Part shown: positions 1 through 43,893 of the stretch, piece by piece
Layout: each line of letters begins with the position of its first letter
Position numbering within the stretch: the stretch's first letter is position 1
Source of the DNA: a virus
Lineage: Duplodnaviria > Heunggongvirae > Uroviricota > Caudoviricetes
IMG/VR virus record: IMGVR_UViG_2645727810_000025
Coordinates: 1 to 43,893 of that record
Length of the DNA stretch: 43,893 nucleotides
Reading direction: 5' to 3' (one strand)
Made by a program: the position numbers and the translations under genes
Notes under the pieces: generated by a model
The model's database searches: none
What the model was told of the DNA's origin: nothing
Seen by the model: the letters and a program-made list of their open reading frames with translations, nothing else

Positions 1-180
1 TTAATTTCTGGATTGTATAAATTCTCGCTGTAGTTCAACTGTCATTTGCAGTTCTTCGCATTTCTTATGCAAGACACTATTTTCCGTTTGCAGCCAGTTA
101 ACTTGCGCGCTTTTCTGCACAATCACAGCGCGCTGCTCTTCCAGTTGGCGGATTAACTCCGCCTCATTGAACATATTCAT
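1..180 (-). CDS. hypothetical small protein (59 aa), coiled-coil-like
   Basis: ATG at 180-178 overlaps the TGA of the upstream methylase gene (ATGA); stop TAA at 3-1; sequence MNMFNEAELIRQ...; no recognisable domain. Confidence 0.45.
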   Translation of the reverse strand: MNMFNEAELIRQLEEQRAVIVQKSAQVNWLQTENSVLHKKCEELQMTVELQREFIQSRN

Positions 181-824
181 GCTGCACGCTCCCGTCCCTG
201 GCTGTCTGATGGTGATAGCGGGGCGTTTTTGAATGCCTTCGCCATTCCTGAGATATCTAGTGCATAACCAGGTTGCAGTTGCACTGCCGGACCGTCGCAC
301 TGATTTCCCCATACATCGAAGCCATGCGACGACTGGCGGGCGAAAAGCTCAATGCGCGGCACATCGCCCAGCAGCTGCACCAGTTTCTCTCTGATCACGT
401 CCGGCTTGCGCGAGTTCTCCAGGCGCGGCGCCGTGACATGCTGGCAGATAGAGGCGTCCATTCGTGCAGGAAGTTTTCCGCGTACCGCAAAGAGTACGTC
501 TTCGCTATTCGCCCTGGTCATGTGGCCCATTCCGATCGCACTGTTTCCTTTGTGCTTATTCGTCTTGTGCCAGGTGAATCCCTTCATGGTCATCAGCTTG
601 AAGCCCCACGCCTCGACTACCTTCAGTGCCTCAACCGGCTGCGTCGGCACCCACCACATAGCCAGCAGGCAATCGTCGGCTGCCAGATCCCAAACCGGCA
701 GGCGGCAGATATCCAACACGTTCATTACTGGGTATTTAAACCCGGCACCGCGCTCGCCGTCGGCGGCTTTATCGCGGTAGACCCAAGGCGGATCAGCGTA
801 GATAAGTGTGTATTTAACGGTCAT
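177..824 (-). CDS. DNA N6-adenine methyltransferase (Dam/MT-A70-like)
   Basis: 215-aa ORF with the DPPW catalytic motif (IYADPPW) near the N-terminus; ATG with SD-like GAAGGCGGTG; 4-bp ATGA overlaps with both neighbours. Confidence 0.8.
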   Translation of the reverse strand: MTVKYTLIYADPPWVYRDKAADGERGAGFKYPVMNVLDICRLPVWDLAADDCLLAMWWVPTQPVEALKVVEAWGFKLMTMKGFTWHKTNKHKGNSAIGMGHMTRANSEDVLFAVRGKLPARMDASICQHVTAPRLENSRKPDVIREKLVQLLGDVPRIELFARQSSHGFDVWGNQCDGPAVQLQPGYALDISGMAKAFKNAPLSPSDSQGRERAA

Positions 825-1483
825 GCTGCACCGCCTTCAATGCGCTTAAACTCGATCACCCAGACCCACGGGTTGGAATAAAAGCTGCCAGCTCCGTTAA
901 CCTTGTCCCACCACGCTTTAAAGCCATGCATTTCCGGACATAATCCAACCGGAACGCCTGCGATCGCATAATGCTCTGCATGGTTGAAGGCGCGGCCTGC
1001 GACGGTATCGCAATGCTCTAGCATATCTCCAAGGTCATTCAGGAGGTTTGATTCATCGGCATTCTGAAGCCTCTCGACGCGAATTCCGGTTATCTCCAGG
1101 CTGATTCTGCTGGCGGCGCGAGGCATGACTGCGCCAGATTGTGGGCGTGTCCAGTCTCCCCACTCCGGATCACCATCTGCCCAATACCAGAAATCCGGGA
1201 CTTCATGAGGCACGGCGGAATCGAAGAAGTTAAATGCGTCGAGCCGTGAAAATGACTCTCTGACGTAAATAACATCGCCGACTGCACCGAATGGACATGG
1301 ATGCCAGTAATCGCACACATTTTCAGCATCCTCACTCCACGGCCACCGGCTACCGTCTTCACGTTCTGCAATTTCTGTAGCCCGAGTCTGACGCCATTTT
1401 ATGGGCCGACGAACCTGCGTCATGCTGCCATCAAGCAGGGCACGCACTTGGTGCTCGTTGAAAATCATTCCGCGCTCTTTCAT
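821..1483 (-). CDS. hypothetical phage protein (220 aa)
   Basis: Long ORF with ATG start, translationally coupled at both ends; Trp/Cys-rich; no confident family assignment from sequence alone. Confidence 0.6.
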   Translation of the reverse strand: MKERGMIFNEHQVRALLDGSMTQVRRPIKWRQTRATEIAEREDGSRWPWSEDAENVCDYWHPCPFGAVGDVIYVRESFSRLDAFNFFDSAVPHEVPDFWYWADGDPEWGDWTRPQSGAVMPRAASRISLEITGIRVERLQNADESNLLNDLGDMLEHCDTVAGRAFNHAEHYAIAGVPVGLCPEMHGFKAWWDKVNGAGSFYSNPWVWVIEFKRIEGGAA

Positions 1484-1638
1484 GCTGCAACCTTCTTATT
1501 ATTCATCAGCTCAGCAATGCGCTGAGCCTTTAATGGGTTTTTGATAACCTTTCTGCCTGGCACAATCCATCCGCAACGAAGAGATGAATAAACCAGCGTG
1601 ATGCTACCGACGCGGATATTGTCGTGAGGGTTAGTCAT
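1480..1638 (-). CDS. hypothetical small protein (52 aa)
   Basis: ATG at 1638 preceded by GGTGGTG SD-like; stop overlaps next start (ATGA); the track's alternative GTG start at 1677 would overlap the upstream gene. Confidence 0.4.
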   Translation of the reverse strand: MTNPHDNIRVGSITLVYSSLRCGWIVPGRKVIKNPLKAQRIAELMNNKKVAA

Positions 1639-1930
1639 ACACCACCCCGCGACATCCGATCCCTGCGTATTCACCACGGCGCAGGCCGTTACCTTTCGAT
1701 ATGCACTGATCGCGGCGTATCGCTATCCTTGCGCGTTCAACCTCACCGACTGCTGCATCCATGCACAGCAACCAAAGCCTGGCTGCAATGCGGAACTGGC
1801 CTTTCGATTCTCGCTCAACAGCGCGCTTTTCTACCTCCATCGCCGCAGGAGTTACGGCGACAACCTTTGAAGCCTGACGCTGAGACACATAGTTCAGGTG
1901 ATACTTTTCAAGACGGGTTAATTTGCTCAT
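1631..1930 (-). CDS. hypothetical protein (99 aa)
   Basis: ATG at 1930 chosen over the track's longer upstream start because it is coupled (ATGA) to the stop of an upstream small ORF. Confidence 0.5.
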   Translation of the reverse strand: MSKLTRLEKYHLNYVSQRQASKVVAVTPAAMEVEKRAVERESKGQFRIAARLWLLCMDAAVGEVERARIAIRRDQCISKGNGLRRGEYAGIGCRGVVYD

Positions 1931-2043
1931 CGGATCCAGCCTTCTATGAAAATTACCGCCAGCAGATACAGCCAGGCGGAAACAGAGGTCAGGAATAAGT
2001 ACCATCCTGACCATTTTTCCCAGTGCCTGATCAGCGCTGTCAT
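1927..2043 (-). CDS. candidate small hydrophobic membrane peptide (38 aa), below the ORF-track cutoff
   Basis: My own translation: MTALIRHWEKWSGWYLFLTSVSAWLYLLAVIFIEGWIR; ATG overlaps the AlpA-like stop (ATGA) and its TGA overlaps the next ATG (ATGA); one predicted TM helix. Confidence 0.35.
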   Translation of the reverse strand: MTALIRHWEKWSGWYLFLTSVSAWLYLLAVIFIEGWIR

Positions 2044-2288
2044 GCGGCGTTACTTACTGGGCGGTAAACGCGCTGATCAACCGGCGGCTTTTTTCCGGTG
2101 AACTCTGCGGGGCTGGTGGCCTGACGTTCATCAAGCCAGTTCTCAACCTCTTCAGCGTTCCATGCACAACGCTTATCAGTAATCCAGAATCGCTGCGGGA
2201 ACTCGCCATTGCGCTCCATGCGATCAATGGTGCTCATAGATACCGGCACCACTGCCATCAGTTCCTTTTTGCCAAATGCTCTTTTCAT
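2040..2288 (-). CDS. AlpA-family phage transcriptional regulator / excisionase-like HTH protein
   Basis: 82 aa; motif VVPVSMSTIDRMERNGEFPQRF typical of the AlpA (prophage CP4-57 regulatory) family; ATG with GAGAGG SD. Confidence 0.75.
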   Translation of the reverse strand: MKRAFGKKELMAVVPVSMSTIDRMERNGEFPQRFWITDKRCAWNAEEVENWLDERQATSPAEFTGKKPPVDQRVYRPVSNAA

Positions 2289-2334
2289 AATTACCTCTCT
2301 TGCATTTGCGACGCGCGCGGCGCCGCAGTGGTGG

Positions 2335-3216
2335 TTACATCGGTACTTCGTTCAGTTCGTCGCAGCGGATGGTGTAAACGTCAGTTGCTTTTGCCAGCAG
2401 GTCATCATCACCTGCCAGTTTCTGAGCAACGTATTTGTACGCTTTGTCCAGTTCGGCCTGAGTGTTGTAGTTCATCGCCGCTACGGAAAATGCGTGCAGA
2501 ATCTCTTCAGGGCCGCGATCATCTTTGTACTGCTGACGATCTTCCTGCTTCTGCTCAGGCTTTGAGTTGATCAGGCTGTTCATGCCCTGAGCCGTTGCCG
2601 CAGGTGGCGTGATGTCGCGCTCAACACGCGGTGTTGTCTCCTGCAGTTCGTCGGGTGTATAGACACCAAGAAGAACATCAGGGGCATGCAGGCGCGCCCA
2701 GCGCTTAACGCACAGATAAGCAAGTTGCTGACGTGGATCCTGTTCCCACAGTGGAGAGTTACGGACACCGGCCTGAGCCATGCTGATGGTAAGTTCACGC
2801 GGCTCTGCTTCGCCTTTCAGCACTGCCGATACTGTTACGGTCAGTGATGGTGACTTGTCGCTCTTGCCATTCACCTTTGACCAGTCGCCGTCCCAGCGGT
2901 AATTCAGGCGGGTTGAAAGCAGGTTTGAAGACGAAACGACGGCGTTAACAAGCTGCGCTTCATAGCCAAGAGTGCCGTTTACAACGTGCGTCTTCTGGGC
3001 CACAGCGAACGGGTTCATGCCCCACTGCGCCGCCTGCATGGTTACCGCCAGGCAGTCAGCAGGCTTTCCTGCCAGGTGCTGCGGAACGGTTGCTTTACTG
3101 TCTGCCATCAGGGTTGCGAAACGCACCAGGCGGTCCATACCCTCAGGACTGAAGATTGCCGCAGCGGTCCCTACGGTAGCGCCAGGCTGTGATGTGATTG
3201 CGATATCGTTGCTCAT
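2335..3216 (-). CDS. single-strand annealing recombinase, RecT/Red-beta (Bet) family
   Basis: 293 aa from ATG at 3216 (ATGA overlap with exonuclease stop); QWGMNPF segment resembles the lambda Bet QYGLNPW region; partner of the adjacent exonuclease. Confidence 0.65.
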   Translation of the reverse strand: MSNDIAITSQPGATVGTAAAIFSPEGMDRLVRFATLMADSKATVPQHLAGKPADCLAVTMQAAQWGMNPFAVAQKTHVVNGTLGYEAQLVNAVVSSSNLLSTRLNYRWDGDWSKVNGKSDKSPSLTVTVSAVLKGEAEPRELTISMAQAGVRNSPLWEQDPRQQLAYLCVKRWARLHAPDVLLGVYTPDELQETTPRVERDITPPAATAQGMNSLINSKPEQKQEDRQQYKDDRGPEEILHAFSVAAMNYNTQAELDKAYKYVAQKLAGDDDLLAKATDVYTIRCDELNEVPM

Positions 3217-4034
3217 ACGTACATATCCTGTTTTCTTGCCCATTCAGGGCGTTTAATAATTTCCACGCCACCCCATTCATCACTGATGCGGCACTCGTGA
3301 TAGGTGTTCAAATCCCGGCGGAATAACTGGTGCCCGGCGTCAACATCCAGCGCATCCAGTTCGAACACGCGGACCGGGTATCGACCGCAGTCGATGGTTT
3401 CGCTCACAGCCAGGAAGAAAAATCCGTGTGGCTGCCCAGTTACTTTCAGTGCGCCCTCTCTGTACATGGCGTCCTGCACGTGGTAGCGGAATTCCTCGAT
3501 GTGACGAGCAAAGCGATCCATGTCTGCAACCTTTTTCACGTCGACGATCACGTTGTGTTCATTCAGCCACTTATCAGGTCGTATTCGGCACAACTCGCCA
3601 GTCTCATCGTCATTCCAGTACATCGATGCTTCGCAGTGGCCTGGCGCTTCCAGCATCCAGCGCGCCGCCGGGTGAGCCATTGCGCTTTTGTGCATCAAAC
3701 CTAGCTTTCTCCAATCCTCATCAGGAATAGGTGTTATATCCATCCCATCTATTGATTCTTTGAATGCAGCTAATGCCACTTTTCCCTTCGTAGTTCGAAG
3801 ATCAACTTTCGGCTCTTTCACAAAACGCTTATCGAATTCATCCGGCTCAAGCAGCAGGCAGTGCAGCGCAGTACCCATGTCCAGTGCGGATTTCTTCTCT
3901 TCATCTTCCGGAGCAGCCTTCACCCATTTCAGAAGGGCAGGGTTCTTGGCCACCATATCCAGTTGTGACTTACTCACGCCGTCACCGGCGTGGTAGTCCT
4001 CGTTGCTGATGTCGTAATAGATGCCTGTATTCAT
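3213..4034 (-). CDS. phage exonuclease, PD-(D/E)XK family (RecE/exoVIII-like partner of the annealing protein)
   Basis: 273 aa; N-terminus MNTGIYYDISNEDYHAG is characteristic of phage PD-(D/E)XK recombination exonucleases; immediately upstream of the RecT/Bet-like gene. Confidence 0.65.
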   Translation of the reverse strand: MNTGIYYDISNEDYHAGDGVSKSQLDMVAKNPALLKWVKAAPEDEEKKSALDMGTALHCLLLEPDEFDKRFVKEPKVDLRTTKGKVALAAFKESIDGMDITPIPDEDWRKLGLMHKSAMAHPAARWMLEAPGHCEASMYWNDDETGELCRIRPDKWLNEHNVIVDVKKVADMDRFARHIEEFRYHVQDAMYREGALKVTGQPHGFFFLAVSETIDCGRYPVRVFELDALDVDAGHQLFRRDLNTYHECRISDEWGGVEIIKRPEWARKQDMYV

Positions 4035-4333
4035 GCCGCATTCCTTTTGCTGTCGATCTGGTCAGCAAGGTCAAGACGGGCGATGATGCCGGTCAGCTCG
4101 CGCTTAAATGTCGACACGACCTCTTCGAACTCGCAACTTTCACGCGCTGCGTCGATGATTTCTTTGCGTACCCCTGAGCGCAGCAGTGCTCGCTCGAATG
4201 ACTCTTCCATTTCGCAACCAGCAACTGCTTCGATCAGCTCAACGTGGCGGTCGTACAGTTCAGATGACAGCTGGTAGTCATTGCCGAACTGAGATGCTAT
4301 TTTTTTTAGGTTATTGAATTGCTTAATGTTCAT
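4031..4333 (-). CDS. hypothetical protein (100 aa)
   Basis: ATG (MNIKQF...) chosen inside the track ORF, whose first codon is TTG; stop overlaps the exonuclease start. Confidence 0.5.
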   Translation of the reverse strand: MNIKQFNNLKKIASQFGNDYQLSSELYDRHVELIEAVAGCEMEESFERALLRSGVRKEIIDAARESCEFEEVVSTFKRELTGIIARLDLADQIDSKRNAA

Positions 4334-4340
4334 AGTCACC

Positions 4341-5333
4341 TCAGTAGTTGATGGTCGTTGCGGGTACTTTCCCGCGAGCGATGGCGACAACACATTCCTT
4401 CGCCCAGTCATCAGGAATACCCTGGTCAATTAGCGCTTGAACCGCAGAAGCATTAATGGCACGACGGTGCTCTACATCAGCAGCGCGTGCTGCCGCTTCG
4501 TCAGCGATGCGTTTCTCTTCTGCCAGGCGTGCTGCTTCTTTCGCTTCGGCCTCGCGCTTAATTCGATCTGCTTCTTCCTGTGATTTGCGCTTCTCGGCTT
4601 CGATAGCTTCCTGCTTTTCACGCTCGGCACGATCAGCGGCTTCCTTCTTCTCTGCTTCAGCTTTTTGCTCTGTGGCAATGCGGTCACGCTCTGCTTGCTC
4701 TGCCTTGAGCTTTAATTCAGCCTCACGACGGGCAGATTCAGCGCGTTCACGCTCTATTTTCTCTTCAGCTTCACGCCTGGCCTTTTCTTCCGCCTGGCGC
4801 TTCAACTCTTCTTCATGAGCAATGCGCTGGCGCTCTGCTTCTTCTGCTTTCGCCTTCGCTTCTCGGTCGAATGCGTCGTTCATCAGCAGGGCCATCTCGT
4901 GATCCGCTTCGAACTTGGCAGCCCGCTCCTGATCGAACTTGATATTCATCTCCAGTGCTTCGGCGTGCAGCACATTCATGGCTTCTTCAGCCTTGATGCG
5001 TTCCTGCTCGGCCTCCCATTCGGTAAGTGGGCGGCGAACCTCATCGCGCATCTCATCGCAAGCTGATACAAATCGACGCAGTTCAGCCTCAGCAGGTTTG
5101 ACGGCTTCTTTCAGATGACGAAGGTAATCTCGACCAGGCTTTTCAACTGCTGTTTTACTGCGAGAAACCTGTGCTGCCAGAGATGCAATGCGGGCACGAC
5201 CTTTGGCAGTGCTCAGGTCAGGAACTTCGTTAACGCTTTCGCGGATCTGTTCGAGGAACTTTTCCAGACCGTTTTCTACGTAAATGCTTGGCGCCATATC
5301 TGGCGCAATTTCGATAATTGCTAATTCGCTCAC
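4341..5333 (-). CDS. charged coiled-coil protein with E/K/R/A-rich repeat core (330 aa)
   Basis: GTG start with GGGGG SD-like; about 150-aa low-complexity stretch (AEEAERQRIAHEEELKRQAEEKARREAEEK...) flanked by non-repetitive ends. Confidence 0.6.
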   Translation of the reverse strand: MSELAIIEIAPDMAPSIYVENGLEKFLEQIRESVNEVPDLSTAKGRARIASLAAQVSRSKTAVEKPGRDYLRHLKEAVKPAEAELRRFVSACDEMRDEVRRPLTEWEAEQERIKAEEAMNVLHAEALEMNIKFDQERAAKFEADHEMALLMNDAFDREAKAKAEEAERQRIAHEEELKRQAEEKARREAEEKIERERAESARREAELKLKAEQAERDRIATEQKAEAEKKEAADRAEREKQEAIEAEKRKSQEEADRIKREAEAKEAARLAEEKRIADEAAARAADVEHRRAINASAVQALIDQGIPDDWAKECVVAIARGKVPATTINY

Positions 5334-5479
5334 TTGCTAACCCCCATATCCATTTCCGTTTTTACCGCCAGCTTGCTGACGAATACCCAGTTCATGCCTT
5401 CACCCAGCGTGCGAAACTTCCAGCTCATCAGCCCGCAAGCTGTAACGCAGTACCAACCATTGATGACTTTCCACTGCAT
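5330..5479 (-). CDS. hypothetical small protein (49 aa), first gene of the leftward operon
   Basis: ATG at 5479 with GAGAGG SD just downstream of an operator-like site; the track's TTG start at 5611 would place two operator palindromes inside the coding region. Confidence 0.3.
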   Translation of the reverse strand: MQWKVINGWYCVTACGLMSWKFRTLGEGMNWVFVSKLAVKTEMDMGVSK

Positions 5480-5492
5480 ATGAACCTCTCTA

Positions 5493-5507
5493 TTACCATT
5501 TTGGTAA
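5493..5507. promoter_or_regulatory. operator-like palindrome TTACCATTTTGGTAA (OL-like site 1)
   Basis: Perfect 5+5 inverted repeat with 5-nt spacer, 14 nt upstream of the leftward operon start. Confidence 0.6.
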
Positions 5508-5568
5508 TACTTGAAGATGCAGGAAAGCCACGAAGTGGTGGTTTCTGCCTGAGCGACGCGCTCCTGTA

Positions 5569-5583
5569 TTACCTTTTGGGTAA
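5569..5583. promoter_or_regulatory. operator-like palindrome TTACCTTTTGGGTAA (OL-like site 2)
   Basis: Same TTACC-N5-GGTAA pattern, followed by TAATC. Confidence 0.55.
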
Positions 5584-5630
5584 TAATCAGATCAAAAAGT
5601 GATTGTGTCAATAGGTATGACGAGAAAAAA

Positions 5631-5645
5631 TTACCATTTTGGTAA
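5631..5645. promoter_or_regulatory. operator-like palindrome TTACCATTTTGGTAA (OL-like site 3)
   Basis: Same pattern; lies between the leftward operon and the 3' end of the repressor gene. Confidence 0.55.
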
Positions 5646-5703
5646 TTGCGTGAGGCGCGAGCTTACCGCCATCGGGCAGGTAAAGCGTCAGAATGGCGGG
5701 GGA

Positions 5704-6300
5704 TTACTTGCTTTTGTTCTGCTCAAACACGAAGTTGATGAATGAGGTGATCTTGTTCTTCTCTTCCTGTGGCAGAGCTGCATACATCCGGTGGTCGTAG
5801 TCGATAACACCAGGAGCGCCGACGGGAATAATCATCTCGTATGCTTCATGCCCGAACGCGCGCGCCAGGGAGGAAAGAACACCGATGGTCGTGCTGACTT
5901 CCGCTTTCATAATCCGGTTAACTGTGGCCGGGCCAATACCAGCTGCAACAGCAACTTTCTTTTCGGATGTCATTTCCGTGTTCTTTCTCATCCAGGCATT
6001 GAGCGTGGCTGCGGCCTGCTTCTCTACAGTCCATTCGCCATCTTCAGTGGCCGGAATAAAGATATCAGCCTGTACTGCGTCCAGTTCGTGATCGACATCA
6101 AGCCAGAACTTTTCTTTGCGCGCCGCTTCTTCAATGATACGCGCGGCATTCGGCCCGATGTTTTTGATGCCAGTGCACCACCGGTTGACCAGGTTCTGCG
6201 AACGCTTCACCCGCTCTGCAAAGCGCAACTGGGTGTCATCGAAATCCCGGCGAATGATTTCGTTAAGGTTTTTGCGTCTTATGTCATAAATACTTTTCAT
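5704..6300 (-). CDS. CI-like phage repressor with two Xre-type helix-turn-helix domains
   Basis: 198 aa; N-terminal HTH (TQLRFAERVKRSQNLVNRW...ARKEKFWLD) and a second HTH-like segment (AVAAGIGPATVNRIMKAEV); no S24 peptidase domain; divergent from the Cro-like gene with palindromic sites on both sides; no SD before the ATG. Confidence 0.7.
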   Translation of the reverse strand: MKSIYDIRRKNLNEIIRRDFDDTQLRFAERVKRSQNLVNRWCTGIKNIGPNAARIIEEAARKEKFWLDVDHELDAVQADIFIPATEDGEWTVEKQAAATLNAWMRKNTEMTSEKKVAVAAGIGPATVNRIMKAEVSTTIGVLSSLARAFGHEAYEMIIPVGAPGVIDYDHRMYAALPQEEKNKITSFINFVFEQNKSK

Positions 6301-6354
6301 AGCTATTGTATTTGTCCATTTAATGTTACCTAACTGACTAAATTTAAATGAATA

Positions 6355-6386
6355 TTACCATAAAGGTAAAGTTACCATAACGGTAA
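6355..6386. promoter_or_regulatory. two adjacent operator-like palindromes (TTACCATAAAGGTAA and TTACCATAACGGTAA), OR-like
   Basis: Tandem TTACC-N5-GGTAA sites with 17-bp centre spacing between the divergent repressor and Cro-like genes; second site followed by TAATCAT. Confidence 0.6.
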
Positions 6387-6401
6387 TAATCATTGATTTT
6401 T

Positions 6402-6416
6402 TCACCAGAAAGGTAA
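6402..6416. promoter_or_regulatory. degenerate operator-like site TCACCAGAAAGGTAA (OR-like site 3)
   Basis: One mismatch in the left half; followed by TAATTCA; 40 bp upstream of the Cro-like ATG. Confidence 0.4.
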
Positions 6417-6455
6417 TAATTCAGATATGAATAGACAGGCTGAGATAAGCAAAAT

Positions 6456-6689
6456 ATGAGTGACGAAAAAAAATTTGATTTCAAAAAGCACTGGCTGGAG
6501 CTGTCTCCTGTTGAGCGTGAAGCATTTGCAGATGAAGCCGGAACCACCAGTCATTACATCCAGACGCACCTGACCGGGCGCCGCAAGATGCCAGGTAAGC
6601 GACTGATGGACGGACTGTTTAAAGCATGTCGTTCCCGCGAATGGACAAAGTCAAAACCTGAATTAGTGCTCTTCTTCTACGACCGATAA
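6456..6689 (+). CDS. Cro/YdaS-like small DNA-binding protein
   Basis: 77 aa; position divergent from the repressor; segment TSHYIQTHLTGRRKMP resembles YdaS/Cro-type HTH proteins. Confidence 0.55.
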   Translation: MSDEKKFDFKKHWLELSPVEREAFADEAGTTSHYIQTHLTGRRKMPGKRLMDGLFKACRSREWTKSKPELVLFFYDR

Positions 6690-6837
6690 CTCTCCCTGAA
6701 CCCATCAATGCCGTCATCCCCTGGCGGCTCCTTCCTGCATAAAACACCTTTCTGGTAATAAAAAACCATATACGGTTGATCTTTTTTCGCCTTAGTGCAA
6801 AATTACCGATATCCATAACAAAAAGGAGGCACCTCCT

Positions 6838-7032
6838 GTGAAGATTGTCACCAGAATGGAGGCAGCAAAAGCTGGCCTTAATCGTTTTTATACCGGTAAA
6901 GAATGCCGAAATGGTCACCGTGCTGAGCGCTACGTTCTGAACGGAACGTGTGTTGAGTGCGCAATGAATAGTGCTCATCGTCACCGTGATGAGTTCGCTG
7001 CTGCGTTGAGGAACGCGCGGGAGGCAACATGA
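6838..7032 (+). CDS. hypothetical small Cys/His-rich protein (64 aa)
   Basis: GTG start 8 nt after a strong SD (AAAGGAGG); C-x5-H...C-x2-C pattern suggests metal binding; stop overlaps next ATG. Confidence 0.5.
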
Positions 7033-7703
7033 ATATCTATCAACGCATCAACGGATCTGACTGGCGCAATATTTGGGTGGTTGGCGATCTGCATGGTTGT
7101 TACACAAACCTGATGGGAAAGCTGGATGACCTTAAGTTCGACCCGGCACAAGACCTGCTTATCTCCGTGGGTGATCTTATCGACCGAGGAACTGAAAACG
7201 TTGAATGCCTGGAGCTTATTACTATGCCATGGTTCCGATCTGTACGTGGCAACCATGAACAGATGATGATTGATGGCCTGTCAGAGCATGGAAACGTCAA
7301 TCACTGGCTGGTAAATGGTGGTGGATGGTTCTTTTATCTCGACTACGAAAAAGAAGTGTTGGCTAAGGCGCTGGTTCACAAAGCTGCTGAGTTACCGCTA
7401 ATCATCGAACTGGTGACCAGCGACCGTAAAGTTGTCATCTGCCACGCTGACTACCCGCACAACGAATATGAGTTCGACAAGCCAGTGCCAGAGGAAATGG
7501 TCATCTGGAACAGAGAACGGATAGCCAATGCGCAAGACGGATATCATCACGAAATCATCGGCGCAGACCTTTTCATCTTTGGTCACACGCCTGCACGTCA
7601 GCCACTGAAATACTCCAACCAGATGTACATCGACACCGGCGCTGTGTTCTGTGGAAACCTGACATTATTACAGTTACAAGGCGAGGTGAATAATGGCCGG
7701 TGA
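7029..7703 (+). CDS. serine/threonine protein phosphatase (lambda PPase / calcineurin-like metallophosphatase)
   Basis: 224 aa with GDLHGC, GDLIDRG and GNHE metallophosphatase motifs; ATG with GGGAGG SD. Confidence 0.85.
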
Positions 7704-8508
7704 CTGGATCAAGATGCGTGCCGACCTGCACACGCACCCTAAAGTTGTCCGCATGGCGTCCGCATTGAAAGCGGACAGATTGCGGATAGTTGGCGGACTA
7801 CATTCCGCATGGTGTCTTTTCGATGTCCACTCTGTTGACGGTTTTCTTGACGGATACAGTGCGGAGACTCTCGACGACCTGATCGGCTTCCCCGGATTCG
7901 CGCGTGCAATGATGGCTGTCGGATGGCTGGAAGAAGAAGGCGAAAGCCTAGTAATGCCGCGCTTTGAAGCCCATAACGGGCAGTCTGCCAAGCGTCGAGC
8001 ACAGGACGCAGACAGGAAGAGAAATGTCCGCAAAGCGTCCGCATCAGAAGCGGACAAAAAGCGGACCAGAGAAGAGAAGAGAAGAGAAGATCTAAAAGAT
8101 AAAACCCCACACATAGGCGAAGCGAAAAATCAGCCTGTGGATAACTCCGGAGGTGGCAAACCAGATCCCCATGCAACAAATTCCGTGATTGATGGATATG
8201 TCCCACCAGGAGGTTCCGGTTCACTGGGTAAATTCACTATGCCGGATAGCTGGACGCCGGATCCTGATTTCACCAAACGAGCTGCGCTATGGGGAGTAAA
8301 CCTTAAAACCGATGTGACGCCATTTGAACTGGCAGATTTCATCACGTACTGGAAAGCCGAGGGCAAAGCATTCCATCACGACCAGTGGCAGCAGAAACTG
8401 GCGCGCAGTGTTCAACTGTCCAGGACAAAGCCAGCGAGAACGCAGCAGAGGGACGTTAACGCAGTACCAGAACCAGACAGCGAGATCCCTCCAGGCTTTC
8501 GCGGTTAA
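7693..8508 (+). CDS. replication protein with DnaT-like C-terminal domain
   Basis: 271 aa; C-terminus ([13 protein letters not shown]...[24 protein letters not shown]...[12 protein letters not shown]) closely parallels the C-terminus of E. coli primosomal protein DnaT as I recall it; ATG with GAGGTG SD. Confidence 0.6.
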
Positions 8509-8548
8509 CACCGGGAGCGCAGTAGCGCATTTTTTTACATCTAATGAA

Positions 8549-8563
8549 TTACCAAAAAGGTAA
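8549..8563. promoter_or_regulatory. operator-like palindrome TTACCAAAAAGGTAA
   Basis: TTACC-N5-GGTAA followed by TAAAAT, 67 bp upstream of the resolvase gene. Confidence 0.5.
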
Positions 8564-8610
8564 TAAAATATGCGCATTACTATTGAAATTAACTCATTTG
8601 TGGTTTTAAA

Positions 8611-8627
8611 TTACCTGGGGGGGGTAA
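8611..8627. promoter_or_regulatory. variant palindrome TTACC-N7-GGTAA (TTACCTGGGGGGGGTAA)
   Basis: Same half-sites with a 7-nt G-rich spacer immediately before the ATG at 8631; the G-run may double as the SD. Confidence 0.3.
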
Positions 8628-8630
8628 ATC

Positions 8631-9095
8631 ATGGCGGCAGTATTAGGGATTGACCCAGGATGCAGAGGATCTCTGGTCCTGATAACTGAGCAGGGCGGAT
8701 ACATCGACCATCTGGCAATGCCGACCATCAAGGTTGGGACCAAGTCCAGAGTCAACGGCGCAGCGGTGGCGGCATGGATAAGGCAGTACGGAATAACTCA
8801 TGCGTATCTGGAGCAGGTGGGCGCAATGCCAGGACAGGGAACGGCGAGCATGTTCACGTTCGGGCATGCAGCTGGCGTGGTGGAGGGGATACTCCAGGGG
8901 CTGAACATCCCATACACGCTGGTAACTCCGCAGTCCTGGAAGAAGTCAGCCGGTCTCATCGGAAGTGACAAGGACGCAGCGCGCAGCAGGGCGATTCAGC
9001 TCTACCCGGAACTCAGGGCGCTGGATGCAAAAGCGAAAGGTCAGGCCATCGCAGATGCGCTGTTAATCGCAAGGTTCGGGATCGGTATCAAATAA
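8631..9095 (+). CDS. RuvC-like Holliday junction resolvase
   Basis: 154 aa; N-terminal GIDPGCRGS motif analogous to the RuvC GIDPG active-site segment. Confidence 0.65.
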   Translation: MAAVLGIDPGCRGSLVLITEQGGYIDHLAMPTIKVGTKSRVNGAAVAAWIRQYGITHAYLEQVGAMPGQGTASMFTFGHAAGVVEGILQGLNIPYTLVTPQSWKKSAGLIGSDKDAARSRAIQLYPELRALDAKAKGQAIADALLIARFGIGIK

Positions 9096-9151
9096 CGATC
9101 CTTTTAGTTATCAAACTAATCAATAACTTATACGGGTAAGCGAGGGTAATA

Positions 9152-9724
9152 ATGGGAAGCAATATCATTGAGTTAGCGAAGTTAGGACATGAGCGCGCGG
9201 CTGAACTGAAGGCATCATGCGGTGCTGTCGACGTGCGCAGCCTGGCGCAACTGATTAGCGATCTGGCCACGCAGCTTGAAGTGCAGTTTGTTTGCTCAAC
9301 CAACATGGCAGTACAGCTCGCTAACGCCGAGAGCAAGTGCAGGGAGCTGGCGGCGGAGAATGGGGAGTTGAAATCATACCGGCCTAGACCTGGTGGTCAG
9401 GTCATGATGGAAGCGCTGGATGCTTTTGAATCGCAAGACGATTACCCAGAAGGCGGCATGATGGACGCCTTTGAACTGCTTTGCTGCAAGCACGTTGAAA
9501 CCCCAGCCACCGACGCTTTCCTGGCTGAAGTGCGGGCGCAGGGCGTGGATGCTGCTATAGAAGCTGCAAAAAATCTGGTGGCCCAAGAATATGAGTATAA
9601 GGATTTCAAAGCGGCGCAGAGTGATTGCTGTATGCACCCTGGTTCAGACCTGGTAGGGAAGGTTGAAATGACTGAGTGGTTAGTTGACTTTGCTGCCCAG
9701 CTTCGCAAAGGAGGCAACCAGTGA
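9152..9724 (+). CDS. hypothetical protein (190 aa)
   Basis: ATG preceded by GAGGGTAATA; acidic, helical-looking; no family recognised. Confidence 0.55.
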   Translation: MGSNIIELAKLGHERAAELKASCGAVDVRSLAQLISDLATQLEVQFVCSTNMAVQLANAESKCRELAAENGELKSYRPRPGGQVMMEALDAFESQDDYPEGGMMDAFELLCCKHVETPATDAFLAEVRAQGVDAAIEAAKNLVAQEYEYKDFKAAQSDCCMHPGSDLVGKVEMTEWLVDFAAQLRKGGNQ

Positions 9725-9990
9725 GTGAGTCAAAATGCCAAATTAATGGCAACAAGATAGAACCGTGCGCGGCGTTGGCAAAATCTCTCGAATATGGAAA
9801 TCCAACATTCAAGAGTAAAGGCATATTTATCCCGGAGCGTGTGAACATAAACACCGGCGAGTCATGCATAGATATTGCTCAAATTCACTCGGGGAAATAT
9901 ATCGGTCGTGGCGTTGCAATGTGCTTTTGCCCGTTCTGTGGTGAAAGTTTGAAAACGTGGGAAGCGGAGGCAGCCAGTGAGCAAAATTGA
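9721..9990 (+). CDS. hypothetical Cys-rich small protein (89 aa)
   Basis: GTG start after AGGAGG SD; CFCPFCGE motif suggests a zinc ribbon. Confidence 0.45.
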   Translation: MSESKCQINGNKIEPCAALAKSLEYGNPTFKSKGIFIPERVNINTGESCIDIAQIHSGKYIGRGVAMCFCPFCGESLKTWEAEAASEQN

Positions 9991-10615
9991 CCATCAGGCA
10001 CTGCGTGAGGCGGCAGAGCAGGCAATGCATGACGACTGGGGATTTGACGCGGACCTTTTCCATGAGCTGGTAACACCATCGATTGTGCTGGAACTGCTGG
10101 ATGAACAGGAAAGAAACCAGCAATACATCAAACGCCGCGACCAGGAGAACGAGGAGATTGCGCTTACGGTTGGGAAGCTGCGTGTTGAGCTTGAAGCAGC
10201 AGAGAACAACCTTATTGATAGTGAATGCCATGTTGCTGAACTGGAAGAAGCTCTACGCGATAAGCAGGCGTTACTTGAAGCCTCAGAAAAGCGCAACGCA
10301 AAATTACAAAGCGAGAATGCATACATCCGCAACCGGTACAAAGAACTGGACCTATTAATCGGGAAAAACATTCTGGTCATGCAGGCTGCCATTATCGAAT
10401 GGCAGGCAACTGGCGACGCTAAGAGCGGACTAGCATGGATTTATAACACACTGTTTGGCCCTGGCGAATTACCGGACGAATCTGAGAAAGATGCTCAGGC
10501 CTACTTTAATCGCAAATATGCACCGATTGACGAAAAGCTTATGGCGCTTCACAAGTGGTTTTGGGAACAAAGTGAAGCCGAGCGCGCCGCTGGCATTCGC
10601 ATCAAAGGAGAGTGA
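9977..10615 (+). CDS. Ead/Ea22-like protein
   Basis: 212 aa; N-terminus (M)SKIDHQALREAAEQA and coiled-coil middle typical of lambdoid Ea22-like proteins; GTG start after GGAGG. Confidence 0.55.
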   Translation: MSKIDHQALREAAEQAMHDDWGFDADLFHELVTPSIVLELLDEQERNQQYIKRRDQENEEIALTVGKLRVELEAAENNLIDSECHVAELEEALRDKQALLEASEKRNAKLQSENAYIRNRYKELDLLIGKNILVMQAAIIEWQATGDAKSGLAWIYNTLFGPGELPDESEKDAQAYFNRKYAPIDEKLMALHKWFWEQSEAERAAGIRIKGE

Positions 10616-10616
10616 G

Positions 10617-10808
10617 ATGAACGGACAAATCTCAATTGTTCGACCGGGAGCATGTGACGATTGCGAGATACGAATGATTATTCGTCTGGCGAGGGGGAAA
10701 ACAATAACTGCTCTCATTACTCCAGAAAATCTCGCATTAGCATTAACCGGAAAGTCAGACCTGCCAGTAGAGCTAAAGCTGCGAAATGTTGAGATTAAGG
10801 TGAAATAG
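10617..10808 (+). CDS. hypothetical small protein (63 aa)
   Basis: ATG 8 nt after AAAGGAG; internal start within the longer track ORF 10455-10808. Confidence 0.45.
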   Translation: MNGQISIVRPGACDDCEIRMIIRLARGKTITALITPENLALALTGKSDLPVELKLRNVEIKVK

Positions 10809-10810
10809 CT

Positions 10811-11206
10811 ATGACCACTATTACCAAAGAGCGACTGCTGACAATCAAGCAGTGGCGCGAAACATACGGACCGGGTAGCAACGTTGTACTGCCAGCAGAA
10901 GAAGCGGAAGAACTGGCACGAATTGCTCTGGCATCGCTGGAAGTCGAGCCGATAGGTTTCCGTTGCAGGCGCAATGATAACCTTGGTGATTGGAGTTACG
11001 TATATCATCGAGAGCCAGATGATTTTGAGCGCAAACATTTAGTGATAGAGGGCATTTACGCCGCCCCTCCAGCGCAAGTAGTACCGGAAGAAAAACCAAT
11101 GCCTAATCCTCTTAGCATGTACGCGGTTGATGCTGTTGCCGCTATTGCAGAGGTGAGAGGCTGGAACGCCTGCCGTGCCGCTATGCTTCAGGGGAAAGGA
11201 GACTGA
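10811..11206 (+). CDS. hypothetical protein (131 aa), shares N-terminal module with the 11416 gene
   Basis: MTTITKE... and ELARIALASLEVEP segments repeated in the downstream paralog; AAGGTG SD. Confidence 0.55.
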   Translation: MTTITKERLLTIKQWRETYGPGSNVVLPAEEAEELARIALASLEVEPIGFRCRRNDNLGDWSYVYHREPDDFERKHLVIEGIYAAPPAQVVPEEKPMPNPLSMYAVDAVAAIAEVRGWNACRAAMLQGKGD

Positions 11207-11207
11207 T

Positions 11208-11405
11208 ATGGATAAAAACACCACTGCTTACTGGAATCTGTCACTTGATACCGAATGCCCAAAATGCGGTCACAATTTCGATCTGCTTTGTGACGCTGAT
11301 TTCTGGGAGTTTTCTGGAGCTAAACAGGCATGTGAAGAAATAAAAGGTTACGAAACATGCTGTCCAGAATGTAACCATGAATTTAAAACAGATTTCGTGT
11401 ATTGA
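11208..11405 (+). CDS. hypothetical zinc-ribbon small protein (65 aa)
   Basis: ATG after AAGGAG; CPKCGH...CCPECNH four-Cys pattern. Confidence 0.5.
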   Translation: MDKNTTAYWNLSLDTECPKCGHNFDLLCDADFWEFSGAKQACEEIKGYETCCPECNHEFKTDFVY

Positions 11406-11415
11406 GGCATAACAA

Positions 11416-12042
11416 ATGACCACTATTACCAGAGAACAGGCACAGAAAATTATTGAAGCAGCCGATGAGGTTATTAGTGCGCTTGCCGGAACTAACGAGG
11501 ATGTTCACCCTGGTAGCGATAACATGCTACGCCTGTGGGATGACCTGAATGACCGTTACGCGCCCCCTGAAGTTGTGCGTGAGCTGGCACGAATTGCACT
11601 GGCATCACTGGAAGCAGAGCCTGTAAGCCAAACTTACAACTTGCCAGAATTAATCGAAGGGATGGAAGTTTCCATTGATGTAAGCACTTGTGATGCTGAT
11701 TTAGGTAATCGCTATTTCGGTACCGTCACCGAGGCGTTAGAACTTGATACAGCCAAGAATGGTTACATCCTCCTAGTTCAGGACGCAGAGCCAAACTTCG
11801 ATGTAAATGGCAACTCTCCGGTAATTCCGGGCGGTTGGATAAGCTGTAGTGAGCGAATGCCGGATAGCAAAACAGCCGTTCTTGTTGCCAGGGAGTTTGA
11901 CAGGAAAGGTGACTGGCGAATGAAATGGGCGACTTACATCCCGGGGCATCCTGACGCTAATGATGGGTGGGTAATACCTGGTGCGTCGTGGATACCATCA
12001 CACTGGATGCCGCTACCAGAACCGCCGCAGGAGGCAAAATGA
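11416..12042 (+). CDS. DUF551-like phage protein
   Basis: 208 aa; C-terminal GGWISCSERMPD...PSHWMPLPEPPQ resembles the DUF551 signature; N-terminal module paralogous to the 10811 gene. Confidence 0.6.
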   Translation: MTTITREQAQKIIEAADEVISALAGTNEDVHPGSDNMLRLWDDLNDRYAPPEVVRELARIALASLEAEPVSQTYNLPELIEGMEVSIDVSTCDADLGNRYFGTVTEALELDTAKNGYILLVQDAEPNFDVNGNSPVIPGGWISCSERMPDSKTAVLVAREFDRKGDWRMKWATYIPGHPDANDGWVIPGASWIPSHWMPLPEPPQEAK

Positions 12043-12299
12043 TGGATGTAAAAGAGAAGGTTTTGCAGGTGATACGTTCCCGTGCGGCCCTGCAAGAGAA
12101 AGCTCTCGGCGGGGAATATCCATTCACGATAGCAACCTGGAATCTGCGGTTGGCAATGGAGAAGGAATTTCCTGATGAAGAATGGCGCTCGGCAGATTTG
12201 CGCAAAATTCTTATGGAGCTGGCTAAAGACGGAACAGTATCTAAAGATACCCATGCCAGCCGGATTGGTCAGGCGGTATGGAGACTGGAGGTGAGGTAA
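12039..12299 (+). CDS. hypothetical protein (86 aa)
   Basis: ATG 7 nt after AGGAGG; overlaps previous stop (ATGA). Confidence 0.5.
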   Translation: MMDVKEKVLQVIRSRAALQEKALGGEYPFTIATWNLRLAMEKEFPDEEWRSADLRKILMELAKDGTVSKDTHASRIGQAVWRLEVR

Positions 12300-12637
12300 T
12301 GGCTAAATCCGCAGCAGAACGCAAAGCCGCGCAGCGGGCCCGCCAGGCTGAATCTGGTAACCGCAAGCTTGAATTGCAACTCGATGAGCAGGAGCATGAG
12401 ATGCTGGCGCGGAACTGCGCCGCCCGGCGCCCTGGTCGTGCGCCGTATGAGATGAGCGAGTACATCGCGTTGCTTATCCGCCAGGATGATGCGCGAGTTC
12501 GTGGCCGTATCAAGTCAATCAGTTCTAACCGCTGTGGTAAGTGCGGCGATTCGCTACCGGTTGAGTCGTGTCCGTGCGACGGTGATTCTGCATGTTGGGT
12601 GACGCGTGGCTGGCATGAGACTAAGTTATCAGTGTGA
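12299..12637 (+). CDS. hypothetical basic protein with C-terminal Cys cluster (112 aa); candidate regulator
   Basis: ATG after GGAGGTGAGG; N-terminus rich in R/K/Q, C-terminus CGKCGDS...CPCDGDSAC; last gene before the packaging genes. Confidence 0.5.
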   Translation: MAKSAAERKAAQRARQAESGNRKLELQLDEQEHEMLARNCAARRPGRAPYEMSEYIALLIRQDDARVRGRIKSISSNRCGKCGDSLPVESCPCDGDSACWVTRGWHETKLSV

Positions 12638-12645
12638 CATGTCAC
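12634..12645. repeat. 12-bp perfect palindrome GTGACATGTCAC (copy 1)
   Basis: Overlaps the TGA stop of the 12299-12637 gene; followed by an intrinsic terminator. Confidence 0.7.
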
Positions 12646-12668
12646 GATATCTACAATAAATTGCAACG

Positions 12669-12694
12669 GCCGCCGACTATGGCGGCTTTGTTTT
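12669..12694 (+). terminator. rho-independent terminator
   Basis: GCCGCC-gactat-GGCGGC hairpin followed by TTTGTTTTG. Confidence 0.6.
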
Positions 12695-12705
12695 GCGTGT
12701 TACTA

Positions 12706-12738
12706 TTACCAAAACGGTAATTATTACTTCGGTGGTAA
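12706..12738. promoter_or_regulatory. operator-like palindrome TTACCAAAACGGTAA plus degenerate second site TTACTTCGGTGGTAA
   Basis: First site followed by TTATTAC; second site ends 3 nt before the terS ATG. Confidence 0.5.
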
Positions 12739-12740
12739 CA

Positions 12741-13334
12741 ATGCCCGCAGAACCAAAAGCACCAAAACGCAAATCAACGCAGTACAAGCCACTGACAGCG
12801 ATGCAGGAGGCTTACGCGCAGGAATACACCAAATGCCCTGAGAATCAGACGCAGGCAGCGATTAACGCAGGGTTCTCACCTAATACAGCAGCGGTCAAGG
12901 CCAGTGTCATGATGCGTGATGAGCGCATCCAGAAACGGATCGCCGAACTGATGGAAGAGCGCAACAAGCGCCTGCGAGTCAGTGCGGATTACGTACTGCT
13001 TCGCCTGGTAGAAATAGACCAGATGGATGTGATTGACATCCTGAACGATGACGGCACGCTGAAGCCGATCCGCGAGTGGCCAAAGATATGGCGTACCACG
13101 CTGAGCGGTTTCGACCTGTCATCGACCATCATGAACATGGATGAGACCTCGATAGAGACAATCCTCAAAAAAATAAAATGGCCTGACAAGGTGAAGAACC
13201 TCGAGCTTATCGGTAAACACGTGGACGTTAACGCGTTCAAAGAGCGCCTTGAGGTATCCGGCACCGTCACCATTGCCGACCGCATGGCGAAGGCCCGCCG
13301 TCGCGTGAAAGAGCAGGCTGGTGGTGAAGAATGA
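12741..13334 (+). CDS. terminase small subunit
   Basis: 197 aa from ATG at 12741; AGFSPNTAAVKAS segment resembles the P27-family small terminase HTH; directly upstream of and overlapping the large subunit. Confidence 0.7.
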   Translation: MPAEPKAPKRKSTQYKPLTAMQEAYAQEYTKCPENQTQAAINAGFSPNTAAVKASVMMRDERIQKRIAELMEERNKRLRVSADYVLLRLVEIDQMDVIDILNDDGTLKPIREWPKIWRTTLSGFDLSSTIMNMDETSIETILKKIKWPDKVKNLELIGKHVDVNAFKERLEVSGTVTIADRMAKARRRVKEQAGGEE

Positions 13335-14812
13335 CAACCGCAGCCATGTCGCCGGAAGAACAGCTCGTCGAGGATATCGCCTCGTTCACGTATGACCCGC
13401 TGGGCTATTCGCTGTATGCGTTTCCGTGGGGCGAAGAGGGAACAGAGCTGGCGCATGCCACCGGCCCACGCAAATGGCAGGCCGATGCATTCCGCGAGAT
13501 ACGCGATCACCTTCAGAATCCTGCCACTCGTCACCAGCCGCTGATGCTGGCCCGCGCATCCGGCCACGGTATCGGCAAATCCGCGTTCATCTCAATGCTG
13601 ATTAACTGGGGCATGTCCACCTGTGAAGACTGCAAGGTGGTGGTGACCGCCAACACAGACAACCAGCTGCGCACCAAAACATGGCCTGAAATCATCAAAT
13701 GGTCGAACCTGGCTATCACGAAAGAGTGGTTCACCTGCACCGCCACCGCGATGTACAGCAACGATCCCGGTCATGACAAACGCTGGCGCGCTGATGCTAT
13801 CCCATGGTCTGAGCACAACACTGAGGCGTTCGCCGGGCTGCACAACGAGCGTAAGCGCATCATAGTTGTATTCGATGAAGCGTCCAACATTGCCGATCTG
13901 GTGTGGGAAGTTGCCGAGGGTGCGCTGACGGACGAAGACACTGAAATCATCTGGGTGGCGTTCGGGAACCCGACGCGTAACACCGGGCGTTTCCGTGAAT
14001 GCTTCCGTAAATACAAACACCGCTGGAAGTGCGCGCAGATTGATTCACGTACCGTGGAAGGCACCAACAAGGAGCAACTGCAAAAATGGGTGGACGACTA
14101 CGGCGAGGACAGCGATTTCGTCAAAGTACGTGTGCGCGGGATCTTCCCTGACGCTTCTGAAAACCAGTTCATTCCATCAGGCCTGACGCAACCAGCTGTT
14201 GGCAGGGTTATTACTCCGGCACAGGTCCAGCACGCTGCTGTAGTTCTTGGCGTCGACCCGTCTCACCAGGGTAAAGACCCGGCGGTTATCTACCTGCGGC
14301 AAGGCCTGCACTGCAAAAAACTCGGGGAGTGGCAGCGTACCACTGACGATGTGCTGTTTGCGAAAGTGATTGCCGACTTCGAGGACCAGTACCAGGCTGA
14401 CGCTGTGTTTATCGATTACGGCTATGGCACAGGTCTTAAATCTGTTGGCGATAACTGGGGGCGCAACTGGACGCTGATAATGTTCGGCAGCGGTACGGCA
14501 GATCCCGAGATGGGCAACAAACGCGGCGAGATGTATAAATCCGCCCGTGACGCGCTGAAGCTTGGTGCGCAACTGGATAGCCAGGAACTTGCCGACGAAC
14601 TGAGCGCACCTGAATACAAAGTCAGGCTGAAGGACAGTAGGAAGATTTTGCAGGACAAGGACGAGGTGAAAGAATTGCTTGGCCGTTCACCGAACAACGC
14701 CGACGCCTATGTTCTGACCTACGCAGCACCGGTTACAAAAAAACAGTTTAACTATGGGCAGCAGCAAAGCCAGCAGGGTAAGGCACTCACAGAGTACGAT
14801 CCCTATGCATGA
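13331..14812 (+). CDS. terminase large subunit
   Basis: 493 aa; Walker A-like GHGIGKS; size and position between small terminase and the structural genes. Confidence 0.85.
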   Translation: MTTAAMSPEEQLVEDIASFTYDPLGYSLYAFPWGEEGTELAHATGPRKWQADAFREIRDHLQNPATRHQPLMLARASGHGIGKSAFISMLINWGMSTCEDCKVVVTANTDNQLRTKTWPEIIKWSNLAITKEWFTCTATAMYSNDPGHDKRWRADAIPWSEHNTEAFAGLHNERKRIIVVFDEASNIADLVWEVAEGALTDEDTEIIWVAFGNPTRNTGRFRECFRKYKHRWKCAQIDSRTVEGTNKEQLQKWVDDYGEDSDFVKVRVRGIFPDASENQFIPSGLTQPAVGRVITPAQVQHAAVVLGVDPSHQGKDPAVIYLRQGLHCKKLGEWQRTTDDVLFAKVIADFEDQYQADAVFIDYGYGTGLKSVGDNWGRNWTLIMFGSGTADPEMGNKRGEMYKSARDALKLGAQLDSQELADELSAPEYKVRLKDSRKILQDKDEVKELLGRSPNNADAYVLTYAAPVTKKQFNYGQQQSQQGKALTEYDPYA

Positions 14813-14815
14813 AAA

Positions 14816-14840
14816 AGCCCGCGCATCGGCGGGCTTTGTG
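14816..14840. terminator. bidirectional intrinsic terminator
   Basis: GCCCGC-gcatcg-GCGGGC hairpin flanked by A5 upstream and TTTGTG downstream; sits between convergent terL and the leftward 14999 gene. Confidence 0.65.
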
Positions 14841-14990
14841 TAGTGCGCGGTAGATGGTGCTGATATCCATCTGTGGCAGGTTGACAACAGCCACCTTCTT
14901 TCCCCGTCTCGTCAGCATATCGAGAATGTACCGCGCAATTCAGCATAAAAATGCTGAGTTAATAAGTCAATGCCGATTTGCGGGCTGATT

Positions 14991-15002
14991 GTGACATGTC
15001 AC
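14991..15002. repeat. 12-bp perfect palindrome GTGACATGTCAC (copy 2)
   Basis: Contains the TGA stop (reverse strand) of the 14999-15274 gene. Confidence 0.7.
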
Positions 15003-15274
15003 GGCTTAAAAACCGGCGGCACAGATGCCGTTCTTTGGATAGTTTTAATTATCTCACTTTCGTAATGATCTGCTCTTTTTTTCTGAATACTCATGTACTG
15101 AACGATGGCCTGTTGTTCAGTAATCGCACCATTCCTGAGTGCTGCAATAACCATCCTCGCATAAGTATCATGGGCAATTAAAGACTCAAGGTACTCAATA
15201 GCTGATGATTCTTTGGCCTGAATTTCCTGCTCGATAGCCATGAAGGATGGTGCTGGAGATGCAGTTGATACCAT
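14999..15274 (-). CDS. hypothetical helical protein (91 aa)
   Basis: ATG at 15274 with AAGGTG SD (the track's first codon at 15283 is GTG); no family recognised. Confidence 0.5.
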   Translation of the reverse strand: MVSTASPAPSFMAIEQEIQAKESSAIEYLESLIAHDTYARMVIAALRNGAITEQQAIVQYMSIQKKRADHYESEIIKTIQRTASVPPVFKP

Positions 15275-15286
15275 GATTATCACCTT

Positions 15287-15310
15287 AAAAAAATGCCCAC
15301 CGAAGTGGGC
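15287..15310 (-). terminator. intrinsic terminator (minus strand)
   Basis: GCCCAC-ttcg-GTGGGC hairpin followed by a T7 run on the minus strand, downstream of the 15395-15640 gene. Confidence 0.6.
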
Positions 15311-15387
15311 GAACTGGAAGCAAGGGTGCCTTCCATGGCAGTTACGGGTTTACAGCGCAACGTCATCGCAATGGCGTTCTGGTGTAA

Positions 15388-15409
15388 AGCCGCATTAGGC
15401 GGCTTTTTT
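15388..15409 (+). terminator. intrinsic terminator (plus strand)
   Basis: AGCCGC-loop-GCGGCT hairpin followed by TTTTTTG; overlaps the 3' end of the leftward 15395 gene (face-to-face with the minus-strand terminator). Confidence 0.5.
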
Positions 15410-15640
15410 GACTGGCGTTAACCATGCTTTGTTGAATTCCCGCATGGCTTCTTCTGGGGTGCTACCTACGCCGACAACTCCGGTTGGCAGGTCGCCATAT
15501 ATCGCAAGCCATTTATCTCCATCCTGACTAAGTGTCGGTCTGTACAAAACACTCGGTTCACGCATGCATTCAGAAGTAATCTGAAAGTCAGAGGCAACGT
15601 TGAAGAACACGTTTTGGAAATATCCGAGGTCAATATTCAT
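15395..15640 (-). CDS. hypothetical small protein with HicB-like (UPF0150-type) motif
   Basis: 81 aa, ATG with GGAG SD; segment DGDKWLAIYGDLPTGVVGVGSTPEEAMREFNKAW matches the HicB N-terminal pattern (DGGY..S.PDLPGC...G.T.EEA); no DNA-binding domain attached. Confidence 0.45.
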   Translation of the reverse strand: MNIDLGYFQNVFFNVASDFQITSECMREPSVLYRPTLSQDGDKWLAIYGDLPTGVVGVGSTPEEAMREFNKAWLTPVKKAA

Positions 15641-16534
15641 ACTTTTCTCCGGTAAAAAGGGCGGTGGTCAGAAAGGGAATAACTGCCACCGCCAAACTTG
15701 CACTGGAACTACGGGTATCACGGTCCTGAGGCGTGATTGGGTTGTGGTACGCAGTCTATTCGGCATAGCAACTCTGCGCAGATGCTTCTAACAATCACCG
15801 GTGGTAACCGGTTTAATGCCTTATTCACCACAACGGAAAGAGCACTGAAGCGATTACGATTTCAAGGTCGTAATGCTGGCATTGTCGCAATGCTCTTGCC
15901 TGTTGTGTGCTGACCTTACAGCCAGCATGGCTGGAATGAAGCCGCATAACGACTTTTCACCAACTAGGCAGGATCACCCTGAAAGAGCTGCCTCTTGATT
16001 CTTTCAGGCTCCCAATCTTTCCTGGTAGTCAATGCCTTCAGTTGGGCATGCAACCTTCGGTTATCGATCCGTCGTCATCGCCACTGTCCAGGACATTTAA
16101 AAGGACCGTCTCCAAGTGGTAACTCTTCCAGTCCCGCTAAGCACCCGGTGAGATGCTTAACGTGAATGGCTGACATCCTCGTCTCTTCCGAGGTGTCACA
16201 CCGTATCGCCACGATGGTGAGTCGTCTGTCCGTGCTTACCTAACACTGGCTTGCACATTCCGGCTACCCGGCTGGGGAAGTAGCATCAAGGGAACCCATC
16301 CGGACCGCTGCGGCACATGTGCCATATGCCGTACTGCTACACACCTGAAAGCGCACTCCACACCAGGCTCAAAGGTCATTCACTGAAGCGCGCTTTTAGT
16401 TGTGTGCGGAGATGATGCTCCGCTTATCCACCGCCTTTACTTTTAAGCCCAATTTATTGCTGCGGTACTCCGGGCTACTGCACAAGCGGTTACATAACCA
16501 CCTCCGCAATTCGTCAATTCAATACATGAATCAA
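15641..16534. other. about 0.9-kb ORF-free, hairpin-dense region (candidate structured ncRNA or decayed gene)
   Basis: No ORF of 60 aa or more in any frame except one 63-aa track ORF (15600-15791, +) at the left edge, although GC looks like coding DNA; many local stem-loops (GGCGGTGG...CCACCGCC near 15661; CCTGAAAG...CTTTCAGG near 15975; GCGGAG-atgatg-CTCCGC near 16408; palindrome GGCACATGTGCC near 16312). Confidence 0.3.
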
Positions 16535-16549
16535 TTACCTAAAAGGTAA
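16535..16549. promoter_or_regulatory. operator-like palindrome TTACCTAAAAGGTAA
   Basis: TTACC-N5-GGTAA followed by TATCT; a GGTAATAAT half-site follows at about 16607; 90 bp upstream of the 16640 gene and the portal operon. Confidence 0.5.
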
Positions 16550-16639
16550 TATCTGATGTTATAAGTGTCAATAGCCTACGCTAAATAAATCATATGTGGT
16601 TAAATTGGTAATAATTTAATTGCGTACGGAGCTATTGCT

Positions 16640-16846
16640 ATGTGTATCGGCAGCAAGCCATCAGTGCCAGCAGCACCAGAAGTACAGGCCGCGCCACAGG
16701 AGCAGGATGCAGCAGTTGTCAGTTCTCGTGATGACGAAGAGCGCCGCCGCCGTGCAGCTGCTGGTCGCAGTTCTACTCTGCTGACTGGTGCGCAGGGCGA
16801 CACCTCAACCGCAAACACCAGCGGTAAAACGCTGCTCGGTCAGTAA
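16640..16846 (+). CDS. hypothetical small protein (68 aa), Ala/Ser/Thr-rich
   Basis: ATG 12 nt after GGAG; directly upstream of the portal gene. Confidence 0.5.
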   Translation: MCIGSKPSVPAAPEVQAAPQEQDAAVVSSRDDEERRRRAAAGRSSTLLTGAQGDTSTANTSGKTLLGQ

Positions 16847-16860
16847 CGGAGTAGGCAGAG

Positions 16861-18531
16861 ATGGCGGAAACCGAAAAAGAGCGTCTGCTGAAGCAGCTAG
16901 CACAGCTGAAGAGTGAGCGCACATCGTTCGAATCGCACTGGCGTGACCTGAGCGATTTTATCAATCCGCGCGGTTCCCGCTTTCTGACGTCTGATGTAAA
17001 CCGTGATGATCGTCGTAACACCAAGATTGTTGATCCTACCGGCTCAATGGCTCAGCGCATTCTGTCCAGCGGCATGATGTCCGGCATCACGAGCCCGGCA
17101 CGTCCATGGTTCAAACTGGCAACGCCTGACCCTGACATGATGGATTACGGCCCGGTGAAAGTCTGGCTTGAAGTCGTGCAGCGCCGCATGAACGAAGTGT
17201 TCAACAAGTCTAACCTGTATCAGTCACTGCCTGTCATGTACGCCAGCCTGGGTACTTTCGGCACCGCCGCTATGGCTGTGCTGGAAGATGACCAGGACGT
17301 TATCCGCACAATGCCTTTCCCGATTGGCAGCTACTACCTGGCTAACAGCCCGCGCGGCAGCGTCGACACTTCATTCCGTCAGTTCTCCATGACTGTTCGT
17401 CAACTGGTGCAGGAATTCGGTCTGGATAACGTCAGCTCATCGGTGCAGGGGATGTGGCAAAACGGCACGTATGAAACGTGGATCGAGGTTAACCACTGCA
17501 TTACGCCAAACGTTAACCGCGACACAGGGAAGATGGACAGCAAGAACAAGCCGTTCCGCTCCGTGTACTTCGAGAGTGGCGGCGACTCCGACAAGCTGCT
17601 GCGTGAATCCGGATTCGATGAATTCCCGATCCTTGCTCCGCGCTGGGAAGTTAACGGCGAAGACGTTTACGCATCATCCTGCCCCGGCATGCTGGCACTC
17701 GGTCAGGTTAAAGCCCTTCAGGTTGAGCAGAAGCGTAAGGCTCAGCTCATAGATAAGGCCACTAACCCGCCGATGGTTGCACCGACGTCACTTAAAACGC
17801 AGCGTGTTTCCCTGCTTCCTGGTGATGTGACGTACCTCGACGTGTTGAGCGGTCAGGACGGTTTCAAACCTGCATACCTGGTAAACCCGAATACTGCAGA
17901 TCTGCTGGCTGATATTCAGGATACCCGCCAGACCATCAACAGCGCCTACTTTGTCGACCTCTTCATGATGCTGCAAAACATCAATACCCGCTCTATGCCG
18001 GTGGAAGCGGTGATCGAGATGAAGGAAGAGAAACTGCTGATGCTTGGCCCGGTGCTGGAGCGCCTGAACGACGAAGCGCTTAACCCGCTTATTGACCGCG
18101 TGTTCTCCATTATGGCGCGCAAAAATATGCTTCCGCCACCGCCTGACGTTATGCAGGGTATGCCGCTGCGTATCGAATACATCTCCGTTATGGCGCAGGC
18201 TCAGAAATCTATCGGACTCACCAGCCTTTCGCAGACCGTTGGCTTCATTGGCCAACTCGCACAGTTCAAACCTGAAGCACTCGACAAGCTCGATGTGGAT
18301 GAGGCTATCGACGCGTTCTCCGAAATGTCCGGCGTATCGCCAACCGTCATCATTCCGCAGGAGCAGGTTCAGGGCATTCGTGAAGAGCGCGCCAAACAGG
18401 CACAAGCCGCACAGGCAATGGCAATGGGGCAGGCCGTAGCGCAGGGAGCCAAGACTCTCAGCGAGACGCAAACCACTGACCCGAGCGCATTAACCGCTAT
18501 CGCTAATGCAGCAGGAGCACCGCAGCAATGA
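16861..18531 (+). CDS. portal protein
   Basis: 556 aa; first large gene after the terminase region, followed by scaffold and capsid; N-terminal pattern resembles podovirus portal proteins. Confidence 0.75.
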   Translation: MAETEKERLLKQLAQLKSERTSFESHWRDLSDFINPRGSRFLTSDVNRDDRRNTKIVDPTGSMAQRILSSGMMSGITSPARPWFKLATPDPDMMDYGPVKVWLEVVQRRMNEVFNKSNLYQSLPVMYASLGTFGTAAMAVLEDDQDVIRTMPFPIGSYYLANSPRGSVDTSFRQFSMTVRQLVQEFGLDNVSSSVQGMWQNGTYETWIEVNHCITPNVNRDTGKMDSKNKPFRSVYFESGGDSDKLLRESGFDEFPILAPRWEVNGEDVYASSCPGMLALGQVKALQVEQKRKAQLIDKATNPPMVAPTSLKTQRVSLLPGDVTYLDVLSGQDGFKPAYLVNPNTADLLADIQDTRQTINSAYFVDLFMMLQNINTRSMPVEAVIEMKEEKLLMLGPVLERLNDEALNPLIDRVFSIMARKNMLPPPPDVMQGMPLRIEYISVMAQAQKSIGLTSLSQTVGFIGQLAQFKPEALDKLDVDEAIDAFSEMSGVSPTVIIPQEQVQGIREERAKQAQAAQAMAMGQAVAQGAKTLSETQTTDPSALTAIANAAGAPQQ

Positions 18532-18827
18532 CGGATATCGATGACGAAGCCCGCAAAGCAGAGCTTGACGCTAAACAGCAACTTCTGGCGCAGCGCGACA
18601 TTGACGACATTCAGTTTGTCATGGGTAGCGAGCAGGGCCGCCGCGTGATCTGGTCACTGCTTGAGAAAGGTCAGGTGTTCGGTGCTTGCTTCAACGTAGA
18701 TCCACACATCACAGCATTCAACGAAGGGCAGCGCAACCTGGCTCTGGTTCTTTTTCAGCGCGTCATGGCGCACTGCCCCGATCAGTATCTGAAGATGGCC
18801 GCAGAGGCCGGAGAGGACAATTTATGA
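18528..18827 (+). CDS. hypothetical head-morphogenesis protein (99 aa)
   Basis: ATG overlapping the portal stop (ATGA); GGAG SD. Confidence 0.55.
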   Translation: MTDIDDEARKAELDAKQQLLAQRDIDDIQFVMGSEQGRRVIWSLLEKGQVFGACFNVDPHITAFNEGQRNLALVLFQRVMAHCPDQYLKMAAEAGEDNL

Positions 18828-19147
18828 CACAGGTACAAACGCAGCGCGTCGTGCGCCTCGATGGTTCCAGCCAGGTAGTTGAGGTTCCGGATCCTGCTCC
18901 GGCAGTAATTGGCGCTCCAACCGCGACTGATTACGGTGGCGTAAAACTGGGCGCGACAATCGCGGCCCCGGCTGCAATGACGGCCACCAAGGATACAGCC
19001 TCATCGGCATCAGATGTTGCTGGTCTGCTCACCGACCATAACGACCTGGTTACGAAATATAACGCACTGCTGGATGACACCACAGCAGTGCGCACCACGC
19101 TGGCATCAGTTCTGGCGCAACTGAAAGCCAAAACGATCCCGGTTTAA
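18824..19147 (+). CDS. hypothetical protein (107 aa)
   Basis: ATG at 18824 after GGAGAGG, coupled to previous stop; the track ORF extends upstream without a plausible start. Confidence 0.5.
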   Translation: MTQVQTQRVVRLDGSSQVVEVPDPAPAVIGAPTATDYGGVKLGATIAAPAAMTATKDTASSASDVAGLLTDHNDLVTKYNALLDDTTAVRTTLASVLAQLKAKTIPV

Positions 19148-19158
19148 GGAGATAACCA

Positions 19159-19866
19159 ATGAATTTGTTTGAACGTCTTCTGCATCGTCGCCTTTGCAAC
19201 GAACAACCTGCTGATGGTGGCGCAGCTCCTGCTGCATCTGAACCTGCTGCATCAACTGGGGATAATCCGGCACCAGCTGGCGATCCGGCTAAATCGGAAG
19301 GCGATAAGTCACAGCCAGGCGCTGAAGGTGACAAACCTCAGGAAGAAAAACCTGCTGATGGTGATAAGCCAGAAGAGAAAAAGCCTGGCGAAGAAAAAGA
19401 GCAGAAGCAGGAAGGCGCGCCGGAGAAATATGAGTTCAAACCAGCCGAAGGACAGGAGCTTGATGCTGCTGCTCTTGAGCAGTTCGAGCCTATCGCCCGT
19501 GAACTGAACCTGACCAATGATCAGGCGCAGAAGATGGTCGACCTGTACGGCACCAAGATCATGCCAATGGTCCAGCAGCAGCAGGCAGAAGCCTGGCAGA
19601 AGACCACCGAGCAGTGGGCTGCTGACGTGAAGGCAGACAAAGAGATCGGCGGCGACAAGCTCACCGGTAACCTGAGCGCTGCACAGCGTGCTCTTGCTCA
19701 GTTCGGTACGCCTGAACTGAAAGAATATCTGGAAGGCACTGGCCTGGGTAATCACCCTGAACTGGTCAAGGCGTTCGTGAAAATCGGTAAAGCCATGTCG
19801 GAAGACGGCATGGTCGATGGCAGTAATCAAGGCCAGCGTAGTGCGGCCGAAGTGCTTTATGGCTAA
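19159..19866 (+). CDS. scaffolding protein
   Basis: 235 aa; acidic, low-complexity, helical (PAAGDPAKSEGDKSQPGAEGDKPQEEKP...); positioned immediately before the major capsid gene; AAGGAG SD. Confidence 0.65.
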   Translation: MNLFERLLHRRLCNEQPADGGAAPAASEPAASTGDNPAPAGDPAKSEGDKSQPGAEGDKPQEEKPADGDKPEEKKPGEEKEQKQEGAPEKYEFKPAEGQELDAAALEQFEPIARELNLTNDQAQKMVDLYGTKIMPMVQQQQAEAWQKTTEQWAADVKADKEIGGDKLTGNLSAAQRALAQFGTPELKEYLEGTGLGNHPELVKAFVKIGKAMSEDGMVDGSNQGQRSAAEVLYG

Positions 19867-19883
19867 TAAGAGAGGATATAACC

Positions 19884-20870
19884 ATGGCTGTTAAAGGCGT
19901 AAATGCGCTGACGCTGGCTGACTGGGCTAAGCGTACTGATCCAAACGGGAAGGTCGATAAGATCGTCGAACTCCTTTCCCAGACCAACGAAATCCTGACG
20001 GACATGATGTTCGTTGAGGGTAACCTGCCAACCGGCCACCGTACTACCGTGCGCTCTGGTTTGCCATCTGCTACCTGGCGTTTGCTTAACTACGGCGTGC
20101 AGCCAAGCAAATCAACTACAGTACAGGTAACCGACACCTGCGGGATGCTGGAAACTTATGCCGAAGTTGACAAGTCACTGGCAGATCTGAACGGCAACAC
20201 CGCTGAATTCCGTCTGTCTGAAGACCGTGCGTTCATCGAAGGCATGAACCAGCAGATGGCTCAGACTCTGTTCTATGGCGATACAAGTGTTAACCCTCAG
20301 CAGTTCATGGGGCTTGCTTCTCGTTATTCCAGCAAATCTGCCGGTAATGGGCAGAACATTATTGATGCTGGCGGTACCGGTACCGACAACACTTCTATCT
20401 GGCTGGTTGTGTGGGGAGAAAACACGGTTCACGGTATTTTCCCGAAAGGTCAGAAAGCAGGATTACAGACTCAGAATCTGGGCGAACAGACGCTTATCGA
20501 TGCTGCTGGTGGTAAATACCAGGGATACCGTACCCACTACAAGTGGGATAACGGACTGGCCCTGCGTGACTGGCGCTACGTTGTTCGCATCGCCAACATC
20601 GATGTGAGCGATCTGTCTGTTCCAGCTTCTGCTGCAAACATCGTCACGATGATGGTTAAAGCGCTGCACCGCGTTCCTAACCTGAAGATGGGTCGCGCGG
20701 CTTTCTACATGAACCGCACTGTTGCCCAGGCACTCGACCTGCAATCTCTGGATAAAGCTTCTCTGGCTCTGTCCGTCAAAGAGACTGAGGGCGAATGGTG
20801 GACCACTTTCCGTGGCATCCCAATCCGTGAAACTGACGCAATTCTGGAAACAGAAGCGCGCGTTGTTTAA
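19884..20870 (+). CDS. major capsid protein
   Basis: 328 aa; position after scaffold, strong SD (GAGAGGAT); partial stem-loop without T-run follows. Confidence 0.75.
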   Translation: MAVKGVNALTLADWAKRTDPNGKVDKIVELLSQTNEILTDMMFVEGNLPTGHRTTVRSGLPSATWRLLNYGVQPSKSTTVQVTDTCGMLETYAEVDKSLADLNGNTAEFRLSEDRAFIEGMNQQMAQTLFYGDTSVNPQQFMGLASRYSSKSAGNGQNIIDAGGTGTDNTSIWLVVWGENTVHGIFPKGQKAGLQTQNLGEQTLIDAAGGKYQGYRTHYKWDNGLALRDWRYVVRIANIDVSDLSVPASAANIVTMMVKALHRVPNLKMGRAAFYMNRTVAQALDLQSLDKASLALSVKETEGEWWTTFRGIPIRETDAILETEARVV

Positions 20871-20921
20871 CGCCTGTCATTAACTAATGGGCCTTAACCG
20901 GCCCATGAATGGAGAAAGAAA

Positions 20922-21362
20922 ATGATCCTCGACAAACTGTTGATGTTCTCCGAGAAGCAGGCGGTTACAGCTTCTGCTGCTTCTACGGATGTGATTGACC
21001 TTGGACCTATCGACGGCACCCGCCGCGATATCGGTGTGGGTTATCCGCTGGAGTTCTGGGCAACCGTTGACACCACTGCGACCGCTGCCGGTGCTGCGAC
21101 TCTTAACGTTCAACTACAGACCAGCCAGGACAACTCCACCTGGACCACTATCTACGATAGCGGTGCTTTGGCACTTGCTGCGTTGACTGCTGGCAAGCGC
21201 CTGTTCTCTGCGAAGGTTCCTGCTGGTGTTCAGCGTTATCTGCGCGTGAACTACACGGTAGGTACTGGCCCACTGACGGCTGGCGCGTTCACCTCGGGAA
21301 TTAACCTGGATGTTGATAACAACAGCCCGTACTACCCGATTCGTTCAAAAGTGACTGGCTAA
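20922..21362 (+). CDS. hypothetical virion protein (146 aa)
   Basis: ATG after GGAGAAAG; Ala/Thr/Gly-rich; between capsid and tubular-like genes. Confidence 0.55.
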   Translation: MILDKLLMFSEKQAVTASAASTDVIDLGPIDGTRRDIGVGYPLEFWATVDTTATAAGAATLNVQLQTSQDNSTWTTIYDSGALALAALTAGKRLFSAKVPAGVQRYLRVNYTVGTGPLTAGAFTSGINLDVDNNSPYYPIRSKVTG

Positions 21363-21372
21363 GGGGATATCG

Positions 21373-21717
21373 ATGTCAGGTGAAAAAGCAAGATACCGAG
21401 TCCTGCGTTTATCACACATTCATAACAACCTATGGCCTGAAGGCTCTGAAGTTGAGTATGACGGTGAGCCGGGCACGGCGCTGGAGCCGCTGAACGATGC
21501 TGCACGTGCAGCAAAGGCTAAAGCAAAGCACAAAGGCGAACCAACGGTTGTCGTTGCTGAGCATGAGCCGCTGAACGATGCGGATAGCGCTGATGATGGT
21601 CTGGATAAACTCCGCGAAGAGTATGAGTTCCTCTTCAACGAGAAACCGCATCACAACGCCAAAGCCGAAACGCTCCGCGAGAAGATCGCAGATAAGCGTA
21701 AAGAACTGGGCGTCTAA
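21373..21717 (+). CDS. hypothetical protein (114 aa)
   Basis: ATG after AAGGGG; followed by an intrinsic terminator. Confidence 0.55.
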   Translation: MSGEKARYRVLRLSHIHNNLWPEGSEVEYDGEPGTALEPLNDAARAAKAKAKHKGEPTVVVAEHEPLNDADSADDGLDKLREEYEFLFNEKPHHNAKAETLREKIADKRKELGV

Positions 21718-21734
21718 GCCTCGCTAATCAAACA

Positions 21735-21756
21735 GGGGGCTTCGGCCCCCTTCTTG
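21735..21756 (+). terminator. rho-independent terminator
   Basis: GGGGGC-ttcg-GCCCCC hairpin followed by TTCTTG. Confidence 0.6.
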
Positions 21757-21768
21757 CAGGAGTCCGTT

Positions 21769-22092
21769 ATGGATCTGGTAAACCTCAAAACCGGCACCGA
21801 CACATATCAGGATGAGGATGGTAAAACCCAGACTCGTGATGATTATCCGTGGGGCCTTTGCATTGAGTTGAACAACGAGACGCTCGCCAAGCTCAAGGCA
21901 ACGCCTCAATCCGCTGGCACTGAAGTAATGATCACCGCAAAGGCAACTATTCGCTCAACGTCTACCCGCGAAACGGAAGATGGAATGCAGCATAACGCCA
22001 GTCTGCAGATCACTGATATGGCACTCAGCCCCGTATCCGGGGAGCAACCGAAGACAGCAGCGCAAACTCTTTACGGTGGGGAGGATGATTAA
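21769..22092 (+). CDS. hypothetical protein (107 aa)
   Basis: ATG at 21769 six nt after AGGAG (the track start at 21754 is TTG). Confidence 0.5.
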   Translation: MDLVNLKTGTDTYQDEDGKTQTRDDYPWGLCIELNNETLAKLKATPQSAGTEVMITAKATIRSTSTRETEDGMQHNASLQITDMALSPVSGEQPKTAAQTLYGGEDD

Positions 22093-22697
22093 TGGCCTCC
22101 GTTATCGAGATCTGCAACCGCGCGCTGAGCAATATCGGCAACAGCCGCAGCATAAACAGTCTGAATGAAGCCAGTAAAGAGGCCGGACAGTGCTCCCTGC
22201 ATTATGATGCTTGCCGCGATGCTGCTCTGGCTGATTTCGACTGGAACTTTGCTACCAAGCGCGTTGCGCTAGCTGATACCAATAATCCACCTCCTGACTG
22301 GCAATACGCCTACCAGTACCCATCTGATTGTGTTCGCATAACCGAGATCATGCCGACAGGCATACGCAATCCTACTGCTGAGCAGCGCATTGAGTATGTT
22401 GTCGGTTCCAATGAGGACCTGACAGGTAAGCTCATTTACACCGATCAGCCGAAAGCGTGGTTGAAGTACGTGGCGCGGGTTACTGACGTCAATATGTATG
22501 ACGCCATTTTTATGGAGGCGCTTTCCTGGCGTCTGGCTGCTGCTATCAATATGGCGCTGACCGGTAGCGCAGATCTCGGTAACAACGCACTGACGATGTA
22601 CAACCGCGTGATCCTGAGTGCTGGCTCACATAGCCAGAACGAATCACAGGAGCCACAACCACCGGTAGATGAGTTCACAGCAGCGAGGTTGTCATAA
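22092..22697 (+). CDS. tail tubular protein A-like (T7 gp11-like)
   Basis: 201 aa; size, position and N-terminal pattern (CNRALSNIG...) resemble podovirus gp11; coupled to the following 825-aa gene. Confidence 0.5.
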   Translation: MASVIEICNRALSNIGNSRSINSLNEASKEAGQCSLHYDACRDAALADFDWNFATKRVALADTNNPPPDWQYAYQYPSDCVRITEIMPTGIRNPTAEQRIEYVVGSNEDLTGKLIYTDQPKAWLKYVARVTDVNMYDAIFMEALSWRLAAAINMALTGSADLGNNALTMYNRVILSAGSHSQNESQEPQPPVDEFTAARLS

Positions 22698-25174
22698 TGG
22701 CTTTTAGCTGGATTCAACCGAGCTTTGCCGGTGGTGAAATTGGTCCGTCACTGTATGGCCGCATTGATATGTCAAAGTATCAGGTGGCGCTTCGCAAGTG
22801 CGATAACTTCATTGTTCGTCAGTATGGCGGTGTCGAGAACAGACCAGGTACGCGCTTTGTTGGCCCAGCTAAATATCCTGATCGCAAGTGCCGGTTAATC
22901 CCGTTTCAGTTCTCGACCGTCCAGACCTACGCGCTTGAGTTCGGTCATAACTATATGCGCGTCATTAAAGACGGAGCTTATGTTCTGACGACCAGTAATG
23001 TGATTTATGAGCTGGCGATGCCGTATGCTGATACCGACCTTTTCCGCATTAAATTCACGCAGAGCGCCGACGTTCTGACGCTGGTGCATCCTGCTTACCC
23101 GCCGAAAGAGCTGCGTCGTTACGCGCACGACAACTGGCAGATTGTCGACGTCACCACCAAAAACGGACCGTTCGAAGATATCAACGTTGACGAGACAGTA
23201 AAGGTATACGCCAGCGCCAGCACCGGCACCATTACGCTGACGGCCAGCTCTGCCATCTTCGGTGCTGAGCAGGTCGGAAAACTGTTCTATCTCGAGCAGC
23301 CTGCTATTGATTCCGTACCGGTATGGGAAACCAGCAAGACCACGGCAATCAATGATGTTCGTCGTGCAGACAGCAACTACTACCGCGCCAATACTGCTGG
23401 CAAGACCGGAACACTTCGCCCTTCGCATACCGAGGGAATGTCGTGGGATGGCTGGGGCGGTACCGGTTCAGATGATACCGGGATCCAGTGGGAGTACCTG
23501 CACAGCGGTTTTGGCATTGCCAGAATCACAGCGGTGGCTGGTGATGGACTGACAGCAACTGCCGATGTGGTTTCATTCATTCCTTCTCAGGCGGTTGGGT
23601 CCACTAACGCCAGCTATAAGTGGGCGAAATACGCATGGAACAGCGTTAACGGCTACCCGAGCACCGTTGTTTACTACCAGCAGAGGCTGTATTTTGCCGC
23701 GTCTACCGCGTACCCGCAAACCATCTGGGCAAGCCGCACCGGCGATTATAAGGACTTCGGAAAGAACAACCCTATTCAGGATGATGATCGGATTATTTAC
23801 ACCTACGCCGGTAGGCAGGTGAATGAAATCCGCCATCTTATTGACGTTGGCAACCTGGTCGCGCTGACTTCCGGAGGGGAATATACGATATCCGGGGACC
23901 AGAATAAGGTTCTCACGCCGTCGGCGTTTTCTTTCAGCTCACAGGGTAATAAAGGGTCCAGTAACGTGCCACCTATTGCCGTGGCTAACATTGCGTTGTT
24001 CATCCAGGAGAAAGGAAGCGTGGTCCGTGATCTGGCGTATTCATTTGATGTTGACGGATACCAGGGCACCGACCTGACCATACTGGCAAACCACCTTTTC
24101 CAGAAGCACAGTATTGTTGACTGGTCATTCTGCATCGTGCCGTACAGCAGCGCGTTCTGCATTCGTGATGACGGCAAGTTGCTGGTGTTGACCTATCTGC
24201 GTGATCAGCAGGTTTTTGCCTGGGCACCGCAATCCAGTGCCGGTAAGTACGAAAGCACCTGCTCCATCAGTGAAGGCAGCGAGGATGCTGTTTATTTCGT
24301 GGTTAACCGTACTATTAATGGGCAGACTGTGCGTTACATCGAGCGCCTTTCCAGTCGCCTGTTCACCAACGATGAAGATGCGTTCTTTGTCGACTGCGGC
24401 CTGAGCTACGACGGACGCAACACATCATCACGCACAATGACCATCAGCGGTGGCACGGGTGACTGGAGCTATCAGGTTGATTATCCGGTTACGGTGAGTG
24501 GTGGAGCGTATTTCGTTAATACTGATGTTGGTTCTCAGATTCAGTTCCCATATACCGGAACGGATCCAGACACCAACGAACCGGTGGCTAAAGAGCTGCG
24601 CGGCGATATCATCTCGGTAACAAGCAATACCGCAGTTACCGTCCGATTCAATCGCAACGTTCCGGAGATACTTCGCAATGTGCCAACAACTAACTGGCAG
24701 ATGGCCCGACAGACGTTCGGCGGCCTTTCTCACCTCGAAGGGCAAACGGTAAACATCCTGTCAGATGCCAGCGTTGAACCACAGAAAACAGTAACTGGTG
24801 GCTCTGTCACGCTGGAATCACCAGGCGCAGTTGTGCACATCGGTCTTCCTATCACTGCTGAATTCGAAACACTGGATATCAATATCAACGGCCAGGAAAC
24901 GCTGCTGGATAAAAAGCAGGTCATTCCTACTGTCACGATGGTGGTTAATGCCAGCCGTGGCATCTGGGCCACTACTCCTGGTGGGACATGGTACGAATAC
25001 CAGCAGCGTGAATTTGAGTTCTACGACGATCCTGTTGATGACGCTACCGGCAAGGTTGAAGTAAAACTCGACAGCAACTGGGATAAAAACGGACGCGTTA
25101 AGGTTCGCCAACTTGATCCTTTGCCGCTGTCAGTGCTTGCTGTTCTTCCTCGACTTACCGTCGGAGGCTTCTGA
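22697..25174 (+). CDS. tail tubular protein B-like (T7 gp12-like)
   Basis: 825 aa; size and order after the gp11-like gene. Confidence 0.55.
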   Translation: MAFSWIQPSFAGGEIGPSLYGRIDMSKYQVALRKCDNFIVRQYGGVENRPGTRFVGPAKYPDRKCRLIPFQFSTVQTYALEFGHNYMRVIKDGAYVLTTSNVIYELAMPYADTDLFRIKFTQSADVLTLVHPAYPPKELRRYAHDNWQIVDVTTKNGPFEDINVDETVKVYASASTGTITLTASSAIFGAEQVGKLFYLEQPAIDSVPVWETSKTTAINDVRRADSNYYRANTAGKTGTLRPSHTEGMSWDGWGGTGSDDTGIQWEYLHSGFGIARITAVAGDGLTATADVVSFIPSQAVGSTNASYKWAKYAWNSVNGYPSTVVYYQQRLYFAASTAYPQTIWASRTGDYKDFGKNNPIQDDDRIIYTYAGRQVNEIRHLIDVGNLVALTSGGEYTISGDQNKVLTPSAFSFSSQGNKGSSNVPPIAVANIALFIQEKGSVVRDLAYSFDVDGYQGTDLTILANHLFQKHSIVDWSFCIVPYSSAFCIRDDGKLLVLTYLRDQQVFAWAPQSSAGKYESTCSISEGSEDAVYFVVNRTINGQTVRYIERLSSRLFTNDEDAFFVDCGLSYDGRNTSSRTMTISGGTGDWSYQVDYPVTVSGGAYFVNTDVGSQIQFPYTGTDPDTNEPVAKELRGDIISVTSNTAVTVRFNRNVPEILRNVPTTNWQMARQTFGGLSHLEGQTVNILSDASVEPQKTVTGGSVTLESPGAVVHIGLPITAEFETLDININGQETLLDKKQVIPTVTMVVNASRGIWATTPGGTWYEYQQREFEFYDDPVDDATGKVEVKLDSNWDKNGRVKVRQLDPLPLSVLAVLPRLTVGGF

Positions 25175-25638
25175 TGATTAACGCTCAGATCGTACCAACT
25201 ACCGCAGAACACATCGAAGCCATGCTTCCACGTGTCCGCCAGGCTGATATCGATGAGTTTATGGCAACTAATGGATGGAGTCCGCGCCGCGTGCTGGAAA
25301 CTGGTCTGCGCACGTCAACATTTTGCTGTGCCGGATTGATTAACGGTGAAGTGGTGACTGTCTTTGGCGTAGCACCAGCATCGATGATCGGCGGCAGCGG
25401 TATTCCGTGGCTGGTGGGCACTGACGCGCTGGAGAAATACCAGAGCACCTTCCTTCGCCGCTGTGGGAAAGTGGTCAATGCAATGCTTACTGTTTACCCG
25501 TATCTTGAAAATTATGTTGATGCACGTAACCACACTGCGCGCATTTGGCTTCACTGGCTGGGATTCACCATCGACGAAGCTCAGCCATACGGCATTAAAA
25601 ACCTACCGTTTCACCGTTTCCACATGGAGAGAAAATAA
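25174..25638 (+). CDS. internal virion protein (gp13-like)
   Basis: 154 aa; position between tubular B-like and gp14-like genes. Confidence 0.45.
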   Translation: MINAQIVPTTAEHIEAMLPRVRQADIDEFMATNGWSPRRVLETGLRTSTFCCAGLINGEVVTVFGVAPASMIGGSGIPWLVGTDALEKYQSTFLRRCGKVVNAMLTVYPYLENYVDARNHTARIWLHWLGFTIDEAQPYGIKNLPFHRFHMERK

Positions 25639-26186
25639 TGTGCAGCCCGGCTATCGCTCTCGTTGGCGCCAGTGTCGCTTTAAGTGGCGTTTCAGCATAC
25701 AACCAGTACCAGCAAGGTAAGTATTCGTCTGCTGTTGCCGAGCAAAATGCAGAAGTGGCCACGGCACAGGCACAGGATTCTATCAACCGTGGTAATGCTC
25801 AGGCTGATGAGGTTCGTCGTCGTAACCGTCAGGCTGCTGGAACCCAGGCGGCAACCATGGGCGCAACTGGCGCAGATCTTTCCACTGGTGGAGCGCTTGA
25901 TATCTTTGGCGATACAGCTCAGTTTGGCGCGCTTGATGCGCTGACTACTGTGAATAATGCCCAGAGAGAGGCCTATGGTTTTCGTGTTCAGGGGGCAAAT
26001 TATCAGTCTCAGGCAGATTCAGCGCGCAGTGCAGGAAGTGCCGGCCTGACTCAGACATTACTAACCGCGCCACTGAAGGCATATGGGGCTTATAAGATTG
26101 GTGGTGGAGAGTGGAACCCATTTACTCAAACTGATCCTGCACCTATCGGAGCAGCAGCCGGAACTAGATTGCCAAGGGGGTTATGA
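25638..26186 (+). CDS. internal virion protein B (T7 gp14-like)
   Basis: 182 aa; N-terminus MCSPAIALVGASVALSGVS followed by Q/A-rich helical region mirrors the T7 gp14 N-terminus (MC.AAIPIAISGAQAISG...) as I recall it. Confidence 0.55.
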   Translation: MCSPAIALVGASVALSGVSAYNQYQQGKYSSAVAEQNAEVATAQAQDSINRGNAQADEVRRRNRQAAGTQAATMGATGADLSTGGALDIFGDTAQFGALDALTTVNNAQREAYGFRVQGANYQSQADSARSAGSAGLTQTLLTAPLKAYGAYKIGGGEWNPFTQTDPAPIGAAAGTRLPRGL

Positions 26187-28807
26187 TGCCAGTTGTACCT
26201 ACAGTTAACGGACGCCAGGTCGAAAGTCGTGGGTTTCAGTCTCCTGGATTTCAGGCTTTTGATCAGCCAAACATCGGTGATGCTATCGTCGACGCTGGCA
26301 GCAAAGCTATCAACGTATTTGGAGAGGCCAAGCAACGGGCAAATGTGGCACTTACCCAAGAGGCAACTCTTCAACTGAATGCGGTTGGCAACGATCTGCT
26401 AAATAACCCTGATTCAGGCTTCATGAATCTGCAAGGGAAGAACGCGATCGGCAAGGGGCAGGAGTACGTGCAGCAGTTTGATTCTCAGGCGCAGAGCATT
26501 GCAGCAAGCCTGCCGGATGAGCAGGCGCGAAATGCGTTTCTTCAGCAGGCACAGCAGCAGAGAATCCAGTTCCAGACGACCGCTGTTCGTCATGAAGTTG
26601 GGCAGGTGCGTCAGTACGAAGCAGGTATGCAGGAGGGAACGTTACGTTCGCTGGCACAGCAGGCGATTTCTCCTGGTCTGTTTGTTCCTGCATTGATGAA
26701 TGCTCGTAATTCTATTATCGCTTATGGGAAAGCCCACGGACAGAGCGATGAGGAAATAGAGTCTAATTTCGTGCAGTGGCGTGAGCAGGCCGCCAACCGC
26801 GCCAGCGAAGCATGGTATACACAAACCTATCAGCAAATCATGGGGCCGGAAGGTAAGATCGAAGTTACCGACACTCCGAGCGAATCGCAGCTTTTTTCCG
26901 CGATGATCTGGCATGAATCCGGAGGTAATCAGTATGGCAAAGACGGTTTACCACTGGTATCTCCGAAAGGTGCAGTAGGGGTGGCGCAGGTGATGGAGGA
27001 TACGGGGCCGGAAGCAGCACGACTGGCTGGCGTACCGTGGGATCGTGGTAAGTGGCTGAACGATACGCGCTACAATGCGAAGCTTGGTCAAGCCTACTTC
27101 GGCGCGCAGATGAAGAAGTATGACAATAATCCTGTACTGGCGGTGGCGGCGTATAACGCTGGGCCAGGTGAGGTTGATGGATGGATAAAGCAGTTTGGCG
27201 ACCCGCGTACTGGTGCGGTGAGCAATGAGCAATTCGCTGCGGCAATCCCTTATGATGAAACTCGCAACTATGTCGCGAAAGTAACCGGCAGCGCTCCGGC
27301 GATACCAGGAACTGCTACGATGGAAAACCTCATCAATCAGCCTTTCTGGGATGCGATGAGTCCGCAGAACAAATCAGCGATGATGAGCAAAGTGGCAGGC
27401 ATGTACGATATGCAAGCCGCAGCTGGTCGCGTGTCATTGCAAAGCCGCATGCAGGATGACCTTGCTAAATTAGAGTCAGGACAGAAAGTTAACCCGATCT
27501 CGGAACGTGAGTGGCTGGCGGTCATGCCGTTGCAGGCAAGCCCGGCGGAGCGCATTCAGATGCGCGAGTCATTCCAGCAATATCAGCAGGCGATGACGCT
27601 GCAACCGGTATATCAATCCATTGTTCAGGGTTCTGCGCAGCAGGGTATCGCTGCGGTGCAGTCTATGGTGCCGCAGGAAGATGACCCTGACTTTAAATTT
27701 AAGCAGAGCTTGTACGCAACTGCGCAGGCCAAACTGAATCAGGTAATTAAAGCGCGCGAGTCCGACCCGGGTACGTGGCTACAAGCCAACTCGCCGGTGG
27801 TGAAAAACGCCTTTGAGCAATATCAGAACAACCAGGCATCAGGTGAATATCTGGTTTCCCGTCTGCAAGCAGAGAAAGACCGCCTTGGTATCAATAGTAA
27901 GAAGGTACTTCCTGACGCCATGGTTAACAACCTCATTTCTCAGATCGATAACAATAAAGAATCAAGCGTGACCGCCATTCAGTCGGTGGCGCAGTCGTTC
28001 GGAAAATACTCCGATCAGGTTATGCAGCAGGTGCAGAAAAGCGCATATCCAGCGCTTCAAGTCATCATGGCGACCAATAATCCTCGGGCCGCCAACGCGC
28101 TCTGGCAAAACCGCAGTGTTAAAACTTCTGACCTGCGCGGCACCTTTGAGAAGACAGACGCCGACAGCGCCGACTCATCCTGGAATGACCAGGCTAAAGA
28201 CTTTGCCGGTACGATGGTTGTGCAGCCTGGCGGGGCCGCCGTATGGAATAACTTCAACGAGCAGGGCAAGCGTCTTACCTACACCTATATGCAGCGCGGC
28301 ATGTCACCGGGCGATGCAGCAAAACAGGCCTACCAGGACGTTCTCGGTGAACAGTATCAGACCAATGGCACCTGGCGTATGCCGAACAACTCCGGGCACG
28401 ATATTCGCGACGTTAACGACGGCGCTAACGAGTATCTGAAAAACCTGTCAGCCGATCAGATCATGCCGCTTATCGGCGATGCCCGTCTACCGGATGAGGT
28501 TAACCGCGAGCAGAGTATTTCGCGCATTCGTGAAAATGCGCAGTGGGTGACGAACAGCAACGAAACAGGGCTGACACTGATGATGAACGGGCTGCTGATC
28601 AATAACGCCCAGGGGCAGCCGATTACCGTGCCGTTTGCTGACCTGGCGAAACTTGGCGCTGGCAACCGCACCACGTGGAACAGCCTGACTAAATTCGTGC
28701 AGACGCCGGTTAAGTACACTCCGGGCCAGTCGAAGAATTACACGGTGGAAAGTCAGCGCGACAACCTGATCAACATTATCCAGAACGGCCAGCAGGCGGG
28801 ACGATAA
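26183..28807 (+). CDS. internal virion / ejection protein with lytic transglycosylase (SLT) domain
   Basis: 874 aa; SLT motifs (MIWHESGGNQYG ... AYNAGPGEVDGW) in the N-terminal third. Confidence 0.75.
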   Translation: MMPVVPTVNGRQVESRGFQSPGFQAFDQPNIGDAIVDAGSKAINVFGEAKQRANVALTQEATLQLNAVGNDLLNNPDSGFMNLQGKNAIGKGQEYVQQFDSQAQSIAASLPDEQARNAFLQQAQQQRIQFQTTAVRHEVGQVRQYEAGMQEGTLRSLAQQAISPGLFVPALMNARNSIIAYGKAHGQSDEEIESNFVQWREQAANRASEAWYTQTYQQIMGPEGKIEVTDTPSESQLFSAMIWHESGGNQYGKDGLPLVSPKGAVGVAQVMEDTGPEAARLAGVPWDRGKWLNDTRYNAKLGQAYFGAQMKKYDNNPVLAVAAYNAGPGEVDGWIKQFGDPRTGAVSNEQFAAAIPYDETRNYVAKVTGSAPAIPGTATMENLINQPFWDAMSPQNKSAMMSKVAGMYDMQAAAGRVSLQSRMQDDLAKLESGQKVNPISEREWLAVMPLQASPAERIQMRESFQQYQQAMTLQPVYQSIVQGSAQQGIAAVQSMVPQEDDPDFKFKQSLYATAQAKLNQVIKARESDPGTWLQANSPVVKNAFEQYQNNQASGEYLVSRLQAEKDRLGINSKKVLPDAMVNNLISQIDNNKESSVTAIQSVAQSFGKYSDQVMQQVQKSAYPALQVIMATNNPRAANALWQNRSVKTSDLRGTFEKTDADSADSSWNDQAKDFAGTMVVQPGGAAVWNNFNEQGKRLTYTYMQRGMSPGDAAKQAYQDVLGEQYQTNGTWRMPNNSGHDIRDVNDGANEYLKNLSADQIMPLIGDARLPDEVNREQSISRIRENAQWVTNSNETGLTLMMNGLLINNAQGQPITVPFADLAKLGAGNRTTWNSLTKFVQTPVKYTPGQSKNYTVESQRDNLINIIQNGQQAGR

Positions 28808-28808
28808 G

Positions 28809-30515
28809 ATGCCTATTTATACAGATGATCCGGGGCAGGGTATAAACCAGCCGTTGTCGAATGCCCAGGCAGGGTTGGGTGAATCACTGCTTTCTTCCCT
28901 GAAAGAGGGATTTAAAGAGGGGCCGGTAGTATCCGGCTATCGTTTCTCCCAGGCTGAACAACTGGCTAACGATCCGAACTCGACCATTGTCGCCAAATCA
29001 GATGCCGATGCTCGCCTGAAAGAGTACGGTGTGAAAAGCATTAACGTGCCGGAAAGTGGAGTCACGCAGTCGTATCTCGATCATGTGATCAGCGAGCGCC
29101 GGGAATCGCTGGCGAAGCAGCAGATCGCCATGTCGGCCCCGTCTGGATGGGTAGCCACTCCGCTTAACTTTGCCGCAAACCTTGCTGGCTCCATGGCTGA
29201 CCCCGGCAACGTGGCGCTGGCGCTGGTCCCGTTCGGTGGAGAAGCGAAAGCGGCTACCATGCTCGGGCGGTTCGGCGAACGCTTGGCTACCGGCGCGCGG
29301 CTTGGCGCTGGCCAGGCCATTGCCACCGTACCGCTGACGGCACAGGCAGCAGCGGCAGAAGGGGATGACTTCACCTACGGCAATGCGCTGGAGAGCACTT
29401 TTTTTAACACCCTGGCTGGCGGGCTTATGCACGCTGGCGGCGGGCTTATCTCTGATGTTGTACGCTCCCGCAGGGCTGGCACAACTGAAAATCCTGCTAC
29501 CTCGCCAGACGCTCAGCCCGTCGCTGATGCGCAGCCAACGCCGGTAGTCACGCCTGACAATATTCCGGCTGGCGTCAATATTCCTGAGGCCGGCACTAAC
29601 GCCGATCTGTCAGCGGCAATCGCGCGGGATGCAGAGGCCTACGCCTACAGCCGCGCCTATGATGATGTCGTGCCGGAATATCTCGCCCGGCAGCAGGAGC
29701 TACAGACCGGGCGCGTCGACAACGTTGCCGATCTGCGCACTGAGCTGACGACCAATAACCGGCAAAGTGAAGCGCTTGACGCTACGCTGGCGCAGCGCAC
29801 GACGGAGTATCAGGCGCAACGTATGAACTTCAAAGCGGCGCGAGCCAGGGCGCAGCGTGATATTCAGGGTGAGAAAGACACCATTGCCGCGCGTAATCAG
29901 GAAATTAACCAGACGCTTGAGCGTAACGCCGCCGCAGAACAGGCGCGCGGCAGAGAGTCGCAACTGTCACGAAAAGAGATCCCCGACGACCTGGCCCCGT
30001 TAATCGATCAGCGCGCACAGCAGATCCGCGAGAGCATGCAGATGTCACCGGTCGCCGGTGCCGTGCGTACAGCTTCGGCAGCGGTGCGGGAGGCAGACTG
30101 GAGCGTAAACCAGCAGGCTTATCGCGGCGCACTGGCGCACATGATGGAAGGTCGCTCTCCGGACATTGAGCCTTTCTACGATCTGCACAAACCAGCGCTA
30201 CGCGAGCGTGCTATCCAACGCATCCAGAATCCTGTGCGGCAGGCTAATGAAGGTTCACGCGCCGTCAGTGAAAGTGCCGATCGTGTGTGGCAGGATACGC
30301 AAAAGGCTGACCACGAAATCACAGCGGCCACTGCCGATCTGGAAAATGAATTCAATATCAGTGACGCGCTGCTGAACGACATTGCCGCAGACAACCCTGA
30401 GCTGGCAGCGTCAATGCGCGAGAACATTGCCGCGATCCGTGCAGAGGCCAGTGACGACTCTATCGGCAAAGCGTATCGCGCTTTCGCCGCCTGTATGATT
30501 AACCGGGGGCTGTAA
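28809..30515 (+). CDS. internal virion / ejection protein
   Basis: 568 aa; position in the ejection-protein block. Confidence 0.55.
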   Translation: MPIYTDDPGQGINQPLSNAQAGLGESLLSSLKEGFKEGPVVSGYRFSQAEQLANDPNSTIVAKSDADARLKEYGVKSINVPESGVTQSYLDHVISERRESLAKQQIAMSAPSGWVATPLNFAANLAGSMADPGNVALALVPFGGEAKAATMLGRFGERLATGARLGAGQAIATVPLTAQAAAAEGDDFTYGNALESTFFNTLAGGLMHAGGGLISDVVRSRRAGTTENPATSPDAQPVADAQPTPVVTPDNIPAGVNIPEAGTNADLSAAIARDAEAYAYSRAYDDVVPEYLARQQELQTGRVDNVADLRTELTTNNRQSEALDATLAQRTTEYQAQRMNFKAARARAQRDIQGEKDTIAARNQEINQTLERNAAAEQARGRESQLSRKEIPDDLAPLIDQRAQQIRESMQMSPVAGAVRTASAAVREADWSVNQQAYRGALAHMMEGRSPDIEPFYDLHKPALRERAIQRIQNPVRQANEGSRAVSESADRVWQDTQKADHEITAATADLENEFNISDALLNDIAADNPELAASMRENIAAIRAEASDDSIGKAYRAFAACMINRGL

Positions 30516-33061
30516 TGGCTAACGAATTTCTGACGCAATGCGAAATGACCGTCAATACGGCTGCCGGGCGCAAGCTGTCTGAGGACGAAATGGAATCTCT
30601 GGTGCGTGACATGAACGACACCACTAACCGGATCCTGGCTGGCAATGAAGCACTGACACTGGAAGAAGCGGCGATGCGCGCCGCGCAGGAGCTTGGCAAC
30701 CGCGAGCAACTGGCGAAAGTAATCGAGGCACGCAACAAGGCCATCAATACGCGCATTGCAGCGCAGCGCCTCGGTGAGCTTCGCCGGACGTGGAAAGACA
30801 GGCCTGACATTGGGCTGGAAGCAATGCTGGTAGGCCGCAATGACGCGCGCACCGGCTCCCGCCGCTCTGTATCGTCTGAGGTGGCCCAGCTGCGCGGGAA
30901 GTATCACGCCGGTATTAACTACGATTTCGACCAGGCCGGGCTGGTTAAATTTATTGCCAGCGGCAGCAACGACCGGGAGATCGCCGACGCCATGTGGCGC
31001 ATCGGTCGCGGACAGAAAACGGACGGCATGACGCCACAATCTGTCAGTGCTGCGAAGATCATCATGAAGTGGCAGGAAACTGCGCGCGTGGATGAAAACC
31101 GTGCTGGTGCCTGGATCGGCAAGATGCCCGGCTACATCGTACGGCAGTCGCATGACATCCTGAAAATTCGTGCCGCCGGGTATGAGTCCTGGCGCAATGC
31201 CATTCTGCCGCGCCTTGATGATATGACATTTGACGGGATCACCGACCGCGATGGATTCCTGCGTGGCGTTTATGATGGCTTGGCCTCCGGCGTGCACCTG
31301 ACATCTGAAAAGCCTGACTGGATGAATGGCTTCAAGGGATCGTCTAACGCGGCGAAGCGCGCCAGCCAGGAGCGCGTGCTGCACTTCAAAGACGGTGTTA
31401 ACTGGCACGAATACAATGAGCAATTCGGGACCGGCAGCCTGCGAGAAGCAGTATTCGGTGGCCTGAACAGCGCGGCGCGCACGACGGGCATGATGCGCGT
31501 ACTGGGCACTAACCCGCAGAACATGTTCAAGTACCTGACAGACACCATCGCCAAAGACGTGAGTAAGCAGAGCAACCCTGCGGCGCTGGCAGATTTCATG
31601 ACCAAAGTTCGCCGGCTGAATCGCACGGTGATGCCTCAGGTAGACGGATCTCTGAATATCCCCGGCAGTGTCGGCTGGGCCAATGCCTCCGCTAACGTGC
31701 GCGGCTGGCTGCGAATGAGTCAGCTCGGCGGCGCGGTTATTTCGTCTTTTAACGACGTGCCGATCTCGGCGACAGAAATGCGGTATCAGGGCCAGAATTT
31801 TATGCAGGCGCTGACCGGCGCAATGAAGGGGCGCTTCTCCCGCTACACCAGTGATGAGCAGAAGGAAATTCTTTCCTCCATCGGCGTTTATTCCGACACG
31901 ATGACGCAAGAGATCATCCGTCGCATGTCCGGCGACGACAGCATGAGCGGGAAGATGGGCCGTGCGCAGCAACTGTTCTTCAAATACAACCTCATGAACT
32001 TCTGGACAGAATCCGGGCGTAACAGCAACGCCATGATGATAACCAACTGGCTGGCGAAGAACGCGGATCAGCAGTTCACGGCGTTGCCGGAAGACCTGCG
32101 CCGCGTGCTGGACCTGCACGGCATAGGTGACGCTGAATGGAATATCTACCGCAGCATGGACATGGCAGACAGCGAAGGCCGCAAATTCATGACGACCAGC
32201 GGAATTCGTGGCGTTCCGGATGAGGTGATAGCCTCATATGTTGAAGGAAAAGGCATGAAGGTCACCGAGCGATCTATTGCCGATGCGAGAGACACGCTGG
32301 AAAGCCAACTTCGTGGGTATATTCTTGACCGACTAAACATCGCTATGTCAGAGCCGGGAGACCGTACGCAGGCGTTTATGAAGATGGGCACTGTACCAGG
32401 AACAGTAGCTGGGGAGGCAATACGTTTCGCTGGTCAGTACAAATCGTTCACTGCGAGTTTCATGCAGAACGTGCTTGGACGTGAGGTATTCGGGCGTGGT
32501 TATACTCCCGCAGGACTGGGTGAGTCGAAAACCGGATCTCTGACGAATGCGCTGCTGCGTAACGGAAAAGGTGCATTCTTGGGGGCGGCAAACCTGTTCG
32601 TCTGGGCAACCATGTTTGGCTATATCTCTATGCAGTCGAAACTATTGCTTAAGGGGCAGACGCCGCGTCCGGCAGATGCCAAGACATTCCTCGCAGCCGC
32701 ATCTCAGGGCGGAGGCCTAGGCATCTTAGGCGACTTCATGTTTGGCGAAGTCAATCGCATGGGGGCTGGTCCAGTGACATCATTGATGGGGCCAGCCGCG
32801 TCGAACGCTGATAGCATTATCACGTTGTTCCAGCAGACAACGCGCGGCGATGCAGACCTGGGTGACTGGTATCGCACCGCGCTGGACAATACGCCTTTCC
32901 TTAACGTGTTCTGGCTGCGCACAGCAATGAATGGTTTAATATTGAACCGTATACAGGATGCGCTTGACCCAGGCTCTTTGGAGCGATATCAGCGCCGGGT
33001 TGAGCGTGAGCAGGGTAACGACTTTCTGATTCCACCATCGCAGTTCATGCTAGGGAAGTAA
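30515..33061 (+). CDS. internal virion / ejection protein
   Basis: 848 aa; coupled to the previous gene; with it, comparable in total length to T7 gp16. Confidence 0.55.
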   Translation: MANEFLTQCEMTVNTAAGRKLSEDEMESLVRDMNDTTNRILAGNEALTLEEAAMRAAQELGNREQLAKVIEARNKAINTRIAAQRLGELRRTWKDRPDIGLEAMLVGRNDARTGSRRSVSSEVAQLRGKYHAGINYDFDQAGLVKFIASGSNDREIADAMWRIGRGQKTDGMTPQSVSAAKIIMKWQETARVDENRAGAWIGKMPGYIVRQSHDILKIRAAGYESWRNAILPRLDDMTFDGITDRDGFLRGVYDGLASGVHLTSEKPDWMNGFKGSSNAAKRASQERVLHFKDGVNWHEYNEQFGTGSLREAVFGGLNSAARTTGMMRVLGTNPQNMFKYLTDTIAKDVSKQSNPAALADFMTKVRRLNRTVMPQVDGSLNIPGSVGWANASANVRGWLRMSQLGGAVISSFNDVPISATEMRYQGQNFMQALTGAMKGRFSRYTSDEQKEILSSIGVYSDTMTQEIIRRMSGDDSMSGKMGRAQQLFFKYNLMNFWTESGRNSNAMMITNWLAKNADQQFTALPEDLRRVLDLHGIGDAEWNIYRSMDMADSEGRKFMTTSGIRGVPDEVIASYVEGKGMKVTERSIADARDTLESQLRGYILDRLNIAMSEPGDRTQAFMKMGTVPGTVAGEAIRFAGQYKSFTASFMQNVLGREVFGRGYTPAGLGESKTGSLTNALLRNGKGAFLGAANLFVWATMFGYISMQSKLLLKGQTPRPADAKTFLAAASQGGGLGILGDFMFGEVNRMGAGPVTSLMGPAASNADSIITLFQQTTRGDADLGDWYRTALDNTPFLNVFWLRTAMNGLILNRIQDALDPGSLERYQRRVEREQGNDFLIPPSQFMLGK

Positions 33062-33062
33062 T

Positions 33063-33434
33063 ATGAACAGAATTATATTAATGACTCTTCTTATTTTTTT
33101 TGTTGGAAAAGCTTCTGCTGATACTACATCACCTTTAATGATTCAGCCTAAAAATGGAGAAACATTGGAGGATTCTAAAAAGCATACAATGGAATACTTT
33201 GGATGCATAAAAGGGCAGGCTGTAAAGTATGCCAAGACAGGAGAAAGTGTTGATTCCATATCAAAAGCTTCGGTTGTGTCATGCGAGTCATACATACCAA
33301 TGATCGCCGAGTCGAATATATATTATTTAAACTCTTCGCAAGATGGTAAGCGGCAATTTACAGAAAGGCTAAAATCTGATGGTGAGAGATTAGCCACAAA
33401 ATTTGCCATGGATGAGAAGATTAAAAATAAATAG
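33063..33434 (+). CDS. secreted/periplasmic hypothetical protein (AT-rich moron)
   Basis: 123 aa with signal peptide MNRIILMTLLIFFVGKASA/DT; visibly lower GC than the flanking structural genes. Confidence 0.6.
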   Translation: MNRIILMTLLIFFVGKASADTTSPLMIQPKNGETLEDSKKHTMEYFGCIKGQAVKYAKTGESVDSISKASVVSCESYIPMIAESNIYYLNSSQDGKRQFTERLKSDGERLATKFAMDEKIKNK

Positions 33435-33442
33435 GTGACCAC

Positions 33443-33739
33443 ATGCAAGCTATTGGTTTCATTGTTTACATAGTTGTTGGTCTTTTTCAGTTGGCTGCGA
33501 TCATGGCTGGTCTTGAATCGTGGTGGGGACTGCACTGGATAGTGGCTGCACCCATTGCTTTCATCGTTAGTTATATCCCGTTGGTCGGTTCCATTGTTGG
33601 AATGGTTGGCGCTGTCGACGTATGGCGTTGGGAATGGTGGCAGGCAGGGCTTCTTTTCTTTGGCGGCCTGGTTTTTGCTATTGCGTGCGGGGGAATGTCT
33701 TCGTTCTTCGAATGGCTATCCTTCAGGAAAAGAGCGTGA
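33443..33739 (+). CDS. small integral membrane protein (98 aa, about 3 TM segments)
   Basis: Hydrophobic Trp-rich sequence; ATG after AGGTGA; stop lies inside the GTGACATGTCAC palindrome. Confidence 0.6.
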   Translation: MQAIGFIVYIVVGLFQLAAIMAGLESWWGLHWIVAAPIAFIVSYIPLVGSIVGMVGAVDVWRWEWWQAGLLFFGGLVFAIACGGMSSFFEWLSFRKRA

Positions 33740-33747
33740 CATGTCAC
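33736..33747. repeat. 12-bp perfect palindrome GTGACATGTCAC (copy 3)
   Basis: Overlaps the TGA stop of the 33443-33739 gene; followed by a terminator. Confidence 0.7.
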
Positions 33748-33749
33748 AA

Positions 33750-33776
33750 AGGCCGCCGAAGCGGCCTTAATTTTTT
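33750..33776. terminator. bidirectional intrinsic terminator
   Basis: AGGCCGC-cgaa-GCGGCCT hairpin followed by TAATTTTTT; between convergent genes. Confidence 0.65.
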
Positions 33777-33927
33777 AACGCCCGCCAGGACGAGAATCGG
33801 CAGAACGACCACCGCAGCGTGATCCATCCGAAGCCGTATCGCTGTCATGCTGGCAGTTTCCAGCAAAAGCTTGTGTAGCAGAACCCAGAGACAACAGAAC
33901 AAACAGCACTGCTAATGCTTTTTTCAT
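33775..33927 (-). CDS. candidate small secreted protein (50 aa), below the ORF-track cutoff
   Basis: My own translation: MKKALAVLFVLLSLGSATQAFAGNCQHDSDTASDGSRCGGRSADSRPGGR; canonical signal peptide with AFA cleavage motif; weak SD. Confidence 0.4.
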   Translation of the reverse strand: MKKALAVLFVLLSLGSATQAFAGNCQHDSDTASDGSRCGGRSADSRPGGR

Positions 33928-33995
33928 TTCTTAATTCCATGTGTAGGCCACTAAATTATGGCGAAGAATTGTAGCGCGTCCATGCGCTACCGTCA

Positions 33996-34685
33996 TCAGA
34001 ACTTACCAGTCATGCTGTTGATGTACTGCACATGAGTCTGGATATCGCGCAGGCATTTACTGGCACCTACGATGTAGCTCATCATGGCCGTGAACTCTGC
34101 TACAGCACCTTCAACATCATGTCCGTCGGCGTCCATCTTCCGCAGCAGGTCCATCAGCATCGATCGCTCCGTCAGGCCAAGAACGCCTTCAGGTGAATGG
34201 ATGTGTTCACGGTAGTTCGGCTTGAGTGGTGCGCTGTATTCCTGTTTCTCTTCCGTTTTCATCGCTTCCAGAATGGCGGGCATGAAGCTGGCCACAACCT
34301 TTTGCGCTTTGTCTGCCGGTGATAATTCTTCACGAACGTAGCGACCGGTGCGACGTATCTGCGGGAGAACTTCGCCAGTTACCCATTTGCGGAAACGATA
34401 GGGGATAGTACCAGGAGTTACCGCATCGCGGCAGCGCAGGATCAGAGTGTAGAGGCCGGATTCAGAGATGATGAGGGTATTAGGGTTCCCTCGTTTTCCG
34501 TCGGTTAAAGCGACGGTATTCTTTTCGTCGTCATCCAATTTAAGCAGAGCATCACGGTTGTTTGATATACCAAGAGCATTACATACATCTAACGCAATAA
34601 ACCATGGCTCGCCGTCGATGATGATTGCACGAATATCGGCTTGCGATTCGAAAGAAAAAACTGAAGTATTTTTTTGAGTTGTCAT
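33996..34685 (-). CDS. phage antirepressor, Bro-N domain protein
   Basis: 229 aa from ATG at 34685 (AAGGTG SD; the track's first codon at 34694 is GTG); N-terminal Bro-N pattern (FSFESQADIRAIIIDGEPWFIALDVCNALGI). Confidence 0.7.
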   Translation of the reverse strand: MTTQKNTSVFSFESQADIRAIIIDGEPWFIALDVCNALGISNNRDALLKLDDDEKNTVALTDGKRGNPNTLIISESGLYTLILRCRDAVTPGTIPYRFRKWVTGEVLPQIRRTGRYVREELSPADKAQKVVASFMPAILEAMKTEEKQEYSAPLKPNYREHIHSPEGVLGLTERSMLMDLLRKMDADGHDVEGAVAEFTAMMSYIVGASKCLRDIQTHVQYINSMTGKF

Positions 34686-34843
34686 AGTGATCACCTTTTA
34701 GTCTGGTTAATCACCACCGGAGGTTCCAATCTCGGAGGTGGTGAACTGTGCAGGGTTGGAACTACCGGCTAAAAGGACCCGGCGCACCTTTCGGTGCCCC
34801 CACACAGCCCACCATAATGCGAATGTGGCCGTGCTTAACGCAT

Positions 34844-34945
34844 AAAAAAACCGCTTGCGCGGTGAATGCGCCTTTTAGTATCCGGGGTTCCAATCCCGGC
34901 ACTGGATTTTGCCAGTGCCTGATCACTATGGCACAAGTATTTTGC
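34844..34945 (-). ncRNA. candidate small regulatory RNA upstream of the antirepressor gene (C4-antisense-like architecture)
   Basis: Minus-strand order: palindromic promoter-like site (34955-34969), then 8-bp stem-loop GGCACUGG/CCAGUGCC, 5-bp stem-loop with loop AUUGGAAC, then CCGC-GCAA-GCGG hairpin plus U7; the loop motif GAUUGGAAC recurs in a hairpin at 34715-34745 in the antirepressor 5' UTR. Confidence 0.3.
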
Positions 34946-34954
34946 GTTGTAAAT

Positions 34955-34969
34955 TTACCGTAAAGGTAA
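34955..34969. promoter_or_regulatory. operator-like palindrome TTACCGTAAAGGTAA
   Basis: TTACC-N5-GGTAA followed by TAATAAG; upstream of the candidate RNA and antirepressor. Confidence 0.5.
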
Positions 34970-35000
34970 TAATAAGCGCATAGTGTATGATATTTCAACC

Positions 35001-35261
35001 TTATGTGGTTTGTCTTCGTAGCTGTTCAACACAGTAATCGAGATGTGTCTGCACATCCTTCATGGATAGCTGTGAGCTGGTGACATAGTTCACCAGTGCA
35101 GTAAGTTCGGCCAGCGGCCCGTCGACGTTGAACCCGTCTTTATCAAGTTCCCGCAATAAAGTCATAAGGTGCGAGTTCTCCACCAGGGATATAACGCCTC
35201 CCGGCGTGTGTACTCTTTCATAAAATCCATCTTCCAGTGGGTGGTGATACCGCTGTTGCAT
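35001..35261 (-). CDS. small protein paralogous to the antirepressor C-terminal domain (86 aa)
   Basis: ATG at 35261 with GGAG SD (the track start at 35279 is TTG); HTPGGVISLVENSHLMTLLRELDKDGFNVDGPLAELTALVNYV aligns with HSPEGVLGLTERSMLMDLLRKMDADGHDVEGAVAEFTAMMSYI of the 33996 gene. Confidence 0.55.
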   Translation of the reverse strand: MQQRYHHPLEDGFYERVHTPGGVISLVENSHLMTLLRELDKDGFNVDGPLAELTALVNYVTSSQLSMKDVQTHLDYCVEQLRRQTT

Positions 35262-35337
35262 TAACCATTCTCCATACAAACACTGTATATATATACATAT
35301 ATCAGATGAACCACTGTTTCACCAGTATGATTTTTAA

Positions 35338-35352
35338 TTACCTGTGAGGTAA
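35338..35352. promoter_or_regulatory. operator-like palindrome TTACCTGTGAGGTAA
   Basis: TTACC-N5-GGTAA followed by TAACT; in the divergent region about 100 bp upstream of the tail fibre gene. Confidence 0.5.
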
Positions 35353-35456
35353 TAACTTTGTTGATTACATCTCGTGCGATTCATATATGGTTCGTTGGGT
35401 AATAGAATAACCAGTAGTGCGGTGCGCCGGGTGCTGCGACTTTCTGGAGTTTAAAC

Positions 35457-38168
35457 ATGACGGTCTCAACCGAAGTTGACCACAATGACTACACGGGTAA
35501 CGGGGTCACGACATCATTCCCCTATACCTTCCGAATTTTTCATAAGTCTGATCTGGTGGTGCAGGTTGTTGACCTGAGCGAAAACATCACTGAATTAACA
35601 CTGGACACTGACTACACGGTGACAGGTGCTGGCGGATATACTGGCGGGAATGTTGTTTTATCGTCGCCTCTTGCCAATGGTTATCAGATTTCGATATCCA
35701 GAGAGTTACCGGTTACCCAGGAGACTGATCTCAGAAATCAGGGTAAGTTTTTCGCAGAAGTGCATGAGGATGCTTTTGATAAGTTGACCATGCTGATACA
35801 GCAGGCAATTAGCTGGCTGCGCCTTTCTTTACGTAAGCCGTCTTTTATTGCAAATTATTATGATGCCCTGGGTAACTACATACGAAATCTTCGTGACCCG
35901 TCACGACCACAGGATGCAGCTACAAAAAATTACGTTGACGGGGTTGCTGAAGGTAACATTTCTTATGCAGATTCTCTATTTAAAAGAACCTTAAGAGTTC
36001 CTGAGGATTATGTTGACCAGATACCATCAAATGCTGATAGATCAAATAAAATACTTGCTTTTGATTCTGGAGGTAAACCGATTGCTGTTTTACCTGAATC
36101 TGGTTCTGCTTCAGATGTTTTAATTGAGCTGGCAAATAACGGTGATAAAAAAATTGGTAGCTCATATGGTGGCACAGTTTATAGCGACTACCAACAATCA
36201 ATTTTTGTCAAAAAAGGAGATTTTTATTCCGGTTTAAGCATATCGGGAAAAGATGATGCCTACCTTTTTTCTGATGGGCTATGGTATGTATGGACTGGCG
36301 CATTACCGCACACGATCTTGTCGGGTGAAACTCCTGATGTAGAAACAACTAAATGGGCTTGTGTAGGCCTGCTTAATGGGCATGAAATTTGTTCTGCTCT
36401 TAACTATAGCGATTCATGGGGCATCCATGATGATTCACCATTACTTCGCAAAGCCATCATTAGTTTAATAAGAACTGGATATGCAAGATTTTGCATTAAC
36501 GCTGGCGTTACTATTAACCTTTTTACTGATTGCGAAATTCCGTTCTATCTGGATGGGAGGGCTGTGTCTTTCCGTTTTCATGGAGAAACAGCAATTGGTT
36601 CTTTAGGAAGAGTGTCAGAACTAGTAGTAGCTCTAGGTATTAGAGGTCTTGTATTCGAGGCTATTCAAGTAGAGATTGACCATTTCACTATGCGTCAGTG
36701 GGTTGGTAATGCTGGGCAGTCTATTGTCAGTTATACATCTGATACAGTTACGCTATCTTTTGACCCATGGCCTGACGGACGCACCCCAGTGATATGGCCT
36801 TGGGGAACTACTGCTGGTGATGGCACTGTTTACACAAGCTTTTTAGAATTTACAACTGACAGTGGTGGTTATTACGCATCTGGCGTAACTCGCAACTTAG
36901 ATGGAACCGTAACACTAACCAATGTCCATCCTATTGGGCCAACTAATACAATCGCTTCCGCAACGATTGTTAACTTTTTCCAGAGTCATGCTAATAACTA
37001 TCCAGAAGGAAGTTTCGCAGATACGGCAGCAGTAATCACCCTGGGGGTATCAGAAAACCCATTTATTCATAACTTATGGGTGCTTGCTGTCTATCGAGGC
37101 TTTGCTCACGGTCTTGGCTCTGGAGCAGGTCCGGGAGTATTGATGGGAAATATCGGCGTATGGTCTGATATTGTCGTAGACAACGCTTTATACTTTATAG
37201 CTAATACTGATGTGAATCCATCATCTGGGCAAGGCATCAACAATGGGATGTTCAATAACATTCAGTTATCAAACGTCCGTCGTGGAATAAGAGCACGTAG
37301 AGCCTACAATCTTGCATTCACAAACCTTCAGCATATTGCTAGCGGTAATGTTTCATTTGATGCTGTTACTATACTGGCAAATGAAATAGAAGGTGTTACT
37401 TTAAATGGATCTCAGTTTGGTTGGACATCTATCGACTGGGTTATAGATACATGGGTTCCTAAACTACTCAAGTGTACCCGATTACGTCGCTCCTCTATTA
37501 CTGGATGCGTGTTCGGTCGACATGATGTAACCATCACAAGAGGTGCCGTAATTGACGTTAAGGACGGCACAATACTAGGTTTAACACTAACTGGTAATTC
37601 TATGGTTACAATCGACGAAAACTCAGATTCAAGTAACTATGGATGGATTGAGTGTAATGAGCTTAAATCATCAGTTATTTCTGATAACTCCCCTAGTTCA
37701 GGTAGTGAGCTTGGTGGAAGCATTAATCTCTCGCTGAGAACTGCTTCTAATGACTTAACAAAATTTGATAACACATATTTTGGTCAACCAGTCAGAACAA
37801 ACGCAGAAGCTGGTGTGTTTGATAATGAACTAGCATCCGGTGGAAATGTTTTTGACAGCACAACTGAATACAGAGACGCAGGTAAAATTTTAATCTTTGT
37901 TGATGTAAACAATGCTGCTGTATGGCCTGATAATTCAAGGAATATCATACCATTCGGCGGAGGATTAACAGGAGGTAAAACACTTGGATTGCCTACCCCA
38001 GCAGTACTCCTGTCATTGAAAAGAAGAAGTGTTCTGGTTGATTTGTCATCTGTGGTTTTTGGTAGCCAGACAATTGGAGTGTATAACGGGGCAACTTTGG
38101 TATCAACAATATCAACTCCTGGTGTTTATGAGTTTCTCCTCGTAGGGGCAAAATACATAAAATTATAA
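35457..38168 (+). CDS. tail fibre / tailspike protein with T7 gp17-like N-terminal adaptor domain
   Basis: 903 aa; N-terminus (DYTGNGVTTSFPYTFRIFHKSDLVVQVV...TLDTDYTV) parallels the T7 tail-fibre N-terminal domain; long C-terminal Gly/Ser/Thr/Asn-rich region; GGAG SD; terminator downstream. Confidence 0.75.
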   Translation: MTVSTEVDHNDYTGNGVTTSFPYTFRIFHKSDLVVQVVDLSENITELTLDTDYTVTGAGGYTGGNVVLSSPLANGYQISISRELPVTQETDLRNQGKFFAEVHEDAFDKLTMLIQQAISWLRLSLRKPSFIANYYDALGNYIRNLRDPSRPQDAATKNYVDGVAEGNISYADSLFKRTLRVPEDYVDQIPSNADRSNKILAFDSGGKPIAVLPESGSASDVLIELANNGDKKIGSSYGGTVYSDYQQSIFVKKGDFYSGLSISGKDDAYLFSDGLWYVWTGALPHTILSGETPDVETTKWACVGLLNGHEICSALNYSDSWGIHDDSPLLRKAIISLIRTGYARFCINAGVTINLFTDCEIPFYLDGRAVSFRFHGETAIGSLGRVSELVVALGIRGLVFEAIQVEIDHFTMRQWVGNAGQSIVSYTSDTVTLSFDPWPDGRTPVIWPWGTTAGDGTVYTSFLEFTTDSGGYYASGVTRNLDGTVTLTNVHPIGPTNTIASATIVNFFQSHANNYPEGSFADTAAVITLGVSENPFIHNLWVLAVYRGFAHGLGSGAGPGVLMGNIGVWSDIVVDNALYFIANTDVNPSSGQGINNGMFNNIQLSNVRRGIRARRAYNLAFTNLQHIASGNVSFDAVTILANEIEGVTLNGSQFGWTSIDWVIDTWVPKLLKCTRLRRSSITGCVFGRHDVTITRGAVIDVKDGTILGLTLTGNSMVTIDENSDSSNYGWIECNELKSSVISDNSPSSGSELGGSINLSLRTASNDLTKFDNTYFGQPVRTNAEAGVFDNELASGGNVFDSTTEYRDAGKILIFVDVNNAAVWPDNSRNIIPFGGGLTGGKTLGLPTPAVLLSLKRRSVLVDLSSVVFGSQTIGVYNGATLVSTISTPGVYEFLLVGAKYIKL

Positions 38169-38175
38169 GCTTAAC

Positions 38176-38200
38176 AGGCCGGGAAACCGGCCTATTTTTT
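38176..38200 (+). terminator. rho-independent terminator
   Basis: AGGCCGG-gaaa-CCGGCCT hairpin followed by ATTTTTT. Confidence 0.7.
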
Positions 38201-38312
38201 ACTAATTATTTTTTGAAGTTACTAAATAGTCACAATGAAAATTTAAACCATATATGGTTTATTGTGTATGATGTGATCACCAACTAATGGGGGTCTTTAT
38301 GCACAGTAAACG

Positions 38313-38726
38313 GTGGTCACCATGTCAGCCCAGCTAACCAGTGAGTCTTTAAATCAGTGGCTTAGTATGGGTTCTCTGGCTGCAGTGATCGCAGGAGTTC
38401 CACCAGAGGTGGCGCTTGGTGCTTTATCAGGTGCGGTAATATTTATTACCTCAGCCGTTGAGTATCCAATACGCCGTCGGGTTCTCCTGTCGATGCTCAG
38501 CTTCCTCTGCGGGCTTCTATTCTACAAACCAACTGCATCAATCCTTATCGGCGTAGCCAGCCTGATCCCAACTATCACGCAGGACTCTTTCGAGAAAGGG
38601 ATCGTCTTCTCTGCTGGCGCGTTCGTGTCGGCAATCGTCGCAGTACGTATTGGTATCTGGCTCTATCACCGTTCCGACAATCCACGCGATTTAATCCCGG
38701 GGAGAAAAGACGATGACAACTCATGA
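38313..38726 (+). CDS. membrane protein, putative holin
   Basis: 3-4 predicted TM segments, first gene of the lysis cassette; true start may be the ATG at 38322 rather than the GTG at 38313. Confidence 0.5.
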   Translation: MVTMSAQLTSESLNQWLSMGSLAAVIAGVPPEVALGALSGAVIFITSAVEYPIRRRVLLSMLSFLCGLLFYKPTASILIGVASLIPTITQDSFEKGIVFSAGAFVSAIVAVRIGIWLYHRSDNPRDLIPGRKDDDNS

Positions 38727-39018
38727 GCTGCTTTTACTGATTGCCAATGCGGTTATCTGTTCAGCTATAGCAATCCGCGTCGGTACATTCAGGCGTAATG
38801 GATCGCAACACCGCCGGTGGGGTGGGTGGATAGCCTACTTCCTTATCGTGGCATCAGCCAGCATCCCCGTCCGGGCTGCATATGCAATCTGGTATCACAC
38901 ACCAATGTCCGCTGATTTATCAGAGGTCATCATCAATGCTGTCATGCTTGCCGCCGTTCTGAAGACGCGCGGTAACGTCGTGCAGATATTCAAAATATCG
39001 AGGTCTCAACATGAGTGA
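38713..39018 (+). CDS. membrane protein, holin/antiholin-like
   Basis: 101 aa, about 3 TM segments; overlaps its neighbours; GGGGAG SD. Confidence 0.5.
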   Translation: MTTHELLLLIANAVICSAIAIRVGTFRRNGSQHRRWGGWIAYFLIVASASIPVRAAYAIWYHTPMSADLSEVIINAVMLAAVLKTRGNVVQIFKISRSQHE

Positions 39019-39490
39019 ACTTGCATGGATTTCTGAAGGAAGAAAATATATAGGGCAACTGGAAATCAAAGGCCCTCGTCATAATCCTCTAATTCTCCAG
39101 TTCTGGAAGGATATTAAACGAGGTGGTATCAAAGATGATGAAACGCCATGGTGTGCTGCATACGTCGGATCAATGCTCGAGCGTGTCGGAATCAAATCAA
39201 CCCGTTTCGAGTCTGCAAAATCTTACCTCAACTGGGGCGTCGAAATTAGCGAACCAGCTTATGGGTGTGTAGTGGTATTCAATCGTGACGGTGGCGGACA
39301 TGTCGGGTTTGTTGTCGGACAGCAACAGAACGGTGACCTGATGGTGCTGGGCGGTAATCAGTCAGATGCCATCAATATTCGTGCATTTTCACGCTCCCGT
39401 GTCACCGGTTACCGCTGGCCTGTTAATGTTGCCAAGGACAACAGGAAGTTACCTTTAATGACCGGCTCATTATCGGTGAGTGAATCATGA
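39011..39490 (+). CDS. endolysin, NlpC/P60-CHAP-like cell-wall peptidase (TIGR02594-like)
   Basis: 159 aa; candidate Cys nucleophile (PWCAAYVG) and His (GGHVGFVVG); located between the holin-like genes and the spanins. Confidence 0.6.
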   Translation: MSELAWISEGRKYIGQLEIKGPRHNPLILQFWKDIKRGGIKDDETPWCAAYVGSMLERVGIKSTRFESAKSYLNWGVEISEPAYGCVVVFNRDGGGHVGFVVGQQQNGDLMVLGGNQSDAINIRAFSRSRVTGYRWPVNVAKDNRKLPLMTGSLSVSES

Positions 39491-39969
39491 TCAGAGCATT
39501 CATGAAAGCGTACTGGAAACAGTTGCTTATCGTGGCGATGCTTGCTGCTCTGGTGATCGTCGGCGTTGTTGCCTGGAATGTTCATGGCAGCCGACAGTAT
39601 GACGCCGGGTATGCGCAGGCAAAGACAGACCGTAAAACCGAAGATGATAAAGCTCGTCAGCACGACGAACAGGAGAAAGCAATCAATGAACGTAAAGCGC
39701 AGCAGAGGATCGACCAGGCGCGCAATGATGCTCTTGATGCTGCCGCTCGCGCTGGCAGGTTGCAGCAACAGCTCGTTGCCATCCGTGAGCAGCTCAGGCA
39801 GTATAACGCCATTGTCGGCGCTGGGCCGTCAGCCGCAGACACCGGTGTTTTGCTTGCCGACTTGCTCAGCAAATCTCTCGAGCGAAACCGACAACTGGCA
39901 GAGTACGCTGATCGGGCAGCCGAAGCAGGAAGAGTCTGTGAAAAGCAGTACGATTCGCTGACCAGGTGA
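39487..39969 (+). CDS. i-spanin (Rz-like)
   Basis: 160 aa; N-terminal TM helix (LLIVAMLAALVIVGVVAW) followed by a charged coiled-coil; last gene of the lysis cassette. Confidence 0.7.
   Translation: MIRAFMKAYWKQLLIVAMLAALVIVGVVAWNVHGSRQYDAGYAQAKTDRKTEDDKARQHDEQEKAINERKAQQRIDQARNDALDAAARAGRLQQQLVAIREQLRQYNAIVGAGPSAADTGVLLADLLSKSLERNRQLAEYADRAAEAGRVCEKQYDSLTR
39686..39961 (+). CDS. o-spanin (Rz1-like lipoprotein) embedded in the +1 frame of the i-spanin gene
   Basis: ATG at 39686 after AGGAG; lipoprotein signal MNVKRSRGSTRRAMMLLMLPLALAGC with lipobox LAGC; Pro/Ser-rich mature region. Confidence 0.65.
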   Translation: MNVKRSRGSTRRAMMLLMLPLALAGCSNSSLPSVSSSGSITPLSALGRQPQTPVFCLPTCSANLSSETDNWQSTLIGQPKQEESVKSSTIR

Positions 39970-39982
39970 CATGGCATTTTTC

Positions 39983-40376
39983 ATGGTACTGATTTCCGGC
40001 GACGGTATATAAAACGGTATTGGAAATTTTGTTTCTTTAAAAGTTGTTGTCAGTCAATTACTTATGTTGTCCGTAAATAATTGAGTGGGAATGATTTAAC
40101 GTCTGGCAACAGCCTGCACGTAAAAGCAGTAAAGTACCTCTAAGCCCGCGTAACTGCGGGCTTTTTTGTTTTTGTATCTGGCACTTTCTGGCAGCTGTTA
40201 GCAACGGGAAGCACGGTTTTTTCAATGGAATTTTTGATGGTACTCTCTGGTTTCGAATTCAGGTTTGAAAAAGTACCATGTGATAAATTTCGGTTGAGTT
40301 ATGGTATTTATTTTTTATAACTCAATTAAAAACAGAGAGTTAAACAAGTTTTCTGAATTTTTTACAACATGGTATT
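39983..40376. repeat. cluster of five ATGGTA(C/T)T repeats upstream of the integrase
   Basis: Copies near 39983, 40237, 40301, 40369 and an inverted copy at 40272 within an AT-rich 430-bp spacer. Confidence 0.4.
40143..40167 (+). terminator. rho-independent terminator after the lysis cassette
   Basis: AGCCCGC-gtaact-GCGGGCT hairpin followed by TTTTTTGTTTTTG. Confidence 0.7.
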
Positions 40377-40400
40377 TTTGATAAAGGAAAACAATAAAAC

Positions 40401-41591
40401 ATGTTGACTGACACCAGGCTGCGTCACCTTAAGCCGAAGGAGAAACTCTATAAAGTTAATGACCGTGATGGTCTGTATGTTGCGGTCACTCCGGCTGGAA
40501 CTATTTCATTTCGTTATAACTATTCAATAAACGGAAGACAGGAGACCGTTACTTTTGGCCGCTATGGTGTTGGAGGGATCACGCTTGCAGAAGCGCGTGA
40601 ACGGCTCAATGAAGCTAAAAAAATGGTTGCCAGTGGAAGATCGCCAGCGAGGGAAAAAGCTAGAGATAAAGCTCGTATCAAAGATGCGGAGACTTTTGGT
40701 GCATGGGCTGAGAAATGGTTACGCGGTTATCAAATGGCTGAATCGACGCGTGATATGCGGCGTTCGGTATATCAAAGGGAGTTGAAGTCAAAATTTGCGC
40801 AGCAGAAATTGACCGAGATTACACATGAAGACTTACGCGCATTAACCGATAACATTGTCGAGAGAGGGGCACCGGCGACAGCTGTGCACGCCAGAGAGAT
40901 TGTATTGCAAGTCTATCGCTGGGCTATTGAGCGCGGTCAGAAGGTTGAGAATCCCGCTGATCTGGTACGGCCTGCAAGCATAGCGAAATTTGAGCCTCGT
41001 GACAGGGCATTGACGCCAGTTGAAATTGGTCTGATGTATCGGTACATGGAACGGGTAGGAACGACGCCATCAATCAGAGCAGCGGTTAAACTTTTGCTGT
41101 TAACGATGGTACGTAAAAGTGAGCTTACTAACGCAACCTGGAACGAGATCAATTTTAGTGAGGCATTATGGACGATACCAAAGGAGAGGATGAAACGACG
41201 TAATCCACATTTGGTTTTTCTTTCCAGACAGGCAATGGATATTATGATTGCTCTCAAAACCTTTGCCGGTAGCTCTGATTTTATCCTTCCTTCGCGGTAC
41301 GATTCCGATGCGCCAATGAGTAGCGCTACTTTAAACCGGGTTTTGACACTGACGTATCGTCTGGCTCAGAAAGAAGGGGACTTGTTACCTAAGTTTGGTC
41401 CCCATGACTTACGGCGTACTGCCAGCACCTTGCTACATGAGGCCGGGTACAATACTGACTGGATTGAGAAGTGCCTTGCCCATGAACAAAAGGGGGTACG
41501 AGCTGTTTATAACAAGGCTGAATATCGTGAGCAGAGGGCCGAGATGCTACAAGATTGGGCGAATATGATTGATGAATGGACTAGTAAGTAG
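40401..41591 (+). CDS. tyrosine site-specific integrase (P4-type)
   Basis: 396 aa; N-terminal arm-binding region (MLTDTRLRHLKPKEKLYKVNDRDGLYVAV) and C-terminal catalytic region with R...HDLRRT...Y residues typical of phage tyrosine integrases. Confidence 0.85.
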   Translation: MLTDTRLRHLKPKEKLYKVNDRDGLYVAVTPAGTISFRYNYSINGRQETVTFGRYGVGGITLAEARERLNEAKKMVASGRSPAREKARDKARIKDAETFGAWAEKWLRGYQMAESTRDMRRSVYQRELKSKFAQQKLTEITHEDLRALTDNIVERGAPATAVHAREIVLQVYRWAIERGQKVENPADLVRPASIAKFEPRDRALTPVEIGLMYRYMERVGTTPSIRAAVKLLLLTMVRKSELTNATWNEINFSEALWTIPKERMKRRNPHLVFLSRQAMDIMIALKTFAGSSDFILPSRYDSDAPMSSATLNRVLTLTYRLAQKEGDLLPKFGPHDLRRTASTLLHEAGYNTDWIEKCLAHEQKGVRAVYNKAEYREQRAEMLQDWANMIDEWTSK

Positions 41592-41644
41592 TTAATAATC
41601 AGTGATTTAAGTGGATATACTTCTTTTATCTACGCCAGGAGAGC

Positions 41645-41664
41645 AATTTTAGCCGCTAAAATTT
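41645..41664. repeat. 20-bp palindromic element AATTTTAGCCGCTAAAATTT (copy 1)
   Basis: Inverted repeat ATTTTAGC/GCTAAAAT about 50 bp upstream of the 41715 gene; near-identical copy at 42481-42500. Confidence 0.6.
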
Positions 41665-41714
41665 ACTGAATCTTTACTGGTTTTATCTGGATTGCATAAA
41701 AAGGAAAAATAAAA

Positions 41715-42344
41715 GTGCCTGAGTTGTCTGTAATTATACAATGGATGAATCAATACCCTAAGACCGGCTGGCTATTGCTGTGTATCTATATTGCACTCGG
41801 TGTAGTTCGTCACAGAGTAATTAATGCTGAATCTGGAAGTGTATTTCGTGGACTACTCAATCTTAGGAAGCGCCGGCTAGAGCAAATGCTGACACAGCCA
41901 TATTTGAATAAAAATGCGGTCCGTCTGGCAAAGCGTGAGCTTCGTCAGCGCAGCCTTTATCGGCTCACAGGCTTGTATAATTATCGGCTGCAGGATTTGG
42001 CTGTAATAATGTGTGATCGTTATGGGTTGCGGGCTGGTTATCTCAAGCCGTGGCGTAACTGGCTCGAAGAACGGGATGGACGGATTGTGTTCAACAGGAA
42101 ATGGCATTGTTTTCGCTGGCGTCTTTTTCTGGTAGGTCAGATTGTAAACACAGTTCTACTAATCTTATTCATTATGTATATAGTTTCTCATTCTTCGGCC
42201 GAAATGATCGCACCGCTTATGTTACTCTTCATGCTTGTATGGTGGTTTCCTTGGCTAATGATCACCTCGGTACCTACCCCTAGGTGGACTCGCGAAATGG
42301 AAGTCTATCTTGAGAAATTTAACGCTGAACAGACCATGGTTTAA
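41715..42344 (+). CDS. hypothetical membrane protein (209 aa)
   Basis: GTG start after AAGGAAAA; N-terminal TM helix, basic middle region, C-terminal TM helices (LLILFIMYIV..., LMLLFMLVWWFPWLMI); low GC. Confidence 0.5.
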   Translation: MPELSVIIQWMNQYPKTGWLLLCIYIALGVVRHRVINAESGSVFRGLLNLRKRRLEQMLTQPYLNKNAVRLAKRELRQRSLYRLTGLYNYRLQDLAVIMCDRYGLRAGYLKPWRNWLEERDGRIVFNRKWHCFRWRLFLVGQIVNTVLLILFIMYIVSHSSAEMIAPLMLLFMLVWWFPWLMITSVPTPRWTREMEVYLEKFNAEQTMV

Positions 42345-42480
42345 ACTGTTCTTTGTTACCATGCATTCAGAGTGAATTGTCAGAGTTTTGGAAGATTCCA
42401 TCCTACGAGTAATACTCACAAGGTAATTCACATAATCAATAGGTTAAGTCATAAGCTTCTTGACCCTACATGAGAAGACG

Positions 42481-42500
42481 AATTTTAGCTGCTAAAAGTT
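42481..42500. repeat. 20-bp palindromic element AATTTTAGCTGCTAAAAGTT (copy 2)
   Basis: 18/20 identical to copy 1; about 140 bp downstream of the 41715-42344 gene. Confidence 0.6.
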
Positions 42501-42921
42501 TGGGCATATTTGGACTTAAATGCCACCGACATGATTCTAATAATTAAGCCAGTACCTAATGAGCCAAGAGAAGACAACTGTAAACGCCCCTTGGCTTAGA
42601 CTTGCTTTCAGGAAAGCGAATGCTTTTTATGGTCAGGGACAAGTAAGGGGATGAGCCATTGCATAACCATAAAACCAATTCGTTCTATGTCATTACAGAT
42701 CGGCTTCAGTGATTTACTGGTGAGGTAGTATCACTGTGATCCGTTTTGCATAACGCTTACAGCTGCGCTACAAACAATAAACTATAATACTGTATTTTCA
42801 AAATCATCAATTTGAAGCAGGGTAATCGCGAAAAACCCTCGTAAGTGGCTGGTTATAATTCAATAAAGTGGATGATATTAAGACTTAAACTGCCACCATA
42901 ATAGCTCGTGGATATACTATT

Positions 42922-43893
42922 TTAAATATAAAATTCTTTCCTCACAGACGCTAAGGCCTTGGACACAGCCTGCTTTGTCATAGTTGTGTAGTGATTTTTT
43001 TCTAAAACCTGTGCGGTTTCAAACTGGTTAAAACCTTGGTGTTTTAATATGATTATTTTTTTCTTAGTATCAGTGAATTTGGAGTCAACCATTCGTCTGG
43101 CAATATTCCTAAGTTTATCTAGATCTGCTGGGGTTAAAGTTTGACCCTGCATCCACTCATGAAAATAGGTATCAATCAATATATCCCCTGTGTTTGCGTT
43201 AGCTTTATGCGGTTTAGCGCATTGCCGTCTAAGCCTTATTAATTCTTTATTGAACTGTTCGAGAGACCGCTTTCCTTGTCTGTATTTGGGATTCCATAGA
43301 CCATTGGTGAGTTTGGGCCTATGGTCAGAACAATATCGATGACTAAGGACCTGTTTTTCATGAACGGGGAACTCATTATCGTTAGCAACAAATTCTGATA
43401 TCTCACTGATCAACTTGGAAAATTCGGTTAGATTACCGCAGAACTCGCAATAACCGAGCTTACGCTGTGAATTTATAGTTACTCCTTTTGCAGGAGAGGA
43501 TTTCTTCGGCCGCTTGGATGCGCACTCACTGACTAATTCAATAAGAGACTCAATCGTAGCGGTAAAGCATTTATCAAGAGAAGTTTGTTGATCTAAAGTC
43601 AGAACGAAATTACGCAAAAGAAGTCTTTGTGCCTGTACTACGACGTTTAAGCCCACTTTTTTAAGTACATCACTAAATCCTAGATTTACTCCAGAAATGT
43701 AGTCTTTATGACTTGGTGGCAGGGAATTTACATAAGCAGCTACTGCTGGATCAATAACTTCCTGTATGAGACGCAGTATTGGATACCTCCGTGAAAATAT
43801 GGAGTACGGATAACTACGCTCTACAAATAATTTAATTGCAGCTGCAACTGTGAGGTCACAGCCTTCCCAGATAGTAATTTTCATGTCAACCAT
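42922..43893 (-). CDS. hypothetical protein with C-terminal HTH-like region and Cys/His motifs (323 aa)
   Basis: Complete ORF with ATG at the window edge; AT-rich; C-terminus (KKKIIILKHQGFNQFETAQVLEKNHYTTMTKQAVSKALASVRKEF) resembles a sigma-70 region 4 / LuxR-type HTH; CEFCGN and CSDH motifs suggest metal binding. Confidence 0.55.
   Translation of the reverse strand: MVDMKITIWEGCDLTVAAAIKLFVERSYPYSIFSRRYPILRLIQEVIDPAVAAYVNSLPPSHKDYISGVNLGFSDVLKKVGLNVVVQAQRLLLRNFVLTLDQQTSLDKCFTATIESLIELVSECASKRPKKSSPAKGVTINSQRKLGYCEFCGNLTEFSKLISEISEFVANDNEFPVHEKQVLSHRYCSDHRPKLTNGLWNPKYRQGKRSLEQFNKELIRLRRQCAKPHKANANTGDILIDTYFHEWMQGQTLTPADLDKLRNIARRMVDSKFTDTKKKIIILKHQGFNQFETAQVLEKNHYTTMTKQAVSKALASVRKEFYI

Follow-up and report, generated by a model that had tools for sequence, protein, structure and literature searches.

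The 38-codon ORF at positions 1927–2043 of the minus strand (MTALIRHWEKWSGWYLFLTSVSAWLYLLAVIFIEGWIR) is, judged by its sequence, a genuine gene that represents epsilon15 gp32 in this prophage. It most likely encodes a single-pass inner-membrane protein, and its reading frame is probably translated by ribosomes that re-initiate after finishing the upstream AlpA gene. In the best explanation as a whole, the prophage is an epsilon15-like temperate podovirus, and positions 1–5611 (minus strand) are its twelve-gene early-left (pL) operon; taken jointly, the parts of this explanation are considered rather probable.

Organization of the early-left operon

The window (the whole 43,893-nt stretch of DNA that was analyzed) is an epsilon15-like (Uetakevirus) prophage with 87–96% DNA identity to Uetakevirus phages. 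The operon (Table 1) runs leftward, away from the repressor/cro region, and an earlier sequence-only reading, which had described a leftward early operon strung together by stop/start overlaps, is supported. The candidate pL promoter lies between the repressor gene (5704–6300) and the first operon gene, and repressor operators are annotated at the equivalent place in epsilon15. The operon begins further upstream than in the sequence-only reading, at a 49-aa gene that this reading had not listed. The 330-aa gene is missing at the equivalent position in SPN1S and epsilon15 and present in the near-identical contig L134; a Pfam search with its product gave no match. The 220-aa protein had no match in Pfam, NCBIfam, or PADLOC, and its slot holds a DGQHR-domain gene in SPN1S. 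In L134, the 59-aa last gene converges on an abutting gene for a 417-aa integrase; the integrase gene falls just beyond the window.

Table 1. Features of the early-left operon in the order of transcription
Feature	Positions	Strand	Evidence
Candidate early-left promoter (pL)	5583–5611	−	TTGACA-17 nt-GATTAT; consensus scan, 10/12 matches; consensus match only
49-aa first operon gene, epsilon15 gp37 homologue	5330–5479	−	phrog_898, E = 4e-31, full length
330-aa highly charged (E/K/R/A-rich) protein, GTG start	4341–5333	−	phrog_1376, E = 4.6e-102
100-aa protein ending ...KRNAA*	4031–4333	−	phrog_856, E = 5e-43
273-aa PD-(D/E)XK exonuclease (exonuclease VIII / RecE-like)	3213–4034	−	Pfam DUF3799, E = 1.5e-20; phrog_412, E = 2.8e-114
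293-aa RecT single-strand annealing protein	2335–3216	−	Pfam RecT, E = 1.7e-31; phrog_561
Intergenic spacer RecT/AlpA, 46 nt, GC-rich 8-bp hairpin	2289–2334	−	
82-aa AlpA-family excisionase/regulator ending ...VSNAA*	2040–2288	−	Pfam Phage_AlpA, E = 1.1e-5; phrog_66
38-aa single-helix membrane peptide (predicted), epsilon15 gp32 family	1927–2043	−	phrog_17484, E = 4e-27
99-aa PerC-family small transcriptional activator	1631–1930	−	Pfam PerC, E = 9.5e-5; phrog_868, E = 1.4e-55
52-aa DUF1317 protein ending ...KKVAA*	1480–1638	−	Pfam DUF1317, E = 5.6e-24
220-aa protein ending ...EGGAA*	821–1483	−	phrog_874, E = 2e-59
215-aa MT-A70-family DNA adenine methyltransferase ending ...RERAA*	177–824	−	Pfam MT-A70, E = 2.4e-23; phrog_359
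59-aa last operon gene	1–180	−	phrog_4701, E = 2.7e-33

The seven ATGA junctions reported from the sequence are all present on the minus strand, and in each of them TGA is the stop codon of one ORF and ATG the start codon of the next. They join the 100-aa gene to the exonuclease (4031–4034), the exonuclease to RecT (3213–3216), AlpA to the 38-aa peptide (2040–2043), the peptide to PerC (1927–1930), DUF1317 to the 220-aa gene (1480–1483), the 220-aa gene to the methylase (821–824), and the methylase to the last gene (177–180). Their positions were given correctly, but they are not strictly consecutive as had been claimed: the series is broken by an 8-nt overlap between DUF1317 and PerC (ATGACTAA, 1631–1638) and by the 46-nt gap at 2289–2334. 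The 8-nt overlap is kept in SPN1S, epsilon15, Tyrion, phiV10, and a Klebsiella phage. In an eighth 4-nt overlap, GTGA (5330–5333), the TGA of the 49-aa gene runs into the GTG at which the 330-aa gene starts, and 7 nt separate the 330-aa and 100-aa genes. Nine of the 11 junctions of the operon are therefore overlaps, eight of 4 nt and one of 8 nt. Overlaps of 4 nt are the commonest type in phage and bacterial operons. Their enrichment here is real: with crude ORF calls, they occur at 8 of the 11 operon junctions compared with 6 of 44 on the plus strand elsewhere in the prophage (Fisher p = 2.8e-4). Ala-Ala-stop (GCNGCATGA) is a recurrent junction sequence. Within the distal half of the operon, only the spacer between RecT and AlpA is a true gap. 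Its hairpin folds with −15.3 kcal/mol, which is not significant relative to shuffled sequences (z = −0.24), and the equivalent stem-loop of epsilon15 is annotated as "transcriptional pausing."

Identity and conservation of the 38-aa gene

Because 94 ORFs with a length of 25 aa or more lie within 6.5 kb, the length of the 38-aa ORF means nothing by itself; conservation and codon-level selection show that it is a gene. Frameshifts or stops in close relatives, which the sequence-only reading had named as grounds for refutation, do not refute the ORF: the 38/39-aa reading frame is kept in 130 of 132 related loci, with one nonsense codon and one frameshift. In 124 of the 132 loci, both ends carry a 4-nt overlap (ATGA or GTGA), and the overlaps persist through ATG-to-GTG changes of either start codon. 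As averages over non-independent pairs in a fairly shallow family, the pN/pS value of the ORF is 0.33 at a high synonymous rate (pS 0.42), compared with 0.23 for AlpA, 0.31 for PerC, and 1.36 and 1.66 for the two alternative frames. AlpA-like and PerC-like proteins flank the ORF in every resolved related locus, with AlpA directly upstream, and this holds in the most divergent loci as well (Kosakonia, Kluyvera). AlpA, the peptide, and PerC form an invariant three-gene cassette. Among 27 distinct peptide sequences, W11-S12-G13, L18, A23, L27, I31, and W36 are invariant.

The sequence-only reading had presented the ORF as hidden. It is a real gene but an already known one, annotated in reference phages as "membrane protein" and collected in PHROG 17484, to which the window copy aligns end to end (positions 1–38 of 38, E = 4e-27). 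The named counterparts are epsilon15_p13 (gp32, NP_848240.1), SPN1S_0036, PhiV10p35 ("one C terminal transmembrane helix predicted"), and Tyrion gp33, and the UniProt entries of the family are Q858E3 and Q286Y2. In epsilon15, SPN1S, and phiV10, the same 38-aa gene occupies the same position between AlpA and PerC, with 4-nt overlaps at both ends. The amino acid identity of the window copy is 95% to epsilon15 gp32 and SPN1S_0036 and 82% to phiV10. It has S20 and I33 where epsilon15 and SPN1S carry A20 and R33; position 33 is Arg in most relatives, and the I33 form is tolerated, because it is found on at least 38 contigs. The full-length ORF occurs in 35 phage records (Salmonella, Escherichia, Enterobacter, and Klebsiella) with 71–95% amino acid identity, and 325 IMG/VR stretches encode the peptide. 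The family comprises only 7 clusters at 50% identity among 1.84 billion proteins, and no relatives outside it were found in that set. About 10% of complete E. coli genomes carry the module with the ORF. The ORF is often overlooked by automatic annotation, in keeping with its reported absence from the gene track supplied for the sequence-only reading: among the 12 E. coli RefSeq records listed, none has a feature for it beneath the match, and the one record that was inspected in detail has a 157-nt unannotated gap there. PHROG places the family in the category "moron, auxiliary metabolic gene and host takeover." The searchable literature holds no expression, localization, or phenotype data for any of its members.

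Predicted membrane helix

The assignment of the peptide as a single-pass inner-membrane protein is based on one predicted helix, its hydrophobic core, a Trp- and basic-rich juxtamembrane motif, and a short tail. AlphaFold2 predicted one helix at residues 2–37 (pLDDT 92.8). The predicted hydrophobic core consists of 19 residues roughly within residues 14–33, and over residues 14–32/15–33 the Kyte–Doolittle hydropathy averages about 2.0 and the Hessa dG sums to about −1 kcal/mol. These results support the single transmembrane segment proposed from the sequence. The conserved N-terminal juxtamembrane motif is R-H-W-x-K-W-S-G-W-Y, and the tail is E-G-W-I-(R/K). The topology cannot be called from charge because the net charge of both tails is 0 to +1. 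A one-sided 3.6-residue periodicity of conservation along the helix was not found (4456 of 10,000 permutations do as well), and conservation therefore gives no positive indication of one packing face on the helix.

Translation of the peptide

The 38-aa ORF is the only operon gene without a Shine–Dalgarno site. The anti-SD duplex of this ORF has an energy of −0.9 kcal/mol; the other 11 genes range from −4.1 to −9.1 kcal/mol, and the background has a median of −2.5 kcal/mol. In relatives, the duplex energy is −0.9 to −3.1 kcal/mol in all 18 distinct upstream sequences with an ATG start, and it is −4.9 and −5.7 in two GTG-start (Klebsiella) variants. AlpA has a strong Shine–Dalgarno site of its own in the 46-nt spacer (−8.9 kcal/mol), and that of PerC (GAAGG) is encoded by the conserved E-G codons of the peptide. 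The conservation of the C-terminal E-G-W may partly reflect this embedded site rather than peptide function. Tight translational coupling had been suggested for the whole chain of overlaps; it is especially plausible for the 38-aa ORF because this gene alone lacks a Shine–Dalgarno site, as it does in relatives. Since its start codon also overlaps the AlpA stop codon, the peptide would come solely from ribosomes that stop at AlpA and then re-initiate, so that AlpA translation would both govern and cap its amount. Ribosomes that end the peptide would in turn pass to the overlapping PerC start, whose Shine–Dalgarno site lies inside the last codons of the peptide. The trpB–trpA pair is a coupled operon with ATGA/TGATG junctions. 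As in that type, the stop codon overlaps the next start, and a cistron with a weak or absent Shine–Dalgarno site would depend on terminating ribosomes; nothing is unusual here except the density of overlaps and the recurrence of Ala-Ala-stop.

Comparison with known small proteins

MgrB, AcrZ, MgtS, and Caulobacter SidA are small single-pass inner-membrane proteins that bind larger membrane proteins. The predicted peptide resembles them in its size (<50 aa), its one transmembrane helix, its lack of an enzymatic domain, and its interface aromatics. They are chromosomal and stress-regulated with their own promoters and ribosome-binding sites, whereas the peptide is phage-encoded, lies inside an operon, and lacks a Shine–Dalgarno site. 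With type I toxins (hok/mok) it would share the small hydrophobic product and the dependence of translation on an overlapping upstream frame. These toxins are, however, stand-alone loci, whereas the peptide belongs to a twelve-gene operon in which neither an antisense RNA nor a separate promoter is evident: Rfam gave no match on either strand of 1–6800, and the consensus scan gave no promoter-like site opposite the ORF. Lambda Kil, a division inhibitor acting through FtsZ and ZipA (PMC3961180, PMC11762379), is likewise a small pL-operon peptide of a temperate enterobacterial phage encoded near recombination genes. Kil has 47 aa, is soluble, is predicted to fold as a helix–turn–helix hairpin, and needs ZipA (PMC11762379). 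The two have no sequence relationship, and a two-helix hairpin differs from the one membrane-spanning helix predicted here.

Alternative explanations

Two alternatives would deprive the peptide of a function of its own. If there were no gene and the true frame were an N-terminal extension of PerC, a product of 122–127 aa would be made. A 127-aa ORF (1631–2014) does exist in the window, the long form is annotated in PAT1, VB_ST_E15, and two Klebsiella phage records, and a length of 122–127 aa recurs in many database entries and automatic predictions. Nevertheless, in phiV10-like and Tyrion sequences the extension frame is interrupted by in-frame stop codons, its pN/pS across the overlap is 1.4–1.7, and we rejected it on these grounds; PerC homology, moreover, begins precisely where the ATG or GTG overlaps the stop codon of the peptide, and the extension is scarcely credible. 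Translation of the ORF could also merely carry ribosomes from AlpA to PerC, the peptide being functionless, as the lack of a Shine–Dalgarno site, the overlaps at both ends, the PerC site in the last codons, and the almost invariant length (38–39 codons) and overlaps would allow. Such a relay would impose no amino acid constraint, yet the pN/pS of the ORF is at the level of the flanking regulators at a high pS, some of the eight invariant positions are far from either junction, and the hydrophobic-helix character is retained down to about 55% identity. We regard a mere relay as very unlikely.

The other alternatives assign a specific task to the peptide. Small early membrane proteins have an exclusion role in other phages, T4 Imm and Sp being examples. 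With this general precedent, a predicted single-pass membrane peptide made early could block the DNA entry of a second phage or guard the infected envelope. Against this, the peptide cannot provide lysogen immunity, since a repressed promoter lies upstream and it has no promoter-like site of its own; PADLOC defense models gave no match; and the family is kept across phages of four host genera, which probably use different receptors, arguing against receptor-specific exclusion. This role is quite doubtful. A specifically Kil-like action, in which expression of the early-left operon lets the peptide block division or kill the host from within the membrane, unlike lambda Kil, has a modest chance of being correct. 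It would fit the repressor-controlled operon, the place downstream of recombination genes (roughly that of lambda kil), the small, hydrophobic, and strongly conserved product, its PHROG category, and a translation limited by coupling, as expected of a product harmful in excess. However, seven of eight family members had no Pfam match at E ≤ 10 and the eighth only a weak match to TMEM164 (E = 0.0072), the relatives are confined to the family itself, and lambda Kil is a soluble, predicted hairpin (PMC3961180, PMC11762379). The term "Kil-like" of the sequence-only reading is therefore an analogy only, with no homology or fold link in Pfam or AlphaFold2.

Proposed role

Here, we propose a coupled, membrane-directed peptide of the early phase. 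Because the operon sits behind a repressor-controlled promoter, synthesis of the peptide would be confined to the time after infection or after induction of the prophage and would not take place in the lysogen. The least certain step is its action: like other small membrane proteins of bacteria, it may work in the host inner membrane, with its helix packed against a larger conserved membrane protein, or alternatively it may perturb the bilayer. The effect would be early and host-directed, for example, arrest of growth, division, or the envelope, or exclusion of a second infection. Any likeness to Kil would be one of outcome at most and would not extend to ancestry or structure.

Identification of the 38-codon gene by comparison

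ORFs of at least 25 aa number 94 in 6.5 kb, and this size is thus frequent by chance, so the evidence for the 38-aa ORF must come from comparison. Homologues of the peptide were searched by tblastn against phages, by a full HMMER scan, and by alignment-based locus searches. Phages of four host genera account for 35 records with the full-length ORF (71-95% amino acid identity), and the peptide is encoded by 325 IMG/VR stretches and by four more species-representative genomes (two Citrobacter, Superficieibacter, and Pseudocitrobacter). The AlpA-peptide-PerC module was matched in 556 of 5426 complete Escherichia coli genomes, and in 541 of them the match covered 80% or more of the module. Among 132 fetched loci, 124 carry an ORF of 38 or 39 codons that overlaps each of its neighbors by 4 nt; in five others no upstream gene could be resolved, in one PerC starts later, and two are disrupted (L056 by a nonsense codon and L131 by a frameshift). 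Frameshifts or stops in close relatives, which the sequence-only reading had named as evidence against the ORF, were confined to these two loci. Across 94 distinct AlpA-peptide-PerC sequences, the peptide had a pN/pS of 0.33 (AlpA 0.23, PerC 0.31), and the alternative frames across the peptide gave 1.36 and 1.66. The sole competing reading, a 122-127-aa PerC with an N-terminal extension, was rejected because of in-frame stops in the phiV10-like and Tyrion sequences. We conclude from these sequence comparisons that the 38-aa ORF is a real gene under selection.

The two disrupted loci are natural knockouts. In L056 (2501-2536), codon 12 is changed from TCA to TAA, and L131 (2501-2665) has a frameshifted 54-codon version together with a damaged AlpA end. 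Two loci have an Asp within the hydrophobic core (FLDSVS).

Peptide structure and family

The peptide (MTALIRHWEKWSGWYLFLTSVSAWLYLLAVIFIEGWIR) has a 19-residue hydrophobic stretch (residues 14-32 or 15-33) with a mean Kyte-Doolittle value of about 2.0 and a summed Hessa dG of about -1 kcal/mol. AlphaFold2 with a single sequence predicted one helix at residues 2-37 (pLDDT 92.8). W11, S12, G13, L18, A23, L27, I31, and W36 are invariant in 27 distinct family sequences, and R6, H7, W8, Y15, W24, and G35 are nearly so. Conservation is strongest in the Trp/basic juxtamembrane motif R-H-W-x-K-W-S-G-W-Y, at a scatter of positions in the core, and in the G-W close to the C terminus; one-sided conservation with a 3.6-residue periodicity along the helix was not found. 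Because the tails are short, with a net charge of 0 to +1 each, the topology cannot be called. Residue 33 is Ile in the window (codon at 1945-1947) versus Arg in most relatives, making the hydrophobic stretch one residue longer. The exact Ile33 sequence occurs on at least 38 contigs (60 blocks in the encoding-contig index), and Ile is also found at this position in a Superficieibacter prophage peptide.

The sequence-only reading had regarded the ORF as hidden; it is already annotated in several reference phage records, namely as epsilon15_p13 (gp32, "membrane protein"; NP_848240.1), SPN1S_0036, Tyrion gp33, and phiV10 p35, whose record comment reads "one C terminal transmembrane helix predicted." The peptide matches PHROG 17484 ("membrane protein") at E = 4.1e-27, with residues 1-38 aligned to profile positions 1-38 of 38. 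This profile match, the single hydrophobic helix in 38-39 aa, and the position between AlpA and PerC with overlaps all identify it as epsilon15 gp32. UniProt entries exist for the peptide, which falls into one 90%-identity cluster with the epsilon15 and phiV10 "membrane protein." A HMMER search of 1.84 billion representatives returned only seven 50%-identity clusters at E <= 0.001, all of its own small family, and no Pfam, NCBIfam, or PADLOC family matched the window peptide. No paper mentioning the peptide or its family was found in literature searches, and the ZX5 phage paper does not discuss it.

Annotation of the peptide and PerC genes

In one inspected E. coli RefSeq record, AlpA is called, PerC is truncated to 83 aa through use of an internal ATG, and the peptide ORF falls in an unannotated gap of 157 nt. 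None of the 12 E. coli RefSeq matches listed has a feature for the ORF, which is called by other gene callers. Its absence from the annotation track is a matter of annotation habit.

The PerC-family gene is itself widely misannotated (L005, L007, L010, L011, and L140; the long reading would span 1631-2014 of the window, minus strand). Several phage records and many database entries or automatic predictions have a 122-127-aa PerC that overruns the peptide ORF. The conserved PerC start is the ATG or GTG overlapping the peptide stop.

Layout of the leftward early operon

The operon takes up 1-5611 on the minus strand, and its features are listed in the table. Uetakevirus Salmonella podoviruses (epsilon15, SPN1S, PAT1, and others) share 87-96% DNA identity with the window over the queried stretches. 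In the near-identical contig L134, the prophage integrase abuts the 59-aa gene, which places the integrase just left of the window.

Features of the leftward early operon and its control region
Feature	Position	Strand	Family or remark
Repressor gene	5704-6300		beside the promoter-like site
Promoter-like site TTGACA-17-GATTAT	5611-5583	minus	adjoins the repressor gene
49-aa first operon gene	5330-5479	minus	phrog_898; epsilon15 gp37 homologue
330-aa charged protein, GTG start	4341-5333	minus	phrog_1376
100-aa protein	4031-4333	minus	
PD-(D/E)XK exonuclease	3213-4034	minus	
RecT	2335-3216	minus	
AlpA-family excisionase/regulator	2040-2288	minus	
38-aa peptide ORF	1927-2043	minus	phrog_17484
PerC-family activator	1631-1930	minus	
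DUF1317 protein	1480-1638	minus	
220-aa protein	821-1483	minus	phrog_874; no other family assignment
MT-A70 DNA methyltransferase	177-824	minus	
59-aa protein, last operon gene	1-180	minus	
Ala-Ala-stop junction sites	177-185, 821-829, 1480-1488, 2040-2048, 4031-4039	minus	also in related loci L001-L139

The operon is mosaic at gene boundaries, in the slots of the 220-aa and 330-aa genes. The former is occupied by a DGQHR-domain gene in SPN1S, by a winged-helix gene in Tyrion, and by nothing in phiV10, and a counterpart of the 330-aa protein is absent from the same position in SPN1S and epsilon15. The SPN1S DUF1317 gene retains the terminal ...GCAGCATGA although no gene begins there.

At the other end of the window, similarity to epsilon15/SPN1S ends at about 40,098, in the attachment region after the Rz gene. 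A circular phage genome in which a 323-aa gene (42922-43893) continues the operon was rejected on this ground, and the integrase adjoining the 59-aa gene in L134 also contradicts it. A second integrase gene (40401-41591, phrog_1) lies beyond 40,098, and the GC content of the DNA there is 40-44%, lower than the 53-54% of the left operon. The 323-aa ORF (minus strand) and a 209-aa ORF (41715-42344) had no Pfam, PHROGs, NCBIfam, or PADLOC match, and no tRNA gene was found in the window. The stretch 40099-43893 probably belongs to the host DNA at the flank or to another integrated element.

Stop/start overlaps and probable mode of translation of the peptide

All seven ATGA junctions proposed from sequence are present (177-180, 821-824, 1480-1483, 1927-1930, 2040-2043, 3213-3216, and 4031-4034). 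They do not form the consecutive chain that had been described, which is broken by an 8-nt overlap between PerC and DUF1317 (ATGACTAA, 1631-1638, minus strand), and two spacers, one of 46 nt that separates RecT from AlpA (2289-2334) and one of 7 nt (4334-4340). At 5330-5333, GTGA makes an eighth 4-nt overlap, in which the TGA of the 49-aa gene runs into the GTG that starts the 330-aa gene; it sits with the 49-aa gene at the edge of the interval considered in the sequence-only reading, where that gene was not listed. By crude ORF calls, 4-nt overlaps occur at 8 of 11 junctions in the left operon versus 6 of 44 in the rest of the prophage (Fisher p = 2.8e-4). SPN1S shows the same trend (5/11 versus about 6/34 elsewhere, counted from the annotation table). 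The enrichment is real, yet unsurprising in itself, the 4-nt overlap being the commonest overlap type in phage and bacterial operons. Both the peptide gene and its family are known from the annotation of reference phages, and the operon architecture is ordinary.

The 8-nt junction, with PerC ending in ...(V/I)YD and the stop codon, is retained in a Klebsiella phage and in SPN1S, epsilon15, Tyrion, and phiV10, and a change of the gene that follows does not abolish it.

The peptide start overlaps the AlpA stop (GCATGA, 2040-2045; ATGA or GTGA in relatives) and has no Shine-Dalgarno sequence before it. The most stable pairing of this start region with the 3' end of 16S rRNA reaches -0.9 kcal/mol, compared with -4.1 to -9.1 kcal/mol for the other eleven operon genes and a median of -2.5 kcal/mol for the background of all 17-mers in the operon. 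All 18 distinct upstream sequences of ATG starts in relatives are likewise weak (-0.9 to -3.1 kcal/mol), and two GTG-start Klebsiella variants are somewhat stronger (-4.9 and -5.7). AlpA follows the sole sizeable spacer in the operon and has a strong site (-8.9 kcal/mol). The PerC start in turn overlaps the peptide stop, and its Shine-Dalgarno sequence (GAAGG or GAGGG) lies within conserved Glu-Gly codons of the peptide. Both overlaps survive an ATG-to-GTG change of either start codon. With its start/stop overlap and no independent ribosome-binding site, the peptide gene has the sequence features of a termination-reinitiation cistron. From the weak peptide site, the overlap, and the strong AlpA site, we infer that ribosomes terminating at AlpA would reinitiate at the peptide ATG, which would be the only source of its translation. 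The translational coupling that had been suggested is therefore likely for the peptide.

No promoter-like site was detected within or opposite 1900-2100. A hairpin between RecT and AlpA is not more stable than shuffled sequence, and a terminator-like match within the peptide ORF (1975-1959) is weak, such matches being no commoner here than in shuffles.

Ala-Ala ends of operon proteins

Ala-Ala-stop is the ending of five of the twelve proteins of the operon (junction DNA GCNGCATGA): the methylase (...RERAA), the 220-aa protein (...EGGAA), DUF1317 (...KKVAA), AlpA (...VSNAA), and the 100-aa protein (...KRNAA). The junction pattern occurs 10 times in the window versus 3.1 expected, and six of these copies lie in the left operon. 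In related loci, 256 distinct C-terminal tails were counted at 4-nt overlaps, of which 73 end in AA and 122 in A; an NNA last codon permits 14 residues, of which Ala is one. As all four GCN codons are used for the penultimate Ala of AlpA, the constraint appears to act at the amino acid level. Possible meanings, judged from sequence, are a preferred reinitiation context, a boundary sequence for gene swapping, or an ssrA-like degradation signal.

Comparison with known peptides and possible function

The window peptide had no Pfam family, Kil included, at E <= 0.01, where we take a Kil model to be present in Pfam-A. When eight family members were compared with Pfam at E <= 10, seven matched nothing and the eighth gave a weak TMEM164 match. 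No match to the λ CIII FtsH inhibitor peptide appeared at E <= 10, assuming that Pfam-A holds a CIII model. λ Kil is a soluble 47-aa protein with a predicted two-helix hairpin and acts through FtsZ and ZipA (PMC3961180, PMC11762379). The peptide is instead predicted to form a single unbroken helix whose hydrophobic core spans 19 residues, in contrast to the predicted hairpin of Kil (PMC11762379). The two are alike in position only, the peptide gene lying in the early-left operon downstream of the promoter-like site and the exonuclease and RecT genes. Within the reach of sequence and fold prediction, homology to λ Kil is excluded, and the Kil-like part of the sequence-only reading is unsupported. 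The peptide resembles a hok-like type I toxin in being small, hydrophobic, and single-helical; as to the antisense RNA of such a system, neither strand of 1-6800 matched any Rfam family at E <= 1, a search that leaves room for an undescribed RNA.

Characterized bacterial small membrane proteins provide the basis for an analogy on the mode of action. By this analogy, the peptide would most likely reside in the inner membrane, where its helix may pack against a larger membrane protein conserved in Enterobacteriaceae or perturb the bilayer. The AlpA-peptide-PerC cassette is invariant and lies within a repressor-controlled operon, and the peptide would act only after infection or induction. The outcome could be a block of division or killing of the host, as the operon position shared with Kil might suggest, although we regard this as rather unlikely. 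Early exclusion or protection of the envelope by the peptide, also an action at the membrane, seems distinctly improbable. The ORF could also serve purely as a ribosome relay, for which its place between two overlaps would be suited; such a role fits poorly with the amino acid-level selection on the peptide and is very unlikely.

The invariant cassette also allows a reading, in our judgment very unlikely, in which the peptide regulates its cotranslated DNA-binding neighbors AlpA and PerC as a three-part control cassette. The peptide might anchor AlpA and PerC to the membrane or protect them against a membrane or AAA+ protease, and the Ala-Ala-COOH termini that recur in AlpA and four more proteins of the operon would be degradation tags. 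If this were true, the timing of excision and of activator output once the prophage is induced would depend on the peptide.

These results leave the knowledge of phage early operons unchanged, and their practical value lies in a lesson for annotation and in a target well suited to experiments. Automatic pipelines often omit or overwrite this 38-codon gene, which is under selection and present in epsilon15-like prophages. The peptide would lend itself readily to an initial test of what a small membrane protein of a phage does, and it offers a clean natural case of a membrane peptide without a Shine-Dalgarno sequence, whose synthesis should hang wholly on reinitiation after an excisionase-type regulator.

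Follow-up and report, generated by a model that had tools for sequence, protein, structure and literature searches.

A DnaT-like gene of an epsilon15-type Salmonella phage most likely encodes an origin-binding replication initiator and carries the origin within it

How does a phage that encodes recombination proteins and a protein resembling the host primosomal protein DnaT, with no recognisable helicase loader, begin to replicate its DNA? The question is raised by an epsilon15-type Salmonella phage, of which a stretch of 43,893 nucleotides (the window) was analysed. The original prediction held that there is no O-like or other origin-specific initiator and that replication is primed at D-loops. 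The four genes that it named, encoding RecT, an exonuclease, the DnaT-like protein and a RuvC-like resolvase, were confirmed in position and identity by Pfam and PHROGs matches (Table 1). The CI-type repressor gene, with TTACC-N5-GGTAA operator repeats around it (5492-5646 and 6355-6416), divides the leftward from the rightward early operon, and the NinI-like phosphatase gene lies directly 5' of the DnaT-like gene, with an overlap of 11 nt.

Profile searches (Pfam, PHROGs) found no helicase loader, as predicted, and matched the DnaT-like protein to an initiator family, phrog_2509. Among the scanned ORFs of the window (about 60 compared with Pfam, PHROGs or both, ten of them also with NCBIfam and six with PADLOC, with 20922-21362, 21373-21717, 21754-22092, 38713-39018 and 39011-39490 among the ORFs outside the scan) there was no member of the helicase, helicase loader, primase, DnaA or RepA families; ORFs 41715-42344 and 42922-43893 (minus strand) had no match in the family scans. 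The predicted absence of a phage helicase or loader agrees with these scans, as does a dependence on host primosome or helicase-loading proteins. The initiator is another matter: the 'DnaT-like' gene most likely codes for an origin-specific initiator of the phage's own that binds an origin located within the gene itself, much as gene O contains ori lambda (probability about 0.7).

The 271-residue protein comprises, in order, an N-terminal winged-helix domain, a charged linker, a DnaT-type C-terminal single-stranded DNA (ssDNA)-binding domain and a DnaT-type tail. Its gene shows 93-94% nucleotide identity to epsilon15-group phages, in which it is annotated as a replication or primosomal protein. 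The N-terminal domain (residues 1-105) is covered by no Pfam family; a confident model (pLDDT 86.9) presents these ~105 residues as a winged helix, and its fold matches are generic winged helices. The domain is a member of a large phage-initiator family, phrog_2509, with 6,981 cluster representatives. The claim that no O-like gene is present therefore fails, as this match and the loader neighbours of the relatives identify the N-terminal half as an O-like initiator domain.

The predicted close likeness to host DnaT is real. Besides the PF17948 match, the C-terminal 94 residues (178-271) align end to end with residues 85/86-179 of E. coli and Salmonella DnaT (63-64% identity to DnaT 86-179), and the domain matches the solved DnaT structures 6aep, 9zbt, 2ru8 and 4ou6 with E values of 1e-24 to 5e-36, the best being PDB 6aep (5e-36) and 9zbt_D (1.5e-34). 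The similarity takes in the three helices of the ssDNA-binding domain as well as the final ...PDSxIPPGFRG. In contrast to DnaT, the phage protein has neither the oligomerisation domain of the DnaT N-terminus nor the acidic linker that binds PriB, and its DnaT-like part scores 149.8 bits against NCBIfam NF002770, under the 201-bit equivalog cut-off. A sequence-specific winged-helix domain in place of the DnaT N-terminal domain would thus target the protein to an origin, not to PriA-bound forks.

Homologues of the N-terminal domain with 35-65% identity lie directly 5' of a DnaC-like gene in phiPSA1, the Rac-like phage MN652886, PAN70, Heva and Carin1, of a DnaB-like gene in Raharianne, and of a lambda-P-like gene in TL-2011b and ZX5. 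The next gene in 80 IMG/VR loci (63-100% N-domain identity) is P-like, DnaC-like, DnaB-like or absent. The C-terminal tails appear to track the partner gene. None of 37 proteins whose neighbour is P-like or DnaB-like has the tail IP[PDE]GF[RT]G, and among the P-partnered relatives three or more (TL-2011b, L030 and L041 included) end in a lambda-O-like LDxNNTDWI tail. An independent scan for '...IPPGFRG-stop' returned 80 loci with at least eight N-terminal architectures; the gene 3' of the motif is DnaC-like in 34 of them and P-like or DnaB-like in none. A strict DnaA box is present in 25 loader-less loci of the 86-locus N-domain set, and none of 46 loci that carry a phage loader or helicase has one; for box and tails alike, these correlations come from related sequences and represent a small number of independent evolutionary events, perhaps three to six. 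Neither element is obligatory, because the tail is missing from epsilon15 and the box from three solo loci of the L017 type.

The gene contains two clusters of short repeats, here taken as candidate iterons, the second of which falls in the linker-coding region. GTCCGCA/TGCGGAC is the top direct-repeat family across the whole window, and the 816-bp initiator gene holds eight of the 17 hexamers GTCCGC/GCGGAC that occur across the 43.9 kb (Poisson p ~2e-9). Each of the 80 related viral loci (IMG/VR) has both clusters, whichever gene comes next. At fourfold-degenerate third positions, conservation is 0.92 in iteron codons versus 0.52 in the other codons of the domain (p = 1.9e-4), and the repeats are under DNA-level selection; the conservation of cluster I is partly protein-driven, since it overlaps conserved coding sequence. 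Every subfamily has a repeat array at the place of cluster II, immediately before the purine tract, and its sequence varies with the N-domain: GTAGAC in Raharianne, GTAACGC in MN652886, TL-2011b, ZX5, MW202710, CP2 and PAN70, TGTCAC in Vibrio 1.211.A, GTGACGTAAC in Heva and TACCGTA in L150. The shift with N-domain subfamily amounts to iteron-initiator covariation.

The purine tract (period 5, 4.6 copies, 100% match in Tandem Repeats Finder) and its A/T patch have the lowest GC content of the gene (0.42-0.44), with an AT skew of 0.72-0.86, although the tract is no more than moderately AT-rich, a point against an origin here. The tract occupies the same place in every subfamily examined (weakly in Carin1), with varying copy number, and almost all of them preserve the order iterons, purine tract, A/T patch, whereas the region 3' of the initiator gene varies among subfamilies. 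The DnaA box is the sole strict one in the window (0.33 expected by chance); it is conserved across at least five flank and C-domain variants and is also found in L082 (69% N-domain identity) and in L150, which has another N-domain. Where D-loop-primed replication had been predicted, the computation thus finds what the prediction itself had named as its refutation, an initiator-family N-terminal half in the product of 7693-8508 together with an iteron-type origin, here with a DnaA box.

Table 1 Features of the early region and of the candidate origin in the window.
Feature	Position	Strand	Evidence or description
RecT-family single-strand annealing protein	2335-3243	-	PF03837 E 1.8e-31; phrog_561 E 3.5e-137
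PD-(D/E)XK exonuclease, ExoVIII/RecE-like, RecT partner	3213-4034	-	DUF3799 PD-(D/E)XK (PF12684) E 1.5e-20; phrog_412 'exonuclease VIII' E 2.8e-114
CI-type repressor	5704-6300	-	HTH_3 E 1.6e-8; position as in epsilon15 repressor
NinI-like Ser/Thr phosphatase	7029-7703	+	PF00149 E 3.7e-15; phrog_246 E 2.3e-111
Replication initiator gene (most likely), 271 aa	7693-8508	+	phrog_2509 'replication initiation protein' E 1.6e-106, full length
N-terminal origin-binding (winged-helix) domain, predicted	7693-8007	+	aa 1-105
Candidate iteron cluster I	7746-7810		six TCCGC-core repeats, 11-12 bp spacing, orientation + + - - - +
Candidate iteron cluster II	8025-8067		GTCCGCA x2 (+), then GCGGAC x2 (- strand copies), 11-13 bp spacing
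Purine tract AG(AGAAG)4A, then A/T patch (TCTAAAAGATAAAAC)	8068-8105	+	candidate unwinding or ssDNA-binding element
DnaA box	8136-8144	-	consensus TTATCCACA (+ strand: TGTGGATAA)
DnaT-type C-terminal domain (aa 178-250) and tail	8224-8508	+	PF17948 E 7.5e-18
RuvC-like Holliday-junction resolvase	8631-9095	+	PF02075 E 8e-7, full length; phrog_1770 E 1.2e-43

The best reading of this layout is that replication starts from the origin in the manner of lambda O, with recruitment of host DnaA and DnaB-DnaC. The N-terminal domains would bind the repeats and build an O-some-like complex, and the purine and A/T tract would then melt, aided by rightward early transcription across the gene. The DnaT-type C-terminal domain would bind the exposed single strand and probably form filaments there, on the model of host DnaT, whose binding to and filamenting on ssDNA marks a helicase-loading site. 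As the phage has no loader gene, host DnaB-DnaC would be brought in, via DnaA at the adjacent box, via the DnaT-type C-terminus (IPPGFRG) or via both. Structural work proposes that DnaB-DnaC is recruited by the DnaT N-terminal domain (PMC13377028), which the phage protein lacks, and this counts against the reading. RecT, Exo and RuvC would constitute a general recombination module that may support a later recombination-dependent, concatemer-forming (theta-to-sigma) phase rather than the sole route of initiation. A literature search found no report of origin activity, iteron binding or DnaA binding for any family member.

In lambda O and the phage protein alike, a flexible linker joins a DNA-binding domain at the N-terminus to a C-terminal part that recruits the partner. 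In both systems the initiator gene itself holds the origin repeats, in the stretch between the domains, with an A/T-rich, purine-biased tract after them, and in both the initiator is transcribed from the rightward early operon; the relatives with P-like neighbours and lambda-O-type tails provide a further link. The phage protein differs in having no Pfam Phage_rep_O match at E<=0.01. Whereas ori lambda contains four 19-bp iterons, the window has 7-mers of mixed orientation with 11-bp phasing, in two clusters 279 bp apart; the C-terminal part of the phage protein is an ssDNA-binding domain of the DnaT type, and the window has a DnaA box and no P gene. Epsilon15 gp42 and the Uetakevirus 'replication' proteins (SPN1S, PAT1, 65FD, ZX5, TL-2011b) are orthologues, and databases already give the names 'replication initiation protein', 'primosomal protein I' and 'DNA replication protein'. 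In DNA sequence, epsilon15 and the window are almost the same over the N-domain, the two iteron clusters and the DnaA box, with a mosaic junction at the A/T patch of the candidate origin. The DnaT domain of the window is longer, far more host-like and ends in IPPGFRG, whereas the epsilon15 C-domain is 48% identical to it and has no tail; the epsilon15 stretch retrieved carries no annotated origin, iteron or DnaA-box feature.

F ori2, P1 oriR, pSC101 and RK2 oriV are iteron origins that use host DnaA and depend on host DnaB-DnaC. Iteron plasmids and the window share initiator repeats, an unwinding tract, a DnaA box and the lack of a replicon-encoded helicase or loader, and the phage protein, with predicted dsDNA-iteron-binding and ssDNA-binding parts, parallels the 'loop-back' model, in which plasmid Rep proteins combine both activities (review PMC10797057). 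In contrast to the plasmid initiators, it is not of the WH1-WH2 RepA/RepE type, its origin would lie within coding sequence, and its ssDNA binding would come from the DnaT-type domain.

It is conceivable, if unlikely, that the same initiator and origin load the helicase via the host PriA-PriB-DnaT primosome, the C-terminal domain docking on PriA or co-filamenting with host DnaT at an opened origin that is handled like an abandoned fork or D-loop. According to the preprimosome cryo-EM work, DnaT uses its C-terminal domain to dock directly on PriA (HD2, CTD), through a conserved hydrophobic interface; that domain also self-associates on ssDNA, and apo PriA hides the DnaT-binding site until fork binding (PMC13377028). 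The docking favours such a route, as does the 63% identity to E. coli DnaT 86-179, tail included; the hidden site speaks against it. So do the missing acidic PriB-binding linker and DnaT N-domain (the alignment begins at DnaT residue 85), the occurrence of DnaT-type domains beside phage P-like or DnaC-like loaders too, and the conserved DnaA box of loader-less relatives, which points to DnaA, not PriA.

We give little credence to the reading in which the repeats serve the protein for autoregulation or copy/incompatibility control and replication really starts at another site, such as the very AT-rich intergenic region 8509-8630 just 3' of the gene. Iteron-type initiators commonly autoregulate via inverted repeats, and the GC content at 8525-8600 (0.24-0.28) is far below that of the purine tract. 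However, this region holds a repressor-operator-like TTACCAAAAAGGTAA and a promoter-like site, and epsilon15 has an annotated repressor site in the corresponding region, which suggests a promoter there, not an origin; the conserved iteron/purine/A/T layout, set against the variable downstream region, and the DnaA box adjoining cluster II argue likewise. The model of the original prediction, in which recombination intermediates made by RecT/Exo and resolved by RuvC prime replication and the DnaT-like protein acts as a primosome factor at D-loops, appears very improbable. The RecT, Exo and RuvC-like genes, the genuine DnaT-type domain and the lack of a helicase or loader gene in the scans fit it, and SPP1 and lambda use recombination functions in late, concatemer-forming replication. 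Against it stand the initiator domain with its covarying iteron array, the rank of that array as the top direct-repeat family, and the relatives that carry the N-domain in classic initiator-loader modules. Relatives such as TL-2011b and ZX5 combine RecT-Exo with ordinary O/P-type modules, so finding a RecT-Exo module is no sign of an absent origin. An own initiator with an origin in its gene makes replication by recombination alone improbable, and the phage probably does not replicate in that way.

The 262-residue 'YdaU' of the Rac-like prophage MN652886 has a homologous N-domain (35% identity) and the same IPPGFRG tail, and three GTAACGC palindromes at ~200-bp spacing lie within and just ahead of its gene, followed by a purine tract. 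It differs from the window protein in preceding a DnaC-like loader (YdaV), in a middle domain that is not DnaT-type and in having no DnaA box. The name is a trap, as a 285-residue protein starting MAALPYMQLYIADYL, which we take to be the Rac YdaU of E. coli K-12, has no match to the N-domain references at E<=1e-4 and shares the IPPGFRG tail.

The 271-residue protein is matched over its whole length by phrog_2509, annotated 'replication initiation protein' (E 1.6e-106, residues 1-271 against profile positions 1-277 of 277). It also matches PF17948, the three-helix single-stranded DNA-binding domain of DnaT (E 7.5e-18, 64.5 bits against a 25-bit cut-off), and the solved DnaT C-domain structures, at E values of 1e-24 to 5e-36 and 63-64% identity. 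The DnaT equivalog model NF002770 scores 149.8 bits, under its curated cut-off of 201 bits, and covers residues 178-271 only, aligned to profile positions 86-179. Alignments with DnaT chains begin at residue 85, and the N-terminal 105 residues of the phage protein form a different, winged-helix domain. DnaT oligomerises through its N-terminal domain and binds PriB through an acidic linker containing Asp66 and Asp70 (PMC13377028); domain and linker are both missing from the phage protein. Because of these absences and the sub-threshold NF002770 score, the protein is, on these comparisons, not a DnaT orthologue.

The N-terminal domain is predicted to be a sequence-specific winged-helix DNA-binding domain, as in lambda-O-type initiators. 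Pfam searches of residues 1-177 returned nothing at E<=0.01, so that the protein does not belong to Phage_rep_O (PF04492). Neither Pfam nor NCBIfam contains a family for this domain, sequence matches to solved structures fall in the DnaT part only, and none of the 120 homologues of the domain among the matches listed carries a precomputed Pfam assignment. Set against the WH1-WH2 initiators (RepA/RepE type) of plasmid iteron origins, the structural model contains a single winged-helix domain, and a Foldseek search placed the Rep-DNA complex 5kbj no higher than rank 50 (E 0.46). The family comprises 6,981 cluster representatives (E<=1e-3), the domain being nearly always N-terminal in proteins of 200-350 residues. 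Many NCBI records name the initiator 'Pyocin large subunit'.

In cultured phages, homologues of the N-terminal domain lie directly upstream of a helicase or loader gene. phiPSA1 gp34 (65% identity) precedes a DnaC-like gene, Raharianne gp06 (48%) a DnaB-like gene, the 262-residue 'YdaU' of the Rac-like phage MN652886 (35%) the DnaC-like YdaV, and the TL-2011b and ZX5 homologues (36%) a lambda-P-like gene; DnaC and then DnaB follow the PAN70 homologue, and a DnaC-like gene follows those of Heva and Carin1. Across 80 IMG/VR loci with 63-100% identity in the N-domain, the next gene is P-like, DnaC-like or DnaB-like, or such a partner is missing. Many relatives thus have an adjacent phage loader or helicase, whereas in the window a RuvC-like gene follows. 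The original prediction that the phage lacks an initiator is contradicted both by the full-length phrog_2509 match and by this genomic context. The name YdaU is carried by two different proteins, the one in MN652886, which starts MASNWIKLEV, and one of 285 residues starting MAALPYMQLYIADYL, presumably the E. coli K-12 Rac protein; both end in IPPGFRG and are followed by a DnaC-like gene.

The top direct-repeat family of the entire window lies inside the initiator gene, in two clusters 279 bp apart. This 816-bp gene holds 8 of the 17 GTCCGC/GCGGAC hexamers of the 43.9 kb (p ~2e-9). Directly after cluster II come the purine tract AG(AGAAG)4A and an A/T patch, which have the lowest GC and the strongest purine skew of the gene, and a consensus DnaA box lies beyond them. 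In having this candidate DnaA box beside a putative unwinding tract and iterons, the gene resembles the DnaA-assisted iteron origins of plasmids. The replication origin therefore most likely lies, as far as sequence can indicate, inside the initiator gene, in the layout of ori lambda within gene O. The AT content of the purine tract is only moderate; a stretch just downstream of the gene is richer in A/T, and that stretch has an operator-like site and resembles a promoter. Promoter and terminator scans did not rise above shuffled expectation. GC skew was not used as origin evidence because its sign switch near 7 kb coincides with the divergent early operons. The two clusters (7746-7786 versus 8025-8065) are exactly 93 codons apart in the same frame, and the DNA repeat is therefore echoed in the peptide, with one 14-residue copy in an N-domain helix and the other in the linker.

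Positions of the features discussed, in window coordinates
Feature	Position	Strand	Remarks
RecT	2335-3243	-	
ExoVIII/RecE-like PD-(D/E)XK exonuclease	3213-4034	-	
TTACC-N5-GGTAA operator-like palindromes	5492-5646, 6355-6416		triplets flanking the repressor gene on both sides
Initiator, 271 aa	7693-8508	+	full alignment of residues 178-271 with DnaT 85/86-179
Iteron cluster I	7746-7810		six TCCGC-core repeats, 11-12 bp spacing
Iteron cluster II	8025-8067		GTCCGCA-n4-GTCCGCA-n6-GCGGAC-n5-GCGGAC
Consensus DnaA box TTATCCACA (reverse complement TGTGGATAA)	8136-8144	-	~45 bp past the purine tract; sole copy in the window
AT-rich stretch	8525-8600		
Single TTACC-N5-GGTAA	8549-8563		gap between initiator gene and ruvC
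RuvC-like resolvase	8631-9095	+	next gene after the initiator
Single TTACC-N5-GGTAA	12708-12721		within the small terminase ORF, close to its start
ORF-poor stretch, ~2 kb	14812-16861		large terminase to portal; no ORF >=100 aa; lower GC
Bro-N/Ant anti-repressor gene ant	33996-34694	-	
C4 antisense RNA	34734-34819	-	Rfam, 77 bits
isrK Hfq-binding sRNA	34844-34918	-	Rfam, 76 bits
ATGGnATTTTTnAT, three copies	39971-40382		attP-like region just upstream of the integrase gene
Integrase gene	40401-41591		
209-aa ORF	41715-42344	+	between integrase and left operon
323-aa ORF	42922-43893	-	between integrase and left operon

Both clusters and the purine tract are present in all 80 related loci, irrespective of the following gene. 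Fourfold-degenerate third positions in the first three repeats are conserved at 0.92, against 0.52 elsewhere in the domain (48 loci de-duplicated at 95%; Mann-Whitney p = 1.9e-4), and this synonymous-site constraint implies selection on the DNA and not on the protein alone. The repeat sequence varies with the N-domain subfamily, in at least six types, yet the repeats always lie just 5' of the purine tract: GTCCGC(A) in the window group, phiPSA1 and Carin1; GTAGAC in Raharianne; GTAACGC in MN652886, TL-2011b, ZX5, MW202710, CP2 and PAN70; TGTCAC in Vibrio phage 1.211.A; GTGACGTAAC in Heva; and TACCGTA in the IMG/VR prophage locus L150, which has a different N-domain. Such covariation is what iterons and a cognate initiator should show, as judged from the repeats and domains compared. 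Intragenic repeats that are enriched, shared by 80 loci, synonymously constrained and covarying with the N-domain leave little room for the earlier view that the genome has no origin.

The window and epsilon15 share a near-identical N-domain, both clusters and the purine tract, and diverge abruptly at the A/T patch, the break falling at ~8090-8110 in the window and ~8990-9010 in epsilon15; their C-domains are 48% identical. The abruptness of the divergence indicates a mosaic recombination junction at the putative origin. The converse is seen in L017 and in Klebsiella phage ST11-OXA245phi3.2, where the C-domain is near-identical and the N-domain and iteron types differ. L150 (1889-3299) has a third kind of N-domain, MARIRTIKPEFWTDEDL..., followed by the TACCGTA repeats, a purine tract, a DnaA box (gene position 444), a DnaT domain, an IPPGFRG tail and a RuvC-like next gene, a series from which it follows that the right half of the module travels as a unit.

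The C-terminal tail IP[PDE]GF[RT]G and the DnaA box are distributed according to loader type. Among the 86 loci sharing the N-domain, the tail occurs in 0/37 with a P-like or DnaB-like neighbour, in 3/9 with a DnaC-like neighbour and, depending on how variant tails are counted, in 17-20 of the 40 with no identified loader. When viral contigs were scanned independently for '...IPPGFRG-stop', 80 loci with at least eight N-terminal architectures emerged; the next gene is DnaC-like in 34 of them and never P-like or DnaB-like. At least three P-partnered relatives (TL-2011b and the loci L030 and L041) end instead in 'LDxNNTDWI', confirmed as the end of lambda-type O proteins that abut P. The consensus DnaA box is present in 23 of 26 loader-less DnaT-domain loci, as well as in L015, L082 and L150, and is missing from all 46 loci where a loader or helicase is recognised; it is kept although the flanking linker and C-domain differ among variants. 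None of the 28 recognisable solo loci of the N-domain set lacks both box and tail: the window carries the two together, epsilon15 the box only, and the L017 type and L087 (outside the N-domain set) the tail only. Nominal Fisher p-values overstate the independence of these observations because the correlated sequences are related. Fourteen relatives with no identified partner were dropped as loader-less examples after Pfam searches, which found divergent DnaB-like (L062, L073), P-like (L074) and DUF6475 (L064) genes in this class; it is not cleanly solo and was excluded from the correlations. These associations point to a modular initiator whose C-terminus varies with its partner.

In the preprimosome structures the DnaT C-domain forms filaments on lagging-strand single-stranded DNA, marking the loading site, and docks on PriA; the route by which DnaB-DnaC is recruited 'remains unknown' according to that 2026 paper (PMC13377028). 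For the phage module, the most economical mechanism would have winged-helix domains assembling on the iterons, the purine and A/T tract opening, the DnaT-type domain capturing the single strand, and host DnaB-DnaC being delivered via DnaA at its box, the DnaT-type C-terminus, or both. Helicase loading by way of PriA, on which the DnaT C-domain docks, is an unlikely route. The original prediction was that the phage may replicate by recombination alone, primed from D-loops. Its RecT, exonuclease, DnaT-like and RuvC-like genes are all real and correctly placed according to profile searches, and annealase, exonuclease and junction resolvase are thus at hand. It requires, however, that an origin-specific initiator and an origin be absent, and both an initiator and an origin-like array are present, which makes it very improbable. 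RecT, Exo and RuvC could still act in a late phase that forms concatemers.

The C-terminal peptide ...[DE]xxIP[PDE]GF[RT]G is common to host DnaT and many unrelated phage initiators. Tentatively, and with the odds somewhat against it, this peptide could be a portable recruiter of the DnaC-type loader (DnaB-DnaC), the phage proteins being origin-targeted DnaT mimics in which the winged-helix domain would put the DnaT filament domain and tail onto the origin. This proposal competes with a published one that gives the same job to the DnaT N-domain. If it is true, loader-less phages would load host DnaB-DnaC directly, with the DnaA box as a backup, and DnaT itself would use this tail to pass DnaB-DnaC on to restart sites. 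The comparison thus suggests a possible DnaT link to DnaB-DnaC, a directly testable hypothesis.

With its predicted parts, the module is functionally an initiator-origin of the lambda-O type. That class is already known, as is the orthology with epsilon15 gp42, which databases already name a replication/initiation protein. Literature searches combining epsilon15-type phages with DnaT, origin or iterons, and searches for experiments on the initiator family, found none. Four elements were not found in the literature searched or in the retrieved stretch of epsilon15 annotation: the anatomy of the origin, an origin-binding domain fused to a host-like DnaT C-terminus, the pairing of the loader-less state with a DnaA box, and tails specific to the loader. 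The loader-less state with a DnaA box resembles the plasmid origins of F, P1 and pSC101. These results would place the origin of the epsilon15-group phages within the gene of a large initiator family (~7,000 clusters at 50% identity) that has no Pfam model and carries erroneous database names ('pyocin large subunit', 'primosomal protein I', 'DnaT-like'). The modular rule, by which the N-domain goes with iteron sequence and the tail with loader type, may be used to predict a phage's host dependence.

Over the early region, DNA identity is 93-94% to 65FD, PAT1, epsilon15 and SPN1S, which belong to the epsilon15 group of Salmonella phages (genus Uetakevirus), and gene order is that of the annotated epsilon15 record. 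Lysis genes, attP-like repeats, integrase and the left early operon form one contiguous run, which suggests that the window is a whole phage genome in its excised form, opened within that operon. No helicase, helicase loader, primase, DnaA or RepA was found among ~60 ORFs searched with Pfam and/or PHROGs (subsets with NCBIfam and PADLOC), comprising the early, the unexplained and most structural ORFs; the earlier statement that no phage loader is found therefore stands.

The ORF-poor stretch between large terminase and portal is matched by relatives in parts only, with small hypothetical genes and once a tRNA-Arg annotated there. It gave no Rfam match and no iteron-like repeats, was rejected as a second origin on the latter ground and for its variability among relatives, and is probably a variable moron region. 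The three ATGGnATTTTTnAT copies are probably integrase arm-type sites. The 209-aa and 323-aa ORFs lie in low-GC DNA (0.40-0.44), had no Pfam, PHROG or PADLOC match, and may be cargo, serotype-conversion or defence genes; the 209-aa product has apparent hydrophobic stretches toward its C-terminus, as read from the sequence. The C4 and isrK RNAs lie just upstream of ant, in what looks like P1/P7 immI-type antisense control of an anti-repressor in a podovirus genome. The single operator-like palindromes after the initiator gene and at the small terminase suggest that repressor control reaches past the two early promoters, and the epsilon15 record marks a repressor site at the corresponding place after the initiator gene.

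Follow-up and report, generated by a model that had tools for sequence, protein, structure and literature searches.

The window analyzed here, a 43,893-nucleotide stretch of DNA, is an epsilon15/SPC32H-like temperate podophage in which a palindrome, TTACC-N5-GGTAA, sits before nearly every operon, and the question is which protein reads it. A first-pass annotation proposed that one regulator, the repressor encoded at 5704-6300, controls many dispersed promoters. This proposal is supported by the annotation of phage epsilon15, the identity of the repressor and the conservation of the half-sites, and the palindromes are very probably the operators of Rep, a tetrameric HTH protein of the SPC32H/epsilon15 type, as judged from sequence comparisons. 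Because the epsilon15 record already marks the homologous repressor sites, the distributed-operator reading is supported by that record and is not new; the window is a new isolate carrying a system that was already known.

Occurrence and conservation of the palindrome

The window contains 10 exact copies of the palindrome, each at a position listed in the first-pass annotation (5493, 5569, 5631, 6355, 6372, 8549, 12706, 16535, 34955 and 35338). Composition shuffling gives an expectation of 0.02 copies, well under one as had been argued, and 0/100 shuffles reach 10, so the palindrome is not explained by chance. Allowing at most one mismatch yields 15 matches relative to 0.68 expected. A blind scan of every palindrome built from a 5-mer, a gap and its reverse complement ranks the motif first in the window, and an unbiased palindrome scan also places it at the top in five other Uetakevirus genomes (six genomes in total). 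The full consensus is a perfect 17-bp palindrome, ATTACC-N5-GGTAAT, with an A/T-rich N5.

All exact copies in the window (10/10) lie between genes, as proposed, and the sites are spread over seven intergenic regions. The same placement is found in epsilon15, where, according to its curated gene map, non-coding DNA makes up 6.6% of the genome and holds 11/11 exact copies. The variants reported at 6402, 8611 and 12724 are real: the first (TCACC..GGTAA) and the last (TTACT..GGTAA) carry one mismatch each, and that at 8611 (TTACC-N7-GGTAA) is the only copy in the window with a spacer other than 5 nt, its homologues in epsilon15, phiV10, BUCT711 and Tyrion having the normal 5-nt spacer. One-mismatch matches at 12526, 25706 and 26352 fall within long ORFs and look like chance occurrences. 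Three half-sites had been described as sharing one sequence, which is literally GGTAATAAT at 16607, whereas those at 6754 and 35398 read GGTAATAAA and GGTAATAGA. A -10-like TAAT(A/T)AT extension, which was said usually to follow the sites, is seen at about half of them, and at PL and the Bro promoter it serves as the -10 hexamer in a promoter that points leftward, not rightward.

Across five genomes, half-sites at syntenic positions share 99.4% identity, whereas the spacer reaches 59% and the flanks 58%. The half-sites are under strong purifying selection in phages of four host genera. The motif is unchanged between repressors that are only 42-64% identical, and a test for covariation of repressor and operator is therefore uninformative. 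No exact copy occurs in 200 kb of the E. coli K-12 chromosome, a host-type sequence.

Operators, promoters and the antirepressor region

The sites and the features around them are collected in Table 1. The repressor gene is flanked by three copies on either side, as first noticed, and these overlap the predicted PL and PR promoters. The left-side sites are spaced by 62 and 76 bp: operator 5569 abuts the PL -10 and covers the predicted start site, operator 5631 is placed upstream of the PL -35 at a distance of 19 bp, and operator 5493 is followed after 14 bp by the ATG of a 49-aa gp37 homologue. PL and the resolvase promoter share one arrangement, each being bracketed by two operators exactly 62 bp apart with the proximal one abutting the -10 and covering the predicted start, and such 62-bp pairs recur at two loci in 6/6 genomes. 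The further copies that had been placed before the resolvase, terS, portal operon, antirepressor and tail-fibre genes are located at all of these.

Table 1. Operators, promoters, RNAs and genes of the regulatory regions, with window coordinates
Feature	Position	Strand	Evidence or comparison
Left operator 3, exact, in PL leader	5493..5507		epsilon15 'repressor' feature 32479-32494
Left proximal operator, exact	5569..5583		epsilon15 feature 32554-32570
PL promoter, predicted: TTGACA, 17-nt spacer, GATTAT, 10/12	5583..5611	-	consensus scan only
Left distal operator, exact	5631..5645		epsilon15 feature 32616-32632
rep, 198-aa immunity repressor	5704..6300	-	SPC32H Rep PDB 5D50: 195/198 identical, E 6e-129
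Right operator, exact, between rep and cro-like gene	6355..6369		homologous epsilon15 site 33341, unannotated there
Right operator, exact	6372..6386		17 bp from 6355 site; ends 6 bp before PR -35
PR promoter, predicted: TTGATT, 16-nt spacer, AATAAT	6393..6420	+	consensus scan
Right operator, one mismatch	6402..6416		inside PR spacer and -10
gp39 homologue, 77-aa Cro-like HTH protein, first gene of rightward early operon	6456..6689	+	phrog_35 'transcriptional repressor'
Resolvase distal operator, exact, 19 bp upstream of -35	8549..8563		epsilon15 feature 35906-35922
RuvC-like resolvase operon promoter, predicted: TTGAAA, 18-nt spacer, TAAATT	8583..8612	+	consensus scan
Resolvase proximal operator, 7-nt G-run spacer (TTACCTGGGGGGGGTAA)	8611..8627		relatives: 5-nt spacer, 62 bp from distal site
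terS operator, exact, between terminator-like hairpin (12668-12687) and terS	12706..12720		epsilon15 feature 12-27
Second terS operator, one mismatch, overlaps terS ribosome-binding site	12724..12738		terS ATG at 12741
Operator, exact, upstream of gp3/portal structural operon	16535..16549		epsilon15 feature 2931-2947
GGTAATAAT half-site and -10-like element, predicted portal-operon promoter	16607..16615	+	full site would start 62 bp after 16535
Bro-N antirepressor, 232 aa	33996..34694	-	Pfam Bro-N; phrog_130, phrog_450
C4 antisense RNA	34734-34819	-	Rfam 77.1 bits, above gathering threshold
isrK-like sRNA	34844-34918	-	Rfam 76.1 bits, above gathering threshold
Operator, exact, directly downstream of leftward promoter -10	34955..34969		homologous sites in phiV10 (20497), Tyrion (21393)
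Bro promoter, predicted: TTGAAA, 18-nt spacer, TATTAT, 10/12; predicted to drive isrK, C4, Bro-N antirepressor gene	34969..34998	-	consensus scan
ant, 86-aa small antirepressor, SPC32H Ant homologue	35001..35261	-	phrog_450, E 1e-44; syntenic with SPC32H ant 19676-19936
LexA box beside ant, degenerate (CTGTATATATATACAT)	35283..35298		four compared relatives: CTGT-N8-ACAG
Operator, exact, divergent ant/tailspike control region	35338..35352		epsilon15 feature 19895-19911
GGTAAT half-site GGTAATAGA, overlaps TAGAAT -10 of predicted tailspike promoter	35398..35408	+	

The structural, packaging and tailspike promoters are without a good -35, and a second motif, CATATGTGGTT, overlies the -35 region of the structural and lysis promoters. 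The consensus promoter scan finds no recognizable promoter at the terS sites or at site 5493, and the promoter predictions as a class are not enriched relative to shuffles. Both points speak against the assignment of the sites to Rep, as does the encoding of the conserved HTH protein gp39 beside them.

In the antirepressor region, isrK and C4 (34734..34918) lie downstream of the operator-overlapped promoter, and the C-terminal 80 residues of the Bro-N protein belong to the same PHROG family as small Ant. The LexA box reads CTGT-N8-ACAT in the window compared with CTGT-N8-ACAG in four relatives, and LexA control of ant may therefore be weakened in this phage.

Assignment of the sites to Rep

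Rep is 98.5% identical to PDB 5D50 over its full length, and its Pfam match is HTH_3 at residues 109-150. It is an orthologue of the protein whose three domains serve in DNA binding (N-terminal), HTH_3-like dimerization (middle) and tetramerization and Ant binding (C-terminal) (PMC9986798). The stretch NLVNRW in the N-terminal domain is invariant even though homologues drop to 43% identity. According to secondary literature, Rep is a tetramer that binds palindromic DNA, its dimers have weak affinity and Ant takes the tetramer apart; the two DNA-binding ends are reported to be ~100 Angstrom apart (PMC9986798).

Epsilon15 is the closest phage that has been characterized, and the seven 'protein_bind: repressor / lysogeny' features of its record AY150271.2, which may be in-silico predictions, coincide with the palindrome at homologous places. 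Four of them precede terS, the portal operon, the tailspike gene and the resolvase, and three are found to the left of the repressor gene; 7/7 are matched by an exact copy in the window (at 12706, 16535, 35338, 5493, 5569, 5631 and 8549).

In a lysogen, Rep bound to the three left and three right sites would shut the divergent PL and PR promoters. It would also sit at the promoter or in the leader of four further units (the resolvase operon, terS, the portal/structural operon and the tailspike gene) and at the second antirepressor module (isrK, C4 and the Bro-N/Ant gene). Every lytic transcription unit would then be silenced directly by Rep and not only via a cascade. At the PL, resolvase and Bro promoters, the position of the proximal operator against the -10 and over the start site implies a steric block of RNA polymerase. 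The 62-bp pairs at PL and the resolvase, which span about six helical turns, may be bridged cooperatively by one tetramer using its two DNA-binding pairs. Upon induction, the small Ant, normally repressed by LexA, would dismantle the Rep tetramer, and the loss of Rep would also de-repress the second, Bro-N/Ant-like antirepressor in a putative feedback loop.

Alternative readers and functions

The first product of PR, gp39, could be the main or an additional reader of the palindrome, much as lambda Cro shares the operators of CI. In that case the dispersed copies would work in the lytic program, by turn-down or activation, rather than in lysogenic silencing. This small HTH protein is conserved (65-97% identity within the genus, AGTTSHYIQ being an invariant stretch), its gene lies immediately to the right of the three right-side sites, and the invariance of the motif fits its conservation better than that of Rep (43-98%). 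Even so, the proposal is judged unlikely. Sharing of the sites by gp39 and Rep is compatible with the sites being Rep operators, whereas with gp39 as the sole reader Rep would have no operators, despite being reported to bind palindromic DNA. The epsilon15 curators gave the sites to the repressor, and the second palindrome, CATATGTGGTT, is available as a target of gp39 or of an activator. In the preferred reading, gp39 may still be a second reader, either of the operators or of that second motif.

The palindrome might instead be a positive promoter element, recognized by a phage-encoded protein that activates middle or late genes, or it might bind a host factor. Either role would accord with the copies before the structural, packaging and tailspike genes, whose promoters have no good -35, and with the right half often merging into a -10-like TAATAAT. 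Such a role is improbable, however, given that the sites are most crowded around the repressor gene, over strong early promoters for which no activator is required, that the site covers the start region at the PL, resolvase and Bro promoters, a repressing position, and that a different motif holds the -35 region of the late promoters. The absence of exact copies in 200 kb of E. coli sequence makes a host factor unlikely as well. Least credible of all are RNA hairpins for processing or termination, or signals in the DNA that direct packaging, replication or methylation. Although the copies are inverted repeats, two of them adjoin terS, where pac sites often lie, and the phage encodes methyltransferases, the hairpins are weak (-4.1 to -4.5 kcal/mol), the one-mismatch variants break pairing without compensation and it is the sequence of the half-sites that is fixed, several copies precede the predicted starts and would be untranscribed from those promoters, and dispersal across at least seven intergenic regions misfits a pac site or origin.

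Comparison with known systems

With Rep as the preferred reader, the window resembles the Rep/Ant system of the Salmonella phages SPC32H, epsilon15 and SPN1S (genus Uetakevirus) in having the same repressor protein, the palindrome at the same intergenic positions and a small ant gene that diverges from the tailspike gene, beside a LexA box that is degenerate in the window. Unlike the window, epsilon15 and SPC32H are without operator 34955 and the isrK/C4/Bro-N-Ant module, which phiV10 and Tyrion have. In the window phage, in turn, no operator precedes the lysis genes, since this phage lacks the serotype-conversion module, and the 7-nt spacer of its proximal resolvase operator and its degenerate LexA box distinguish it from relatives of this type.

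The likeness to lambda OL/OR that was drawn initially holds in part. There are three sites per side, the divergent early promoters overlap operators, and a Cro-like gene comes first in the rightward direction. The left-side sites of the window are not adjacent, however, and many operators lie outside the immunity region. A Pfam search of the 198-aa Rep detects HTH families only and no peptidase S24 domain for RecA-stimulated autocleavage as in lambda; the tetrameric Rep homologue is instead reported to be inactivated by the antirepressor Ant.

The suggestion of a distributed regulon like that of P1 C1 or the mycobacteriophage stoperators likewise survives in its dispersal and not in its details. 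As in P1, operators presumed to serve one repressor are scattered across many operons. Among these is an ant operon with C4 RNA ahead of the antirepressor gene, which corresponds to the operator-controlled promoter of P1 immI (c4-icd-ant) that drives the C4 antisense RNA and then the antirepressor gene. In P1, a repressor of the C1 family recognizes asymmetric operators of 17 bp, and the late genes are controlled indirectly via Lpa. By contrast, the window sites are symmetric, their assigned reader is a predicted HTH tetramer of the XRE/HTH_3 type, and the structural operons carry their own operator. Stoperators, as read by gp71 of mycobacteriophage L5, are asymmetric and orientation-dependent and act on elongation, whereas the window sites are symmetric and mostly overlap or flank predicted promoter cores. 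The window nevertheless shares with the L5 stoperators and with the conserved inverted repeats of Streptomyces phage phiC31 the presence of many copies across short early and late intergenic gaps, and only sites 5493 and 12706/12724 fall within transcribed leaders, in which they could conceivably act as a roadblock.

Probable operator motif and conservation

All ten exact copies of TTACC-N5-GGTAA that the first-pass annotation had located are present in the 43,893-bp window, compared with 0.02 expected from dinucleotide-preserving shuffles of the window, and allowing up to one mismatch yields 15 matches in the window versus 0.68 expected. The five one-mismatch matches comprise two intergenic sites that adjoin exact copies (6402 and 12724) and three that fall within long open reading frames and look like chance occurrences (12526, 25706 and 26352). 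The only copy in the window with a different spacer length is TTACC-N7-GGTAA at 8611. When all palindromes built from a 5-mer, a gap and its reverse complement are enumerated blindly, this motif ranks first in the window. Base counts over 51 distinct sites in six Uetakevirus genomes (the window and five relatives) widen the consensus to the 17-bp ATTACC-N5-GGTAAT with an A/T-rich spacer. Three GGTAATAAT half-sites had also been proposed; the one at 16607 has this sequence and the other two differ.

The motif is likewise the top palindrome in epsilon15, phiV10, SPC32H, the Klebsiella phage BUCT711 and the Enterobacter phage Tyrion, with 8–11 exact copies in each of these five genomes at the same intergenic positions. 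Non-coding DNA forms 6.6% of the epsilon15 genome and contains all of its exact copies of the motif (11/11). At seven syntenic loci compared in up to five genomes, the ten half-site positions show 99.4% pairwise identity, and the spacer and 12-bp flanks show 59% and 58%, respectively.

Agreement with the epsilon15 annotation

In substance, the finding is not new. The epsilon15 record (AY150271.2) lists seven features of the type ‘protein_bind: repressor / lysogeny’, every one of which coincides with a palindrome copy and is matched exactly in the window. The idea that a single repressor controls dispersed early, packaging and structural sites is therefore already recorded for the type phage, and the same proposal for the window is supported. 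The record omits the epsilon15 palindromes at 33341, 33358 and 33388 (between the repressor and cro-like genes), 24704 (upstream of the lysis genes), 35969 (proximal resolvase) and 30 (second terS), so the first-pass site list is somewhat fuller than the existing annotation. A full-text literature search, with the primary epsilon15 and SPC32H papers outside its scope, returned no specific motif or operator descriptions for Uetakevirus.

The value of the present analysis is thus confirmation and detail: every site is listed, the unannotated right-side operators among them; a conserved 62-bp spacing suggests a clamp; an isrK/C4/Bro-Ant module probably lies under operator control; and a candidate activator motif is described. 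These details could guide footprinting and reporter work on the SPC32H Rep-Ant model system. What novelty is left consists of three leads: the clamp geometry and its conservation, the second motif at promoters, and a half-site that stays frozen while the repressors diverge. In temperate podophages of this group, the master repressor would silence each lytic operon directly and not solely via an early-to-late cascade, which bears on how tightly Salmonella, E. coli, Klebsiella and Enterobacter prophages stay quiet and how they are induced.

Probable assignment of the palindromes to Rep

The immunity system of the window belongs to the epsilon15/SPC32H Rep-Ant family, in which Rep is the repressor and Ant the small antirepressor. 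Positions 5300–9300 are about 94% identical to the Salmonella phages epsilon15, SPN1S, SPC32H and PAT1 (genus Uetakevirus), and the product of the open reading frame at 5704–6300 is identical to SPC32H Rep (PDB 5D50) at 195 of 198 residues. According to secondary sources, it is the Rep tetramer that binds palindromic DNA, dimers doing so only weakly; the DNA-binding pairs draw their members from different dimers, and Ant breaks the tetramer. The two ends of the tetramer are about 100 Angstrom apart, and its repression mechanism ‘has not been extensively characterized’ (secondary source, PMC9986798).

Judged from sequence, Rep is very probably the reader of the palindromes. Rep homologues outside the epsilon15 group are only 43–65% identical, and the N-terminal stretch N36-L-V-N-R-W41 is invariant despite that divergence, which fits the invariant half-site. 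A repressor/operator covariation test is uninformative because the half-sites of phiV10, Tyrion and BUCT711 are identical, though their repressors are 42–64% identical.

Another protein that may use the same sites is gp39, a conserved Cro-like HTH protein encoded beside them, which by analogy with Cro in lambda may share the operators with Rep. A common host factor was considered using 200 kb of E. coli K-12, since the window has no host flanks for such a test; four 50-kb samples of that chromosome contain zero exact copies, which argues against a common host-factor site. Reading the palindromes as RNA hairpins was rejected, as these would be weak (about -4 kcal/mol) and the variants carry no compensating changes.

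Such constancy of the half-sites is out of the ordinary for a phage immunity system: the hosts span Salmonella, E. coli, Klebsiella and Enterobacter, and the repressors fall to 42% identity. This hints that many dispersed sites freeze specificity.

Predicted promoter geometry

Promoters were predicted by consensus scan, and as a class these predictions are not enriched over shuffles; only individual promoters whose geometry recurs at several operators were retained, and they are labeled as predictions. PL and PR denote the leftward and rightward early promoters beside the repressor gene, and the Bro promoter is that of the second antirepressor.

Coordinates of repressor sites, predicted promoters and associated elements (window positions unless epsilon15 is named)
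Feature	Position	Strand	Detail
epsilon15 repressor site	12-27		before terS
epsilon15 repressor site	2931-2947		before gp3/portal
epsilon15 repressor site	19895-19911		before tailspike
epsilon15 repressor sites, three	32479-32632		left of repressor gene
epsilon15 repressor site	35906-35922		before resolvase
PL, predicted	-35 5611-5606; -10 5588-5583	minus	TTGACA / 17 nt / GATTAT
PL operators	5569-5583; 5631-5645		first abuts -10 and covers start; second 19 bp upstream of -35
PR, predicted	-35 6393-6398; -10 6415-6420	plus	TTGATT / 16 nt / AATAAT
PR operators	6402-6416; 6355; 6372		first in spacer and -10; others upstream
Resolvase promoter, predicted	-35 8583-8588; -10 8607-8612	plus	TTGAAA / 18 nt / TAAATT
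Resolvase operators	8549-8563; 8611-8627		distal; proximal; mirror image of PL
Bro promoter, predicted	-35 34998-34993; -10 34974-34969	minus	TTGAAA / 18 nt / TATTAT
Bro promoter operator	34955-34969		covers start
Second element copies	6767-6777; 8595-8605; 16591-16601; 35382-35392; 38249-38259		
Third palindrome copies	12634-12645; 14991-15002; 33736-33747		GTGACATGTCAC
Bro-N gene	33996-34694	minus	232 aa
C4 antisense RNA	34734-34819	minus	Rfam
isrK-like Hfq-binding sRNA	34844-34918	minus	Rfam
Small ant gene	35001-35261		
LexA box	35283-35298		CTGTATATATATACAT
attP core	40080		ATTGAGTGGGAATGATT
Integrase	40401-41591		P4-type

The TAATAAT tail of the palindrome had been taken for a -10-like element; at PL and the Bro promoter it forms the -10 of a leftward promoter. 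Predicted transcription starts fall at about 5576 and 34962 (both leftward), 6427, 8619, 16621 and 35415. The paired operators of PL and the resolvase promoter lie 62 bp apart from start to start at both loci in all six genomes, with a single exception of 63, and the sequence separating them has diverged. One Rep tetramer, given the distance between its ends, could clamp the promoter between two operators at this spacing.

Two sets of sites lie off a promoter core. Site 5493 falls within the PL leader, shortly ahead of its first gene; the terS pair, which overlaps the ribosome-binding site, has a terminator-like hairpin on one side and the terS start codon on the other. At these sites a roadblock is possible, as is, at terS, control of a weak promoter.

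In the proximal resolvase operator, an eight-G run gives the 7-nt spacer; the spacer is 5 nt in all four relatives compared. Either natural slippage or a sequencing error in the homopolymer could account for the run, and the longer spacer may abolish Rep binding there.

A second recurring element at predicted promoters

The portal, tailspike and lysis promoters are without a good -35, and a second, palindrome-like element, CATATGTGGTT or a close variant, occupies the -35 region of all three; the variant at the lysis promoter, AACCATATATGGTT, is itself a palindrome. A -10-like hexamer follows the element at each of these promoters, and in the portal and tailspike cases a GGTAAT half-site is joined to that hexamer. 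Further copies lie in the spacer of the resolvase promoter and upstream of gp40. Most of the five other Uetakevirus genomes keep the element at the corresponding loci, and its distance to the upstream operator is fixed per locus across the genus. The enrichment figure for the co-motif CATWTRYGGTT is post hoc: the instances themselves defined the pattern, so the statistics are no more than indicative, and the figure is a lead and not a result.

The second element is a candidate activator site, putatively making these promoters both Rep-repressed and activator-dependent. A phage activator, perhaps gp39 or the PerC-like protein encoded at 1631–2014, could bind over the -35 region, and at the portal and tailspike promoters a full site together with the GGTAAT half-site at the -10 would fill the role of the clamp. 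About a dozen sites interlocked in this way could keep the half-site frozen genus-wide despite divergence of Rep to 42% identity. That the dispersed operators form a fixed-geometry, two-input promoter design not previously described is a tentative reading that we consider rather unlikely.

Antirepressor region

Tandem isrK-like and C4 RNAs lie between the operator-covered predicted promoter and the Bro-N gene. The last 80 residues of the Bro-N protein fall in the PHROG family of the 86-aa small Ant (phrog_450); the phage therefore has two Ant-type domains, one probably controlled by LexA and the other by Rep and the C4 RNA. In this module, a putatively Rep-controlled promoter would drive C4 RNA and an antirepressor, which could give positive feedback once Rep is inactivated.

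The small ant gene has kept its position, and its LexA box is degenerate, reading CTGT-N8-ACAT; the box is CTGT-N8-ACAG in all four relatives compared (epsilon15, SPC32H, phiV10 and Tyrion). When the ant-tailspike regions are aligned, the sole difference between SPC32H and SPC32N is a CTG (SPC32H) to CTT (SPC32N) change in the other half of the box, and this change is said, in 2013 work by Kim and Ryu, to make SPC32N lytic. The degenerate box and the SPC32N comparison therefore indicate that Ant may be poorly repressed here.

Comparison with known systems

The region resembles lambda in having three operators on each side of the repressor gene and divergent promoters, but no autocleavage domain is detected in the Rep of the window. 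Dispersed operators and a C4-ant module are shared with P1, whereas the window sites are symmetric and the repressor belongs to another family. In P1 immI, a C1-controlled promoter drives C4 RNA and an antirepressor, an arrangement that the putatively Rep-controlled C4/antirepressor module resembles. The tandem isrK/C4 arrangement before the Bro-N gene is like isrK-anrP of Gifsy-1. The window sites do not have the defining features of stoperators.

Integration module and operon ends

The attP core is followed by the integrase, giving the phage-form gene order. The integrase has an Arm-DNA-binding domain, and positions 40100–43893, covering the integrase and the next two open reading frames, give no megablast hit to the epsilon15-like phages with which the remainder of the window aligns, which suggests an exchanged integration module. 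A third palindrome, GTGACATGTCAC, has three exact copies in the window versus 0.12 expected, each at an operon end directly before a terminator-like hairpin, and is conserved in epsilon15, phiV10, SPC32H and BUCT711.

Follow-up and report, generated by a model that had tools for sequence, protein, structure and literature searches.

A NinI-type phosphatase gene in a variable cargo slot of an epsilon15-like phage genome

The lambda phosphatase family is a textbook source of reagent enzyme. In lambda-type phages the gene (ninI, or orf221) is found just 5' of Q in the nin region, the stretch between the replication genes and Q in which NinE occurs with NinG, NinH or RusA as flanks. For instance, the order in phage HK225 is NinE-NinI-HNH-RusA-Q, and Klebsiella and Enterobacter prophages (P0004 and P0008) likewise show NinE-phosphatase-NinG/RusA-Q contexts, the phosphatase gene having NinE as one neighbour and NinG, RusA or Q as the other. 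Lambda ninI is non-essential (PMC10695390), its product has low-confidence two-hybrid links with N and Q (PMC3224144), and the enzyme is promiscuous in vitro, acting also as a 2',3'-cyclic nucleotide phosphodiesterase (PMC2190708). No in vivo substrate of NinI/lambda phosphatase was found in the literature searched, and nothing pertinent to epsilon15 and a phosphatase was found there by title or abstract.

The DNA analysed here (the window) is a 43,893-nt stretch of a Caudoviricetes virus, IMG/VR record IMGVR_UViG_2645727810_000025. A first-pass annotation, made from the sequence alone, had described one of its genes as a functionally unresolved accessory gene of lambdoid phages. The functional half of that description agrees with the literature above; the lambdoid half must be revised, as outlined below. 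As an annotation the assignment is correct but ordinary, since the enzyme family is known and NCBI already lists this very protein as 'metallophosphoesterase' or 'serine/threonine protein phosphatase', a label to which our annotation adds nothing. The phage type and position of the gene can be corrected, and a cargo-slot context can be added. The value of the locus lies in this context, in which a lambdoid nin gene recurs in a gene-precise slot of epsilon15-like phages beside DNA-modification genes. The explanation that fits best, and in which our confidence is high, is one in which we infer a catalytically competent lambda-PPase orthologue, carried as early-operon cargo exchanged with nin regions, expressed early and serving a dispensable role in takeover or counter-defence.

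Identity and active site of the phosphatase

Two features define the gene and its translation start:

7019..7024, + strand: Shine-Dalgarno-like GGGAGG, 4 nt 5' of the phosphatase ATG, read directly from the sequence
7029..7703, + strand: coding sequence of a NinI / lambda-PPase-type binuclear metallophosphatase, 224 aa, from the open reading frame with profile and structure-sequence matches

Both the open reading frame list and the sequence give a frame that runs from ATG to TGA, with the stop codon at 7701-7703. The product matches the Pfam Metallophos family (PF00149) at 57.3 bits against a cut-off of 21.5, the PHROGs family phrog_246, 'NinI-like serine-threonine phosphatase' (E=2.3e-111), and, as its best PDB sequence match, lambda phosphatase (1G5B, E=3.7e-119). 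The alignment to 1G5B is gapless over residues 1-218 of 221, and a script check counted 168 identities in these 218 positions (77%). The active-site residues that were checked are those of lambda in 11 of 11 cases: D20 and H22 in motif I (GDxHG; VVGDLHG at residues 17-23), D49, D52 and R53 in motif II (GDxxDRG; GDLIDRG at residues 48-54), N75 and H76 in motif III (GNHE at residues 74-77), and all four residues of the C-terminal half, H139, R162, H186 and D202. The first-pass annotation had proposed a lambda-PPase-type phosphatase at this position with all metallophosphatase motifs intact, and had named mutated catalytic residues as the finding that would speak against it. The frame is exact, the PF00149 check that it recommended has now been run, and no catalytic residue is mutated on the gapless 1G5B alignment; the proposal stands.

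The protein is a NinI/orf221 orthologue and belongs to the binuclear Mn2+/Ni2+ metallophosphoesterases within the PPP/calcineurin-like superfamily. Its two metal ions would be held by D20, H22, D49, N75, H139 and H186, with D202 contacting them through water, and R53, R162 and H76 (paired with D52) would bind phosphate and aid departure of the leaving group. From the structural work on 1G5B we take D20, H22, D49, N75 and H186 to be metal ligands, with D49 bridging, R162 to bind phosphate and D52 to pair with H76. In lambda-Pase, H76 serves as phosphate contact and general acid, R53 determines monoesterase activity, H139 is a Mn ligand and D202 makes a water-mediated metal contact (PMC2190708). 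Comparison with HK225 ninI gave pN 0.10, pS 0.68 and dN/dS 0.06 (Nei-Gojobori), which marks it as a real gene under strong purifying selection. Judged by its sequence, the protein is very probably an active Mn-dependent phosphoesterase, and it would be expected to hydrolyse phospho-Ser/Thr/Tyr/His protein substrates and small phosphoesters in a Mn2+-dependent manner, as lambda-PPase does.

The placement of the protein among related phosphatases is consistent with this assignment. It is colinear with lambda NinI, has the same metal- and phosphate-binding residues and falls in the same PHROGs family, but differs in its last 6 residues (EVNNGR), the final codons being derived from an overlap with the replication gene. 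Its length of 224 aa also sets it apart from the nin phosphatases of HK225 and of the Klebsiella and Enterobacter prophages, which have 222 aa. The E. coli phosphatases PphA/PrpA (NF008516) and PphB/PrpB (NF007425) show full-length homology to it (NCBIfam, E=4.8e-83 and 1.8e-67); however, the equivalog cut-offs are missed in both cases (278.5 < 326 and 227.2 < 332), and the E. coli genes are chromosomal rather than part of a phage operon. The models for ApaH (NF001204/TIGR00668), PrpE (NF010148) and Pnkp (TIGR04075) gave 69, 46.7, 48.4 and 42.7 bits, where the cut-offs are 176, 222.85, 340 and 750. ApaH and Pnkp are matched in part only, and the PrpE match, which covers residues 17-215, is far under its cut-off.

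The early-right operon of an epsilon15-like genome

Both halves of the window, as well as the 5-kb neighbourhood of the phosphatase gene, match Uetakevirus genomes, with the Salmonella phages PAT1, 65FD and 66FD at 90-93% nucleotide identity and epsilon15, SPN1S and phiV10 as the next matches. Read from these similarities, the window is an epsilon15-like temperate podophage or prophage of the genus Uetakevirus. The gene lies outside any nin region and not next to Q, so that the attribution to lambdoid phages does not hold. The features around it are as follows:

5704..6300, - strand: divergently transcribed HTH prophage repressor (HTH_3, E=1.6e-8; the PAT1 and epsilon15 counterparts are annotated as repressor)
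6393..6420, + strand: candidate early-right sigma-70 promoter-like site, TTGATT-16-AATAAT, 9/12 matches, placed 5' of the 77-aa gene
6456..6689, + strand: 77-aa gene, first of the early-right operon, in a Cro-like position (phrog_35 'transcriptional repressor', E=4e-11; homologous to epsilon15 gp39)
6838..7032, + strand: 64-aa epsilon15 gp40-like open reading frame with C-x2-GH...C-x2-C and a GTG start (phrog_1081, E=2e-27)
7693..8508, + strand: DnaT-domain replication initiation gene with its ATG at 7693 (PF17948, E=7.5e-18; phrog_2509, E=1.6e-106)
8631..9095: RuvC-like resolvase, 3' of the replication gene

The phosphatase gene is tightly interlocked with its neighbours. The TGA stop of the 64-aa frame overlaps the phosphatase ATG by 4 nt (ATGA, 7029-7032), an overlap with the upstream gene of the same length as that of HK225 ninI, and the first 11 nt of the replication gene (7693-7703) overlap the phosphatase 3' end. 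A terminator scan found no + strand terminator-like site from the 77-aa gene to the replication gene, and no promoter or terminator of its own was found flanking the phosphatase gene. Promoter-like and terminator-like sites in the region are no more numerous than in shuffled sequence, and it is position alone that backs the promoter-like site at 6393..6420.

Transcription would start in the divergent promoter region that separates the repressor from the 77-aa gene, under control of the prophage repressor, and the overlapping start and stop codons fit translational coupling with the gp40-like frame and the DnaT-like gene. The phosphatase would then be made early in lytic growth and repressed in the lysogen, as follows from operon co-transcription, repressor control and translational coupling. 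The first-pass annotation had likewise placed the gene in the early region, and it is indeed within the early (right) operon. The order of genes in the window is not that of a nin region with its NinE and NinG/NinH/RusA flanks. The upstream 64-aa frame has no match to NinE (PF05322) or to any other Pfam family, and therefore nothing ties it to NinE.

At 6824..6837, just 5' of the GTG of the 64-aa frame, is a palindromic hairpin with 5 perfect base pairs (AGGAGG(C/T)GCCTCCT-like). It contains the likely Shine-Dalgarno sequence of that frame, was scored as terminator-like for the - strand only, and sits exactly at the left end (6826) of the break in homology to PAT1 described below.

Content and origin of the cargo slot

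Comparison with PAT1 by blastn shows where the variable part of the operon begins and ends. Homology stops at 6826 (93% before this point) and resumes at 7693 (92%), where the replication gene has its ATG, leaving one segment between:

6827..7692, + strand: 866-nt cassette without nucleotide homology to PAT1, holding a divergent gp40-like allele and the phosphatase (blastn)

The proteins on either side, the 77-aa protein and the replication protein, are 95-96% identical to those of PAT1 (96% at the amino acid level for the replication protein), and the 64-aa gp40-like protein is 47-48% identical to its PAT1 and BUCT711 homologues. No GC anomaly marks the cassette in the composition profile. 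A gp40-like frame is conserved 5' of the replication gene in epsilon15-like phages, with highly divergent alleles (6838..7032 in the window, 3453..3656 in L001 and 3486..3689 in L002).

The position taken by the phosphatase is a variable cargo slot, which in related phages mostly holds DNA-modifying enzymes. In PAT1 it is filled by a 353-aa C5 DNA methylase (PF00145), in epsilon15 by a 389-aa DNA methyltransferase and in Klebsiella phage vB_KpnP_BUCT711 by a metallophosphoesterase; in SPN1S it is empty. For a broader view, 160 loci that encode proteins related to the replication protein were taken from viral and genome collections, and the content between the gp40-like frame and the replication gene was classified. 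The counts below cover the 67 loci with that architecture; related genomes are included among them, and the samples are not independent.

C5 DNA methylase: 36/67 loci
Empty: 16/67 loci
Phosphatase: 7/67 loci
Phosphatase and methylase: 1/67 loci (L046)
PAPS-reductase-domain protein (PF01507): 3/67 loci
Tgt/DpdA-like protein (phrog_887): 2/67 loci
Something else: 2/67 loci

In L046 (IMGVR_UViG_3300011541_000008, 1194..3011) a NinI-type phosphatase and a C5 DNA methylase are found in tandem, and the cargos of the slot are therefore additive rather than mutually exclusive. The rarer fillings are a PAPS-reductase-domain protein of 430-444 aa and a Tgt/DpdA-like protein of 250 aa (L036 1657..2991, L051 1699..2991, L032 2239..2991 and L034 2239..2991). 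Lambda NinC is annotated as a member of the PAPS-reductase family (PMC10695390), and because the PAPS-reductase-domain filling shares this family, a second nin-type gene appears in the slot.

The gp40-like alleles segregate with the type of cargo. That of the window accompanies the phosphatase, being 98% identical in L017, L028, L029, L060 and L061. In L060 and L061 this holds even though the replication gene is only 71% identical. The gp40-like frame and its cargo thus seem to travel together as a single cassette.

The window phosphatase is common in this setting. Its 90% protein cluster has 101 member sequences, the representative alone is present on 764 contigs, and the sources are Salmonella enterica (most members), E. 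coli and Citrobacter freundii. Every cluster-member context that was examined is the same Uetakevirus slot. Among 5,426 complete E. coli genomes, none (0/5,426) carries a copy above 82% nucleotide identity to the phosphatase gene. The host of the window is uncertain and may be E. coli or Salmonella. The exact phosphatase sequence is labelled E. coli by its sources; the nearest phage genomes are those of Salmonella phages.

Outside the slot, the closest relatives are the lambdoid nin-region phosphatases, at 84-87% amino acid identity (HK225 ninI and the Klebsiella and Enterobacter prophages P0004 and P0008), which indicates transfer of the gene between types of phage. At the nucleotide level, homology to HK225 ninI (78.8%) covers 7025-7660 of the window, starting 4 nt before the ATG and ending inside the gene. 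The slot phosphatases of BUCT711 (a Uetakevirus), L047 and the Kluyvera locus L097 lie in the same order of repressor, 77-aa gene, gp40-like frame, phosphatase and replication gene, but their identity to the window protein is only 64-79%, below that of the window protein to lambdoid NinI. The slot phosphatases are thus not one tight lineage. Based on the matrix of pairwise identities, the simplest reading would be that ninI has repeatedly been exchanged, with gene precision, between the slot and lambdoid nin regions, and such exchange could have occurred by recombination at gene boundaries.

Possible roles of the phosphatase

The favoured role, argued from location, is a dispensable one in host takeover or counter-defence, in which the enzyme would dephosphorylate host or defence proteins. 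This role is favoured because the slot otherwise holds enzymes of the DNA-modification (anti-restriction) type, and because the phosphatase is once found beside a methylase. No PADLOC-DB v2 profile matched the phosphatase at E<=0.01, and no kinase-type defence target was identified for a counter-defence role. A report on defence countered by phage phosphatases (bioRxiv 10.64898/2026.01.28.702374) was considered and set aside as irrelevant, as it concerns a Macro-domain ADPR-1''-phosphate phosphatase of unrelated fold.

The main rival concerns the substrate, which might not be protein. The enzyme could instead act on a nucleotide or a nucleic-acid end, as a 2',3'-cyclic phosphodiesterase/3'-phosphatase that heals RNA ends or destroys a defence nucleotide signal or alarmone. 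It owes its standing to the 2',3'-cyclic phosphodiesterase activity of lambda-Pase, which hydrolyses 2',3'-cAMP and has its active site in common with the end-healing phosphatase domain in C. thermocellum Pnkp (PMC2190708). The window protein itself matches that domain (4J6O, E=1.3e-9), ApaH structures and the ApaH, PrpE and Pnkp models of NCBIfam, and the alternative cargos of the slot (C5 methyltransferase, Tgt/DpdA-like and PAPS-reductase-like proteins) are all of a nucleic-acid-modification type. However, the strongest non-phage matches are the protein phosphatases PphA and PphB, with ApaH and Pnkp at E=4e-19 or weaker; R53, whose counterpart in CthPnkp confers monoesterase activity (PMC2190708), is present; and no kinase or ligase partner adjoins the gene. 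We regard this substrate as rather unlikely.

Two further readings concern the gene rather than its substrate, and both are disfavoured by the operon anatomy and the dN/dS. The similarity to host phosphatases of the PphA/PrpA type is high, and the gene occurs widely among prophages of Salmonella, E. coli and Citrobacter, as might be expected of a lysogenic-conversion (moron) gene that a prophage expresses so as to adjust the stress or two-component signalling of its host, a role that has been proposed for the chromosomal homologues PrpA/PrpB. Such a gene would, however, sit poorly with start and stop codons that overlap those of adjoining early lytic genes, with the lack of an autonomous promoter or terminator in the scan of its flanks, and with a position downstream of a repressor-controlled divergent promoter region whose operators are annotated in epsilon15; the PphA and PphB equivalog cut-offs, moreover, are not reached. 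We consider a moron improbable. Least probable by far is a decaying passenger without current function. The dispensability of lambda ninI (PMC10695390) and the empty slot in 16 of the 67 related loci would suit a passenger, but the full-length frame, the 11/11 intact catalytic residues, the dN/dS of 0.06 and the retention of the gene in hundreds of contigs effectively refute it.

Returning to the favoured takeover or counter-defence role, a wider proposal can be put forward tentatively, as one that is less likely than not: that NinI-type phosphatases serve as early counter-defence cargo, and that lambda phosphatase acts on a pathway of host immunity, which could be a phosphorylation-dependent defence or a phospho-nucleotide signal. 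Such a target is suggested by the way in which the slot swaps the phosphatase with orphan C5 methylases and with Tgt/DpdA-like and PAPS-reductase-like genes, for which DNA-modification and anti-restriction functions are plausible. If counter-defence is true, the slot variants with phosphatase, with methylase or empty would form a natural isogenic series for testing. Phages whose main difference is what the slot holds (phosphatase, methylase, both or nothing) occur naturally and can offer a convenient genetic handle on the decades-old question of how a phage benefits from lambda phosphatase.

No tRNA genes were found in the window. Elsewhere in it, a tyrosine integrase (PF00589, with an Arm-DNA-binding domain) is encoded at 40401..41591 (+), a CHAP-domain protein at 39011..39490 (+) and a Bro-N-domain protein at 33996..34694 (-), the last on the opposite strand within the late region. 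The phage is without a C5 methylase in its slot, yet carries another methylase in a leftward-transcribed block not far from the window's left end, where the frame at 177..824 (-) encodes an MT-A70-family (N6-adenine) methyltransferase (PF05063, E=2.4e-23).

Follow-up and report, generated by a model that had tools for sequence, protein, structure and literature searches.

A 12-bp palindrome at operon ends of an epsilon15-like phage, a candidate DNA site of the phrog_536 protein

Genes and features around the palindrome

The window, the whole 43,893-nt (43.9-kb) stretch of viral DNA analysed here, is an epsilon15-like (Uetakevirus) genome. The palindrome GTGACATGTCAC occurs exactly three times in it (Table 1). 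An exact scan recovered the same three sites that an earlier note on this DNA had reported, and no other copy. The rarity claimed there also held, with about 0.003 occurrences expected for a palindromic 12-mer in 43.9 kb against three observed; the count was zero in all 100 dinucleotide-preserving shuffles of the window. Each copy contains the TGA stop of a gene, as had been stated, at 12635-12637 (plus strand), 14999-15001 (TCA on the plus strand, the gene being on the minus strand) and 33737-33739 (plus strand). Overlap with a stop is general at copy 1 only, and at copies 2 and 3 many relatives have their stops a few bases before the palindrome.

All three copies adjoin a hairpin at an operon end. 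The hairpins with T runs described after copies 1 and 3 were found at 12668-12687 and 33749-33768, and both meet the definition of an intrinsic terminator. The palindrome itself was ruled out as an intrinsic terminator, given its weak fold (-1.2 kcal/mol, not better than shuffled sequence) and lack of a U run. Epsilon15 carries an annotated terminator at the place matching 12668-12697 of the window. The longest open reading frame of the phrog_536 gene opens at an in-frame ATG at 12278, and homologues begin with MAKS, corresponding to 12299. The TTACC-N5-GGTAA operator before terS belongs to a separate palindrome family, distinct from GTGACATGTCAC, which marks operon starts, and the late operons possess promoters of their own, under repressor control. 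At copy 1 only, there is a weak promoter-like match (GTGACA-17-TAAATT), which is not conserved across subgroups.

In relatives, copy 2 too is flanked by a terminator, the bidirectional one of terL, which is found on its left on the plus strand and hence downstream of it on the minus strand. This hairpin has decayed in the window, where the one at 15014-15030 is found instead. The N-terminal 41 aa of the leftward 94-aa frame were found in seven related loci, with differing C-terminal ends. The phrog_3075 gene ends within the palindrome in three of the four homologues found. Copies 2 and 3 flank variable accessory-gene regions, and the G+C content falls past copy 3. A relaxed form of the motif gives a fourth match in the tailspike gene of the window; the epsilon15 tailspike gene lacks it.

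Table 1. Positions of the palindrome copies and neighbouring features in the window.
Feature	Position	Strand	Remarks
phrog_536 gene, 112 aa	12299..12637	+	Final gene of the rightward early operon; TGA inside copy 1
Palindrome copy 1, GTGACATGTCAC	12634..12645	.	Candidate site of the protein encoded just upstream; position kept in 74/80 related loci and in N15-like and P2-like clades
Intrinsic terminator closing the early operon	12668..12697	+	Hairpin 12668-12687 and T run, 22 nt past copy 1
Repressor operator TTACC-N5-GGTAA	12706..12720	.	Before terS
Palindrome copy 2	14991..15002	.	Between terL (end 14812) and convergent leftward genes; motif after terL in 59/70 related loci with enough sequence
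Leftward ORF, 94 aa	14999..15283	-	No family match; TGA inside copy 2
Small bidirectional hairpin	15014..15030	.	12 nt right of copy 2
phrog_3075 gene, 98-aa predicted membrane protein	33443..33739	+	Closes the structural operon block; TGA inside copy 3
Palindrome copy 3	33736..33747	.	Palindrome followed by GGCCGC hairpin, likewise in epsilon15, phiV10, TL-2011b, Tyrion and 20 viral contigs
Intrinsic terminator	33749..33778	+	Hairpin 33749-33768 and T run, 1 nt past copy 3, at the junction with convergent leftward genes
Relaxed-motif fourth match, GTGACCCGTCAC	35893..35904	.	Within the tailspike gene; status uncertain

Conservation and linkage to the phrog_536 gene

The earlier note suggested looking for the motif in related phages, and there it is kept rather than absent. 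Epsilon15 contains exactly three copies, all syntenic with those of the window. Tyrion also has three at the same positions, one of them spanning the record junction, and phiV10 combines two exact copies with GTGACATGTTAC, which spans its record junction, in the same three places. TL-2011b has two copies and is devoid of copy 2. In 80 Uetakevirus-like loci, 142 motifs were counted in 1.35 Mb against 1.3 expected, of which 74 are located at the stop of the phrog_536 gene, 62 after terL and 6 elsewhere. Gene and motif are thus joined in 74 of the 80 loci. Copy 2 is missing in 11 of 70 loci, which indicates that phages can do without the extra copies. Elsewhere in epsilon15, convergent junctions such as that after the tailspike gene have terminators and no motif.

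The gene-motif linkage extends to more distant phages, in counts anchored on the protein match and not on the motif. In the N15 gp46 clade, the TGA stop lies inside GTGACTGGTCAC or a centre variant in all 49 loci, and the link was found in 52 of 57 loci of a P2-like Yersinia clade. In the Vibrio clade, the site is located about 230 nt downstream of the gene (3/3). An Enterobacterales sample of one genome per species (80 loci), with protein identity down to 46-55%, contained 65 motifs in 486 kb versus 0.46 expected; the motif lies within 40 nt of the gene stop in 45 species, and 35 have no site near the stop. Contigs of the Proteus/Providencia type carry the motif 0.6-4.7 kb upstream of the gene, in the same operon, in 55 of 62 cases, and in Proteus-type phages the site falls within a CII-like coding region. 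Gene and motif also co-occur in contigs otherwise sharing nothing with the window, and the linkage persists among proteins of only about 37-50% identity. The motif is found 5-26 nt past a TAA, TAG or TGA stop in Chlobot, Xenorhabdus and Pectobacterium. As the motif is kept where the stop overlap is lost, coding constraint does not explain it. Many phages have no terminator after the site, and N15-like, P2-like and other phages have a ribosome-binding site or promoter-like sequence directly after it.

Across phages, the consensus is GTGAC-NN-GTCAC. Only the two central bases vary, the 5-bp half-sites are invariant, and the spacer is two bases in every copy and clade. Among 196 unique contexts, both half-sites were intact in 156, one mismatch was seen in 5, and 35 had no site. 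Compensatory double changes were not seen in these contexts. Within a genome, the central bases of copy 1 change independently of those of copy 2.

The phrog_536 protein

The product of the gene ending in copy 1 belongs to the phrog_536 family, which includes epsilon15 gp49 and N15 gp46. The window protein matches the phrog_536 profile over its full length (E 2e-52), and the profile matches N15 gp46 and members from Yersinia, Vibrio and Aeromonas with E values of 1e-31 to 5e-42. The designation of phrog_536 as a transcriptional regulator is an annotation only. Searches of Pfam, NCBIfam and PDB sequences with the protein gave no significant match, nor was there a sequence-level match to a Pfam ribbon-helix-helix (RHH) family. 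The AlphaFold model (pLDDT 83-94 for residues 21-70) shows a core with a strand-helix-helix, RHH-type fold. An hhalign comparison of the family profile with an RHH_1 protein gave 75% probability (E 2e-5), spanning the strand and first helix. This core is preceded by a basic N-terminal helix and followed by a C-terminal tail with four cysteines, which presumably binds zinc. The N-terminus is arginine-rich, and the four cysteines together with R8 and R13 of the basic helix are invariant in the family. Strand residues of the protein were not found to covary with the site, so there is no direct recognition signal. In the literature searched, no description of this motif-protein pairing was found.

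Proposed role at operon boundaries

The palindrome is most likely the site of the phrog_536 protein, since it is conserved at the stop of that gene across many temperate phages. It is judged moderately probable that GTGAC-NN-GTCAC serves as the DNA site of this protein and acts on transcription as a block or gate at operon boundaries. Among the three roles suggested in the earlier note, a binding site for a dimeric regulator fits best, considering the linkage to a gene for a small RHH protein across very different phages, the invariant half-sites and the varying centre. The same gene-site linkage and free centre lend indirect support to a phrog_536 dimer on the symmetric candidate site. In the manner of other RHH proteins, a dimer would place one subunit on each GTGAC half-site and leave the two central bases unread.

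Rather than at promoters, the sites are located in DNA that is transcribed, namely where the regulator's own gene ends and, among epsilon15-like phages, also beside the terminators of the junction between terS-terL and the leftward genes and of the long structural operon. Because the sites lie inside transcribed DNA, the bound protein would be expected to act on elongating RNA polymerase at operon boundaries, most plausibly as a block or gate to transcription. In the preferred version, it would form a roadblock reinforcing the neighbouring terminators, which could gate read-through of the early operon into downstream DNA and shield convergent units from one another. Binding of the protein to the site, the effect on transcription and the sign of that effect (block versus antitermination) are all features that we infer. 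Counting against this reading, the copy 2 hairpin stands before the palindrome for rightward and after it for leftward transcription, and hence there is no single polarity rule. The species with no site near the stop, the loci missing copy 2, the epsilon15 terminators that have no motif and the negative result for covariation weigh against it too. The description of the palindrome as terminator-associated is correct for its position in epsilon15-like phages but fails as a general rule, as N15-like, P2-like and other phages have a ribosome-binding site or promoter-like sequence directly after it.

RHH repressors such as P22 Arc, Mnt, CopG and the antitoxins MazE, ParD and TacA share with this system the small size of the protein and its predicted strand-helix-helix core, conserved half-sites within a short symmetric DNA site, and adjacency of gene and site. 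RHH regulators normally act at promoters, and a site at the 3' end of the own gene is unusual. The operators of these repressors overlap promoters, usually their own, whereas the phage sites are found at gene 3' ends, inside coding regions or beside terminators. The phrog_536 family also differs in its conserved basic N-terminal helix and its C-terminal four-Cys module.

Alternative explanations

The protein, encoded last in the early operon like lambda Q, could instead be an antitermination timer that binds the palindromes and lets RNA polymerase run through the neighbouring terminators into terS-terL, the structural operon and the DNA after it. This is considered unlikely. As with Q, the regulator is encoded by the last gene of the early rightward operon and its DNA site follows immediately downstream, at the early/late junction and near a terminator. 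For rightward transcription, terminators come after copies 1 and 3, and the C-terminal Cys cluster recalls Q and Ogr, which contain zinc. However, family searches revealed no similarity to Q, and the site is not within a conserved promoter, for which reasons a Q-type antiterminator was rejected. The family is also present in N15-like and P2-like phages, and N15 and the P2-like phages are usually credited with late regulators of their own, Q and Ogr; in a P2-like record, a different small transcriptional regulator is annotated where Ogr would be expected. The repressor-controlled promoters of the late operons, the terminator preceding copy 2 for rightward transcription, and the many phages without a terminator after the site are also at odds with this model. 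The additional palindrome copies at operon ends are a further difference from the Q system.

A further proposal, considered rather unlikely, is that the operator is purposely built into stop codons. LacI on an operator overlapping the lacI 3' end reportedly acts as a roadblock and gives a truncated, tmRNA-tagged product, a finding attributed to Abo and colleagues in 2000. The candidate phage operator likewise overlaps the 3' end of the gene that encodes the regulator, and polymerase would therefore be stalled by bound protein ahead of the stop codon. The putative RHH-zinc protein would halt RNA polymerase a few bases before the stop of any gene ending there, namely the regulator gene itself, the final structural-operon gene, a leftward accessory gene and, in Proteus-type phages, a CII-like gene. 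The stalled transcripts would have no stop codon, and the encoded protein would consequently be tagged by tmRNA and destroyed. If true, a single DNA site would both insulate adjacent operons and switch off the product of the last gene. LacI differs in its fold, and the phage arrangement is conserved family-wide and is repeated at the stops of other genes.

Transcribed as GUGACAUGUCAC into the untranslated 3' part of three operons, the palindrome might function as an RNA element, either a small hairpin or protein-bound RNA, with an effect on processing, 3'-end stability, termination or the translation of the gene that follows. It is always transcribed, is closely followed by a terminator hairpin in the direction of the preceding gene or abuts the next ribosome-binding site, and reads the same in transcripts of either strand. 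Three of the five single-mismatch variants would still pair as G-U, and the arginine-rich N-terminus of the linked protein also speaks for this reading. On the other side, the hairpin is no more stable than shuffles, and the bases themselves are invariant instead of changing in compensatory pairs. These two results weakly disfavour the RNA processing role put forward earlier, and likewise a role in RNA structure. The core of the linked protein is of the RHH type, a fold that to our knowledge binds double-stranded DNA in all cases studied, and the Proteus-type site lies within a coding region. An RNA element is regarded as improbable.

Equally improbable is a role confined to recombination, in which the palindromes would be conserved linkers for module exchange or targets of site- or structure-specific enzymes, with no regulatory function. 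In keeping with the suggested recombination hotspot, the palindromes are located exactly at conserved/variable junctions. At each of the three copies, sequence conserved on one flank gives way, immediately at the palindrome, to unrelated sequence on the other, the genes that end there differ between phages, and copies 2 and 3 border the variable accessory regions, with the G+C drop after copy 3. Nevertheless, any functional site ending a conserved block gives equal one-sided conservation. A hotspot is not needed and cannot explain the single-copy phages, as the N15-like and P2-like Yersinia phages mostly have one copy (examined over 3 kb to either side of the gene and in one whole P2-like genome) and no apparent partner. 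The independent drift of the centres of copies 1 and 2 gives no sign of exchange between them, and no recombinase is linked to the motif.

Relation to host-factor sites

Sites of host proteins that organise the chromosome or govern division, such as matS (bound by MatP) or the SlmA site, could in principle be mimicked by the palindrome so as to engage that machinery, which is very unlikely. SlmA likewise recognises a palindrome of 12 bp with the form GTGA....TCAC (consensus GTGAGTACTCAC), but the phage centre departs from it at four positions (CATG versus GTAC), and an SlmA site was rejected. A CRP site, with the consensus TGTGA-N6-TCACA, was dismissed for wrong spacing, as copies 1 and 2 read TGTGA-N4-TCACg.

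The E. coli matS consensus GTGACATTGTCAC equals the phage 12-mer plus one central base (PMC8669397), and its pattern has been given as GTGAC-RNY-GTCAC, 13 bp (PMC3603311). Membership in the matS class was rejected, given a spacer of two bases and not three in all window copies and clade variants. Neither the window nor the viral loci of the first scanned set (L005-L123) contained a 13-bp form (GTGAC-N3-GTCAC). Conversely, 100 kb of the E. coli K-12 Ter region contained five matS and no 12-bp form; the earlier note had held that frequent occurrence of the 12-mer in the host genome would speak against it, and this sample showed none. The concentration near the host terminus that characterises matS was not seen either, the sites being on phage or prophage DNA beside one gene family. 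True matS sites have been reported as absent from prophages (PMC3603311). The tight link to a phage gene suggests a phage-encoded reader.

The phrog_536 protein is not MatP, with an hhalign probability of 0.1% and no detectable homology. It has neither the four-helix bundle nor the coiled coil of that organiser of the enterobacterial Ter macrodomain, and carries the four-Cys tail instead. The matS sequence has 13 bp (GTGACRNYGTCAC), against 12 bp for the phage motif in all clades, and the sites linked to phrog_536 are on phage genomes, tied to the stop codon of the regulator's own gene. The likenesses are the identical half-sites GTGAC and GTCAC in a short perfect palindrome, a reader that in MatP uses an RHH strand together with a helix in the major groove (PMC8669397), and sites that are few, dispersed and away from promoters. 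In a bolder and likewise unlikely variant of the stop-codon proposal, the phrog_536 protein and its matS-like sites would be a phage counterpart of MatP-matS, organising phage DNA or unloading host SMC complexes.

Distribution of the palindrome in the window and in related phages

As the earlier note had claimed, the window contains exactly three copies of the palindrome GTGACATGTCAC, and each indeed encloses the TGA stop of an open reading frame. The terminators said to follow copies 1 and 3 were also found, each as a hairpin with a T run. No copy of GTGACATGTCAC appeared in 100 dinucleotide-preserving shuffles of the window; the shuffles and the conservation of the palindrome in relatives rule out a chance origin. 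In a search of the window allowing two mismatches, the extra matches were weak and unrelated, except GTGACCCGTCAC inside the tailspike gene, which fits the relaxed form GTGAC-NN-GTCAC. About 0.04 relaxed motifs are expected per window, and this match may be due to chance or be an extra site; the tailspike gene of epsilon15 contains no relaxed motif.

Coordinates of the palindromes, neighbouring features and repressor operators in the window
Feature	Position	Strand	Remark
Palindrome copy 1	12634-12645
Reading frame ending in copy 1	12278/12299-12637	+	TGA inside palindrome
Hairpin with T run after copy 1	12668-12687
Palindrome copy 2	14991-15002		after terL
Reading frame ending in copy 2	14999-15283	-	TGA inside palindrome
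Small hairpin near copy 2	15014-15030		terL hairpin of relatives decayed in window
Palindrome copy 3	33736-33747
Reading frame ending in copy 3	33443-33739	+	TGA inside palindrome
Hairpin with T run after copy 3	33749-33768
Relaxed-motif match GTGACCCGTCAC	35893-35904		inside tailspike gene
Repressor operator 1	5493-5507
Repressor operator 2	5569-5583
Repressor operator 3	5631-5645
Repressor operator 4	6355-6369
Repressor operator 5	6372-6386
Repressor operator 6	6402-6416
Repressor operator 7	8549-8563
Repressor operator 8	12706-12720		precedes terS
Repressor operator 9	16535-16549		precedes portal operon
Repressor operator 10	34955-34969		precedes leftward ant gene
Repressor operator 11	35338-35352		precedes tailspike gene

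Judged by its genes, the genome in the window is epsilon15-like (Uetakevirus). Its terS, terL and structural genes match those of Salmonella phages 65FD, PAT1, SPN1S and epsilon15, of Enterobacter phage Tyrion, and of E. coli phages phiV10 and TL-2011b. E. coli O157 phages and serotype-converting Salmonella phages belong to this group. A scan of related phages, proposed in the earlier note, located the palindrome in epsilon15, Tyrion, phiV10 and TL-2011b. Epsilon15 has exactly three copies in the same places (at the gp49 stop, 27 bp past terL, and at the gp18 stop), Tyrion has three after circular closing of its linear record, phiV10 has two plus GTGACATGTTAC spanning the record junction, and in TL-2011b just copies 1 and 3 are present. 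At the place of the missing copy 2, TL-2011b (13690-13780 of the stretch compared) shows a clean bidirectional terminator complete with A and T runs; in the phages having copy 2, the hairpin has only a poor T run towards terL.

All three copies in the relatives follow one order: stop codon, palindrome, 1-25 nt, G+C-rich hairpin, and T run. Copy 2 is such a unit on the minus strand: the bidirectional terL terminator is on its left, and just to its right the leftward accessory genes end. Each palindrome has one conserved flank and one flank that is unrelated between phages, up to the motif itself. The sites thus described are within transcribed DNA, where genes end and beside terminators, not at promoters. 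Among the annotated features of the epsilon15 record are repressor operators (ATTACC-N5-GGTAAT), IHF sites, RNase III sites, and terminators, but none marks the palindrome.

The palindrome is not the repressor operator, since the epsilon15-type operator differs in sequence and sits at operon starts. Eleven TTACC-N5-GGTAA operators, one with a mismatch, are present in the window, where 0.7 are expected, and the repressor gene has them on both flanks. As these copies stand at operon starts, one palindrome family marks where operons begin and the other where three of them end.

Linkage to the phrog_536 gene

Across the sequences compared, a conserved symmetric motif is tightly linked to one gene family. 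When viral contigs were scanned with the 14-mer TGTGACATGTCACG, the 3' end of the gene at 12299-12637 and the palindrome were found together in contigs sharing nothing else with the window; the remaining matches are coding coincidences, e.g., R-D-M-S in the N-termini of Q antiterminators. This gene belongs to phrog_536, and the linkage counts were anchored on the phrog_536 protein rather than on the motif, GTGAC-NN-GTCAC being counted afterwards. In the 80 Uetakevirus-like loci, 1.35 Mb in all, 142 motifs were counted where 1.3 are expected: 74 at the stop of the gene, 62 after terL, and 6 elsewhere; the site after terL is present in 59 of the 70 loci with enough sequence. The TGA stop lies within GTGACTGGTCAC or GTGACGGGTCAC throughout the N15 gp46 clade (49/49), GTGACGCGTCAC is found in 52 of 57 members of a P2-like Yersinia clade, and Pantoea AH07 carries GTGACCTGTCAC at the stop. 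In a Vibrio clade, the site is about 230 nt downstream (3/3). Among Enterobacterales taken as one genome per species, from Citrobacter to Brenneria, 45 of 80 have the motif at most 40 nt from the stop; this set holds 65 motifs in 486 kb versus 0.46 expected, at protein identities of 46-93%.

Lambdoid contigs of the Proteus/Providencia/Morganella type (L322-L383) have the motif in 55 of 62 cases, 0.6-4.7 kb upstream in the same operon and not at the stop. Three contigs, L117, L055, and L028 (two copies, no phrog_536 gene in the stretch examined), were considered as gene-free cases and rejected as such, being lambdoid immunity regions. The site lies there in a CII-like gene, and related contigs carry the phrog_536 gene 0.6-4.7 kb away. 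In L117, the exact 12-mer occupies 876-887; one site of this kind stands 60 nt before the stop of a CII-like activator gene by cro and cI. The 12-mer also occurs in six unrelated viral contigs (L023 ~10826, L042 ~763, L052 ~3170, L057 ~399, L070 ~1944, and L108 ~10869), within dense iteron-like arrays of GTGAC/GTCAC half-sites; the stretches of these contigs that were examined showed no phrog_536 gene.

In Xenorhabdus, Pectobacterium, Erwinia, and phage Chlobot, the palindrome stands 5-26 nt past a TGA, TAA, or TAG stop, so that the motif is kept for its own sake. This survival away from the stop, together with the fact that 8 of the 12 bases are non-coding, led to the rejection of a coding constraint imposed by the last codon and the stop. 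A packaging signal was set aside as well: copies 1 and 2 bracket terS-terL in the window, but the terminase genes of N15-like, P2-like, and Pantoea phages are far from the gene and its site.

Tandem sites, 27 nt from start to start, follow the regulator gene directly in contigs of Symbiopectobacterium and Pectobacterium (L442 and L453), the first site overlapping the TGA stop. This arrangement suggests that binding may be cooperative in some lineages.

Variation of the motif

Among 196 unique gene-anchored contexts, both 5-bp half-sites are intact in 156, one mismatch occurs in 5, and the site is missing from 35; double changes that compensate each other were not observed. Only the two central bases vary, AT being by far the commonest, with AG, CT, CC, GT, TG, GC, and AC also found. 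A methylase or restriction target (CATG, ACATGT) is rejected by this pattern, in which the centre varies and the flanks are constant. The RNA form of the 12-mer has a folding energy of only -1.2 kcal/mol and gains nothing over shuffled sequences. Fixed half-sites, a free centre, the lack of compensatory changes, and the weak RNA fold are the hallmark of a site read base by base by a symmetric dimer; they are not that of an RNA stem under selection. Within a genome, copies 1 and 2 vary in their centres independently of each other, and no concerted evolution of the two was found; the independent centres indicate that the copies are separately maintained and not homogenised.

The phrog_536 protein

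The phrog_536 family, labelled "transcriptional regulator", includes epsilon15 gp49, phiV10 p55, N15 gp46, and phiKO2 gp45. It is small, with 153 clusters at 50% identity among 1.84 billion representatives, and ranges over epsilon15-like, N15-like, P2-like, and Vibrio phages as well as prophages across Enterobacterales. The protein, of 112 aa in the window, had no match in Pfam, NCBIfam, or PDB sequences and none by Foldseek; one Yersinia member weakly matches the NCBIfam model "LexA regulated protein". Alignments reveal a basic N-terminal helix (AERKAAQRxRQ, with R8 and R13 invariant), a strand-helix-helix pattern followed by a long second helix, and four invariant cysteines (C-x2-C ... C ... 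C). An AlphaFold model built on a more diverse alignment than that of a first, poor model reached pLDDT 83-94 at residues 21-70. In hhalign, the family profile aligned over the strand and first helix (75% probability, E 2e-5) with a protein that Pfam assigns to RHH_1, presumably E. coli YbfE. The core of the protein is accordingly predicted, with moderate confidence, to be a ribbon-helix-helix (RHH) DNA-binding domain. No covariation of the strand residues with the central dinucleotide was found.

Comparison with matS and MatP

The half-sites of the phage motif are those of matS, for which the pattern GTGAC[AG]N[TC]GTCAC has been published (PMC3603311), with the 13-bp GTGACATTGTCAC as the E. 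coli consensus (PMC8669397). The phage 12-mer equals this consensus less one central base, the spacer being 3 bases in matS and 2 everywhere in the phage motif. MatP contacts matS through a helix and an RHH strand (PMC8669397); E. coli MatP has no detectable similarity to the phrog_536 family profile. Two 50-kb stretches of E. coli K-12 (L320, 1.30-1.35 Mb; L321, 1.50-1.55 Mb) contain five 13-bp matS sites, and this 100-kb terminus sample, which is not from the true host, contains no 12-bp GTGAC-NN-GTCAC, so the host uses one spacing and the phage the other. True matS has been reported absent from prophages (PMC3603311). The phage element thus resembles a MatP-type site in architecture, yet on these sequence grounds it appears to lie outside that system: MatP similarity is lacking, the spacer is shorter, the terminus sample has no 12-bp form, and prophages are without matS. 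The identical half-sites and the reported exclusion of matS from prophages raise the question of cross-talk with the host MatP-matS system.

Proposed mode of action

A dimer of the phrog_536 protein would bind the motif, and the bound protein would act on transcribing polymerase at operon boundaries. The favoured form is a roadblock that would strengthen termination and gate read-through. Three points favour a roadblock: RHH proteins are for the most part repressors, the junctions at copies 2 and 3 are convergent, and simple negative feedback would follow where the regulator's gene ends in the site or, as in the Proteus type, has it upstream within the same operon. Antitermination in the manner of Q is a serious, although improbable, alternative. 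Against it, the family also occurs in N15-like and P2-like phages, and N15 and P2 have late regulators of their own (Q and Ogr, respectively); repressor-controlled promoters precede each late operon in the window; and the order of hairpin and site at copy 2 is reversed for rightward transcription. If the roadblock operates, the stop codons embedded in the site suggest that stalled polymerase may give rise to non-stop messages and a tmRNA-tagged product, as reportedly occurs with LacI.

RHH regulators with palindromic sites are known as a kind. Unusual here are the position of the site at stop codons and terminators, the wide range over which gene and site are linked, and the matS-like half-sites. 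The searchable literature, which did not cover the original epsilon15 genome paper, yielded nothing relevant on the 12-mer, epsilon15 palindromes, N15 gp46, or Uetakevirus regulation. It likewise yielded no functional study of the phrog_536 family, beyond the generic regulator label, and no work on operon punctuation or timing in epsilon15-like phages other than repressor and antirepressor. An uncharacterised protein family is now paired with a precise 12-bp DNA motif, which leads to the testable hypothesis of a regulator working at gene ends and not at promoters. In addition, the motif is a handy annotation marker of operon ends in epsilon15-like phages.

Other features near copies 1 and 3

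At 12634-12662 of the window, GTGACA of copy 1, 17 nt, and TAAATT score as a sigma-70-like promoter. Transcripts from this putative promoter would begin within the hairpin after copy 1 and so bypass the terminator into terS. The same arrangement is present in epsilon15 and absent from other subgroups.

The two genes before copy 3 (33063-33739) encode a secreted-looking protein of 123 aa and a membrane protein of 98 aa (phrog_3075); epsilon15 has another small gene, gp18, in their place. Base composition over 33000-38000 drops from about 0.58 to 0.47 G+C around these genes, a location consistent with an acquired accessory block.

Follow-up and report, generated by a model that had tools for sequence, protein, structure and literature searches.

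What occupies nearly 0.9 kb of gene-free DNA between the terminase and portal genes of a phage genome? In the window, by which we mean the whole 43,893-nt stretch of DNA analysed here, terL (13331–14812) and portal (16861–18531) are separated by approximately 2 kb, of which 15641–16534 constitutes the gene-free part. The first-pass annotation of this DNA had pointed out the insertion, the lack of any ORF of 60 aa or more in 15641–16534 except a 63-aa ORF starting with TTG (15600–15791), and a coding-like GC content; the ORF coordinates bore out the first two, and GC was indeed 0.48–0.57 over the stretch, dropping to approximately 0.41 only at 16400–16700. Its proposal of a large structured non-coding RNA or a long regulated leader was essentially right, but strand and target were wrong: the RNA lies on the minus strand and leads to two small leftward ORFs, not to the late portal operon, and it is a mosaic of separately conserved modules instead of a single monolith. 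The whole is an accessory unit lodged in the terL–portal interval of an epsilon15-like (Uetakevirus) prophage. Judging from its sequence, the gene-free 0.9 kb is probably the leader of a leftward, repressor-controlled accessory operon, and we consider it very likely that the minus strand encodes a structured RNA leader here and that this leader includes an RNA family not described before.

Regarding coding capacity, neither an open frame nor a protein-family remnant was found in 15641–16534. Stops are present in all frames, and among the 18 stop-to-stop fragments of at least 35 aa over six frames, the ten longest (45–70 aa) gave no significant match in Pfam or PHROGs. Relatives carry at the same place no annotated protein or just tiny 'hypothetical' calls. 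Folding of the whole 894 nt on the minus strand gave −334.3 kcal/mol versus −294.4 ± 6.9 kcal/mol for dinucleotide shuffles (z = −5.8), and the plus strand gave a weaker value (z = −3.8), each based on only 20 shuffles. The hairpins named in the first-pass annotation are real, and in relatives several of them recur as conserved helices that have undergone compensatory changes; CCTGAAAG...CTTTCAGG and the nested GAGCA hairpin are among those confirmed by this comparison.

At the center of the stretch is a conserved core, consisting of the following elements.

16167–16332, minus strand: core structured RNA of 166 nt with four helices and a pseudoknot (alignment, covariation and covariance model)
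16331–16311, minus strand: helix P1, with the palindrome GGCACATGTGCC (16312–16323) as its apex
16308–16300 with 16271–16263, minus strand: helix P2, closing a variable apical insert
16268–16250, minus strand: junction GGUAGCCGGAAUGUGCAAG, a nearly invariant 19-mer
16225–16211, minus strand: P3 hairpin with the loop UCACCA
16202–16199, minus strand: GGUG, which pairs with CACC of the P3 loop to form the pseudoknot
16193–16177, minus strand: P4, CCUCG-GAAGAGA-CGAGG

Covariance analysis on homologous regions, as suggested in the first-pass annotation, supported the helices of this core. In an alignment of 35 non-redundant homologues (A2), 96.9% of cells at the 30 proposed pairs were paired and 11 pairs were altered on both sides, whereas none of 500 shuffles matched this value and slid controls were only 29–44% paired. 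RNAalifold independently recovered P2, P3 and P4. The P1 region can form two mutually exclusive pairings, a local hairpin or a P1:19-mer pairing (GCACAU:AUGUGC), each of which fits 35 of 35 sequences; both partners of the latter are invariant, so that it has no compensatory support. The alternative pairings could make the element a switch rather than a constitutive one. Since the 191-nt core by itself showed an unexceptional folding energy on both strands (z of about −0.5), the support for the core is comparative, not thermodynamic. The covariance model R1 scored 165.7 bits at 16167–16332 on the minus strand, its sole match in the window, and 110–167 bits on 25 loci outside its training set (23 matched genome loci, mEp460 and Ayreon). 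Rfam 15 (4227 models) gave no match above gathering threshold in 15641–16534; at E ≤ 10 nothing was found over the core, and weak sub-threshold matches to DicF and Methylophilales-1 appeared elsewhere in the stretch. The literature searched contained no match to the conserved core sequences, to put-like elements of such kind or to Methylophilales-1. The 166-nt pseudoknotted core is an RNA family absent from Rfam.

Identification of GGCACATGTGCC as the P1 apex also led us to drop the first-pass suggestion that it is related, via an ACATGT core, to three GTGACATGTCAC palindromes; the relation was unsupported, and the GTGACATGTCAC copies (at 12634, 14991 and 33736) all lie outside the RNA modules. 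The strand was indicated by the invariant G-U pairs of the core RNA, which become A-C mismatches if read on the plus strand; the RNA is therefore on the minus strand. A candidate start for its transcription lies just to the right of the gene-free stretch.

16535–16571, minus strand: putative promoter with TTGACA (16571–16566), a 17-nt spacer and TACCTT (16548–16543), read from the sequence

The palindrome TTACCTAAAAGGTAA (16535–16549) overlaps the −10 of this putative promoter, and both the promoter and the overlapping palindrome are kept in 50 non-redundant epsilon15-like loci. A simple promoter scan did not call the leader promoter, whose −10 matches at 3 of 6 positions. TTACC-N5-GGTAA occurs in 10 exact copies, or 15 with at most one mismatch, versus 0.68 expected, and triple clusters of it flank an HTH repressor-like ORF (5704–6300) on both sides. 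We infer a sigma-70-type promoter whose −10 is covered by an operator palindrome that also flanks the prophage repressor gene; with the operator over the −10, the unit would therefore be repressor-controlled and early, like PL in lambdoid phages. Transcription would start near 16536, giving a putative minus-strand leader of approximately 880 nt whose 3′ limit is the start codon of an ORF of 81 aa.

Around the core, the rest of this leader is likewise built from structured-RNA modules, which follow one another in a chain, are conserved and can be exchanged independently. They are listed here from its 5′ end, together with module C, which lies beyond cargo ORF 1.

16337–16423, minus strand: 5′ leader segment (seen in the sequence; the same arm motifs immediately precede the core at other loci)
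16082–16170, minus strand: module D1 with the hairpins UAAGCAUC...GGUGCUUA and GGAC...GUCC (blastn)
15908–16081, minus strand: rare structured insert of approximately 175 nt (comparison of three locus types)
15829–15907, minus strand: P5 hairpin module, CACAAC-AGGC-AAGAGCA ... UGCUCUU-UCC-GUUGUG, with a two-hairpin interior
15741–15834, minus strand: multi-stem domain of 94 nt, closed by GUUGUGGU/ACCACAAC
15654–15737, minus strand: module B, a small hairpin (15737–15717) followed by a DicF-like stem-loop and U-run that form an intrinsic terminator (15708–15654)
15287–15385, minus strand: module C, a conserved non-coding spacer (terminator scan; conserved in approximately 33 loci)

The 5′ segment contains the hairpin GCGGAG-CAUCAU-CUCCGC (16423–16406) and an upstream copy of the recurring CACAAC...AAGCGC / GCGCUUU...GUGUG hairpin module (16406–16337). 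Module D1 is common to mEp390 and 11 other loci, these 12 loci being 92–96% identical by blastn against the fetched loci. The rare insert, which holds the CCUGAAAG...CUUUCAGG helix noticed in the first-pass annotation and further nested helices, is restricted to 65FD-type phages (L001) and prophages of Kosakonia sacchari (L190) and Pseudescherichia vulneris (L213). Where its carriers differ, the changes are compensatory in at least five helices (for instance, CGAU/AUCG to CGCU/AGCG, GUUG/CAAC to GUCG/CGAC, CCA/UGG to CCC/GGG to CCG/CGG, and GGCAG/CUGCC to GGCGG/CCGCC). In most relatives P5 comes directly behind the core; its usual position, counted from the core, is +85 to +95, and extra copies are present elsewhere; its arms covary (CAAAAC:GUUUUG versus CACAAC:GUUGUG, AGGGCGU:GCGCCCU versus AGAGCAU:GUGCUCU), and its 3′ arm holds a boxA-like UGCUCUUU.

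The slot of the multi-stem domain is occupied in most epsilon15-like relatives (e.g. L003, L008 and L023) by tRNA-Arg(UCU), placed directly after the P5 hairpin, and neither ARAGORN nor RF00005 of Rfam detected a tRNA in the window. The domain gave a weak full-length match to RF03011, Methylophilales-1 (29.7 bits, E = 0.002, against a gathering score of 79.9), and its independent homologue in L213 had RF03011 as its only match (22.9 bits). In both the window and L213 the matches are full-length and keep the three-stem layout and the GAAUAAGGCA / UGCCGA-AUAGA segments; this domain may be a distant relative of RF03011. Module B is common to approximately 60 loci; its terminator hairpin (−18.8 kcal/mol) stops 14 nt short of the AUG that opens the 81-aa ORF, and a GGAG ribosome-binding site lies in this gap. 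The 3′ end of module C is likewise an intrinsic terminator, GCCCAC-UUCG-GUGGGC followed by U7 (15310–15287), directly before the ribosome-binding site of the next ORF. The two ORFs of the cargo are as follows.

15395–15640, minus strand: cargo ORF 1, 81 aa (ORF list)
14999–15283, minus strand: cargo ORF 2, listed as 94 aa from a GTG (ORF list)

Junction analysis showed that cargo ORF 1 has been inserted where modules B and C directly adjoin each other in most relatives. The stop codon of this ORF falls within a hairpin loop (hairpin at 15409–15386), and the ORF had no match in Pfam, PHROGs, PADLOC, NCBIfam or PDB. Cargo ORF 2 likely starts at the ATG at 15274, giving 91 aa, and contains a terminator-like minus-strand hairpin (15030–15017) within its last codons; sequence searches of the same five collections gave only sub-threshold family matches. 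Because a terminator is located immediately upstream of each ribosome-binding site, any transcript reaching either cargo ORF must cross a terminator. The same pair of strong terminators separates the core from the cargo in epsilon15-like relatives. A terminator census over 155 loci, made with a noisy detector, scored 137 of these loci on the RNA strand and 114 on the opposite strand, and was not used as support because the opposite strand scores almost as often. The RNA strand of the leader is G-rich by GC skew. G-rich RNA disfavours Rho loading at rut sites.

The core was found at more than 180 phage or prophage loci, essentially all in Enterobacterales. At least 120 viral contigs contain its junction 19-mer, as do 24 species-representative genomes (22 Enterobacterales and 2 MAG bins that bear the label Bacillota or Oscillospiraceae). 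Each phage showed a single copy, in one of three settings: right after cI/PL in lambdoid phages (Stx2 phages, mEp460 and mEp390), after phage tRNA clusters, or in the terL–portal slot. The nearest same-strand upstream gene is a cI-type repressor in 61 loci. Lambdoid loci have PL-like promoters (TTGACA-17-TACATT, GATACT or TATCTT) 7–55 nt upstream of the core, and in one locus class a tRNA cluster ends 14 nt upstream of it. In all contexts examined the core is upstream of the cargo and on the same strand, usually with a promoter within 0–220 nt, and members of the family invariably point at variable accessory genes. The genes that come first downstream of it form 27 unrelated clusters; Tad2-like and N4 gp49/Sf6 gp66 family proteins are among them, and no N gene could be recognised. 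The nearest terminators are 300–600 nt from the core, with variable modules between. In phage epsilon15 the cargo gene is kept with only a truncated remnant of the core (34 bits with R1), showing that the core is not indispensable there.

Our best explanation, a real possibility that we hold tentatively, combines a leader of a leftward accessory unit with a core acting by antitermination. The latter component, proposed by analogy, is more tentative still: the core would work in cis, with either the RNA polymerase that is transcribing it or termination factors as its target, and would enable the polymerase to resist both the intrinsic terminators further downstream and Rho on the long untranslated RNA. 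This would be processive antitermination by a functional analogue, not a homologue, of the HK022 put RNA. Processing by RNase III, P and E would take place at the long hairpins that recur in the leader and at the tRNA or its substitute, releasing stable small RNAs such as a DicF-like 3′ piece. In its most extended form the proposal is doubtful: the core would be a second, structurally unrelated phage RNA class able, in cis, to reprogram RNA polymerase of the E. coli type or to block Rho, and would replace N/nut in many N-less lambdoid phages (Stx2-converting, SfV/mEp460-like and mEp390). In epsilon15-like phages its role would be to carry the expression of early accessory and anti-defence cassettes past terminators, the leader doubling as a scaffold from which tRNA and DicF-like RNAs are released.

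Other explanations have to be weighed against this one. The core could belong to an operon of stable trans-acting RNAs, in which RNase III, P or E releases the core from a precursor that is the source of tRNA (or its substitute) and of a DicF-like sRNA as well, the core then acting in trans on a host or phage target (a protein, a defence system or an mRNA) with the downstream ORFs as passengers. Linkage of the core to tRNA-Arg(UCU) after P5, the tRNA cluster 14 nt upstream and the DicF-like terminator hairpin fit this just as well as they fit antitermination. Also in line with it are the near-invariant 19-mer and loop sequences over diverse phages, which suggest a conserved ligand or target, and the dicBF precedent of an sRNA cut from a prophage transcript (bioRxiv 10.1101/2023.04.14.536235). 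We consider it unlikely, however, since a free-standing RNA gene needs no placement upstream of cargo and on its strand, which the core has in all contexts examined, usually near a promoter; moreover, no terminator or obvious 3′ end follows the core, and no target can be proposed. It is less probable again that the core is a signal-responsive switch, binding a small ligand or protein and toggling between two folds to set transcription or processing into the accessory genes. The pseudoknot, the highly conserved junction nucleotides and the size of approximately 166 nt are typical of aptamer domains, and two mutually exclusive P1 pairings are compatible with all 35 sequences, but the alternative pairing involves two invariant partners, the downstream genes (27 clusters) share no functional theme, and with the variable modules before the terminators there is no adjacent expression platform.

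An explanation at the DNA level, in which the conserved pieces are homology patches, operators or recombination sites for swapping accessory cassettes and no RNA function is needed, fits the unique cargo insertions flanked by conserved non-coding modules, with the 81-aa ORF exactly between B and C, and the mosaic region whose pieces are found separately in unrelated phages. The leader modules may well also be recombination substrates, but that leaves the structure unexplained, and homology patches predict neither helix-preserving substitutions nor strand-specific G-U pairs nor a pseudoknot; we judge this explanation very improbable. The least probable explanation of all, to the point of being nearly dismissed, takes the region to be either a protein-coding gene that has decayed or a leader on the plus strand for the late (gp3–portal) operon. 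Coding-like GC and the position just upstream of gp3 and portal on the plus strand speak for it, as does epsilon15, which is annotated with a plus-strand RNase III site and a repressor site in a partly homologous segment. The recently decayed gene suggested in the first-pass annotation was not supported: stops in every frame, no family match in any frame, at most tiny 'hypothetical' calls in relatives, and compensatory, helix-preserving substitutions among them speak against it. As for a late leader, covariation and G-U pairs fit only the minus strand, plus-strand folding is weaker, and the lambdoid cores have no relation to late genes.

To our knowledge, RNA-only processive antitermination in enteric phages is known only from HK022 put and a handful of close relatives. 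If antitermination by the core is true, it would be a second and far more widespread antitermination RNA class, and the view of early gene control without N would have to be revised for phages that include Shiga-toxin carriers and the epsilon15/phiV10 group used for typing and biocontrol. Whatever the mechanism, the core stands as an RNA family that has good support, is missing from Rfam and occurs in the best-studied bacteria. It also flags the entry point of cassettes of hyper-variable accessory and anti-defence genes; given the Tad2-like genes among the cargo, it could be used as a search handle for the genes of such cassettes. In addition, tRNA genes, DicF-like sRNAs and other structured domains appear as interchangeable modules of one leader. 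As the core is short, with clear invariant nucleotides and covarying helices, the hypothesis is directly testable.

We then compared the leader with known systems. Riboswitches are a poor parallel, given the 27 unrelated clusters of downstream genes and the lack of an adjacent terminator or RBS-sequestering platform. GOLLD, ROOL and Methylophilales-1 (RF03011) resemble the leader as large, highly structured, phage-borne non-coding RNAs beside tRNA genes; however, no Rfam match to GOLLD or ROOL was found in the window, the leader is a mosaic of exchangeable modules and not a single conserved large fold, and the RF03011 scores of the 15741–15834 domain are far below gathering. The lambda N-leader (nutL with an RNase III hairpin) is also long and structured, comes after PL and includes an extended hairpin of the sort that RNase III cuts, but the leader here has no boxB and no N. 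With antitermination in rrn and tRNA operons the leader shares the boxA-like UGCUCUUU, to be compared with UGCUCUUUAACAA, the rrn boxA, and co-transcription of stable RNAs, whereas its boxA-like segment is base-paired in a covarying helix and not single-stranded.

The dicBF operon of the Qin cryptic prophage of E. coli is similar to what the leader unit would be, a repressor-controlled operon of the early-left type with a long untranslated stretch. In dicBF, an sRNA with an intrinsic terminator lies just before small ORFs, and RNase III and RNase E cut it from a repressor-controlled polycistronic prophage transcript (bioRxiv 10.1101/2023.04.14.536235). Module B resembles K-12 dicF (RF00039) in sequence and shape when placed side by side, and shares its context: a piece of approximately 53 nt with a 3′ stem-loop and U-run, in a repressor-controlled prophage operon, just upstream of small ORFs. 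The Qin region upstream of dicF carries the GUGCGCUUCCGGUUGUGG arm motif, as the leader does. On the other hand, module B scored only 22.7 bits (E = 0.05; 15659–15708, minus strand) against a gathering score of 48 and 76.7 for K-12 dicF, Qin has no copy of the core by R1, and a crude RNAduplex check of the DicF-like piece against the ftsZ translation start gave unrealistic structures.

The put RNA of HK022 suppresses termination and pausing in a factor-independent manner via the zinc-binding domain of the RNA polymerase beta-prime subunit. Its two copies, putL and putR, are cis-acting processive antiterminator RNAs of a lambdoid phage without N (PMC9378689). The core differs from put in its size and fold (166 nt with four helices and a pseudoknot versus 74 nt with two stems), and has no GGAUGA...CAAUG, which is conserved in put stem II. 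Homology was not detected: local alignments of putL and putR with three core variants gave z from −0.6 to 2.4, within chance (for putL, 2.4 with one variant and 0.4 with that of the window; for putR, nothing), and R1 had no match in the cI–nun–PR region of HK022. ACGGCG...CAUGCGUCG..AGCG, shared with putL, was not significant by shuffling, with the window variant at chance, and a 14-nt exact core match in HK022 lies within the nun coding sequence and was likewise attributed to chance. The likeness consists instead in a similar first-hairpin stem (ACGGC...GUCG with G-U at the third pair), although P1 resembles put stem I no more than chance allows, in terminator-like hairpins that in its sequence also follow right after putL, and in lambdoid carriers without a recognisable N at the first early-left position. 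It lies also in location, the core being situated, like put, on the nascent early transcript, downstream of the cI-side early promoter and upstream of terminators.

The window belongs to an epsilon15-like (Uetakevirus) phage or prophage, whose terL and portal genes have matches in the Salmonella phages epsilon15, SPN1S and 65FD/PAT1, in E. coli phiV10-type phages and in Klebsiella relatives. Between terL and a gp3-like small gene lie two small minus-strand ORFs, referred to here as cargo, as well as the ORF-free stretch to which the first-pass annotation drew attention:

13331-14812, terL
14999-15283, minus strand, second cargo ORF
15395-15640, minus strand, cargo ORF of 81 aa
15641-16534, ORF-free stretch
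16640-16846, gp3-like small gene
16861-18531, portal

This stretch had been described as about 0.9 kb without a long ORF but with coding-like GC content and dense hairpins, and the description was borne out: the sole ORF of at least 60 aa is a 63-aa TTG ORF at the left edge, GC content is 0.48-0.57, and the 894 nt folded better than dinucleotide shuffles (z = -5.8 for the minus and -3.8 for the plus strand, 20 shuffles per strand). In a sensitive blastn search of phage genomes, only 65FD, 66FD and PAT1 matched the whole stretch (about 90% identity), and many unrelated phages matched a sub-segment of about 160 nt (70-80% identity), among them Stx2-converting phages, mEp390, mEp460, cdtI, Ayreon, Klebsiella phages, SopranoGao and two records deposited as Stenotrophomonas phages. 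A first alignment of this segment, hereafter the core, displayed invariant blocks and, between them, hairpins with compensatory changes. From an alignment of 35 non-redundant sequences (A2), the following structure was proposed:

16332-16167, minus strand, the core, as delimited by A2 and by the match of its covariance model R1
16311-16331, minus strand, P1, the 5' hairpin of the core, with the palindrome GGCACATGTGCC noticed in the first-pass annotation at its apex
16268-16250, minus strand, invariant 19-mer GGTAGCCGGAATGTGCAAG
within the core, minus strand, P2, a helix closing a variable insert
within the core, minus strand, P3, a hairpin with loop UCACCA and three extra closing pairs
within the core, minus strand, pseudoknot between CACC of the P3 loop and a downstream GGUG
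within the core, minus strand, P4, CCUCG-GAAGAGA-CGAGG

In A2, 96.9% of the cells are paired, and both-sided changes were observed in 11 of the 30 pairs (77 such cells). The observed percentage paired and covariation score were reached by none of 500 shuffles and the count of 11 both-sided pairs by one of 500, while pairing fell to 29-44% in slid-partner controls. Several invariant G-U pairs would become A-C on the opposite strand, which fixes the minus strand as that of the RNA. RNAalifold independently found P2, P3 and P4; at the 5' end, it favoured base pairs between the P1 nucleotides and the 19-mer (16250-16268; GCACAU:AUGUGC and flanking triplets), an arrangement that excludes both the local P1 hairpin and the three P3-closing pairs. 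Each fold is compatible with 35 of 35 sequences, and the one covarying pair that is present in local P1 only may represent just two lineages, so that a conformational alternative is possible.

With R1, built from A2, the window gave a single hit (16167-16332, minus strand, 165.7 bits), and 25 loci left out of model building scored 110-167 bits; HK022 and the K-12 Qin dicBF region gave no match. The search of Rfam 15 suggested in the first-pass annotation gave no match to the core, nor were its conserved sequences found in the searchable literature. The core is an RNA family absent from both and widespread in enterobacterial temperate phages. At least 120 viral contigs and 24 species-representative genomes contain the 19-mer; 22 of these genomes are Enterobacterales, and the other two are MAG bins, probably mis-binned, with the label Bacillota or Oscillospiraceae. 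Two fetched loci from bins so labelled (L198 and L210) carry a full-scoring enterobacterial core (165 bits in L210), on contigs that probably result from mis-binning or contamination. When another conserved segment was used for a second scan, the 19-mer was exact in 114 of 122 loci and had single changes in the remainder, showing that it is truly near-invariant. Among named carriers, the only non-Enterobacterales host is that of Stenotrophomonas phage vB_SmeS_BUCT708 (L006), where the core lies downstream of an HTH repressor gene; its host assignment or the origin of the phage may call for a check.

In lambdoid phages, the core occupies an unannotated gap just downstream of cI, on the cI strand, which corresponds to the minus strand of the window. 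Over all loci, a cI-type repressor is the upstream neighbour in 61, and 27 unrelated clusters were obtained for the first downstream genes. None of the first genes of the early-left operons was recognisable as N. A third class, consisting of prophages (L040, L063, L016, L135 and others), has a phage cluster of tRNA genes (Arg-UCU, Tyr, Thr, Ser ... Met-CAU) ahead of the core, which starts 14 nt after the final tRNA-Met (CAU) and is followed by a Tad2-like (anti-Thoeris) gene. A related set has a gene for a DnaB-type helicase, with the core about 185 nt upstream of it. SopranoGao carries it between lysis genes and a terminal small gene. Epsilon15 itself, the type phage (L002), retains only a truncated remnant (2589-2679, 34 bits with R1) along with a minus-strand cargo gene; an annotated plus-strand 'RNaseIII' feature (2677-2776) starts at the edge of this remnant, just 5' of it.

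When the minus strand of the window was mapped onto all fetched loci, the rest of the 0.9 kb resolved into a chain of modules:

16423-16337, minus strand, module 1, 5' end, short hairpin and upstream copy of a recurring hairpin module
16332-16167, minus strand, module 2, the core
16170-16082, minus strand, module 3 (D1), common to mEp390 and 11 other loci
16081-15908, minus strand, module 4, rare insert of about 175 nt
15907-15829, minus strand, module 5, P5 hairpin, CACAAC..AAGAGCA / UGCUCUU..GUUGUG
15834-15741, minus strand, module 6, 94-nt multi-stem domain closed by GUUGUGGU/ACCACAAC
15737-15654, minus strand, module 7 (module B), small hairpin and DicF-like stem-loop with U-run

Compensatory helix changes were found in the core, in the rare insert and in P5. 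The structured-RNA and leader options of the first-pass annotation are essentially upheld, in the form of a modular structured leader on the minus strand that leads into the cargo ORFs instead of the late operon. Elsewhere among the fetched loci, the rare insert is confined to 65FD-type phages and to prophages of Kosakonia sacchari and Pseudescherichia vulneris; at least five of its helices, among them the stem CCTGAAAG/CTTTCAGG already picked out from the sequence, differ by compensatory changes. P5, directly 3' of the core in most loci, covaries as CAAAAC:GUUUUG vs CACAAC:GUUGUG and AGGGCGU:GCGCCCU vs AGAGCAU:GUGCUCU. Hairpins of this type, about 80 nt long (here 15829-15907 and 16337-16406, minus strand), recur in one to three copies per leader in many loci and could be RNase III sites or punctuation between modules; their 3' arm resembles boxA (UGCUCUUU), yet it is base-paired. 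In typical epsilon15-like relatives, the slot of the 94-nt domain holds tRNA-Arg(UCU). Both its substitute in the window and an independent homologue (L213, 1259-1355) gave weak, sub-threshold but full-length matches to the Rfam motif Methylophilales-1, with GAAUAAGGCA and UGCCGA-AUAGA segments conserved; the domain may be a distant enterobacterial-phage relative of this orphan motif.

Behind the leader, the following elements adjoin the cargo ORFs:

15385-15287, minus strand, module C, which abuts module B in relatives
15310-15287, minus strand, textbook intrinsic terminator at the end of module C

Since modules B and C abut in relatives, the 81-aa ORF, whose AUG is 14 nt from the end of module B, is an insertion between them. 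Three bases separate the module C terminator from the ribosome-binding site that serves the second ORF. With intrinsic terminators directly before each cargo ORF, their expression requires read-through. Both ORFs were found in this phage alone among the loci compared, and family and database searches gave no assignable function for either. The palindrome GTGACATGTCAC has three exact copies in the window (12634-12645, 14991-15002 and 33736-33747, vs 0.12 expected by chance), one of which overlaps the second cargo ORF at its 3' end; all three lie outside the RNA modules.

Candidate control elements are as follows:

16571-16566 and 16548-16543, minus strand, putative leader promoter, TTGACA and TACCTT separated by 17 nt
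5493-5645, 6355-6416, 8549, 12706-12738, 16535, 34955 and 35338, TTACC-N5-GGTAA sites

The promoter would start transcription near 16536, so that the leader nearly coincides with the originally flagged interval, and the palindrome TTACCTAAAAGGTAA covers its -10 element. TTACC-N5-GGTAA has 10 exact matches in the window and 15 with at most one mismatch (vs 0.68 expected). A 198-aa HTH repressor-like ORF (5704-6300, minus strand) has a triple cluster on either side, in OL/OR fashion; further sites, single or double, lie at the terminase small-subunit ORF start, near the C4/isrK region and at the leader promoter, a distribution suggesting that one repressor touches several promoters. At 34734-34918 (minus strand), C4 antisense RNA (77 bits) beside isrK (76 bits) constitutes a P1/P7-type antirepressor immunity module; the pair is also present in the Stx2a_1447 locus (L004). 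In 50 non-redundant epsilon15-like loci, the leader promoter is conserved together with its palindrome, and lambdoid loci have good PL-type promoters that directly follow the cI terminator and precede the core by 7-55 nt; from these sequences we infer early, repressor-controlled transcription of the unit in both settings.

There is good support for the region being a minus-strand structured RNA; the finding holds and makes the region more interesting than an ordinary spacer. A decayed gene, as the first-pass annotation had also considered, does not explain the covariation, and the longest stop-to-stop fragments gave no protein-family match; conserved blocks acting as boundary sequences at the DNA level leave the covariation equally unexplained. 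How the core acts is a matter of hypothesis, albeit a directly testable one. The main rival to the cis-acting role proposed below is a core that itself acts in trans as a stable RNA, a reading prompted by the tRNAs and the sRNA with which it keeps company, and the two alternative P1 pairings make a signal-responsive switch possible.

Our hypothesis draws on put, the antiterminator RNAs of the N-less lambdoid phage HK022 (PMC9378689). In all contexts the conserved pseudoknotted RNA stands under early promoters at the promoter-proximal end, here of a long, G-rich, highly structured untranslated leader, and put occupies the same position, likewise with terminators behind (PMC9378689). By this analogy, we infer that the core would act in cis, making transcription resistant to downstream terminators and Rho. 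Homology to put was looked for and not found, a shared ACGGC...GUCG stem being within chance. In the E. coli K-12 Qin prophage (L187), a 340-nt non-coding stretch upstream of dicF (3540-3935) lacks the core and has the arm motif GUGCGCUUCCGGUUGUGG in common with these leaders; this architecture may have a degenerate relative in the dicBF leader. The hairpin modules and tRNA would serve as processing sites releasing stable RNAs, for which the release of DicF in the dicBF operon provides a precedent (bioRxiv 10.1101/2023.04.14.536235).
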